The notes under the pieces are model-generated. The model ran no database searches, was not told the DNA's origin, and was given only the letters and a program-made list of their open reading frames with translations. From assembly GCF_004010195.1 (NCBI RefSeq), contig NC_057741.1:1311584-1375583 (forward strand): a stretch of DNA of 64,000 nt, written 5' to 3'. The position numbers and the translations under genes are program-made. Positions 1-64,000 of this stretch are shown one piece after another. The DNA comes from Chiloscyllium plagiosum (Eukaryota). Position 1 is the stretch's first letter. Each line of letters begins with the position of its first letter.

Positions 1-135
1 GGGGTAAGGGGGGGAGTGAAGGGAAATGAGAAAACTGGTGAAGTCCACATTGATGCCCTAGGATTGAAGGGTCCTTAGACGGAAGATGAGGCATTCTTCC
101 TCCAAGCATCAGGTGGTAACAGAGTGGAATTGGAG
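1..135 (-). mobile_element. Penelope-like element (Neptune-type) 3' fragment
   Basis: Similar to 12670-12790 (LEEECLIFRLGTLQP-type C-terminus). Confidence 0.6.
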
Positions 136-755
136 GTAGAGTTGCCACCTCTCTCTTCCCATTTATTCTAGTGTTTCCCAAGGGATAGTGGGGATACTGC
201 AATGCTAAGGGCTATAATAGAGGGTATGGAGACTTATAAAAGTTCTTTGATAAAAAAAAAATGACCACACAATAAGTTGAATCTCATGGAATAGAAAGGT
301 TATGGCAGTATGGATGTCAAGTTCTGTCATGATTCATTGAATAATGGGAAGAAGTCCAAGGGTCAAAATGTTTCCATGTTGGTACTAAAATAAATGTAAT
401 GTTTACATAACAATTACTGTTAGTTTAAAGTAGATTCCACAACTAAATATGTTGTGTGAGCTGGATAAGGGGTCAAATTCAAAACGTGGACTCAAGAAGT
501 GCGAGGGTCAGTTAGCCTCACAATATTTTTTGGGGGGGTCTCATGGTTTGGGTGGACACCATAGGGAAAATTTTGTAAACCTACCGGAGCTGATGAAAGC
601 GCTGGGGCAATGGAGTCAAGCGTTGACTGGGGCCCTGGAAGGGATGGTGTGGATAGTGAAGCTACCTGGTGGGTGATGGCGGGGGTGGGGGGGGGGGTGC
701 GCGGACTCAATGGGGGTGGTCGCTGTCTTTTTAAAGACAGTTTCAAACAACGCAC

Positions 756-1539
756 CTTGAATCCTTCGAACCACGGCGGGGAGACTCCTGTTGAGACCCA
801 GAATCCGATCGAGATGGAAGGCGAAGACTTCGCTGCTGTCCGCCGGGGTCTTCAGGAGACCGCACGGCGTTCGGCCCGCTTTGCCTGTGCTCGCCCTTGG
901 GGAGCGCTGGCGGTGCTCACCCGCCCCTTGGAAGAGGAGGGCGGTCCGGCGGCCCGGGAGGTTTCGCCTCTGGAGGCGGTCGATGCTGGAATCGGCCAGG
1001 AAGCGCATGGCGGCGATATCCCCCGGGCTGAACCACAACGGGGTACTGTCACTGTAAATCCGGATGTTGCTGCTTCTCTCCCTCCCAGCGGCTGCCCCTC
1101 GGGAAGGTGGGGACGGCTCACCCCTGGGTTTGCCCCCAGCTGGGACCACACTGTCCCTGCTCTGCAGCACAGCCGAGCGCTTCTTCCTGGTCTTTGGCCT
1201 CACGGTGCCCCTGATTTTTAGCGGCTTCCTCCTTTTCGAGCGGAGAGTGATGTACACCACTTTGGGGTTGGAGGTGAAGTTGCCCGGTCCGCTGCCTCCT
1301 GTTGGTGGAGTGCTGGCCAGCACCAGCAGCCGGCTGGGCTGCCTGGGATTTTCGCCCGCGGCTCGCTGCAGCCCCTCTCGGGGTAAGACATCCCCCTGCA
1401 GCACCACAAAGCAGGCGTACAGCAGAGCCCCCGTGGCGATCAGCAAGTTCCTCCTGCTCCTGGGGCGCCTCCCGCTCGCCACCCAGCCGCACAGGGCGAG
1501 CAGACACAACCGCAGCTTGCCAACTCTCCGGCAAGTCAT
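756..1539 (-). CDS. GASK1B: Golgi-associated kinase 1B (FAM198B), first coding exon; gene continues left of the window
   Basis: ATG at 1539 gives MTCRRVGK...RRPRSRRNLL, then a TM segment, YITLRSKRRKPLKIRGTVRPK, SNIRIYSD...MRFLAD and CGLLK...EVFAFHLDRILGLNRSLP, all recognisable FAM198B blocks. The exon ends at a phase-1 donor CAAG|GTGCGT (756/755). The sequence is GC/CpG-rich, and the gene lies next to TMEM144 as in human. Confidence 0.93.
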
Positions 1540-1974
1540 CCTCGTGGTGATCCAACATGATGGAGTGAGGGGTAGGTGCCAGGCCGGCTCTCCAGAGCCC
1601 AGAGGCAGAGCATCACTCCCAAATCCTCTCCCATCCGCCCTGCACCTACCTGCCTCACACTGACCAATACCCACACACACCTCTTCCCTCTCTCTAACCA
1701 CTGTCATCCAGTTGCAGGGAATGAATGGAGAAGCACTGAGAACTGCCCTCACTCAGCTGTGTGTGTGTGTGGGAGAGAGAGCCATGCACTGGAGGCAGAC
1801 AGCAATTGCACAACCCTGGATTAAAGATAGCTGTCATCCTTCACATTGGAGGGCGGGAGCGCTGGGCGAAACTGTCAACTTGCTCTTCCATGTAACAGCT
1901 TGCTCTCTGGATTGTAGGAAGATATCGCCTCCACTCCCTTTCTGAATGAATTGGGCATCTTTCTAGAGACAAAA

Positions 1975-2340
1975 AAAAACCCTGCAGATGCAGGAATCCA
2001 AAGTAGACAAGCAGAAGAACACAGCGAGCCAGGCAGCTTCAAGAAATGAAGAAGTCAACGTTTCGGGTATTAACCCTTCTTCACGACTCGATATGGGGGT
2101 AGGGGGAGAAAAAGAAAGTGGGGCTGAGGAGAGTAGTGGAATGTTAAGGTAGTGATAGATGGACACAGATAGTGGGTATGACGTGGTTGGGCAATGGGAG
2201 GGATGAATCCGGTTGGTAGCTGGAAGGAAGAGGGTCAAGAGTGTGGTGCTGGAAAAGCACAGCAGGTCAGGCAACATCCAAAGAGCAGAAGAATCCTCAC
2301 TTTCTCCTAGCTGGAAGGAAGTGGAATGGAAGGGAGGAGG
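1975..2340 (-). mobile_element. Penelope-derived pLTR fragment with degenerate hammerhead, containing a nested 77-bp insertion (2231-2307)
   Basis: The minus strand reads AGTC-GTGAAGA-A-GGGT-TAAT-ACCC-GAAACGTT-GACT. The nested piece is flanked by TAGCTGGAAGGAAG at 2217-2230 and 2308-2321. Confidence 0.7.
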
Positions 2341-3250
2341 ATTGCTAGCTGTCTTCCTGTTTGTCCTATATAGTGTTTAGTGCAGTCCTTGCATGGTATT
2401 TTGTACACTACATTCGTCTTGCTCATGTTGGGTATCGGGTCCTTCTTTCTGGTGAGTTGTTGTCTGAGCGTGGCTGTTGGTTTGTGTGCCGTTATGAGTC
2501 CTAGGGGTCGCAGTAGTCTGGCTGTCAGTTCTGAGATGCTCCTGATGTATGGTAGTGTTGCTAGTCCTTTTGGTTGTGGTATGTCCTCGTTCCGTGGTCT
2601 TTCTCTTAGGCATCTGTTGATGAAGTTGAGCGGGTCTCCGTTTTTGGCGAATACCTTGTATAGGTGTTCCTCTTCTTCTTTTTGTAGTTCTGGTGTACTG
2701 CAGTGTGTTGTGGCCCTTTTGAATAGTGTCCTGATGCAGCTTCGTTTGTGTGTGTTGGGGTGGTTACTTCCATGGTTTAGGACTTGGTCTGTGTGTGTGG
2801 CTTTCCTGTATACCCTTGTACTGCGACCCCTAGGACTCATAACGGCACACAAACCAACAGCCACGCTCAGACAACAACTCACCAGAACGAAGGACCTGAT
2901 ACCCAACACTAGCAAGACGAATGTAGTGTACAAAATACCATGCAAGGACTGCACTAATCACTATATAGGACAAACAGGAAGACAGCTAGCAATCTGCATA
3001 CATGAACATCAACTAGCCACGAAACGACACGACCAGCTATCCTTGGTAGCCACACACGCAGACAACAAGCAACCACTACAGCGGACAGCTGAAACTGACA
3101 ACCGGAAGCGGCAGGGACAGACCACTATAAACACCGGAGGAAACATCAAAGGAGCGCTTCGCAGGAGGCTCCCAAGCACTGATGATGTCGCCTAGCCAGG
3201 GGACGAAACGTTTGCAACAAAAACTTCCAGCTCGGCGAACAGAACCACAG
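2341..3250. mobile_element. Penelope-like element (Poseidon-type), 5'-truncated with internal inversion
   Basis: The GIY-YIG endonuclease segment NVVYKIPCKDCT.HYIGQTGRQL occurs on both strands (minus 2341-2820, plus 2820-3075). A pLTR with a hammerhead follows at 3176-3215. Confidence 0.9.
3176..3215 (+). ncRNA. Minimal type I hammerhead ribozyme motif (Penelope pLTR)
   Basis: GCA-CTGATGA-T-GTCGCCT-AGCC-AGGGGAC-GAAA-CG-TT-TGC: intact core, stem I GCA/TGC, stem II, palindromic ACGT stem III. Confidence 0.8.
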
Positions 3251-4560
3251 TCCCATTTGCTAGCACTTAGCCCAAATCCGTCTAAACCTTTCCTATTCAT
3301 AGACCAATCCAGATGTTCTTTAAGTGTTGTAATTGTTCCAACCTCCACCATTTCTTCTGGCAACTCATTCCACCATGCAGCACACGTTGCTTGAAAAAGT
3401 TGCCCCTTAGGTCCCTTAGAAATCTTTCATCTCTCACCCTAAACTGACCTTATAAATCCTATACCCGATGCTCTGACCAATAAAGGAAAGCATACTAAAT
3501 GCCTTCTTCACTGTCATATTTACCTGTGACTCTACTTTCAAGGAACTTTGAAACTGCACTCCAAGGTCTCTTTGTTCAGCAACACTACCCATGACTTTGC
3601 CGTTAAGTGTATAAGTTCTGCACTATTTGCCTTTCCAAAATGCAGCACCTCACATTTATCTTAATTAAACACCATCTGCCACTCCTCAGCACATTGGCAC
3701 ATCTGATCAAGATCCAGTCGTACTCTGAGGTAACCCTCTTCACTGTCAACTACACTTCCAATTTTGGTGTCATCTGCAAACTTTTTAACTATACCTCTTA
3801 TGTTCACATCCAAATTGTTTATATAAATGAGGAAAAGCAGTGGACCCAGCATTGATCATTGTGGCAAACCACTGGTCATAGGCCTCCAGTCTGAAAAGAA
3901 ACTCTCCACCACCACCCTCTGTCTTCTACCTTCAAGTCAGTTCTGTATCTAAATAGTTAGTTCCCCCTGTATTCCATGAGATCTAACCTTGCTAACCAGT
4001 CCCCCATGAGGAACCTTGTTGAACACCTTACTGAAGTCCATATAGATCACATCCACCACTCTGCCCTCATTAATCCTCTTCATTACTTCTTCAAAAACCC
4101 AATCAAGTTTGTGAGACATGACTTCCCATGCACAAAGCCATGTTGACTATCGCTAATCAGTCCTTGCCTTTCCAAATACATTGTTAATCCTGTCCCTCAG
4201 GATACCCTCCAACACCTTGCCCACTACTGATGTCAGGCTGACCAGTCTATAGTTCCCTGGCTTTTCCTTATCACCTTTCTTAAATAGTAGCACCACCTTA
4301 GCCAACTTCCAATCTTCTGGCACCTCACCTGTAACTAACAATGATCCAAACATCTCAGCAAGGGGCCCAGCAATCACTTTTCTAACTTCCCACAGAGTCC
4401 CAGAGTACACCTGATGAGGTCCCGGGGATTTATCCACTTTAATGTATTTTAAGATATCCAGCACCTACTTCTCTGTAATATGGATATTTTTCAAGATGTA
4501 ACCATCTATTTCCCCATATTCTGTACCTTCCATGTCCTTCTCCACAGTAAACACTGATGC
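3251..4560 (-). mobile_element. CR1 LINE ORF2 (RT) fragments, internally deleted
   Basis: Translations [22 protein letters not shown] and LGPLLFLIYINNLD...KFADDTKIG. Confidence 0.9.
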
Positions 4561-4569
4561 TTTCTTACA

Positions 4570-5965
4570 AGATCTCTTACAACATAATCCCCTTGACATT
4601 CAATGGTATTGCCATCGTTGAATCCTCAACTATCAACAGCTTGGGGGGGGTTACTATTGACCAGAAACTAAACTAGACCTGCCAAATCAATACTGGGGCT
4701 ACAACAGCAAGTCAATGGTTGAAAAGTTTATGGCAAAACTCACACCTGTATTCATCAAAGCTCACCTATAAGGCACAAGTCAAGACTATGATGGAATACT
4801 CTACATTTTAGAGCCTGGGTGTCCTTGGAGAAGGAGCACGCGGTGTCGACCAACACCCTGGAGTTGTTCAGGGAGAGGTGGGCACCACAGGGAGTGGAGT
4901 GCATCATTTCTCCCTCCAATTCTATTTTGATTTAGTCCCTACCCTCCCCTTCACTGTTTTGATCACACAGCACTGCCCTTTGATGTGGAGGGCAGTGTTT
5001 GTCACTGGCCACCCGGGTGTTTTCCTATCTTCCTGGTGGTGGAAATTGAATAAAGATTGGTGCACTTTGTGTCTTCCACTGTGTCTCACACCTGCACACA
5101 CACACCATGAAAAAAAATAGGAGTGTTAAATTGCTGTCTCTTGTGTACAGCTGTTAATGTTTTTTGTAAACTGTTTTGTAACTTGTTTAATAAAATAAAA
5201 AAAATAAATAAATAGGAGTGTTCCCTCCCCCTCACTGTTTTGATAAAAAAAGAAAGAAAAAAAGAGTGTTTTCCTATCTTCCTGGTGGTGGAAATTGAAT
5301 AAAGATTGGTGCACTTTGTGTCTTTCACTGTGTCTCACACCTGCACACACACACCATGGGTGCTGGGGATAAAATAAAAAAAAATAAACAGGAGATTTAA
5401 ACAGGAGATTCTGTTTTGATCACACAGCACTGTCCCTTGATGTGAAGGGCAGTGTTTGTCATTGGCCACCCGGGTGTTTGCCTGATTTGAGTGTGTGTGT
5501 GTGTACAAGGACTCTCAAAAAAAAAATAAACAGGAGATAAAAAAAAGGAATACTCTACATTTACTTGGAATGAGTGCAATTCCAAAAATGCTCAAGTTGT
5601 TTAGCATCGTCCACGACAAAGTGTCACTTTATTGACACCCTCTGTCATACCTTTGATATTCAACCCCTCATCACCGACATTTCCCAACTACAAGAAGTAT
5701 TGCTACATCTCACCAGGGGTCCTCCTGCAGCATCTTCTCAAACCTGTGACCTCTACCGCCGAGAAGCAAAATGACAGCAGACGAAAGGGAACGCCACCAA
5801 TCCTCAAATCCCACGCCATCCTGACCGGGAAATATATCCCCACTTCTTGGGATTCGCACCCTCACAACATGAGGTGTACCTCCCTACACGGATTATAAGA
5901 GCTCACCACCACTTTCTCCAGGACAATTATTGATAGGCAATAAATGCTGGTCAGTAATGCCCAAG
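4570..5965 (+). mobile_element. Old LINE 3' portion (RTE-X/L2-like, family uncertain), interrupted by a Tx1 insertion
   Basis: A YKAQV..MEYS..W-like segment is split at the TSD. Related copies occur at about 21870-22340, 32480-33250 and 39650-40690 (minus). Confidence 0.55.
4809..5546 (+). mobile_element. 5'-truncated Tx1/L1-clade LINE with rearranged 3' UTR, poly-A and 16-bp TSD
   Basis: C-terminal peptide VSLEKEHAVSTNTLELFRERWAPQGVECIIS..., AATAAA and an A-tail. TSD GGAATACTCTACATTT at 4793-4808 and 5547-5562. Confidence 0.75.
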
Positions 5966-6470
5966 AAATTAAAATCAGTTCAAATTTTTAGGACAAGTTG
6001 TCTAGCTTAATATTTCGTCCTCACATTTCCTGTATAATTAAAAAAAATCTGATATAGTTTCAGTAATCCAGATGCACACATATCGGTAGCGGGTGTATGG
6101 AGATAAACTGAGGAAGGAGAGTATGAAAAATTGCTTTAAATTATTTTAAAAGAAAGAGATAAATATTGGAAAATAATTCCTAGCATGTTTTAATTTGATG
6201 GACAGAGTGGCTTCAACCTCTCGTCAAGGTTCTGTGTAATTATCTATCAAGGGCTTTTCTCTTGGTCTTCAGCCGCATTCCCGTGCGTCAGGTTAATTCA
6301 TCTCCTCCGAATGTTGAACTCAGCTGTCTGTTTTCTTTCCTTCCTAAAACCATTGCATTTATACTGCTCAGAAGGACCAGGATTGCTATACAGGACAGTT
6401 TTAGAAAGATTCTGCAGCGATTGAGAAAGTCTGGATATCTGGATACATGAACAGCTGTTTGTCTCATCAG

Positions 6471-6495
6471 CTCCGCCCCTTCCAAGACACGTGAC
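6471..6495. promoter_or_regulatory. GC box plus E-box (GTCACGTGTC on minus strand)
   Basis: CTCCGCCCCT at 6471-6480 and CACGTG at 6488-6493, in repeat-free sequence about 200 bp from tRNA-Asp. Confidence 0.4.
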
Positions 6496-6688
6496 CCCTA
6501 CAGGGTTAAAAAAAAACTCGTTTCAAGGCCCTATTTTCTTGTGAAGAACAAACCTATTTGAGGCAATATATTTCCTACACTAAAGATACGTGCTACATTA
6601 AAGAAACGTCATTGTGTTAATGAATTTTGCAAAATAAAGACTAAAAACAGTGAATGTCGCCTTCAGTGTTTGGAATTAAAAGCAGATC

Positions 6689-6760
6689 CTCCCCGGCGGG
6701 GAATTGAACCCCGGTCTCCCGCGTGACAGGCGGGGATACTAACCACTATACTACCGAGGA
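6689..6760 (-). tRNA. tRNA-Asp (GTC)
   Basis: 72 nt TCCTCGGTAGTATAGTGGTTAGTATCCCCGCCT-GTC-ACGCGGGAGACCGGGGTTCAATTCCCCGCCGGGGAG. Full cloverleaf, A and B boxes, T4 terminator at 6681-6678. Confidence 0.97.
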
Positions 6761-7551
6761 CCTCTGTACCAGCGGCCTGCAGATACTCTTTTCAGACGTT
6801 CTATTACCTACGTCACTGCAATTCTTTTATGATTTTCTGGGAAGTCTCACATCATCTCAGACTTTCAGCATCCAAAGTATTTTGCCATTATATCACACTC
6901 GTCTTTTCACTCTACTACCAAGTATAGTCTATTGAACGTGTCTTTCTCAAATAGCTCCTTACAAAGACATTCATTCATCAGGCAGACAGCACAGGTTGAG
7001 TTTAAGGCAAGAAATCAGCACCATATGGACACTATTGTGAGTTCAGCCAATCCAAACAGAAACAGGCATTTTCTACATTTTACATGCATTTTTTAATTTC
7101 ACATATATTTAGCATATTGCTCCATTCAGATTGTGGCTAAACTGTATCTCGCCCATGTATACTCTTTGGCCATATCCTTTACTTAACATCCCAGTTTTAT
7201 AATATTCCAATTAATTTAGCCTCAACAATCTCTTGCGGTAATTAGATCCAAATTTCCATTTTCCTTTCTACCACAAACTGCTTTGTGACCACCTCTGAAC
7301 GGCCTGTAATTTCACCTTTAAAGTTGTCCTGTTTCTGTGTGTATTCCCCCAACTGAAGAAATAGTTTCCCCAATCTTTTATCATTCAACACACTTCAATT
7401 AGATCACTGACTAATATTCAATACACAAGGGATTAAAAGCCTTGTGTATGCCCATAATTAAGCCATTTAGACCAGTATCATTCTGAAACATCTGCATTAC
7501 CACCTCAAAATAGATATATTCTATCTGGTGTGAGGCATTGAATTAAACACG

Positions 7552-7660
7552 GTCTCGATTAGAGTGGTGCTGGAAAAGCACAGCAGGTCAGGCAGCATCC
7601 GAGGAGCAAGAAAATCTATGTTTCGGGCAAAAGCCTTTCATCAGGATCCCTTCATCAGGA
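7552..7660 (-). mobile_element. Short Penelope pLTR-derived insert with hammerhead-like motif
   Basis: Same family as 59531-59735; minus strand CTGATGAAAGGCTTTTGCCCGAAACAT. Confidence 0.7.
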
Positions 7661-8169
7661 TTAAACGTGCTCCATAGACAGTGTACAGTACAACAAGTAT
7701 ACGCAAGATAGAGGCTTTTGGATGTTTGAGCATTAATTTCAACATGTTAAAAGCATCAATGGAAACAGGAAAAAGGTGCTGAAGTAAAAGATCATCTCAA
7801 ATGATCAGTTTGAAGAGTTGAATGGCTTACTCCTGCTCCTATTAGCTAAGTTCTAAAATACATATGTTTTAAGACAATTACTGTGTATGTGGATGGTGCA
7901 GGAAGGTTGAACTGAAGTGGAGGATTAAATGACTAATGTCAAGAAGTCTTTCAAAGTGTCTTCCTGAGGTGTCCAGCATTACGAATAACAATCTTCAGCC
8001 AATTTGTTTCAGCAAAATAGTTACAGCACAAAAGAATGCCATTCAATTCAACAAATCTGCATTGGCCCTACTAAGGAACAATTTACATACTGCCACACCC
8101 ATAGCCTGCCTCTCCCCACATCCTGGCATATTCCTTCTCTTCAGATATTTGGTATATTTTGAAATTGTA

Positions 8170-9790
8170 GAAAAACATATGGCATAGAAGGAGGTCACTC
8201 TGCCTGTCATCTCTGCATGACAAAGAACCATGCCACCCACCTTAATCCAATTTTCCAGCATTTGTTTTATATTCCTGGAGATTACAAGACTTCAGGTGCA
8301 CATCCAGACACCTTTTAAATGAGTTAAGATTTTCTGCCTTTATTGCAGTTTCAGGCAACTTAGTCCAGATCCCTATCACTATTTGGGTGAAAATTTACTT
8401 TCTCATCTTCCTGTAATTCTTATACTACTCACTTTAAATCCATACCCTCCAATCACTAGCACTCCTGGTAAGGGAAATAGGTCCTTCCCATCCATTCTAT
8501 CCACACCCCCCACAAAGTTATACATCTCAACTAAATCTCCCTTTAGTCTCCTTTCTCCAAGAAAAATAACATAGCTTATTCAATTTTTTCTTCATAGTTT
8601 AAAATTCCAGACTTGGTGACATCCTAGTAAATCTTCTTTGTGCCCTTTCAAGTGCAATTACATCCTTTCCATAATGGATTGATCATAGTGCTATAGAGTC
8701 ATAGCACAGAAACAGACTATTCAGTCTAAACAGTCCATGTTGACTATAATCCCAAATTAAACTAGTCCCACCTGCCTTTGCTTGGCTCATATTCATCCAA
8801 ACATTTCTTCATTGTGTACTTATCCAAGGACATATGTACTAATGTACTTTTAAACATTGTAACTGTACCTTTATCTACCACTTCCTCTGGAAGCACCTGG
8901 CCCATATGCTATGGTGTTTTAGTAACTCATCTAAACTCATTAAATGTCTTTGAATTTACCTGTCTCTACCATGCTTTTAGGCGGTGAACTCCAGATACCC
9001 ACAATGGATGAAGAAAAAAATCCTCAAACCCCCTCTGGTTCTTTAACTCAAAAATACATTACCTGGTTATTGACCCCTCTACTTTCTCCCTATCTGCACT
9101 ATTGATGCCTCTCACAAATTTGTTCAACTCAATCAAGTCTCCATCAGCCTCTCTGTTGGAAGTAAAACAACCCCAGCCTACCTCATTTCTCTTCACAGCT
9201 GAATCACTCCAGCCTAGGCAACATTCTGGTGAATCTCTTCTTCACCCTCGAGTGCAATCAAGTCTTTTATGTAATGTGGTGACCAGAACTGCACATAATA
9301 GTCCAGCTGTGACCTAACTAACATTATTTCCTGCTCCATCATAACCTCCTTGCTCTTGGATTCAATGCCTTGACAAATAAATCCCATATGCCTTCATAAA
9401 CATTTTATCTACCCGTCCTGCTGCCTTTAAAGATGTATGAATATGCACACTAAGATCTCTCAGGTCCTCCGTAGCTCCTCAGACCTTAACATTCAATGTG
9501 TGATCCTTTGCCTTGTTAGTCCTCCTAAAATGCATCAGCTCACACTTTTCAGAATTAAATTCTATTTGTCATTGATCATCTGATCAACCCTTCTATATTG
9601 TCTTGTAGTCGAAGGATTTCCTTCTCATTATTTATTACGTCATGAGTTTTCATCTATAACTTATTGCTCTTGCTACCTATATCCATAAATTGATAATTAA
9701 TGTAAATTATAAACAGTGAGGGACCCAGCTCCAAACCCTGTATTACGGTACTGGATTCAATCCTCCAGCCATAAAAGCCCATTGACCAGC
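8170..9790 (-). mobile_element. Cluster of old CR1 LINE fragments
   Basis: Degenerate CR1 ORF2 C-terminal and 3' UTR motifs. Confidence 0.6.
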
Positions 9791-11410
9791 AACATTTAAA
9801 AGACATCTGGATAGGTATATGAATAGGAAGGGTTTAGAGGGACATGGGTCAAATGCTGGCAAATGAGACTAGATTGTCTTGGGATATCTGGTCAGCATAG
9901 ATGAGTTGGGCTGAAAGGTCTGTTTCCATGGTGTACAGCTCTATGATTCTATGACTTGGGAGACCCAGTCCAGGATTCACTTTGAGGTAAACTTGCAGGT
10001 TGAGTCGGTAGTTAGGAAGGCAAATACACTGTTGGCATTCATCCAGTCATAGAGTCATAGAGTTGTACAGCACGGAAACAGACCTTTCGATCCAACTCAT
10101 ACATGCTGACCAGATATCCCAATCTAATCTAGTCCCATTTGCCAGCACTTGGCCGATATCCCTCTAAACCTTTCCTATTCATATACCCATCCAGATGCCT
10201 TTTAAATGTTGCAATTGTACCAGCCTCCATCACTTCCTCTGGCAGCTCATTCCATACACACAACACCCTCTGTGTGAAAAATTTGGCCCTTAAGGTCCCT
10301 ATTATATTTTTCCCCTCTCACCCTCAACCTATGCCTTCTAGTCTAAACTCCCCCACCATAGGGAAAAGACTTTGTCTATTTACCCTATCCAAGCCCCTCA
10401 CGATTTTATAAACCTCTATAAGGTCACCCCTCCAACGCTCTAGGGGAAACAACCCAAGCTTATTCAACTTCTCCCTATAGCTCAAATCCTCCAACCCTGA
10501 CAACATTCTTCTCAACCTTTTCTGAACCCTTTCACGTTTCACAACATCTTTGCGATAGGTCTTGAGAAGACTAGAATATAACAACAGGGATGGACTTCGG
10601 CTCTGGCCATACCACCTTTACAATATTGTGGCAATTTGGGCCCTATACCTCAGGAAAGATGTATTGGTCCTTTCGGGTCCAAAGGAGGTTCACGAGAATA
10701 ATTCCAAGAATGAATAGTTTAACATATGACGAATGTTTGAGCACTCTGGGACTATACTCAATGGAGTTTAGAAGGATGAGGGGGATCTGATTGAAAGTTA
10801 CAGAATACTGAACGGCCTGGACAGAGTGGACGTTGGAAAGATATTTCCATTGGCAAAATCCTTCCATCTTAACCCTTATCCATTAACATACGATTGTGAA
10901 GAATACAATAAGCAGTTCCTGTATACCATTCACTATTTGTAAAATTGTAATTACCTATCTTAAACAATGTACAGCAATCAGTCATGTGACCTGTATTATT
11001 CCTCTAAAATATACTGCTTTCGTGTGTGAGACAGAGATTCATCGAGGGGTGCCACCATAAGAAGGCTATGAGACTCCTTTGTTGTCACCTAGAATCTCTC
11101 GCCAGCTATCCAGAAATAAAGAATCTACTTTTGAACTGAAATTTGTGTCGTCCAGAGTCGAGAACCAAACTTCTACAGGAGAGACGAAGACCCAAGGGCA
11201 CAGCTTTAGAGTAAAGGGAAGACCTTTTCAAACAGAGATAAGGAGAAACTTCTTCAGCCAGAGAGTGGTGAATCTGTGGAATTCATTACCACAGAAATCT
11301 GTGGAGGCCAACTTATTGAGTATATTTAAAACAGCGATAGATCAGTTCTTGATTGCCAAGAGATCAAAGGTTATGTGGAGAAAGTGAGAAAATGGGGTTG
11401 AAAAACCTAT
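9790..11410. mobile_element. Nested CR1 LINE 3' ends: a plus-strand host, a minus copy at 10046-10557 and a plus 3' end at 9790-9955
   Basis: Peptides RGDLIEVYKI, VQRRFTRIIP and RNFFSQRVVNLWNSLP; (CTCTATGA)n tails. Confidence 0.85.
10854..11177 (+). mobile_element. Probable partial solo LTR inserted in CR1
   Basis: Interrupts the CR1 frame KIFPL|GETKTQGHS; contains AATAAA at about 11115 and ends in ...CTACA. The 5' end and TSD are not clear. Confidence 0.5.
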
Positions 11411-11977
11411 CAGCCATTCCTCTCATTGACCACAGGTCATACCCTCTACCTGTCTTCCCCTATTCCCACTTCACCACCCTGCCCCAGCCAGGTCCCCCTG
11501 TACCCACCCCTAGTCCTGAAGAAGGGTTACACCTGAAATGCTGACTTCTCCACTTCCTGATACTGCCTGGCTTGCTGTATTCTTTCAGCCTCCTACCGGT
11601 CTGTGATTGAATAATAAAGCAGACTTGATGGGCTGAATGGCCTAATTTCTGCTCCTATGTCTTATGGCCTTATGGACTCTATTACTCATTGCTTCCTGCC
11701 ACTGAGCCAATTTGGGTCCAATTTGCCGAATTGCCTTGGATTCCATGGACTCTTAACTTCTAAACAGTGTGCTGTATAATACTTTGTCAAAAGTCTTACT
11801 GATGACCATTGTGTCTGATTGTAGATGTTGGACATTGTTGAGACAAGTCGCTGTGTAGTAGAAAATGAGGACTGCATATGCTAGAACACTACATTCTTGA
11901 CACAAGTCTCTGTGTAGAAGTAACACAGATCGAACACTGTGTATAGAAATAATCCAATAGTACTCAAGTTTCTTAGT

Positions 11978-23496: not shown

Positions 23497-25339
23497 TATT
23501 TAAAATAGCTTACTACCCATTTGAAATCTTTTTCCACGTTCACATCCCTTTGACTTCAGGGCAATTTTGTACCTCTTAACCTGACTTAAACTCTTGATAG
23601 GTGACAAAAAGGAGTATAATCCAAGAGCAAGGAACCTCCTCCACTTCAATGCAGAAGCTATTATAACTTTTACAAGTTTAAGTCTTGAAATCCTATATGC
23701 ATCTGTTGAACTTGTCTCATTCTCTAAACTACATGTAAGGAGGTCAAGTAAACGTGGTTGTGCCGTTCCAAGAACATACATCTGCCACAAACCACTGAGC
23801 ATCCCATCCTACGACAAACTGTTGCTGCTTATTATAGTTCGTTTTTTCCATGTAGCAAACTGGCCAGCTACTAGGCAAGACGCTGAGGAAGAAATTGTTA
23901 AAGACGTCTTGCCTCAAAAGGAGGAGGACTTTCACAGCCTTGGGTTTTCTGGATTTTAGATGCGCTATACATTTCCCAACTATTGCTAACTTGTCTTGAA
24001 TATTGGGAATATAGCATTCCCAAGTAAGAGAGGTAAGCTGTGTTTAGGTATAGATGGAGTGTCATGTCCAGTTCTTGGCATAGCAATTTAGGAAGAATGT
24101 CAAAACCTGAGAGTGTGGGGCAGGTTTACTTGGAAGTCCAGGGGTGTTTAGATTCAGCTACATGAAGACACTAGGGAAACTGGTTTGTTCCCCTTTACAG
24201 CAGAGATGCTTAAACTAGGAATGATTTCAGTGACATCAATAAATAAAACTGTTTCCAGTAGCTGAAGGATAAAAACCAAAAGGCACTGATATAAGTTAAT
24301 TCGCAAAAGAAGCAGAGGAAATATGCAATCTGTTTGAGCAGTGAGCTATGATTTAAGAATGCATTGCTTGAAAGATGGTTGAAATCGATTAATTATTAAC
24401 TTTCAAAAGTAAATTGAATAAAATGCTTCCAATTTGCAAATTCTAGCCTTGCCTACAGCCATACTTGTCTGAAAATGTCTGACCTCAGAAACTAAGCAGA
24501 CTCCTGTCTGGTTTGTACTTGTGGTGTAGTGTTGATGTCCCACCTCTAGCCCAGGAGGCTTAAGCTGAAGTCCTGCCTGCTCCAGAGGTGTGTAATAACA
24601 TCTCTGAAGATTGATTTTTAAATACAAAAGCTTCTAGCCTTTTATGGGAATAGTGGAAAATAATAGTGTTGAGGTAAATGGTCAGATATTATCTGTTTGA
24701 ATTGTAGAGAAGACTTACTCACTACACTCCAACCAAATTGTCCATTTGGCCTGCTGCCAGGCAAAAGCTACCTGTACAATTTACTTGACGCTGTGCTATT
24801 ACATTTGGAAGGACCTCTTTAGCTCCTCAGTGGAGTATAGATTTCAAACAGAATGAATTTGGTGTATTGTTGAGTGTCTATATCTTTCTAAAAAGGTATT
24901 CTACAGCTAACGTTTAACTATATTTTGTTAAACTGTGTTAAGAAGTATGAAAATGAAGCAAGTTTCTTCCAGCCTTTGGTAGGGTAAACAACATCTGCTG
25001 GAAAGTAGCTTAACAGTTAATTCAGTAAATTAATTTGGTCTGGTGTTCTTGCAATGTGGCTCCCAAGAATATTCGTACAGGTGTAGCTTGCAAGTGGAAT
25101 ACAGAATGAGTTTGGGAGAATGTTTCTTTCGCCCTTTTTTATTTACTTCACTGTCCAGTGTTTGACTCATGCTTTGGTGTACGGAATGGAGCTTGTTGGT
25201 GATTAATGGCTGAGCTATTCTGATTGTAATCGTACAATATGACATTAGTAAAATATGACAGGACAGTTTGACCAAATGAAATGTATAGTTTGCGGAAAAT
25301 GGGAAGTCATGGGCACACCATGTGTCTGAGTTGAACATA

Positions 25340-25835
25340 TGAGCAGCAAGTAACCTCTAACTTTCAGAACTTGAGCAATGGCTTGACTCAGTGCATCGGT
25401 GAAGCAGATGACTACATGAATAGCATGTTTAGGGAGATGGTCAGATCAAAAATAGATAAGAAATGGGTCATCGTCAGGCAATCCAAGAGAACCTTCCTCA
25501 AATTGGTTTTCTGCTTTGAAAATTGGTGAAGGTGATGGTTCCTGAATGGAATCAAACAGAGTCAAGTCAGTGGCACCACATTTCAGCATCTGTAAACATT
25601 ATTCCAGGATGGTGTGTTGCTTCCCTGGTGCCAGGATCAAAAATGTCACAATCCCTGCAGGATATTCTTCTCTGGAAAAATGAATGTCTAGAGGCTGTGG
25701 CCCATTTCTGTACCAATGACTTGGGTAGAAAGGGAAGTGGGAGCTGGTTTGAGGTCCTGAAAGCAGATTTCAGAGAGTTAGGAAGGAGATTGAAAAGCAG
25801 GACCTCCAAAGCAGTATTCTCAGGATTTCTCATTG
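25340..25835 (+). mobile_element. CR1 LINE ORF1 (SGNH esterase-like) fragment
   Basis: VCCFPGARI-like and H.CTNDLGRK...LKADFRELGRRLKSRTSKAVFSG motifs. Confidence 0.75.
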
Positions 25836-25871
25836 ATCTAGTAATGTATTGCAGTCATTTCGGTAATTATT

Positions 25872-26205
25872 GCACGGTGGCTCAGTGGTTAGCCCTGCTG
25901 CCTTACAGGGACCTAGGTTCAATTTCAGCTTCAGATGACTGTCTGTGTGGAGTTTGCACATTCTCCCGTGTCTCCGTGGGTTTCCTCCGGATGCTACAGT
26001 TTCCTCCCACAGTCCAAAGATGTGCAGGTTAGGTGAATTGGCCATGCTAAATTGCCCGTAGTGTTCAAGGATGTGTGGGTTAGGTGCATTAGTTAGGGTT
26101 AAATGTAGAGTAATACGGTAGGGGAATGGGTTTGGGTGGGATACTCTTCAGAGGGTCAGTGTGGATTAGTTGGGCCAAAGAGCCTGTTCCAAACTCTAGG
26201 GATTC
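25872..26205 (+). mobile_element. HE1-type V-SINE
   Basis: tRNA-like head (TGGCTCAGTGG, GGTTCAATT), V-domain, LINE-derived tail. Confidence 0.88.
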
Positions 26206-26266
26206 TATTCCACTCTTTTCTATAATCGGAGTTGCAGGTTCATGCTTAGAATGAATAGGACTCTGT

Positions 26267-26492
26267 CTATCCTCCATATACCTATCCAATGCCCTCTTAA
26301 ATGCCCATAAAGAGGGAGAGTCCACCACTGTTACTGGCAGGGCATTCCATGAACTAACGACTCGCTGAGTGAAGAACCTACCCCTAACATCAGTCCTATA
26401 TGTACTCCCCCTTAATTTAAAGCTATGCCCCCTTGTAATACCCGACTCAATACGCGGGAAAAGGTTCATACTGTCGACCAAACCTGTGGAAT
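26267..26492 (-). mobile_element. CR1 ORF2 C-terminal fragment flanked by a 65-bp direct duplication
   Basis: TRGHSFKL...FFTQRVVSSWNALP; identical flanks at 26202-26266 and 26493-26557. Confidence 0.85.
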
Positions 26493-26747
26493 ATTCTATT
26501 CCACTCTTTTCTATAATCGGAGTTGCAGGTTCATGCTTAGAATGAATAGGACTCTGTGTCTATACCTGCAAAATCTACCAATTGGCACATATTCTACAAA
26601 CATATCTCAAAGTTGTCGTTCTATTGTGTTTAAAATTTGGTCATTCAAACTTAACAAAGCTTGGTATATTTATCAATAAATCATTTTGAATTTTTTTTAT
26701 CAAACAGTTTTTATTCTCTGAAATGGAGAATACAATTTTTCCAATAG

Positions 26748-26992
26748 TAGATTAGGTTAGATTCCCTACTGTGTGGAAACAAGCCCTTTGGCCCAACATC
26801 GACTCTCCAAAGAGGAACCCACCCAGACCCATTTTCCTCTGAATGATGCACCTAACACTGTGGGCAATTTAACATGGCCAATTCACCTGACCTGCACATC
26901 TTTAGATTGTGAAAGGAAACAGGAGCACCCGGAGGAAACCCACGTAGACACAGGGAGAATGTGCAAACTCCACACAGTCGCCTGAAGCTGGA
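26748..26992 (-). mobile_element. HE1-type SINE (5'-truncated)
   Basis: Reverse complement of the core and (TAATC)n tail. Confidence 0.85.
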
Positions 26993-28799
26993 GTAAGGTC
27001 CCTTTTATTTAGTTGATATTTAATTTTTCCAATCTGAGGATCATCTGTCAGTAAGTTCAATGTACCATATGTAGTTACAAAACTTTGAAAGGTTGAGAGT
27101 TCTTTCAGAGCCTTTTTAAAGCAAAATCATCGTCAGAAAATTGATATTGTTCATAACAACAGGAAATATAATTGGAATGAAGCAAAGCTGTATTAGACGA
27201 GTGAAATACACCATGAGGCCTATGGGATGAATTGTGTATGTTATCATTTTGTCACCTAACTACAGTCTTCAATCTTTTATTCAAACTAGCCTGCTGGGGC
27301 TTTTCATTGACCACTGCATGGTCACCCTAAATTTAATTAGTTAGTGCTGTGTGCATAGCCATCTGTCAACATTAACTGACCAGTAATTTCGAAACTACAT
27401 GCCAACTATTTACTTCTAACCAAATACCTGGAGCTTTCATCTTAAAAACACTGTGGATTTACCTGCACCACGTGGACTGCAGAACTCACCGTCACCACCT
27501 CCGGGCAGTGGAGGATGGGTAATAAATGCTGACAGAGCCAGCAAATTCCACATACTGTGGAAAGGATAAAAGATTAGTACTTTCTAAAATGTTCTCAGTT
27601 GCTACTGAAAGACTAATAAAATTGAGAGCTTATCCCTTTAAGTTAAAGAAAAACAAACTTGTTTTTCACAACCAATCCCAGAGAGAGCATTTCACAATCA
27701 ATGGAGTACTTTTGAAATGTTGAGTAACTTTCTTAATGCCCATTCTGATTACTGTTTTACTGAACAATCCAAATATTCCCCTTGCCACTACATAGCCATC
27801 ATTCCCCACCTCCCCAGTTCCTACATCATCCTGCCACAGTTTAAAAACTGTTTCCACGTTTTATACTTACACTTCTTCCCCATTTCTCTGAGAACACAGC
27901 CCTCACCAAATATTAAAGTCCGTCTCATTTTTGTGATGTAGGAAACATGTCAGTCAATTTTTGCATGGTAAGACTTCACAGTCAGGGTGTTAGCAGAACT
28001 CTCCAATTTTACTGCAAAAAGTGTAATGGAAATTTGAATATCCACAAACTTAATGTCTCATCTGTTAAGTGGAACAGTCCCTCAGTACTGTTCTGAATCT
28101 GTCTGATTTCCTGTATGGCATAACTTTAGGATATTAAGCTTCACCTAGTTGCAAGTCAGTGCTGACTATTGTTTGATATTCCCTGTTTCATGTTTGGAAT
28201 TCCATTCAAAGTAATGTGACTCTTGAAATTACGTGTTGAATTTGTTTAATTTTTTCCCAAGATAATCCTCCTTTTTATTTAAAAAGGAAAAGGAGCAGTG
28301 CTGGTATTGTAAAATAATTTTGATGGCACATGCAGCAGGAATTGCATCTTGGGACTAATTGGACAGAGGTAACTTTGCATTTGCTATCAGACCTGAAAGT
28401 CAGTTTTGAATACTGGCACAAAGTGGTTTGAATCCAGATTCCATATTTTCTAATGTGAAAAGAATGTGATAATGCAATTTAAAGAAATAACTTCTTTTAG
28501 ATGTGTGAGGTGGCTACGAAACATCAGGGTAAATCAACAATTGACCCGGCATCATGGGCAAAGCTAGATAGAGGGGTAGAGAAAGGCTCAGTGTAGACTA
28601 GCACTTTTTTAGAATGAAAGATATTTGCAATCAAACTAGCGTTATTGTTTTGATTTTTTTTAACCAACCTCTAAAGTCTGGTTGCACTTTGAAATGTGCC
28701 AGTTACAATAATCACATAGCAAACATTGGATGTCCACTTCCCATTGCCTTGCAGATTATAAAGCAAATGATGTATTGCATATGTTTCATCATCCTATAA

Positions 28800-29051
<252 letters not shown>

Positions 29052-29609
29052 TAAACAGGCATGCCACTACACAAATTTTGCTAAATGTTTGATCAATTAG
29101 GTGGAAAAGAAAATCTGAAAGCACAAAGCACCCACTCCTCCCAGTGGTAATATAGACATTTTGTAACTTAGTTTTAAATGTATTTTAAATAACTTATTAA
29201 TTTTCCATTGCATTTGGTAATTCATAAAAGATACCTGTCTTCATCTTAGAGTCATAGAGATGTACAGCATGTCCTCTCTCTTAGCTGTTTTTGCATTTGT
29301 TTTTTTTTCCCTTTGGTGTATTACCATTGACAGGATTAAGGAAATCAAAACTAAGAGAAATGTGTTGATTCTTCCATGCTTGCTTTGTGCTTTGCAGACA
29401 AATGGAGGGGAACTTACAGGTGGTGCTGCTCCCAAGTCATACACCAGTTCCATTGTCTAACAGCTCTATGGGTGACTGTAAACCACGAGGTTAACTGCTT
29501 CAGGATGGTGGTAGTTCACCACCAACTTAAGGGCAATTAGACAACTTATAAATCTTGACCTTGCCTGTTACATTCATGTCTCCAGAATGAATAAAAATGA
29601 TAAAGACCA

Positions 29610-29845
29610 CATTTGCCATTCAAAGTTTCTATACCCGTGTGAACAGATTCAAGAACAGCTTCGACCTTGCTGTTATCAGATTTTGAATGGATCTCTTAAA
29701 CGTTAATTTTGATCTCTCTTTGTGCCATCTCAGCAACTGTAACATTGGATCCTGCACTCTGTTCTGTTACAGTGATGCACTTGTATAGTAAACCATGTAA
29801 GGCAATATTTTTCATTGTACCTTGGCACATATAACAGTGATAAAT
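29610..29845 (+). mobile_element. Rex1/Babar-like LINE 3' end
   Basis: Homologous to 47310-47552; AATAAA..AAATC tail. Confidence 0.6.
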
Positions 29846-30104
29846 TAATTCAAATCAAATCAATCTTCCATCCCAAAATCAGTTGTCAGCTTCTCCATAT
29901 TATGCTATACCATACCATGCATTAGTTCTCATTGTTGCCATTAGACCAGTTTTTAATTCTAGATTTTATTAAATTGAAATTTCAGAATCTGCTAACATGA
30001 GATTCAGTTCCCAAGGGTTCTGAATTACTGGTCAAGTGACATTGCCACTTCGCCACAAATTTCTCTTGCAGTAGTTTTGTGGATCATCTAATATTTTATT
30101 TTGT

Positions 30105-31540
30105 TGTGGAGTCAATAGCACTGAAACAAACTTTTGGGTTCAACTTCTCCATGCCGACCAAAGAAAGCTGGTCCCGCTTGCCTGCAATTAACCTATATGC
30201 AGCTAAATCTTTCCTATTCATGTACTTGTCCAAATGCTTTTTATATGTTGTATCTGCACCTACTACTTCCTCTGGCAGTCCATTCCATATGTATGAAAAC
30301 ATTGCCACTCAGGTCCCTTCTAAATTTTTCTCCTCTCACTTTAAAAATATGCTCACTAGTTTTCACATCCCCCAACCTAGGGAAAAGACCTTTGTGTTCA
30401 CCTCATCTATGACCCTCATGATTTTATAAATCTGTCTCCTACACTCCAGTGAAAAAAAACGTCCCAGCTTCCTCAGCCTTTCCTTATAACTCAGATCCTC
30501 TAATCCCAGCAACATAGAATATTACAGCGCAGCACAGGCCTTTCAGTCATCAATGTTGCGCCAACCTGTGAAATTAATCTGAGGCCCATCTAACCTACAC
30601 TGTTCCATTATTATCCATATGTATGTCCAGTGCCCATTTAAATGCCCTTAATGTGAGTCTACTACTGTTGCAGACAGGTCATTCCTGCCTGCACCTCCGT
30701 ATTCTCACTAACATTGCCCGTTTCCAATGTGAATACTGGCGAAAAGTATTAATTAAGCGCTTCCCCTATGTCCTCAGATTCCACACACAACTTTTTATTG
30801 CTATCTTTGATTGGCCCTAATCTTACTCTAATCGTTCTTTTAATCCTAATATACCTATATAAGGCCTTAGGTTTTTCCTTAATCCTATCCACAAACAACA
30901 ACTTATGTCCTCTCCTGGCTGTTTGCCCTCTCTTTACGTCAACCTGGTAAATGTTTTCTGAACCCTCTCCAGCTTAATAATATCCTCCCTCTAACAGGGC
31001 AATCAGAACTGCACACCATACTCCAGAAGAGGCCTCACCAATGTCCTGTACAACCTCAACATGATGTCACAACCGCCATACTCAACGGTCTGTGCAATGA
31101 AGTCAAGCTGTTAAACGCCTTCTTAACCATCCTGTCTGCCTGCAACACAACTTTCAAAGAACTATATCCCTGAGCCCCTAGGTCTCTCTGTTCGACAACA
31201 TTCCCCAAGACCTTACCATTAACTGTGTATTGCCCTTGTATTTTGCTAAAATGAACAATACCTTGAATTTATCCAAATTAAACTCCATCTACCACTCCTC
31301 AGCCCTTTGGCCCAATTGATCAAGATCCCTTTGTAACCTTATATAACCTTCTTCACTGTCACCTATACCATCAATTTTGGTGTCATCCACAAATTTATTA
31401 ACCATGCCTCCAAAATTCTTATCCAAGTGGTTTATATAACTGAGAAATAACAGTGGACCCAACGGCGATCTCTGCGGAATACTGCTGGTCGCAGGCCTCC
31501 AATGCCAAAAACAATCCTCCGCCACCACCCTCTGTTCCCT
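30105..31540 (-). mobile_element. CR1 LINE RT/3' region with nested CR1 pieces (about 30515-30945)
   Basis: PQRSPLGPLLFLSYINHLD...KFVDDTKI and WNGLPEEVV. Confidence 0.85.
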
Positions 31541-32037
31541 GATGTATACCTCAGTGGATAAAGAACAGTATCCCGTTTGTCATCTTGATTATTTTATTTA
31601 CCTGGAAAATTGCGATGGAGTGTTTTTTCCACAAAAAGCAGGACCACCCTATCAATCCATTTGCAAACATGAGCAAATATCGGAAAGTGTCATTAATAGT
31701 GTCATCAGGCAAAAACTAATTTTGCTCAGCATTTCTTGGTTTGGATTTTGTCAGGACCATTTAGCTTTGGATCTTAGTCCACCCCTACTCCAAGCATGGC
31801 CAAAAGAGATAAGTAGAAGATGTAACAGGAGAATAACTAATCTTGAAATCAAGGCAGCATTTGATTAAGTGTGTTGCCATTTTAAATTATTCTTTGTGTT
31901 TTTCAAATTTAGAGTACTCTTTTACACATCTGAACGTTCTTATCCCATCAGCAAATCATTCACGTTTTTTTAAAATTTATTAACCACTACCAATAAATTA
32001 CCCATGTATTCCATTTAATTAATTTGCATGCAATGCC

Positions 32038-32489
32038 TGTTAAGGACAATGCAGACTACCAAAGGTGAGGGAGATGTAGAGTTTACTTTGTTGAGTCCTA
32101 GACTTCTGGAAGTTACTCTGGTAGTTGTGTAGTTAACTTAGTGTTGTAATACATGCCCGGGATCATATTACAGGGCTCCAGTAACAGATAATGGTAGTGC
32201 ACTATGATAGGCTAGTTAAATCTCTGGTAGATGAGCTAATGGTGAAGATGATGGTGTTGTAATATAGGGAACCAGTGTGGCAGACGATGATTAGTTTAGA
32301 AAGACAAAGCAAGCCAGTATGATTGGTTATGCTAATGTATCCAATAAGCGCGGGAACAATAACTGTATAAACTGCAGTGAGACAAAGGCTTGGTGGGCAA
32401 TCGGGAAGCCATTAGCTGATTGCCACAGCTTTTGCAAATTAAAGTTTAACTTCGTGAGGGATTTTCTACATCTCCTGGTAATTTTTACA
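32038..32489 (+). mobile_element. Possible solo LTR
   Basis: TGT...ACA ends, TATA-like TGTATAAAA and ATTAAA near the 3' end; no convincing TSD. Confidence 0.35.
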
Positions 32490-33565
32490 GATTATTGAGT
32501 GATTCTTCCACAACAGACTCAATTATTGTCAGCTGATTCTTCAACAAACTTCCCTCCACCTTAACTCAGAAGTGGAGGTTTTCATAGGTTATTGCAGCGT
32601 TCAGTCTCATTCACAATTTTTCAGATACTGAAACAGTCAATGCCCATATGCAGCAATTTCTGGGCAAAAATCAAACTTGGGACAAGGGGATTTGCATCAC
32701 CCAAGTGCCCAACAATAACTATCTACCTCAAAAGAGAAGCTGGCCATCTCCCCATGATGTTCAAATGTATTGCCATCTCTGACTACCCCAAAATCGATGT
32801 CCTGTGGTTAGTTATCCAGAAATGCAATTGGAGCAGCCATATTAATATTCTGGCTGCAAGAGCAAAGTTTGGAGATTCTGTGGTGAGTCATTCACCACCC
32901 GAGTCCCTAAAGCCTGTACAATGTATCAGAGACAAATCAGAAGTGTGATGGAATACTGAATAAGTACCTGAATGAAGGTTGCCACTACTTGAGATAAAGC
33001 ACCCCACTCGATCACCAGTGCAAGCCATCTGCAAGTGCATTGCAACAACCAAATCTCCTTCAAAAGCATCTTCTAAACTGATGACATCTATCACCTAGAA
33101 GACCAAGAGCAACCTATTCAAAGGAATGCGAGTGCCTACAAGTTCCCTCCCAAGTCACACACCATCAATGTTAGCTCTCCCTTTTATACTGCTGCTTCAA
33201 AATTCTGAAACAAACTCCTTAACACTGTGTGTCCGTACACCATATAGAATCCTTTAATCTTAAATATTAATAATGTGTTTTTCTTTGTTTTTTCCTTGGT
33301 CTTTATTCACATTCACCATAATTAGTTTGCTGCTTTTTGTCTTCCATTGGAAAGCACATCCCTTGAACTCTTTACACTTTTAGAGATTTCTCAGTATTTT
33401 TCTGATTCTTTATTTGTCACATTTGCTCCCAGCTTATCTTCCTTAGTTCCACCAAAATCATAATGTGTTCCTTTCCATACTATTGCACCACACTTTGCCT
33501 AATTGTACAATATTCTGTTCACTGCTACTCAGATGATCTCCTACTTTTGCTTCTCCTATTTGTTG

Positions 33566-33945
33566 TAGAGTCATAGAGATATACAGCACGGAAACAGACC
33601 CTTTGGTCCAACTTGTCCATGCCGACCAGATATCCCAACCCAATCTAGTCCCACCTGCTAGCACTTGGCCCATATCCCTCTAAACTCTTCCTATTCATAT
33701 AACCATCCAGATGCCTTTTAAAGCTTGCTACTGTACTAACCTCCACCACTTCCTCTGGTAGCTCATTACATACACATACCATCCTTTGTGTGAAAACCTT
33801 GCTCCTTAAGTCTCTTTTACATCTTTCCCTTCTCACCCTATACCTAAACCCTCCAGTTCTGAATTCACCCACCCCAGGCAAACGACTTTGTCTGTTTACC
33901 CTATCCATGCCCCTCATGATTTTATAAACCTCTATAAAAGCCTCC
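33566..33945 (-). mobile_element. CR1 LINE 3' end
   Basis: IEVYKIMRGMDRVN...NELPEEVVE; CTCTATGACTCTA tail. Confidence 0.88.
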
Positions 33946-34339
33946 GACACTCCAAGGAATTCATCAATGTTAGACATTGGAACATTCCAAAAGAAAATCT
34001 GCACCTCGAGCAAGGTACAGCAAAGAATTTTTAACTGTGGTATATCCAACTTTATAATTCGTATCTACCCACATTGCAAAACAGAGTAGTTAATGGAAGA
34101 GATAGGCAACAGGACCTGAAATCTTTGTGACTCCCTAAACTTTATTCCACTCTATGACACCATTGGGATGTTAAATTGTCATGACTTTTCAATAACACTG
34201 CCTGTGTAGGCAGTGGTGGCAAGAGGAACAGAAGCCTGCTGAGTGAGACTGCAGTTATTGTAACACAGTAAAAGTTCTGCAGTGGTCATTGCTGCCTACG
34301 AACCTGCAAGTGGGAGGATTCTCTGCATAACTTGACACC

Positions 34340-34592
34340 GTCCTGTCCCTCTTGATCCAGGAACTCCCCACCTACGTTCAGTACACCACCCACGCCCTCC
34401 ACCACCTACAGGACTTTCGTTTCCCCGGCTCCCAATGCCTCACCTTCATCATGGATATCCAATCCCTGTACACTTCCATCCGTCATGACTAAGGCCTCCA
34501 AGTTTCTTCCTCTCGCATCGACCCAACCAGTACCCTTCCACTGACACACTCATTTCATTGGCTGAACTGGTTCTCACCCTCAACAATTTCTG
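34340..34592 (+). mobile_element. Penelope-like RT fragment
   Basis: PLIQELPTYVQ.T, MDIQSLYTSI.H and LAELVLTLNNF motifs. Confidence 0.75.
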
Positions 34593-34780
34593 GTTTAATT
34601 TTGTTGCACAGTCCACTAGTAATCCTTCTTAGAATTCCGATGTACTGGGTGAACAGTCCTATATATGCAGTAAAACCTTAAATACTGTTTGTCCTTTCAC
34701 CATTTCTTCCTGTCTGTCAATGTCTCTTATGATTATTCTTATTATTTTCTATCTCCAGTTCCCTAGATGATTCCCTACAG

Positions 34781-35212
34781 GGTGGCATGGTGGCTCGTTG
34801 GTTCACACTGCTGCCTCACAGCGCCAGGGACCCGGGTTCAATTCCAACCTCGAGTGACTGTCTGTTTCCCCGTGTCAGCGTGGGTTTCCTCTGGGTGCTC
34901 TGATTTCGTCCCACAGTCCAAAAATATGCAGGTCAGGTGAATTGGCCGTACTAAATTGCCCATAGTATTAGGTGCATTAGTCAGTGGGAAATTAGAATTA
35001 GAAACCCTACAGTGTGGAAACAGGCCCTTCGGCCCAACAAGTCCACACCAACCCTCCGAAGAGTAACCCACACAGACCCGTTCCCCTACCCTATATTTAC
35101 CCCTGACTAATAACCTACACTATGGGCAATTGAGTCAGTTCACCTGACCTGCACATCTTTGGATTGTGCGAGGAAACCGGAGCATCCAGAGGTTGAGCTA
35201 CCGTGCCGCCCT
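34781..35212. mobile_element. Two HE1-type SINEs in opposite orientation (34781-34990 +, 34991-35212 -)
   Basis: SINE head and core on plus, followed by reverse-complement tail and core. Confidence 0.8.
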
Positions 35213-35233
35213 CGGTGGGTTCCCCTTCTTTAT

Positions 35234-35588
35234 GGGCAGCACGGTGGCACAGTGGTTAGCACTGCTGCCTCACAGAGCCAGAGACCCGGGTTCAATTCCC
35301 GCCTCGGGCGACTGACTGTGTGGAGTTTGCACATTCTCCCCGTGTCTGCGTGGGTTTCCTCCGGGTGCTCCGGTTTCCTCCCACAGTCCAAAGATGTGCA
35401 GGTTAGGTGAATTGGCCATGCTAAATTGCCCGTAGTGTTAGGTAAGGGGTAGATGTAGGGGTATGGTGGGTTGCGCTTCGGCGGGGCAGTGTGGACTTGT
35501 TGGGCCGAAGGGCCTGTTTCCACACTGGAAGTAATCTAATCTAATCTAAGTAATCTAATCTAATCATGATTAGAATCTAATCTAATCA
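35234..35588 (+). mobile_element. Full-length young HE1-type V-SINE
   Basis: A box TGGCACAGTGG, B box GGTTCAATTCC, V-domain, CR1-like 3' end and (TAATC)n tail. Confidence 0.92.
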
Positions 35589-36049
35589 TGTCTATTGTGT
35601 GCTCCTATTAGAGTGATGAAACCTTTTAAATGAATTTAAATGAACCTTTTAAATTAGCTTTTAAATGAATTTTCATGTCTTTCTATATCTGTTACATCTT
35701 ATTTTGCCACCAGTCTGTCATCTTTAATGGATAAAGTTGCTTTGCCTCTACTTTCCTTTCCTATCTTTTCTGTAAGTGTTACGCCAGCAATTTTGTCTCT
35801 TTAGCCATCATCACCATGTCCAGGCCTTCTGTACGAATTATGTGTTGAGATCATTTTAAAATATGTTGCATATATTATGCATCATTGATTTAATCTTTTT
35901 AATGGTATTTCTCCCTCTTTGCATGATCAATTTAATCTTTTTAATGATATTTCTCCCTTGCTGTCATTAGTAGTTATTATACCCTTGTGCTCTAAGACTT
36001 TATCTGATCTCTGACCATTACAGTTTAATTTCCACAGCAATTCCTGTAT

Positions 36050-37150
36050 TGTAAGCAATCTAAATAGTCATTGTTGCAGCTGTGCAGGGAACGTGGTGAA
36101 AGCACTCTTGAAACTGTTGTCATTCTCCCATTTACAATGTAACTACCCCAGTCTGTATTTGGATAGTCAAAGTTTCCCCTTATGATTACTCATAATATGT
36201 GCACCTTTGTAATTTTCTTCTAATTCTGCATCTTTCCAATGAGTTATAGGGCTGTAGATTGTACCAAGCAATGTAGTTAACCTTTTTTTGTTCCTTGGAT
36301 TTCTTAAGTCAGTGTTGGTCCTTGACACCTCTGGGACATATCACTCTCATACTCTTGCCAGCACTTGCAATTAGTACTGTCACCCTTGCCACGTTTCCTC
36401 TTTTTCTGTCTTTACGGAACAGCTTGTTTCCAGGGATACTTAGCACCCAGACCTTTCCTTCATTTAGCATATCTTTGTTATAACCACAATATTATATTTC
36501 CACATGGCAGTCTGTGCCTGTAGCTCACCAACCCTATTTAGCCACATTGCGCGTTCATTCACAGGCTTATAGTAATGTATTACTTCCAATGTACAGTGTG
36601 AACCTACCTAATAACTTACTATTTTTTCTTTATTACCTTTATCCAAAGCAGAAATATTCCCTTCCATCTCACTGCCTAGCATTCTAACTCCTTACTCTTC
36701 TCTTCTACTTGCATATGCTAGTCTCCCTGTGAATGTACTTTTAACACTCTTCAACCACAATAGTGGACCTCTTTGCAAGGTGAGGTGCAACCTGTCCCTT
36801 TTGTGCTGCTGGGACTGATGAGTACAACACCTTCTGGCTTGTTCCCCTCCTCCTGCAGAATATTCTGTATCCTTTCTGTGATATCCTTTTATTCTGGCAC
36901 CAAACAAAGCAATGCACCGCGTAGGACTCATTGTGACAGTTATGAAATTATCTATCTGAAATCTCCACAACAGTTCCATTTCTCAACTTTGCTGTTCTCA
37001 TCTGTTCGGTCTCTTTGCCAATAGTGTTATGGTCTGCACTGAATTCCTGCAAACCACTGTCACTCCTAGCAATATCCAAAGTTTAGCATCTGTTTCAGAG
37101 TGGTGCACACCCTGGAGATTGATAAGCATCCGACCTCTTCCTGATGGTCA
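36050..37150 (-). mobile_element. Old CR1 LINE ORF1/endonuclease remnant
   Basis: Degenerate DG.HL, DIVVITE.WL and G.GD-type motifs on minus. Confidence 0.5.
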
Positions 37151-37343
37151 AGCACAAGATAATTGAAATTTCATGAAGTTCCCATATTGTGCAGGAATTA
37201 CAAGCAATAAATCATGGATGCCCATCCAAGATGAAAACTATCTTTTTTAACATTCAACCCTGTTTGAAGTATTAATTTAAATGGTAACCTCTGTAGCTGT
37301 TTTGAGTTTGTAACCTTGTTAATTTGCATGCTATTTGCAGTAT

Positions 37344-37843
37344 NNNNNNNNNNNNNNNNNNNNNNNNNNNNNNNNNNNNNNNNNNNNNNNNNNNNNNNNN
37401 NNNNNNNNNNNNNNNNNNNNNNNNNNNNNNNNNNNNNNNNNNNNNNNNNNNNNNNNNNNNNNNNNNNNNNNNNNNNNNNNNNNNNNNNNNNNNNNNNNNN
37501 NNNNNNNNNNNNNNNNNNNNNNNNNNNNNNNNNNNNNNNNNNNNNNNNNNNNNNNNNNNNNNNNNNNNNNNNNNNNNNNNNNNNNNNNNNNNNNNNNNNN
37601 NNNNNNNNNNNNNNNNNNNNNNNNNNNNNNNNNNNNNNNNNNNNNNNNNNNNNNNNNNNNNNNNNNNNNNNNNNNNNNNNNNNNNNNNNNNNNNNNNNNN
37701 NNNNNNNNNNNNNNNNNNNNNNNNNNNNNNNNNNNNNNNNNNNNNNNNNNNNNNNNNNNNNNNNNNNNNNNNNNNNNNNNNNNNNNNNNNNNNNNNNNNN
37801 NNNNNNNNNNNNNNNNNNNNNNNNNNNNNNNNNNNNNNNNNNN
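37344..37843. other. Assembly gap (500 N)
   Basis: Run of N. Confidence 1.
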
Positions 37844-38367
37844 CTGTCCACTCTCCTTTTCACCCTATATTGATCTCACCTTAGTCTCTCAATCTGTCTT
37901 ACTTTTTCTGCATTTCTTGTACCTCCACAGTGTTCTTACTTCAGTGCTGGTCTTGCCATGTGATAAAATTAGTAAAAAAACAATTTGGACATTTCACAAG
38001 ATAAAGACACTAAGCATCAGAAGGCTTTACTAGGAGGACTGATTGGAACCTGAGACAAAGAAGTGGGTCTTATACAGCTTTTTGAATGAAGAGATGGTAA
38101 TGTAGTGGCAGATAGTTTTCAGGATGTACTTCTAGGTCATGTGCCTACAGCGATGGTGTAAAGAGAGGTAGATACACATAGCTGGAGAAAGGTGCAAGTG
38201 GATCAACATGGGAAAGGGGTTAGATAGTCAAGGTTTTAATAATAAAGGGCAAGACTTTTGAATATGAGAGTGGGAATTTTGAAATTTTTGGGGGCACTAT
38301 GCGAATGTAGATCAAAAAGATAGGTGAAATCTAATGTTGGTTTGTTATCTGGCAGAGTTTTTCATGA

Positions 38368-38619
<252 letters not shown>

Positions 38620-38862
38620 TAAAAGCACGTGCAATTGCAATTGCTAGCTAATGCTGGTCTTTATAATTAGACCATTTTGCACTATTGAATTTGGATGTTC
38701 TATTATTAATCAATAAATGGTGCCAAAACTTCAGGTGTGCAGCCCATATATGATTATATGCAGATATTACAGTCTGAATTACTTCCGACTTTGTGAAAAT
38801 AGTACCTTTCTGCCTGGGTCAAATGGAAAAAGCAGCCTTTCCACAGTTGGTGAATTAAACTT

Positions 38863-38953
38863 TTGGGCGGCACAGTGGTTAGCACTGCTGCCTCACAGCG
38901 CCAGAGACCCGGGTTCAATTCCCGCCTCAGGTGACTGACAGTGTGGAGTTTGC
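38863..38953 (+). mobile_element. 3'-truncated HE1 SINE head flanked by a 35-bp duplication
   Basis: AAAAGCAGCCTTTCCACAGTTGGTGAATTAAACTT at 38828-38862 and 38954-38988. Confidence 0.88.
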
Positions 38954-39649
38954 AAAAGCAGCCTTTCCACAGTTGGTGAATTAAACTTGCCACAAAAGTG
39001 AAATCTTATCAGTTCATAGAATCAGGAATTTTTCAGCTCCAAGTATACATCAACACAGTTATTTGACAAATTTGTGCTGGCTTTTACTTATTAGCCCATA
39101 TTTTTCTTAATGTATTCTTTCAACAATCATTGCTAAGCATTGTCCAGCAGCTTGTCTCCTTAAGTGTGCTTTGATCCTGAAAGGGTTGGAAACTACTGGT
39201 GGAGCTTTATTCGCTTGATCTATTTTTAGAGAGAAAATTTAATTCAGCACCTTCTGCTTGACCTTGTTTCTTTTTAAAACACATTCAGAGGACGAGCTAC
39301 CAGTCTGCAGGAACTTGATAGATGTAAATATCTCGAGTCCACTATAACTACTACAAAACTAAAAGGAAGAGTCATTGCACACAAAGCATTAACCCTCTTT
39401 ATCTCTCCACCGATATTGCCAGATGTACTGTGTTCTCCAGCACTTATTTGTTTTCACATCTTCAGCTGCAGTACTTAATTTTGATTTGCTTTAATAATTT
39501 GTTAAAATGCTTTCATGAAAAGATTTAACAAAATAGCACAGCATCCAGATAAACTCGTAAATTATTTCATTCATGATCTACGCAGGCCTGTGGAGAGATA
39601 ATACTATGGTGATTTAAAGTCAGGCTTCTTAAAAGACTGGACTGCTGCA

Positions 39650-40690
39650 GGCATTTTTGCTTTTTAATTCATTCATATGATGTGAGCAATTACAGATGGT
39701 TACCAGACCCTTAAAAAGGTGGTTATGAGGTGCCTTTTTAAACTTCTGCTGTTCTTGGTGGTACGTCCACAGTGCTATTAAGGAGAGAGTTCCTGGGCTT
39801 TGATTCAATGAAGGAATAGTGATATATTTGCAAGGTAGATGGTATGTGACTTGAACACAAATTTTGAGATGATGGTTTTCCCATATATCTACTGCCCTTG
39901 TCCTTCCAGACAGTGGAGCTCCTGGGTTAGAAGTAGAAGTCTGAGAAGCTTGGCTGCAATGCCTCTTGTGATGATACATATTGTTACTTTGGTTGTAGGA
40001 ATTGAAGGGTGTGCATGTGGAAAGGGGACTATTTTGTTTTAAGATTATGTCGAGCTTCTTGAGTGTTCTTGGAGCTGCATCCATCCAGGCAAATGCATGA
40101 CATTACACTCCTCACTCATGTCTTGTAGGTATTGAACAGGCAGTGAGTACTGTTACATAATCCCCAGACTCTGACCTGCTCTTTTAGCCAAAATACTCAC
40201 ATGACTGATCTAGTTTAATTTCTGGTTGATGATAATATCCAGACATTCAGCAATAACAATGCCATTATCTGTCAAGGGGCAATGGTTAGATTCCTTTTTG
40301 TTGGAGATGGTCATTGCTGGGCTCTTATGTGAAAAGTAACATTCATGTCACACTAAGATCAAACCTGTATGTTGTCCAGATCTTGTTGCATACGAATTGC
40401 TTCGGTGTCTGAACATTATACAATCATAAATAAATATCCCCCAGTTCTGACCACATAAAGGAGCAAAGGTCCTTGGTGAACCAACTGAAGTAAATCGAAG
40501 TGAGAGGGACTAAGATGATTGACTTCCAACAACCAAGACCATCATCCTTTGTGCTAAGTATGATTCCATTAATCAGGAAGTTTTCTCCCTGATTCTGGTT
40601 TTGCTAGGACTTTTGACATACATTGCAAAATGTCACCTCTCTACTGTAGTTCACATATTTTAATCATGTTTGGATCAAGGCTGTAAATAG
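39650..40690 (-). mobile_element. Old LINE 3' portion (same family as 4570-5965)
   Basis: MDAAPRTLKKLDII...FKKA.H.HL.KG. Confidence 0.65.
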
Positions 40691-43510
40691 GTCATTATAT
40701 TGTCATTTGGTGAGCCTTGGTTGACAAAACACTGCTTACAGAAGTTTATCTGATCTAAAGGGCATTGCACATAATGCTGAAAACATACAACAAGCAATGT
40801 AGGGGACACCAAATATTAGAAAACCCCCATCTACTTCCCAGCCAAGAGTTTTCATTTCTGAGTAGAAAAGCATGTAGTGACTCAATCTCATTGAAAGCAC
40901 AGAACAGATTAAATAACAAAAGGCCCAAGGAACAAAACTGGCAGAAAGTTATGCTGGATTTCATAAACTCATGATGTGATCTAAACAAAAAGCAGAATTT
41001 CCTGAGTTTAGTTGTATTGAAATGAAGAAAGGGCTTCATACCATAAATGAAATAGAAATTTGGCTGAAATATAATTATTTGGCTGAAATGTATTCCACTG
41101 AACTTCCTTCAACTTTCAAAGCAATTCAATAGCAACAAAGTTAAGGAGAAATGCAAGCAAAGCAGCAGAAATTGAATTGTCTACACCATGTAAGAGAATG
41201 TACAATAATAGACAATGAAAGCATCGACAATTAAATTGAAGCAGTTTGCCACACAGTACAGTGAACAGTTATCTCCTTCAAATTCAGGTTAGTATGTATG
41301 GACTGAAGTGATTCAGAAGGTATGGGTTTAAGCAAAATATCCGACCTCCCCAGTTTCTAAAAAATGAAGCCCAAACAACAATAAATGATATAACAGCTGG
41401 CAAGAATGCACATCCCAGAGACATGATTGAGAAAATTCCATCAATAACTAAATTACTGAAAGGAAGGAGAATGCCTAAAATCTCAAGGGGTTGAAGTAAT
41501 AGGTCCACCTACCTGACACAGATCTACAGGTGGAATGAAAATCCAATTTCTTTTATATAAACTGTAGATGTTTTGCATACAATATGACACAAAATACTAC
41601 AAAGAAGAGACAATGTGCGAAGATCCAAGATATTGCAAAGAAAAAAAAAATCACCTGCTATAGTAGGGATGGCACAAACAGGTATAAACAATAGATGTAT
41701 GTCATCAAGAATCTCTGCAAAACAAATACAGTAGATTAAAGACCTCCATTTCAAAACAGAACAGACCTTGGACTGGCAGGAAGATAGTCCAAAGCAACTG
41801 ACTTCAACCGAAGAAAATACCATTCCTTCGAGACCACAGGGAGAATTGTACCAAGTCCAGATCATCTGAATTCTGAACTTGGGCTTAGGGGGTCAGGGAT
41901 TTTGGAGGTGGGATTGGGGGAGCAGGATGGTAAAGAGTGGAATACATGTATAAACAAATATATGACCCTCATAAAATAAAATGAGGGAGCAAAGATTTTG
42001 GGAGTCTGTTATGGAGGATATATATGGGTCTGAAACAGTTCATTCTTGATTTTGCACATTAGACACCATTGTTATGTCATGGGGACTTTGAGCAGAGGAG
42101 AGAGGCAAAGACAGATCTGAGGCTATTGTGCTCTTAAAAGTCTCTAATAATGTAAGTCCTATTTGTGTAATCTGTTAGTAGTCTCAGTAATGCAATGGAC
42201 CGCCTTTCATTTAGTCAATTATGCTTTTCTAGTTAGACCAGAAGGCTGGCTATCTTCCCCCAACGCTATGTTAGTTAGGGATACACTCAACAGTGGGTAG
42301 ACAGAAGCACATACACAAATATAGAATGTGCTGATAAGAGCATAGCATATAAAAGCGAAATAAATAGGTACACGAGGAATTATCCAATTTTCCTTTGGCT
42401 TTTAACAGTTAGTCTGATGAAGTTGGAAACAGATAGTTGTAATATTGTTTTGGATATATTAAGGCACATCATTTAACGTGATTCTATACAATGATCAAGT
42501 TGTAGTTTTATGGCATGAAAAACTCATCAGGTCTGGCTGCATCTGTGGAGAGAGAAGAACAGTGATAACATTTTGAGCCCAGTATGACTTCACTGGACAT
42601 GAAACATTACCTGTTTTTCTGTGTCCACAAATGGTGAGTTTGTTTCAGATTTACAGTATGAGAAGTATTTGCTTTTGTTGGGTCTCTTTATTAGGTCTTG
42701 TGGCTAAACTGATTAAAGGATATGGGGAAAAAGTGGGAAGAGGGTACCAATTTGCATGATCAGCCATTATTATGTAGAATGATGGAGCAGGCTCAAAGGG
42801 CTGAATTGCCTACTCCATTTTTTTAGTTTAAAGAAATAAAAGATTTGTCTGGAGAAGAGATGATGAGCATTGTCAGAAAACAAAAATGAAAGTAAAACTG
42901 ATACCTATAAAGAGAAACAGTGGGGACAGAGTACAGTCTGAAATTCTTCAACTCAACAATGTGTTGTCTCGATGGCTTTAAGTGTGTAATCAAAAGACAA
43001 GGTGCTGTGCCTATCCTTCAAATATCATTAAGCTTTATTGTCCTTGGCTTCCTATAGTGTTCCAGAGTGATCGGTATGAGGTGGGGAATTGAAATAAGCC
43101 TCTTGAAGATCTGAGTCACACTTGTGGACTGTAAAGGGCATTCTGCAAAGTGGGAAAGCAGTCTGCACTTGATCTCTCCAAGGTAGAATAAACTGCAACG
43201 TGAACACTGACAACAGTATACTAAATTGAAAAAGTAGAGTAAATCTGTGTCATCTGGAAGGAGTGTTCGACAGTGAGGAAGGAGGTGGTCAAACGCAGGT
43301 GTTGCCCTGAGCCTGCATTGTTAAGGTGCCAAGGGAAGGAGTGTTAGTTGTGATTAAGGAGATTTCTAGGCTCTTAGGGAGGGAGCATTCCCTGCACAAT
43401 GCTGAAAAAGGAAGAGGAGTGAAGATGTATTTGGTGACATTGTGCATGGTTAGCCAAAATGACATTGATAATCTGTTGAATATGGAGTCTAGAGAGATGA
43501 AAGCTGATGA

Positions 43511-43663
<153 letters not shown>

Positions 43664-44844
43664 TAAGTCTTGATAGCTAACTGCGCACAGCTGATGTTAC
43701 CATTACTGGTCACTTTGATTTAAAGACTAGAACTCTAGCTGAACCATTTTTATTATGAGAGGATAGATGTATTCCAATAATGCAGGCCTCCTACTCTGGT
43801 GGTCATGCTGTAGCTTTTAATAATGCTGTTTGTTGCTTCAATCGGAGTAGAAAAAACTTGCATGAAGTATCTGATTGCAATTTGTATTTTATGCAATGAA
43901 TAGTCATAATTATCATTTAAGGGAAAGTATTGAGAAAACATTTGGTAATATCTATGATTGATTATTACATGAAAATGATTGTCTAAGGGTGTGTTGTTAC
44001 AATCTAGTTGGGGACCATTAACCTTTTTGTTTGAAGTAGACAAAGTTTGAAATCCCAGGGATTTGCTAAAAAAGTAAAGATTTCATAGTTTGCATAAACA
44101 ATACATTTACTATGCCAGGTTAGAAAAGTCAAATGAACTATATTGTATACACAACTTAGTCTTACACCCAGAATTAACACAAAGTGGGTTGACAGACTAC
44201 CTGTGGTCAGTACCCCACAGAGAACATAAAACATCACATGCAATCAAGATTGATCCCATTGATTTCACAGCAACCTACCCAGACATTAGTGAGATTGCAT
44301 TATGAAATCTTATTTAGAAGCTCTTGTCTCCTTCACAGGGATACGAAAACTTAACGTTCAAAGATCTACCCTCTTGAGTTTACTTAAACCTCGTAGTGCC
44401 CCAATGACTGCTCATGTTCTGCTAGTTCCATCTCTTTTCCCAAGACTGAGTTTCCCCAGGATTCCAAGGACTGCTTGCATGCATGTAATTACAGGCACAA
44501 TATCATTCTTTTTTCCAAAACAAAATACATTCATTAAGTTGCTGATGCCTCTGAATTTCTGTCTTGGCTCTCCTAAGCATATACTGTAACATGCATGCAA
44601 ACACACACACCAAGTAGGATCGCAAATGGACTCCCACTTTGCACTCTCTCAGGTCCTTTGATCATTTTCTTGTGCCAGTCTCCACCACACAGATGGATTA
44701 GTATTAGAATGGCCGAATCATATTTACATCACCATACCGTCCGGACTTGTGCATCGAAAATGATGGACAGGTTTTGAGAATCAGGAGATGAGTTAGCTAC
44801 AAGATTCATAGCCTCTGACCCCTCTTGTAGACACAATATTGATA

Positions 44845-46097
44845 TAGAGTCATAGAGATGTACAGCACAGAAACAGTCCCTTTGGTTCAACTCGTCCATG
44901 CCGACCAAGTTACCCAACCCAATATAGTCACACTTGCCAGCACCCAGCCCATATCCTTCCAAACCCTTCCTATTCATATACCCATCCAGATGCCTTTTAA
45001 ATGTTGCAATTGTACTAGACTCAGCCACTTCCTCTGGCAGCTCATTCCATACACGTACCACCGTCTGCGTCAAAACGTTGCCCTTTAGGTCTCTTTTATA
45101 TCTTTCCTATCTCACCCTATGCCCTCTAGTTCTGGACTCCCACACCCCAGGGAAAAGACTTTGTCTATTTACCTTTTCCATGCCCTAAAGATTTTATAAA
45201 CCTCTATAAGGTCATCCCTCAGCCTGCAACGCTCCAGGAAAAACAGCCTATTCAACCTCTTCCTATAGCTCAAATCCTCCAACCCTGGCAACATCCTTGT
45301 AAATCCTTTCTTAACCTTTTGAAGTTTACAACGTCCTTCCAATAGGAAGGAGACCAGAATTGTACGCAATATTCCAAAAGTGGACTAACCAATGTCCTGT
45401 ATGCCCGCAACATGACCTCCCAACGCCTGTACTCAATAATCTGACCAATAAAGGAAAGCATACCAAATGCCTTCTCCATTATCCTATCTACCTGCAACTC
45501 TACTTTCAAGAAGCTATATCTAAATTCTCCATCTGCCACTCCTCAACCCATTGGTTCATCTGATCAAGATCCCATTGTAATCTGAGGTAACCCTCTTCAC
45601 TGTCCACTCCACCTTCAATTTTGGTGTCATCAGCAAACTTACTAACTTATACCCCTTATGCTCACATTCAAATCATTTATATAAATAATGAAAAGTAGTG
45701 GACCTAGCACCGATCCTTGTGGCATTCCACTGGTCACAGGCCTCCATTCTGAAAAGCAACCCTCCACCACCACCCTCTGTCTTCTACCTTTGAGCCAGTT
45801 CTGTATCCAAATGGCTAGTTCTCCCTTTATTCCATGAAATCTAACCTTGCTAACCAGTCTCCCATGGGGAATCTTGTCGAACGTCTTACTGAAATCAATA
45901 CAGTCAACCGCTCTGTCCTCATCTATCCTCTTTGTTTCTTCTTCAAAGCACTCAATCACGTTTATGAGACATGATTTCCCACGCACAAAGCCACGTTGAC
46001 TGTCCATAATCAGTCCTTGCCTTTCCAAATGCATGTACATCCTGTTCCTCAGGGTTCCCTCCATCAAATTGCCCACCACCGACGTCAGGCTCACCGG
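44845..46097 (-). mobile_element. CR1 LINE RT + 3' end
   Basis: [39 protein letters not shown] and PLLEYCVQFWSP. Confidence 0.93.
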
Positions 46098-46435
46098 TTG
46101 ATTAATCTGCTTTAGTTTCTAGTCAATGGTAAATTCCAGGGTGTTGTTAGTGGGAGATTTGGTAATAGCAATGCCATTGACTATCAAGGGGTAATAATAG
46201 GTTCTGTCTTGTTGGAGATTGTCATTGTTGGCACTTGTTGTCATCAGTGAACATCCTGATTTCTGAGCCTATTATGGAGGGAAGGTCATTAATAAAGCAG
46301 CAGGTGATGGTTGGACCTAGGACACTACCCTGAGGAACTCCTGCTGAAATATTCTGGAGCTGAGATGAAAGACTACCAAGCACAACCACCTTTTGTCATG
46401 CTAGGTATGACTTCAACAGAATTCAGCTTTGAGGA

Positions 46436-46815
46436 ACATGGCATTCCAACCAGAACTCAATCAACAAACATATCGGTTTTGACCCCATCTACCACCCTCT
46501 GAGAAAAAGAACAGGAAATCACATCACGACAGGAACTGACATCACCAACCCAAAGAAACCTAAACACATAAATAGAAAGTGGTTCACTAACACCAGTGCT
46601 TCACCAGAGGTTCACTGATGATGTTGCCTAGTATGGTGACGAAACATCTGAAAATGAACCTTCCAGCTTCAGTGATTCCTGAAGAAGGGCTTATGCCCGA
46701 AACGTCGATACTCCTGTTCCTTGGATGCTACCTGACCAGCACCACATTTTTAAGCTCTGATCTCTAGCAACTGTAATCCTCACTTTCTCCTAGCTCAGTA
46801 AGCAAACTTACATCC
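46436..46815 (+). mobile_element. Poseidon-type pLTR with a Neptune-type pLTR (46675-46790) inserted in it; two hammerhead motifs
   Basis: TTCA-CTGATGA...GAAACATC-TGAA (46611-46652) and TTC-CTGAAGA-A-GGGC-TTAT-GCCC-GAAACGTC-GA (46676-46708). Confidence 0.8.
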
Positions 46816-47552
46816 ACAACAATCTCTCCCTCAAAGTTAGCAAAACGGAGGAGGTGGTCATCAACTTCAGGAAGCAGAGTGGAGGACATGCCCCTATCTG
46901 TATTAGTGGTGCTAAAGTGGAGGTGGTTGAGAGCTTCAAGTTTCTAGGAGTAAATATTACCAAAGGTCTATCCCGTTCTATCCACGTCAACACTACTGTC
47001 AAGAAAGCACACCAACACCACTATTTCCTCAGAAGGTTAACGAAATTCGGCTTGTCCACAATGGCTGTTAGCAATTTTTATAGATGCACCATAGAAAGCA
47101 TCCTATCTGGATGTGTCACAGCTTGGTATGGCAATTGTTCTGCCCAAGAGCACAATAAATTGGAGTTGTGAATGTAGCCCAGTCCAACATGAAAACCAGC
47201 CTTCCTTCTATTGACTCCATCTACACTTCTTGTTGCCTCAGAAAAGCAGCTAACATAATCAAAACTCCTACCACCCAGCTATACTATTTTCCATCAGGCA
47301 GAAGATACAAACATTTAAAAACACAGACCAACAAATATAAGAACAGCTATTCCCTGCTCTTATCAGATTTATGAATGGACCTCTTGTAAATTAGGGTTGA
47401 TCTTTCTATGTAGTTCTTTGCTGACGTAACACTATATTCTGCATACTGTTCCATTACCCTGATGTACTTATGTAAGGTATAATTTGTCTGGTTAGCACAC
47501 AAGACAATACTTTCCACTGTATCTTGGTACATGTGACAATAAGAAATCAAAT
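46816..47552 (+). mobile_element. Rex1/Babar-like LINE 3' end
   Basis: INFRKQ...VEVVESFKFLGVNIT...YFLRRL...FYRCTIESILSGCVTAWYG; PSGRRY; AAATC tail. Confidence 0.85.
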
Positions 47553-47789
47553 CTGCTTCTGTTCGTATTTCTAATGGTCTTAATGATAAGATCATAGCTG
47601 ATCGGCTTGTCTTTTGAGGAAGAAAAGGTCCTTATCTATGTGCTCAAAGGTGGCCCCTAATGTTTAAACAATTCTCCCAGTTCTGGAATAATGACAATAG
47701 GAATCATCCTTTTAATATCCACCTCATCAAGACAGTTCAGAATTTAATATACTTAATCAAGTTGATCATCACTCTGCCAAACTCCAATT

Positions 47790-48275
47790 GTTGAGTTTCT
47801 CAAGCAATTTCTGTTATTGTTTGTTTCAGATCTCTGAAATCTGCAGTTCATTGTTTTATGCAAGATCCCTTTTAGGTTTGGATGCTCAGTAATTATTGGG
47901 GGAGTTGCAGAAAGTGAGGAAGATTGTCAAAGGATACAGCTGGATATAGCTAGAATGCAGATTTGGGCAGAGAAATGGCAGATGGTGTTTAATCCAAACA
48001 AATGGAAAATTAACAAAGCAGGTCACTAGACTCACATTATTAACTCTGTTTTCTTTTCACAGATACTGCCCGACCTGTTCAGTTTCTCCAGCAATTTCTG
48101 TTCTTGTTTGTTTTAGATCTTCAGTATCCGCTGTTCATTGTTTTATATGAAAGCCATTTTAGTTTGAATGCTTAGTCAATATCGGCAGAGTTGCAGTAAT
48201 GAGGAGGATTGTCAAAAGATACAGTGGGATATAGCTTGCAGATTTGGGCAGAGAAATGGCAGATGGAGTTTAATT
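47790..48275 (+). repeat. Old diverged tandem duplication (about 200-bp unit) spanning a SINE/CR1 junction
   Basis: 47793-47985 aligns by eye with 48080-48266. Confidence 0.7.
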
Positions 48276-48700
48276 GGGACAAATGCAAAGTGCTGCAATT
48301 TGGAAGATCAAATTCAGGTGTGAATTATTCAATGAAAGACAAAATTTTTGGGAACATTGACGAACAAAGAGATCTGGACAGAGGTCCACAGATCCCTGAA
48401 AGTAGCAACATAATTGGATAAGGTGGTCAAGAAGGCATACAGCCTTCATTGGCTGAGGCATCAAATTTAAAAGTTGGCAAGTTATGTTACAGCTGTACAA
48501 AATTTTAGTTAGGCCACATTTAGAATATTCTGTGCAGTTCTGGTCACCAAACTACTAGAAGTACATGGATACATTGGAGAGGGTGCCGAGAAGGTTTACC
48601 AGGATATTGCCAGGTTTGGAGGGTTTTAGTTATGACAAGAACTTGGATTGTTTTTGCTGGGAAGACAGAGGCTGAGAGCTGAGATGTCTACAAAATTGAG
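48185..48700 (+). mobile_element. CR1 LINE 3' region
   Basis: WAEKWQMEFN.DKCKVL and RPHLEY.VQFWSP. Confidence 0.8.
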
Positions 48701-50369
48701 GAGCAATTGAAAACTCATTGCAGGTGTAGTAATGTTGAGGCGACAAACCATTGGCCGTGGCATCTCTGGGATCCAGAGTTAAGGAGCACAATCATCCAGG
48801 GTCATAATTCTGATTTGCTGTTCAGTGAACCCAGATGTTTACACATGTCAAATGTGGATATGGTTCTGGACCAAGGTTAACAATGAAGAATAATCTTTCA
48901 GTGAGATGCTGAAACATACTAGTGCCTGTAGCATTCTTTCTGATAATTTCTGTAGAAGCAAAAGAAAATCGGAAATTAGAGGATTGAATGTCTGCTTGTA
49001 TAAGATGGCAACTGTTTCTCCTATCACTTTTGCTTATAAATAAAATTCATGGTACCTCCATAAATCGGGATATCCTTTTATTTATTTTCAGTTGGCCTGG
49101 TTCTTCAACCATTCCTGGCTCTTTGCCAGAAATCCACCTAGTGAATATATTTATTATTCTTCTCCAAATTGTCTTTCATCCTAATAGTATGGTTGTTATT
49201 TGTGTTACTATTTTGTGACTAGATTCTCCTCATAACCAAAATTCCACGTTTCTGGAGCCAGTTTTACGAATCTCCTTCGCATTTTCTCTAGGGCCTCCAC
49301 ATTCTTCCAAAAGTGCAGTGGCAAAACTGGATGCAGTACTCCAACTGAAGCCAAACTAGTTTCTTATATACATTCAACATAACCTCCTTACTCTTGGACT
49401 CTATGTATTCTTAGCTTAATGATGTTGACAATGAATTTCTTTCTTCTGCTGAATTCTGCTCCTCATTGTAATGATCCTCTATTTTTATCGGCAATGGTTC
49501 TGTTGCAGCTCCTGTTTCTTGGATACAATAGCATACTGATCTTGATACTAATCCTTATAATATCAACTGATTCTGCTTGTGGCAAATGTTTCTTTGCTTG
49601 TTCATCCCAGTTACTTTTTTTCCTTCTATTTGAAAACATTATCGTGTTCATCCTGTCTCTACCTGCTTCCAGCAGTTGTTTCTAGTATTGTCTTGTGTTT
49701 GAACATACAATGCTAAATTATCAGACAGTTTCTCATTCCTCCTGTGGTTGGTGGTTGAATTTCTCTATCCCAATACATACGCATTTGTTAATTATTGTTG
49801 TTATCACCATAGCACTGTTGACTTTGAGTCAAGAATAAAAGCAGGCATAATTCTTACAGATATTATTAATTATCTGAGAACTGTTTCTCTTATGGTGATA
49901 CAAAGGCTACAGAAGACTCTGGGTTGTAGTTGTTGAGCCAGTTGTTGAGTACAGGGTAGTCATCTCTTGTTCTTCAGAACTCCCTTAGCAATCTTTCCTT
50001 ATAAACTCAGCTAAAACAACACTTGTATTACCTCTTCTATGACCATTGCTCTTAGTTTTATAATGAATTCCAATAACTCAGTATTCCACAAAGCCGCTAT
50101 AGTAATTACACCTTCTCAAATTTTAGACAAGAAATGTTGGCTTTGCCTGTGTCACACACATCCCATTAGTGAACAAAACTAAAGCTGCCCTAATTGGTAC
50201 AGAAAAATTGAACAAATAGATGTATTTGTTAGAAGTTTCAAGCTATCATCTATGAAGACAATTATAGTCATTTACTGACAACGCCTGCATAAATGTCATT
50301 CCATGAAACTGACTTAACTATAAAATGGAATCTTGAGCATGGATTCTTTCATAAAATCTTTCCTTTAGC

Positions 50370-51495
50370 ATCTAGATAGGAGGTAACAAGAGGAAGAAGT
50401 CTCTAGCAGGAGTGATTTATGGGCCCTCCAGTGGTAGCCTCAGTGTGGGACAGATTATAAATAAAAAAATGAGAGCTTTAAAGGATTTGAAAATAGCATA
50501 TGCAAATTTAATCTTCATGTTGATTGGATGAAGTATGTTGGGCAAAGGAAACCTAGAATAATAATTGATAGTCTATTTTGAACAGTTTCTTAGAACAACA
50601 TATTCTGGAATCACCTTTTTATTTTAGCCTTGATAATATGTAATGAAATAGGATTCATGAATAATCCTCTTGGAAAGAGTGGTCACAACATGATGAAATT
50701 TCATATTCAGTTGGTGACAGTGGACTGTACATTAAAAGGCAAGATGATAGATATGAAGTGTGATAGACACTTGACATATTTCATAGCTCTCATCAAAGAT
50801 ATTTTCCATTGTAAAAAGAAAGGACAATACAAGGAGGATGTGGTATTGTTGGGAAATTCAGATAGTAGCACAATTAAAGGATGAACACAGTGCAGCAAAG
50901 ACTAATTGTGAGCCTGAATGTTGAGAAAATTTGAAAAGAAAACAAAGATGATGGAAATGAAGAGGCAGAAATCAGAATATGGCAGTAAGCTAGCAAGAAA
51001 TATAAAAATAGTAAGATATTCCACAAATAGATAAAAAGGAAGCAAGTAATCAAAGTAGATATTGGTTCCTGAGAGAATGAGACTTTGAAAAATTATTTTT
51101 TAAATTGTCTATACAGTAGAAGAGATACAGTGCATCCCAAGAATGGCAGAAAATCAAGCTGCAAAAGGGAGGGAAGAACTAACAATAGAGAAAAAGTGCT
51201 AGAAAAACGATGGGCTAAAGGCTGGCAAGATCCCTGGACCTGACAGCACGCTTCCTAGTCCCTTAAGAGAGCTGGTTGCAGAATTCCTTACTTCTGGAAA
51301 GGTTCAAGCAGATTAGAAGATTGCAAATCTAAACCCCTCTTTTCTCAAAAGGAGGGAGACAGAAACAAAGGAACTATTGACCAGGGTTAATTTAATATCA
51401 GTCACCAGAAATATACTGAAATCCATGATTAAGGAAAATCATAGTACAGTCAAACCGAATCAACATGGTCTTGTGAAAGAGAAATCATGTTTGCC
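50370..51495 (+). mobile_element. Old CR1 LINE ORF2 remnant
   Basis: Degenerate K.PGPD, K.G.R....NY.P and QHG..K.KSCL motifs. Confidence 0.6.
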
Positions 51496-52835
51496 ATTCC
51501 TGTGTTTGACACTGCAATCCAGTTTAACATTAATTGTAAGATTCTGACTCTGGTCGAATATGAAACCACTTCAGGTACAAGTATGATTAGATGATGTTCA
51601 TAAATTTATTGAATATACATAAATTTATTGAATAGTCATAACGAGTACAACAAAACTAGTACTTAAGGCAGTGGACTCAATCGACCGGCAGTAGAATATG
51701 GTCCTTGGTTGGCTGGGGTGCTGGCTCCTGTCTTCTTCATACACATGGTACTACTGAGTAGCAGGCCTTTTTGTGTTAACCCTTTACCACAACCTGCGTA
51801 ATGGTATGGCGCAGGCAGTGCATAATTAAGTTTTGATTGGTGAGGGGAACATAAGTAGTGCATGATCACCTGATGTCCATTCTCCCAAGGTAAGAACCAA
51901 GATTAGCTCATTGACTGCAGTTTTGCTTATTTAGTGTGAATTTGTAATTAAATCACCACTTGTCTTACTGCATCTGTGTGTATTTGATCAGATCAGTTAC
52001 TTCTAAATGACTATCTGTTTTCGTGCGGCTGCATGATGAGTTTTATTGAGGTGGTTGGATTGGCTATTTTACTTTTAAACAGAGATTGCGTACTTGAAAC
52101 TTTAACAACCCATATCTATTTAATATTTAATGATATCTAAACCATATCTACTTAAAAGGCTATCCAAAGTGTGTGTAAAATATGTGGATAGCAATCATCG
52201 GTATTTACAAGATGGACTCGATAAAATATTCTGACGCGTATCATTGTTTTGTCATGAATGATAAAAGTTTAAAGGGATTGGACAGTTCCAAAACTAATCA
52301 CTCACTGACATAAGTTAAATCTTGCATAAAAAGAATATTTAGATACTTTGATTCTGTATTATAACGAAACAAAACCCCCTAACTCTTACACCTGCAAACA
52401 CTTGCTATACCTTTCTTATCCTATTTTTCTTCCTGTCTGTCGTCATACGTTTGAGTTTTTTTGTTGGTTTCTTCCATTTACATAAGTTTAGTCCAACCCA
52501 GTTTTGTTTAGCCCTACATGTGACATTCCAGATGCATATTCTTTCTGACAACTTCCTTCATCCCTTTACAGTCTCCAACTTGATGGGTGATGGAATGCTT
52601 CATTTTATTAATTATTTTGAAAAATAATAAGGAATTTCCATTGGAGCACTATGGGGTAATGATGCAAAGCTCAGTTTTGATTGTGTTGTGATTCATTTAA
52701 TTAAAGTTTTGAACATGCAGATCAATGGAAAATGATTATAATACTCAGCAGCTCGAGCAGCATTTGTGAAGTGAAAAAAATAATGTTTCAGGTTAAAAAC
52801 AGTTCATCAGAATTGTATTACATCATTTATTTCAG

Positions 52836-52916
52836 ATTTGGTTGGTTTGGCATCGACCCTGAAGAAGTGGCAAAACCTTGGTTAAACTATCTTGGAGCAG
52901 CTCTATCTTTCTTAAG
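52836..52916 (+). CDS. TMEM144: TMEM144 coding exon
   Basis: TTTCAG|; [35 protein letters not shown]; 81 nt. Confidence 0.96.
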
Positions 52917-53262
52917 GTAAACCTGTCCAGCCAAGTTGAATTAAGAATAGTTGATACAGTTGCTTTTCGTCAACTGCATTTATAACATGAATTGATCTGG
53001 AAACATATATTGATTTATATTTAAGCTAATTTTATGTAATAGCAATTTTTTTAGCATTTTTTAAGTGTTATTATTTTAGTCAATCAATAATTCATACTCC
53101 AGACCTAACAAAATAATGATGAAAGGAATTTGTGGGGTAACAAAAATTTCAGTTCATCTGAAATCTTAACTGTTCTAATGAAATACAATGTATTTAGTCT
53201 AAAGCTTCATTGAACTTATAGTCTGACATTTAATATGTTGATTTTGATACTTTTTGTTTTAG

Positions 53263-53344
53263 TGCCATCATATTTTTCTTTGTCAAGAGTGATGTAAATA
53301 CTAGAAATCATTCTGAATCATCACTTCCATTACTAATTGATAGT
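53263..53344 (+). CDS. TMEM144: TMEM144 coding exon
   Basis: TTTTAG|; AIIFFFVKSDVNTRNHSESSLPLLIDS; |GTAAGT; 82 nt, phase 2-0. Confidence 0.93.
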
Positions 53345-56300
53345 GTAAGTAGCACCTCCCTGTGGAGTTTTGGAAAGTTTCTTTCACTGGAGCAAACTCT
53401 TCTGCCTAAAAGTTGAATAAATTCCTTGTTTTGTATTGCCTTTAGATTTTGACTATGCTGTGAATTTTGTATTCAAATAATATTCCATAATGATGGATCA
53501 CATAAAACTTGAACAGTAAGGTGCTTTTTGTTATCTTCTATTTCTGCCTCCATTGGTCACTTTGTTATTACTTCAAATCTGAAAATTATGGCTGCTGTAT
53601 TTAAATGTATAATCTAGGCTGAAAAAGTATTGAAGGAGTGTTGTTGTTTAGATTGTGTATTTCAGTTAAGATTTTTACTGAGATCTTAACGACTTGCTCG
53701 GATAGAATGGAGAGACCCACATGGGACACTTCAAATACAAATAGAAAGTTCTTCTGATGGTCTGACCAACACTCTTCTTGCAATAAATCAGTATTTTTCA
53801 CTTACTTTTTATAGCACTTGCTGTTTGCAAGTCATCTCATACTTTTGGAAAATATCTATCATAATTGCACAACAAATGTAAAAACTAAAAATGCTAGAAA
53901 TATTCAATAGGTCAGTGATGAGAGAAAGAAAGCAATCGGTAATTCACTTCTCCATAGTTATTGCCTGACTTGTTTGGTGATTTTAGATTTTCAAAATCTG
54001 CAGTATTTCACTTCTGTTTGCTTCAAAATTCGATTAACTCTGAAATGCTTATAGGATGCCCTACAAATGTGAAAAGTGCAATTTACATACAAGTTATTTT
54101 TATTGTGGAAAAATAGTTTTGTGCTTGTCAAGGTAGATGAAGAGGACTTATTCTGAGGAGCAAGACTTTTCTTTACCCTATTTGGCATGATACAGAGTAA
54201 GAATTACCCACAATGCATTTTACCATGGCCAGTGCTGAATTCAGGTGTGTTCAAGGTCTGGGCCTAGCTTTGGGGGGAAATAATGAAGAAAGTAGGGACC
54301 CTACTTCAGGTTTGAGGGAATGTATTGCAGATTTCACACCTGTTGGCAATTGGCCCTTCTCACTGCAGTCTGATGGGATGAAATTTCATTGGGACAGTTT
54401 ATAAAATTATGCAGTTAATTTTCTGGGGTATATGGGGTATATTTCAACTTTTGACTGAACAGTAGGAATCACAGAAAATTTGTGGCAAAGGTTTGGGGTT
54501 TTGAGTGGGGGCATGGTAATTTCTGGAATTCCAACAGTAGCTCTTTGAAATGCCCATGACTGCACCATCTATTTGCAACCACAGTGAAGAAACCTGGGCA
54601 TATAAGTCTAATTCTCTCGACCTTCCTCCCCGCTTTGGAGATACCTGGGTACTATAAATGAGTTGGAAATTATATCCTTTCTATCGTTTTAGAATTAATG
54701 GTCATAGGAGAAGCAATTGATCCCATAAACTTTGTGAAGTTGCATCACTAACTGCATGACAAATCTAAAATCTTTTGTTATGCAGTTTAAACATGTAAAA
54801 TATATCAAAATTCCAAAATACAGTCGTACTGTTTGATCAGAAATACATGGGGCAATTATATATTTAAGATCTGTTAAAGTCACAATAGAACTATATTTCC
54901 CCTGGGGTTTTAATTTTTTATAGTTTGTCAATTTTAGAATTGATCATAAGACATTTGACAACAGCTGCCAACATTGCTGCATTTACCTTGGTTGAATCTG
55001 TTGAGATGAATAACATTTATTATGCAGAGAAAGAAGGTAAAATAATGGATAAATTTAAGGATAGGTAATGTTTGAATAAACAACTGCAACATCCATGAAA
55101 AGAGACAGAGATAACTGGTGGAATTTAATGTCTAAGATGAGTTGCAAATGGTGATCCTGCCACCTACCTGCCATTGCCCTGATTAAGTCAATGGTGAGAA
55201 GATCAATATGAGGGTACTCAATGCCTGATTAAGGAAGCCTGCATTAGGAAGGTGCTAGCCCATTAACAGCCAGTCACTTGCCATTGTTGCTGACTGACTC
55301 AATGCTGTGATTCACCCCTCCTGCCATCACTCACCCAAGTCTGCATCCATGAACAATCTTAAGCCTCATGTGAGTTAGTACCAACAGCAACCATTGCCTC
55401 CACAGAGCAAGGAAAGCTACCAGCCTCTGATTGTCAACTCACATCAGTTGGCACTTCTGCCCTTGTGGTCAGGGAAAGCCAACCACTGCCCAGTCAAGTT
55501 CCTGATTGATGGTTGATGCCTCCATGGCTGTCATTAAACATCTTCTGATATTTTTATTCAAAGATCTTTTATCAGAATGGTTCATCAGCTTTAAATGTTA
55601 GGTCTGTTTCCTCTTCACTGATGGTGCTGGACTTGCTGAGTATCTCTAGCATTTTCTGTTTTTATTCAATAAAACATTGGTAACATAAGTAATTACATTT
55701 CTCCCTACAGTTTCAGTGACATTTTACCGAATACAGCAAACAACGTTCCCCCTAAACTGTACAAGCAGAGCCGCACAATCTGCTGTCCACACTAGACCAT
55801 TATTCTGATGAAGAAACACATCTGCACAGCCTTGTGTTGTCATCATTACCACAAGCTACTTTTAATTTGGTGATTCATTAAGAAATCCACTCAAATGCTG
55901 AAACAATTGTTTAAACTTTATTGCACGTAGCAACCAAAATAGAGCCTCTCAAGTAGGCAAGTTAAGCCTCACAACCCTACTTAGCCAATTAACAGTAGAG
56001 TTTAATTGTGAATCCAACCAACAGAATCTGTCTCTAGATATATCATCCAGGATTAGATTTTTGTGCAGTGTTGTTCTCCAGAGTTCAGCTGATGATGATT
56101 CCAGCAGTTTAATTCTTATAGGATTTTCTTCTTGTTAAGCTTGTGGTGTGACATTATTCATGACACTTGTGAAGTCACTAACTCTGCAACTGATTTTCTT
56201 ATCGGGGTAGCTTCTCTGTTCTTTGTTTCATTCATGTTAGCTGTCTGTTCAAAATAAAGTCTACCCTGCCATTAACTCCTTAAATTCTTCTCTAGGCAAT

Positions 56301-56540
56301 CTTATTTGCCCATTTATCACAAGGCAACTAGTTACCAAGCAGTTGTTACCTCCTCTCTCTTAGGAAACAGCTTGTTTGTGAGGCTTTGATTCTGTTTTTC
56401 CCAAGTGATTGTTAATTGCTTTCAATTCCTTTATTACGGTTTGCCTTTCCTTTTATCTCAGGAAACAATTTATTCCTGGACAAGTTATTGCTGATTCTTT
56501 CAGTCCTTGAACAGTTTTTCAAGTTCTGAAGTTTACATTG

Positions 56541-57158
56541 TGTGACGATGCTGCTCCTTTAACAACGTTATGGTGTCCTTGGAATTTTTTTTCAGAGAGG
56601 TCGTAATAGACACAAACTCCGAAAAGTCTAAGTTGAAGGACTTTAGGGCCAGTTTGATCATAGCTAATAATTACTGCCTCAGACAACAGGCTTTCAGGTT
56701 TTTGGAAAAAAAACACTTGTAAAAGTGGCCAGTTCTCCCAGTTTAGCTTTTCTCTGGTTTGGTTTTTAGCAGTAGTTTTTTAAAGCTGCTGGATCCAAGA
56801 GAAGCACATCCAAGCCTCCTCTCTCTCTCTCTGATGTCCCTTCAATAAGACCTTGTGTTTGATTTTTCCTTTTGTACCAAGGAGTGTTTATGGGGATTTT
56901 TGTAAGTATTGGGAACAGCACCATTAAGTTGGGATAATCTGTTGGCTTTTCGGATAAATTCGGTTATTCTGTTCACTTTTGTTTGTGTTTCATTTGGTAA
57001 TCTTGTAAATAAATTCTGTACTGTTTAAAACTAAGTGGTTTGATCAGCAGCTCCTCTCTTGGAATATCCACTTTAGACCTGTTTAAAACAACTAGCAAAG
57101 TTAGGGTCTGAGCTACTTTCTTGAAACGTTTTGAGGGGGTCTAGCCTGGTCCGTAACA
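56541..57158 (+). mobile_element. Solo LTR (618 bp) with 5-bp TSD
   Basis: TGTGACG...CGTAACA termini; CATTG at 56536-56540 and 57159-57163; AATAAA at about 57008. Confidence 0.85.
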
Positions 57159-58216
57159 CATTGTCACACTTTGGACCACAGGATAATAAGTAAATGGCAT
57201 GTTGTAAGTCAATATTAAAGGGAATATTCATTGGGAATCTGAACCCCATCTGTGTTATGTGAGACAATTTGAGTTCTGTCCCTTGACATTCTTTCCCCTC
57301 TAAAAGTATTAGTTTTTTTAAAATCTCAACACAAACAACTGGCATCCACTGCTAATGGACAAGGACCAAACGAATGGGGGCAATGGGAAAGAAAACGAGA
57401 GAGACAGTCATTGAGGACAAATCAAGTCTTCAAAAGCAGGCTTGATTTATTAAGATTTAACTTTGGCAGATCATTCCATTAGAAAAATGATTAAATAAAG
57501 ATGTAGAGAGTAAATGTGTTTGTACATTTAATGATTTAAGTAAGTGTCAAATTAATTCTGGGGGACAAAAACAGAATTTTAGTCATGATACGTAGCATCG
57601 ATTGTGGTTCTATCCTGATTAGCATTTTCTGTTGCTTTTGAGCTAATTGTTTAATTAGTGCAAAGTTCTTTGAAATCAGTTTTCAAAATGCAATTCATCA
57701 TTGTTAGATTTTGAATTGTGTTAGTTTTTTGTAGCTTTCCAAATATAATATTCCTTTATTAGGTAGACTGTTATTGCATTAATATTGACATGCTTTGTTG
57801 CGGAGTGTTTTTGATGCATTTAGAGATTATTTGAATGATGTAGATTTTATGTGCAAGTTGCAATCTGGATGGAATTATAGTGGTGTGTTCTTGTTCATTA
57901 TTATTTTGTGTTCTTATTCTTTTGGAATGAAAACAATATTGGGAAAGTTTCTTTTTTGAATCTTTAAAAATCTGTTTAGTTATGAATCTCATGAAATCCA
58001 AACTCCATGCCATGAATTTTATTACATCATAATATCCTACAAGCAAGAATTGCTAAAGATGCACAAGTTTCTTTAAAAAAAGTTTCTGGCTTTACTTTGA
58101 TTTATGGATCTTTGAATTTTCTGAGACTATTTATTCCCCTTAAAGATGTAAGCTGTTATAACTGGAAGTTTGATACTGTTTTGGAAGTGCCTAACAGCAT
58201 TTATTTTTAAATATAG

Positions 58217-58296
58217 AATATAAATACTAGTGAAGAAATTATCTTGACAGATGAATCCTGGGTAGACAAGCTTAGTCCACTAAAGAAAAGACTTGT
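58217..58296 (+). CDS. TMEM144: TMEM144 coding exon
   Basis: ATATAG|; NINTSEEIILTDESWVDKLSPLKKRLV; GT|GTAAGT; 80 nt, phase 0-2. Confidence 0.9.
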
Positions 58297-59530
58297 GTAA
58301 GTAGTGTGCATTTCATTGAAAATGATGTAAAGGTCTTTTAACCAATGATGAATGTTTGTGGTCTTTGAGATCAAAAAAACTTTGTGTTATTGGCGTTCAG
58401 GCTGTGCATCAATGCTGAGTATAATCCTGTGCTGAAGCACACTTGCCTCAATGAGAGCATGAACTTGTCCAAACTGCACACCTCACTGTGGCCCCAAATT
58501 TTATTCAGAGCAGAGGCCTCCCCAAAGTCGAGCTTGGAGTGTTTACGTAACACTCCAGATGTACACTTTCAGTTTCAAAGGGAGACCTTGCCAAAAGAAA
58601 ATGCACCTCTTGGTAATAATCTTTTCAAAATAAAATAGTTCCATCATTCATCAAAACATTTCACTTAATTTAACCTTCAAACAGCCAAGTCCTCAAACCA
58701 GACCTCGTGTTCACTAGGCATTTGTTTGTTAAAGATAATCTCCTGAAGTGTAACTTTGCATGAGTGCAACATGAACAATACACTGGACAGGCACTAAATA
58801 CTGAATTGCATAAACCTTGTCTGGTCATGTGAACTCAGTTAATTTGCAAGTGAATTAAAAGTGGTATAAAGCTACACTGGCCTCTGAATGTACAATCTTT
58901 AATGACAATTGATTCAAACGGCATTCAAAATGATATAAGTAATAATGAGACAGTTATGTTATTTATTCATTTATTTCTTGCTTAGGTAGCCTTCAACATT
59001 TTGTGCAGTCTGCTGGTGGGTCTTGGAGTGCTCAGATGTTCCTTTTGTGTGTGGCTGTGATAAAGTTTGACCCCCCGATTGTTTTTTTGAGTTTAGTTGC
59101 ATTAGTTGCTCCAAAAGCAATTTGAATGCCTCACTCTTAAGAAATTTGATGTCCAATGAACTGTCTCTACTTGTACGATAGTGTAATGTAACAGTAGGGC
59201 CCTCTTGCAATCTTAGATATTCATGTTTCTTTGTATGTGCACCAATCATTATAAAGGCAGACCAAAACAAATGGTGGGGTAAATTAAGAAAAACATTCGA
59301 GTCAGTTATTGAGGATGTAATAGCGGCATATTTGGAAAGCTGTAATCTGATCAAGCAGAATCAGTATGATTTCATGAAAGAGAAATTGTGTCTGACTAAT
59401 TTATTAGAGTTTTTAAAGAAATTCTCAACCAGAGTGAATAGAGAGGAAGCCATACATGTGTTGTATTTGGACTTTCAGAAGGCAATCGACCAAGAACCTC
59501 ACAAAAGATAATAAGACAAGAGCCTATGGT

Positions 59531-59735
59531 GCTGGAAATGTGTTGCTGGAAAAGCGCAGCAGGTCAGGCAGCATCCAGGGAACAGGAGAATCGACGTTTC
59601 GGAATTCCTGAAGAAGGCCTTATGCCCGAAACGTCGATTCTCCTGTTCCCTGGATGCTGCCTGACCTGCTGCGCTTTTCCAGCAACACATTTCCAGCTCT
59701 GATCTCCAGCATCTGCAGACCTCACTTTCTCCTCA
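59531..59735 (+). mobile_element. Young palindromic Penelope pLTR insert with hammerhead and TSD
   Basis: Perfect 72-bp inverted arms at 59531-59602 and 59626-59697; TSD AAGAGCCTATGGT(G) at 59518-59531 and 59736-59749. Confidence 0.92.
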
Positions 59736-60187
59736 AAGAGCCTATGGTGTTAGAGGCAGTATATTGGCATGAATAGAGAATTGGCTAATGGGTAGGAAAC
59801 AGCGAGTGGGGATAAGGGTTTCTTTTTCAATTTGCAACCTGTAATCAGCTGGGGTTCCACAGGGATCAGCACTGGTAATGTAACTGTTTACAATCTATAT
59901 TAATGACTTGTTCGAAGGAAGTGAATGTACCATAGTCAAATCTGCAGACAATGCAAAAACAGACAAGTTGCAAAGAGAATACAAACAATTTACAGAGAGA
60001 AATTGTTTAACTAAGTGGGCAAAAGGTTGGCAAATGGAATATAACGTGGGATAAAGTGAAGTTGTTCATTTAAGAAGGGAGCACAAAATTCCAGTATTAT
60101 TTAAATGGAGAAAAGCTGAACATAAAGAGACTTAGATGTTCTTGTACATGAATCACAAAGCTCACACACAGATCCAGCAGGTAAACA

Positions 60188-60399
60188 GTGTCGAGAGGGT
60201 GTTGCTGGAAAAGCACAGCAAGTCAGGCAGCAACCGAGGAGCAGAAGAATTGACGTTTCGGGCATAAGCTCTTCCTGATGAAGGGCTTATATCCGAAGCT
60301 TCGATTCTACTGCTCCTCAGATGCTGCCTGACCTGCTGTGCTTTTCCAGCAACACACTTTCAACTCTGATCTCCAGTACCTGCAGTCCTCACTTTCTCC
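60188..60399 (+). mobile_element. Older palindromic Penelope pLTR insert
   Basis: Inverted arms about 60190-60274 and 60279-60364; ends CCTCACTTTCTCC; diverged TSD [21 protein letters not shown]. Confidence 0.85.
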
Positions 60400-61319
60400 G
60401 CGGTAGACAACCAGGAAGGCTTACGGAAGATGGGTTCTTATTTCAAGTCAGTTGAAGTATAAGAGTAAGGGAGTCTTACTGAAACTGTACAAGGTGCTGG
60501 TAAGGTCTTATCTGGAGTACTGAGAGAAGTTTTGGTCACCTTATTGAAGGAGAGATATTATTTTATTGGAGGCAGTTCAGAGAAGGTTTACTAGTAACAT
60601 CCCCATCATGGAGTGATCCTCTTATGAACAGAGGCTTAAACAGGTTGGGACCCTACTTACTGAAGTTGAGAAAAATGCAAGTTGGTCTCATGGAAACATA
60701 TGGGATTCTTAAGTGGCTTAACAAAGTAAATGCTGATGGGATAGTCTCAGAATAAAGCATTGCCAATTTAAGATGCAGATGAGGAGGTATTTCATCTCTT
60801 GCAAGATTGTGTCCTTGCCGCAGAGAGCTGGGGAGCAGAGTCCTTGTGTATATTTACAACTGATATTGATTCTTGATCAGTGGGGGAATCAAGGGTTATG
60901 GGGAATAGGCAGGCAAATAGATGTGAAGAATGTTGGATCAACCATGATCCTATTGAATGATGGATCAGGCTGAATGGCCTACTCCTGTTCCTGTTTCTTA
61001 TGATCATAATGCATGCGAGAATGAAAGAATCGCATTTGAGGTAATTATGTTACACTGCTAAAAGAAGATTGCTTCTGACAGAAGCACAACTATTTTCTGA
61101 TACAATTTGAGGAAACCAACAATCCTCCGAGGAAACAAACAATCAACAGCAACTCTAACACCAGAATATCCCCTGCAAAGGCCTCTGTAAGGAACATCAC
61201 CATAATGTTACATTGAGCCTGGTGCAATGGTAGTGAGCTAGCCACCCAATCTATGTTAAGTGCCCCATGCCAAAAAAACACCCAGTGGCAGAATATGCCA
61301 TCCAGCCAGCGCTATGACT

Positions 61320-61785
61320 AAAACTGAAGTTGCCAGGACCTGATGGCTTAAATCCAAGGGTTTTAAAGGAATAACAGGGGAGGCAATGTTTGAAATATTC
61401 CAGAACTCAACTGGATTCTGGGAAGGTTCCAGCAAATTGGAATTTGCTTTTTTGACATCTTGTGTAAGAGGGAAGAAAACAGAAAGTAAGAATCTATAGC
61501 CAAGTTAAGCTGACACCTGTCAATAGGAAAAATGTCAAGGGTCCATTTTTAATGAAGAAACAGCAGGACATTTAGAAATGCTTAACACAGTCCACTAGAG
61601 TCGATGTGGTTTTGTGAAAGGGAAATCATGCTTGACAAATTTGCTTTGAGGGTCATTTGAGGATATAACAAACAGAGTTGATAAGGAAGAATTTGAGAAG
61701 GCGTGCCACATAAAAGATTACACGAAATAAGAGCTTGAGGTATTGAAGGGAATGTATTAATATGGATTGAGGATTAGTTAACAGG
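61320..61785 (+). mobile_element. Old CR1 RT fragment
   Basis: PGPDGL.PRVLK and GFVKGKSCLTNL motifs. Confidence 0.7.
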
Positions 61786-62216
61786 ATTTAATATTTAATT
61801 ATTATTTTTTAAAGTAGAAAATGTTTGGAATGCTTGGGTCAAATCAGGAAAAATGGGAAGAAAAATATAGCTGGAGATCTTTTGACTGAACATAACTTTA
61901 CATTTAATGTCTTGCAAAACATCCAATATTTATTCCCAATGGGAAACTTCAGTCGTCAAGTACATTGTACAGATCTGAGAATTTACAGGTATTGAGGAAT
62001 TTTGTAACCATTGCATCCAACTATCCATTGTGTGCTCAAAATGGCCGAGGCTCCTTATCAGAGATGCCAATTCAAAATGATTTCCCCCATCGAAACAAGA
62101 TTCTAATAAAGGAACTCGGTCCCAAATATTGGAACAAACTTAACAAAATGTGGAACATGTAATATGTTGTATTCTTCTTGAACTGATTCTTGTTCCCTTC
62201 TTCTCACTTACTTTAG

Positions 62217-62335
62217 AGGCTCGTTCCTTGCAGTGACGGCAGGGTTATTGTATGGTTCTAGCTTTGTGCCTGTAATTTATATCAAGAACCAAGCTCTGAA
62301 GAACGAAACAGAATATAAAAATGCAAGCCAGTTCG
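62217..62335 (+). CDS. TMEM144: TMEM144 coding exon (last visible; C-terminal exons lie beyond the window)
   Basis: CTTTAG|; GSFLAVTAGLLYGSSFVPVIYIKNQALKNETEYKNASQF; G|GTAAGA; 119 nt. Confidence 0.96.
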
Positions 62336-62520
62336 GTAAGAATATTTGTAGATGCTTTTTTCCTGTCAATTCTCTGCTGAGGCAATGGCAGAAGAGCAGA
62401 GCAATTCTCACATAAGTTTGGCACTGCTACTTTTAATACAGGCATTAAATATAGGGGACTTCCAGTTTACACAACGGTTAAACTAAATATGCACCATATC
62501 TTCAGAAGAAAGTACATGAG

Positions 62521-62967
62521 GGTTATTTTAAGGTCTTAAAAGAAATTGAGTCCAGATGAAGGGCTCTTGCCCAAAACGTCAATTCTCCTGCTCGTCAGAT
62601 GCTGCCTGACCTGCTGTGCTTTTCCAGCACCACACTCTCAACTCTGATCTCCAGCATCTGCAGTTCTGACTTTCACCTTTATAGCAGTCAATCCGTACAA
62701 TACTTTTGACCTTTCTTTGCAAGGTCATCTGATCTCCTTTGCTTGGTCTAAAATGGTAAGGATGTTAGGCTGAAAACTCCAAGAAGGCGAAAGTGAAGAC
62801 TGCAGATGCTGGAGATCAGAGTCGAGAGTGTGGTGCTGGAAAAGCCTAGCCGGTCAGGCAGCATCCGAAGAGCAGGAGAATTGAAGTTTTGGCTAAAAGC
62901 CCTTCATCAGGACTCAATTTCTTTTAAAACCTTAAAATAGCCATTTTCCAGCACCACACTCTCAACT
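62521..62967. mobile_element. Tail-to-tail pair of Penelope pLTR inserts sharing about 30 bp of flank (inverted repeat, arms about 160 bp)
   Basis: 62521-62679 is approximately the reverse complement of 62784-62942; an extra inverted piece sits at 62944-62967. Confidence 0.85.
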
Positions 62968-63154
62968 GAAATCTCCCAAGTGCCATTCTGTATTGTTTCC
63001 TCAAATAAATTTACATCTGCACTTTATCTAAATATCACCCGGAGAGCATGTACATTTTACTCAAATATAATCCTCCTTAAAAGCTTATGAACATTGAGAG
63101 ATAGAAATAAAAAAGAATGTTGTGGTTCTGTTCGCCGAGCTGGGAATTTGTGTT

Positions 63155-63194
63155 GCAGACGTTTCGTCCCCTGTCTAGGTGACATCCTCAGTGC
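63155..63194 (-). ncRNA. Minimal type I hammerhead ribozyme motif, intact
   Basis: GCA-CTGAGGA-T-GTCACCT-AGAC-AGGGGAC-GAAA-CG-TC-TGC, with a GUC cleavage triplet. Confidence 0.83.
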
Positions 63195-63390
63195 TTGGGA
63201 GCCTCCTGTGAAGCGCTTCTGTGATCTTTCCTCCGGCATTTGTAGTGGTTTGAATCTGCCACTTCCGGTTGTCAGTTCCAGCTGTCCACTAGATGTCACC
63301 TAGACAGGGGACGAAACATCTGCAACACAAATTCCCAGCTCGGCCAACAGAACCACAACAACGAGCACCTGAGCTACAAATCTTCTCACA

Positions 63391-63568
63391 NNNNNNNNNN
63401 NNNNNNNNNNNNNNNNNNNNNNNNNNNNNNNNNNNNNNNNNNNNNNNNNNNNNNNNNNNNNNNNNNNNNNNNNNNNNNNNNNNNNNNNNNNNNNNNNNNN
63501 NNNNNNNNNNNNNNNNNNNNNNNNNNNNNNNNNNNNNNNNNNNNNNNNNNNNNNNNNNNNNNNNNNNN
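63391..63568. other. Assembly gap (178 N)
   Basis: Run of N. Confidence 1.
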
Positions 63569-64000
63569 TCCTTTTTTTGCAGTTCTGGTGTACTGCAGTG
63601 TGTTGTGGTCCTTTTTGAATAGTGTCTTGATGCAACTTTTTTGTGTGTGTTGGGGTGGTTGCTTTCGTAATTTAGGACTTGGTCTATGTGTGTGGCTTTT
63701 CTGTCTACCTTTGTGGTGAATTCTCCGTTCGCTGTTCTCTGTACCATCACATCTAGGAATGGGAGTTGGTTGGCCTTTTCTTCCTCTCTAGTGAATCGGA
63801 TTCCTGTGAGTGTGGCGTTGATGATCCGGTGTGTGTTCTCTATTTCTGTGTTTTTAATGATTACAAAGGTGTCATCCACATATCTGACCCAGAGTTTGGG
63901 TTGAATTTGCGGTAAGACTGTTTGTTCTAATCTTTGCATTACCGCTTCTGCTATGAGTCCAGAGATGGGTGAGCCCATGGGTAGTCCAAATCTGATCTAA

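What the first reader, a model, noticed from the sequence alone, without database searches (positions are those of the whole stretch)
2052..63194. Two families of minimal hammerhead ribozymes scattered through the locus, with stem covariation
Seen: family A is CTGA(A/T)GA-A-GGGC-loop-GCCC-GAAACGT(C/T), at about 2052-2088(-), 7615-7646(-), 11512-11546(+), 12613-12647(-), 13139-13172(+), 46676-46708(+), 59605-59640(+), 60272-60305(+), 62548-62585(+) and 62880-62915(-). Family B is CTGA(T/G)GA-T-GTC..CCT-loop-AGG..GAC-GAAACGT(C/T), at 3176-3215(+), 21735-21775(+), 46611-46652(+) and 63155-63194(-). Stems covary between copies: stem II GGGC/GCCC versus GGGT/ACCC; stem I GCA/TGC versus TTCA/TGAA, and AGTC/GACT. 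Both families have one extra base after A9 and a 4-nt ACGT palindrome in place of stem III. Established: Penelope-like elements carry minimal type I hammerheads that cleave efficiently mainly as dimers. Inference: at about one motif per 5 kb this genome is very rich in them, and several lie in the sense strand of TMEM144 pre-mRNA.
Basis: partly seen in the sequence, partly recalled or inferred. Interest (0 to 1): 0.72.

Follow-up and report, generated by a model that had tools for sequence, protein, structure and literature searches.

The report
Hammerheads in Penelope retrotransposon end-stubs
The scattered motifs are tiny self-cutting-RNA (hammerhead) sequences at the ends of two Penelope-type jumping-gene families that fill this genome; the copies here are mostly decaying leftovers that are unlikely to affect the host gene, but rare fusions elsewhere in the genome likely record that these ribozymes do cut in living cells.

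Summary
All 14 motifs are real (strict scan 10 versus 0.67 shuffled). They are not free-standing ribozymes. They are the known minimal type I hammerheads in the end repeats of Penelope-like retrotransposons: family A Neptune/Nematis-type, family B Poseidon-type. In B the ORF's ATG and stop codon lie inside the motif. The genome holds at least 215,000 intact-core motifs, including a third family with an AGCT palindrome; this window is ordinary. Stems and palindrome covary between subfamilies, but single copies decay neutrally (core 6.0% versus flank 6.8%; catalytic G12 at CpG rate). Only 5 of 14 listed copies are intact, and neighbours are mostly inverted (62 of 93 pairs), so they cannot dimerise in cis. 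An effect on TMEM144 is unlikely. The scan found this kind before on other DNA of this genome and supplied one lead that I confirmed: 8 of 10 U6-Penelope fusions join exactly at the predicted scissile bond, in three families. That is indirect evidence of in vivo cleavage. Known kind, record abundance, one useful mechanistic clue.

The parts
2014..2088 (-). Family A (A3 subfamily, stem II GGGT/ACCC) end-stub; core broken (C3>G)
2231..2308 (-). Short family A insertion between 14-nt target duplications; its main arm starts at the first base after the predicted cut (2-nt microhomology)
   Evidence: sequence
2333..3253 (+). Family B (Poseidon-type) 5'-truncated insertion: inverted RT-thumb/EN arm 2333-2819(-), then EN and end repeat 2819-3253(+); intact hammerhead 3176-3215; ORF stop inside loop II
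7563..7646 (-). Family A (A2) stub; core intact, palindrome and first stem II pair decayed
11506..11602 (+). Family A (A3) stub; U16.1 lost
11981..12445 (-).
12555..13271 (.). Family A insertion with inverted arms around a GIY-YIG fragment (12687-13043, -); intact hammerheads 12613-12647(-) and 13139-13172(+)
20243..21051 (+). Family B RT-thumb/EN fragment with an inverted tail piece
21703..21847 (+). Family B (B4) stub; core intact, palindrome and first stem I pair decayed
46591..46820 (+). Family B (B4) end repeat with hammerhead 46611-46652 (palindrome decayed), interrupted by a family A insertion; in a TMEM144 intron, sense
46675..46790 (+). Family A (A1) stub nested in the B4 tail with an about 9-nt duplication; the only fully intact sense-strand motif among the listed TMEM144 intron copies
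59531..59739 (.). Family A fold-back insertion (14-nt target duplication); hammerhead 59605-59640 has a stem II mismatch and is predicted to be locked in a -159 kcal/mol hairpin
60177..60399 (.). Family A fold-back insertion; core broken; -143 kcal/mol hairpin
62521..62942 (.). Two family A stubs in an old inverted duplication that includes flanking DNA; both have lost G12
63118..63987 (-). Family B (B1) insertion: intact hammerhead 63155-63194(-), inverted tail 63292-63390(+), RT fragment 63571-63987(-) beyond an assembly gap
28935..43690 (+). Host gene TMEM144, three exon matches (28935-29039, 38449-38601, 43556-43690); gene continues beyond the window end; splice joint 38583/43562 seen in RNA

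Best explanation
The motifs are minimal type I hammerheads in the terminal repeat of two Penelope-like retrotransposon families, left in the genome as 5'-truncated, neutrally decaying insertion stubs; in the RNA of active elements they likely cut weakly, as dimers paired through the ACGU palindrome and likely with help from the element's protein. Shown here: linkage to RT and GIY-YIG coding sequence, direct-repeat motif-ORF-motif copies, target duplications, inverted arms, two fixed tail ends, covariation between subfamilies, neutral decay within them, and U6 fusions at the predicted bond. Inferred: reverse transcription starts 65-125 nt downstream of the motif, so even the shortest insertion carries it, which explains the huge count; most insertions came from uncut RNA; a minority of RNAs were cut and the new 5' end was captured by U6. 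The copies in TMEM144 introns are likely passengers.
For: Family B: L073 and L075 hold motif-ORF-motif units 2,503 and 2,502 bp long with RVT_1 matches; ATG at A9-U-G10.1 in 67 of 68 B motifs and a stop in loop II in 62 of 68, the same start position as in the anole Poseidon element (PMC11167929). Family A: the motif lies about 165 nt upstream of an ORF start; GIY-YIG match and a C-X4-C-X2-C linker. Genome counts 131,309 + 34,813 + 49,650 against reversed-pattern controls of 132, 1,678 and 17. Stem I and the 15.2-16.2 pair were not in my descriptor, yet pairs 1 and 2 of stem I pair in 9 of 9 subfamily types and the palindrome switches ACGT to AGCT. Per-copy decay: core 71 of 1,180, flank 421 of 6,189 (p=0.34); G12 20 of 118 versus other CpG G 53 of 248 (p=0.40). 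B copies end at +65 or +104 to +110 from the ATG (22 of 26), and RNA reads leave the element at the same two places. Only 1 of 171 family A 5' boundaries lies at the cut, whereas 8 of 10 U6-PLE fusions do.
Against: No cleavage was measured. The double-hammerhead fold lies 9-21 kcal/mol above the best predicted dimer fold in all 9 units tested, and family A1 stem I is only 2 bp. One poly(A) single-cell run showed no pile-up of molecule ends at the cut, although that library type is poorly suited. The core and part of stem II were search criteria, so their conservation is partly circular, and related subfamilies inflate the shuffle test. In family B the motif also codes for protein, which constrains it independently. 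Clade names rest on the linker motif, not on a tree. No intact full-length family A copy was recovered.
Confidence: 0.88

Rival explanations
1. Host-adopted intronic ribozymes: some sense-strand copies cut TMEM144 pre-mRNA or otherwise regulate it, like the conserved intronic hammerheads of amniotes.
For: Five listed copies are in sense in TMEM144 introns; 46676 is intact; at genome scale some same-strand neighbours exist (18 of 93 pairs).
Against: 4 of the 5 are damaged or sequestered in hairpins. The neighbour 46611 belongs to the other family, so cross-copy stem I cannot pair (sequence), and its palindrome is decayed. Antisense copies are about as frequent in the same introns. No core-specific constraint across copies. 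Density is the genome norm (7 in the window, 65 in 772 kb).
Confidence: 0.05
2. The motif is a vestige or a protein-binding/translation signal that never cuts in this lineage; the U6 junctions mark a reverse-transcriptase stop or a transcription start.
For: Weak stem I and unfavourable dimer energies; cleavage was dispensable for insertion in vitro and no read ends were found at the site for the anole element (PMC11167929); 17 of 58 U6 junctions join near SINE starts, so U6 capture does not need a ribozyme.
Against: Junctions fall on the same bond in three families whose sequences after the cut differ; a structural stop would be expected at the 3' edge of stem I, a few bases downstream (inference); covarying palindrome.
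Confidence: 0.12
3. A separate non-autonomous family (retrozyme or SINE-like) that spreads by its own circular RNA.
For: Many copies are only 100-130 nt and start within 9 nt upstream of the core; animal retrozymes are reported to derive from PLE end repeats (bioRxiv 10.64898/2026.07.22.740005).
Against: No tandem arrays of the motif in the window; short copies are continuous with GIY-YIG/RT sequence in longer ones and share their tail ends; neighbours are mainly inverted.
Confidence: 0.07

Closest known systems
Minimal hammerheads (min-HHR) in pLTRs of metazoan Penelope-like elements (Cervera and de la Pena 2014, PMC4209133; read parts 1-2 of 4, supplement file 2 part 2)
   Same: Type I, no real helix III, palindromic 15.2-16.2, extra base between 9 and 10.1, several consensus families per genome, mostly single truncated copies, pairs 100-700 bp apart on opposite strands.
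   Different: At least 215,000 intact-core motifs here against about 4,000 (coelacanth) and 9,000 (Xenopus) there, with different descriptors; stem I of the commonest family is only 2 bp plus a mismatch; no cartilaginous fish term was found in the one supplement file searched.
PAc, Poseidon element of Anolis carolinensis (Frangieh et al. 2024, PMC11167929; main text read whole)
   Same: ORF starts at the base of stem II; cut a short way into the ORF (28 nt here, 26 there); two 3' ends about 35-45 nt apart (the tail); genomic copies made from uncut RNA.
   Different: In family B the ORF stop also lies inside the motif, so the coding sequence covers the whole 2,503-nt unit; PAc was tested biochemically, these were not.
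Neptune/Nematis-clade PLEs (Craig et al. 2021, PMC8557442; passages)
   Same: Family A has a C-terminal GIY-YIG with a CX2-5CxxC linker, inverted 5'-truncated arms and a tail.
   Different: Neptune versus Nematis not resolved; no tree was built.
U6/LINE-1 chimeric retro-pseudogenes (Moldovan et al. 2019, PMC6789731; passages)
   Same: U6 3' end with its U tract joined to a retroelement RNA, then retrotransposed.
   Different: Here the junction is one fixed bond, the predicted ribozyme cut, and the partner is a PLE; ligation versus template jump is not resolved.

Membership tests
PLE minimal type I hammerhead | CUGANGA and GAAA..UH core around stem II, closed by stem I | tested here: met
   All subfamily consensus types; 9 of 14 listed copies; stem I only 2-4 bp
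PLE minimal type I hammerhead | Extra base between 9 and 10.1; palindromic 15.1-16.1 | tested here: met
   ACGT and AGCT forms
PLE minimal type I hammerhead | Located in the terminal repeat of an RT + GIY-YIG element | tested here: met
PLE minimal type I hammerhead | Self-cleavage, as dimer or protein-assisted | not testable with these tools
   Indirect only: 8 of 10 U6 fusions at the bond; no read-end signal in one unsuitable library
Penelope/Poseidon clade (family B) | Single ORF, RT then GIY-YIG, no CX2-5CxxC linker, direct end repeats | tested here: met
   L073 and L075 translations; RVT_1; GIY-YIG seen by motif, no Pfam hit for B
Penelope/Poseidon clade (family B) | RT phylogeny within the clade | not tested
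   no reference RT set fetched
Neptune/Nematis clades (family A) | CX2-5CxxC linker before the GIY-YIG | tested here: met
   L052, L057 translations; GIY-YIG E=2e-4, just under cut-off
Neptune/Nematis clades (family A) | Complete motif-ORF-motif unit | tested here: inconclusive
   5' and 3' parts seen in different loci; long candidates contain assembly gaps
Non-LTR retrozyme | Tandem repeat units each with a hammerhead, non-coding | tested here: not met
   no such arrays in the window; linked to ORFs; mostly inverted neighbours
Domesticated intronic hammerhead | Core conserved above neutral rate | tested here: not met
   pooled across copies; orthologous copies in other species not tested
Rfam hammerhead families | Score against the curated models | tested here: not met
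   none listed at E<=10

The most novel reading that the evidence does not exclude
Penelope minimal hammerheads cut their RNA in the germ line, and the cut 5' end is open to cellular ligation, as recorded by U6 fusions at the scissile bond in three families. For family B, whose reading frame covers the whole repeat unit and whose start codon is severed by the cut, cutting would switch a linear RNA off, while ligation of a unit-length RNA into a circle would restore the full ORF and give a template for the tandem end repeats.
Probability: 0.45. Interest if true: 0.7.

Novelty: new member of a known kind. Interest (0 to 1): 0.4.

Why it matters
What PLE hammerheads do is an open question: they cut poorly in vitro, are dispensable for insertion in the one reconstituted system, and have been suggested to be parasites of the element (PMC4209133, PMC11167929, PMC8557442). 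This genome offers over 215,000 copies, covarying subfamilies and a DNA record of junctions at the predicted bond, which makes in vivo cleavage and the circular-intermediate idea testable. For the TMEM144 locus itself the result is ordinary: transposon debris. It also warns that hammerhead searches in such genomes return mostly dead copies.

Tried and rejected
Rfam scan: no hammerhead hit; the mir-3199/mir-680 hits at 59568-59660 are the fold-back insertion. PDB sequence search with a B protein: only two unrelated hits near E=0.01. Lunse et al. 2017 (dimer cleavage) was not held; I know it only from the review PMC6765202 (passages). Run search: no RNA holder listed; run X9 laid no reads, so it is no test. 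Read ends at the cut: none in X8, a poly(A) single-cell library, so uninformative. Extra G before short family A copies (cap-copy idea from earlier notes): 3 of 22 non-fold-back copies, not enriched; the set mixes old and long copies, so inconclusive, though 5' boundaries do cluster at -9 to -2 (50 of 131 A1 hits). A cis heterodimer of 46611 and 46676 was rejected because cross-copy stem I cannot pair. Dimer folding energies did not discriminate between families. Older subfamilies A4 and A5 did not form clusters of 3 or more and are absent from the covariation count (173 of 243 motifs used). Literature searches for prior reports: 1 paper, irrelevant mention; 0; 0; one 2026 preprint includes one chondrichthyan genome with retrozymes and PLEs (its supplements are closed and may bear on novelty, as may unsearched file 1 of PMC4209133).
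Full report
Observation. All 14 stretches are present at the stated places, and a strict scan finds 10 motifs against 0.67 in shuffles. Copy by copy, 9 of 14 keep the catalytic core, 8 keep the ACGT palindrome, and 5 keep core, palindrome and stem II (3176, 12613, 13139, 46676, 63155). Similarity extends well beyond each motif, so each is part of a larger repeat.

What the repeats are. Translation of the flanks shows GIY-YIG endonuclease and reverse-transcriptase fragments beside both families. For family B, loci L073 and L075 hold motif-ORF-motif units of 2,503 and 2,502 bp with RVT_1 matches and no zinc-finger linker, the Penelope/Poseidon layout described in PMC8557442 (passages). The extra base after A9 is the U of the start codon: ATG at this place in 67 of 68 B motifs, and a stop in loop II in 62 of 68. 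The unit plus the 11-nt overlap is 2,514 nt, a whole number of codons, so the frame would cover the entire unit (inference). The anole Poseidon element starts its ORF at the same position (PMC11167929, main text). For family A the motif lies about 165 nt upstream of an ORF start in 6 of 23 loci picked for the N-terminus, and the protein has a C-X4-C-X2-C linker before the GIY-YIG, the mark of Neptune and Nematis. Window copies show PLE anatomy: inverted arms, target duplications of 14 nt (2231-2308, 59531-59739) and about 9 nt (46675-46790, nested in a B tail), and two fixed 3' ends. RNA reads also leave the B element at those two ends. The host looks like a cartilaginous fish; this rests on a recalled SINE type and on earlier notes, not on a call.

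Abundance. Exact 31- and 33-mers occur 45,844 and 8,253 times. Intact-core patterns give 131,309 (13-nt spacer, ACGT), 34,813 (14-24 nt, ACGT) and 49,650 (14 nt, AGCT) against reversed controls of 132, 1,678 and 17: at least 215,000, one per 16.5 kb. The AGCT family C was not found in this window. In 772 kb sampled from 16 chromosomes there are 65 intact-core motifs against 7 in the window and 217 homologous pieces, so the window is typical.

Selection. Between subfamilies the structure is kept while letters change: 67 of 72 cells paired in 9 types, 40.4 +/- 6.5 when shuffled (173 of 243 motifs clustered). Stem I and the palindrome were not search criteria, yet stem I pairs 1 and 2 hold in 9 of 9 types in two and three different pair forms, and ACGT switches to AGCT. 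Relatedness inflates this test, and the core was a search criterion. Within subfamilies there is no constraint: core 71 of 1,180 changed, flanks 421 of 6,189 (p=0.34); G12, which sits in a CpG, 20 of 118 against 53 of 248 for other CpG guanines (p=0.40) (40 flank columns that differ between subfamilies were left out; with them in, the core looks slightly better conserved). Selection acted on active lineages, not on inserted copies.

Can the copies work where they lie? A double hammerhead needs two same-strand copies with compatible stem I. Of 93 neighbour pairs within 1.5 kb, 62 are inverted with tails outward, 13 inverted the other way and 18 direct. TMEM144 is on the + strand (splice joint 38583/43562). 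Of its five listed sense copies, 60272 and 62548 are broken, 59605 has a stem II mismatch inside a -159 kcal/mol fold-back, 46611 has lost the palindrome, and 46676 is intact but alone. The predicted dimer fold is 9-21 kcal/mol above the best fold in all 9 units tested. Published min-HHRs show no monomer cleavage and low dimer cleavage (PMC4209133), and the anole motif cuts only with its protein. A host role is unlikely.

Do they cut at all? Genomic copies rarely start at the cut (1 of 171 family A boundaries), so most came from uncut RNA, as in the anole system. Earlier notes of this scan suggested U6 fusions at the cut, and I tested this. Among 58 distinct U6 3'-end junctions (one locus counted on both arms; not a complete census), 10 loci join PLE sequence. 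Eight join the first base after the predicted cut: L268, L285, L306, L325 (family A, four different tails), L307, L336, L337 (family C, two tails) and L292 (family B, within one T). Two join the endonuclease region. Several have the inverted-arm form, so the chimera was copied by PLE machinery (inference). Hammerhead cleavage leaves a 5'-OH, and RtcB joins U6 to 5'-OH RNAs (PMC6789731, passages). But 17 junctions lie near SINE starts, so a template jump at any RNA 5' end is also possible. Either route implies an RNA end at the scissile bond. One poly(A) library showed no ends there, which is a weak test.

Verdict. Searches for hammerheads in sharks or for U6-Penelope fusions returned nothing relevant; a 2026 preprint covers one chondrichthyan genome (part 1 of 5 and passages). 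The locus itself is ordinary; the U6 record is the part worth following.

Noticed in passing
genome-wide; e.g. L232-L246: A third hammerhead family (C) with an AGCT palindrome and 5-bp stem II, 49,650 intact-core copies; its coding sequence was not identified.
   Followed up: partly
L268, L285, L292, L306, L307, L325, L336, L337: U6 snRNA copies joined to PLE tails at the predicted cut; several with inverted arms.
   Followed up: yes
L266, L273, L283, L286, L288-L291, L298, L301, L302, L304, L311 and others: 17 of 58 U6 junctions join a tRNA-type SINE, most at or near its start; L269 joins a tRNA-like sequence.
   Followed up: no
window 616-1752 (-): FAM198/GASK1B first coding exon (Pfam FAM198, E=7e-27), divergent from TMEM144.
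   Followed up: partly
window 6689-6760 (-) and 13880-13950 (-): Two tRNA genes (Rfam 60 and 67 bits) between GASK1B and TMEM144.
   Followed up: no
window 62521-62942: Inverted duplication (89%) that includes about 30 nt of non-element flank, unlike the usual PLE inverted arms.
   Followed up: no
G000:C1:121724343-121756927: A second TMEM144-family gene on another chromosome.
   Followed up: no
window 15565-16549 (+) and 34469-34600 (-): Decayed family A-type RT fragments without a nearby hammerhead.
   Followed up: no
window 59568-59660: PLE fold-back insertions score against miRNA families (mir-3199, 50 bits); such hairpins in introns could feed editing or small-RNA pathways.
   Followed up: no
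L192-L206: Older A-like subfamilies with stem II GGGTC/GACCC versus GAGTC/GACTC, a further compensated pair.
   Followed up: partly
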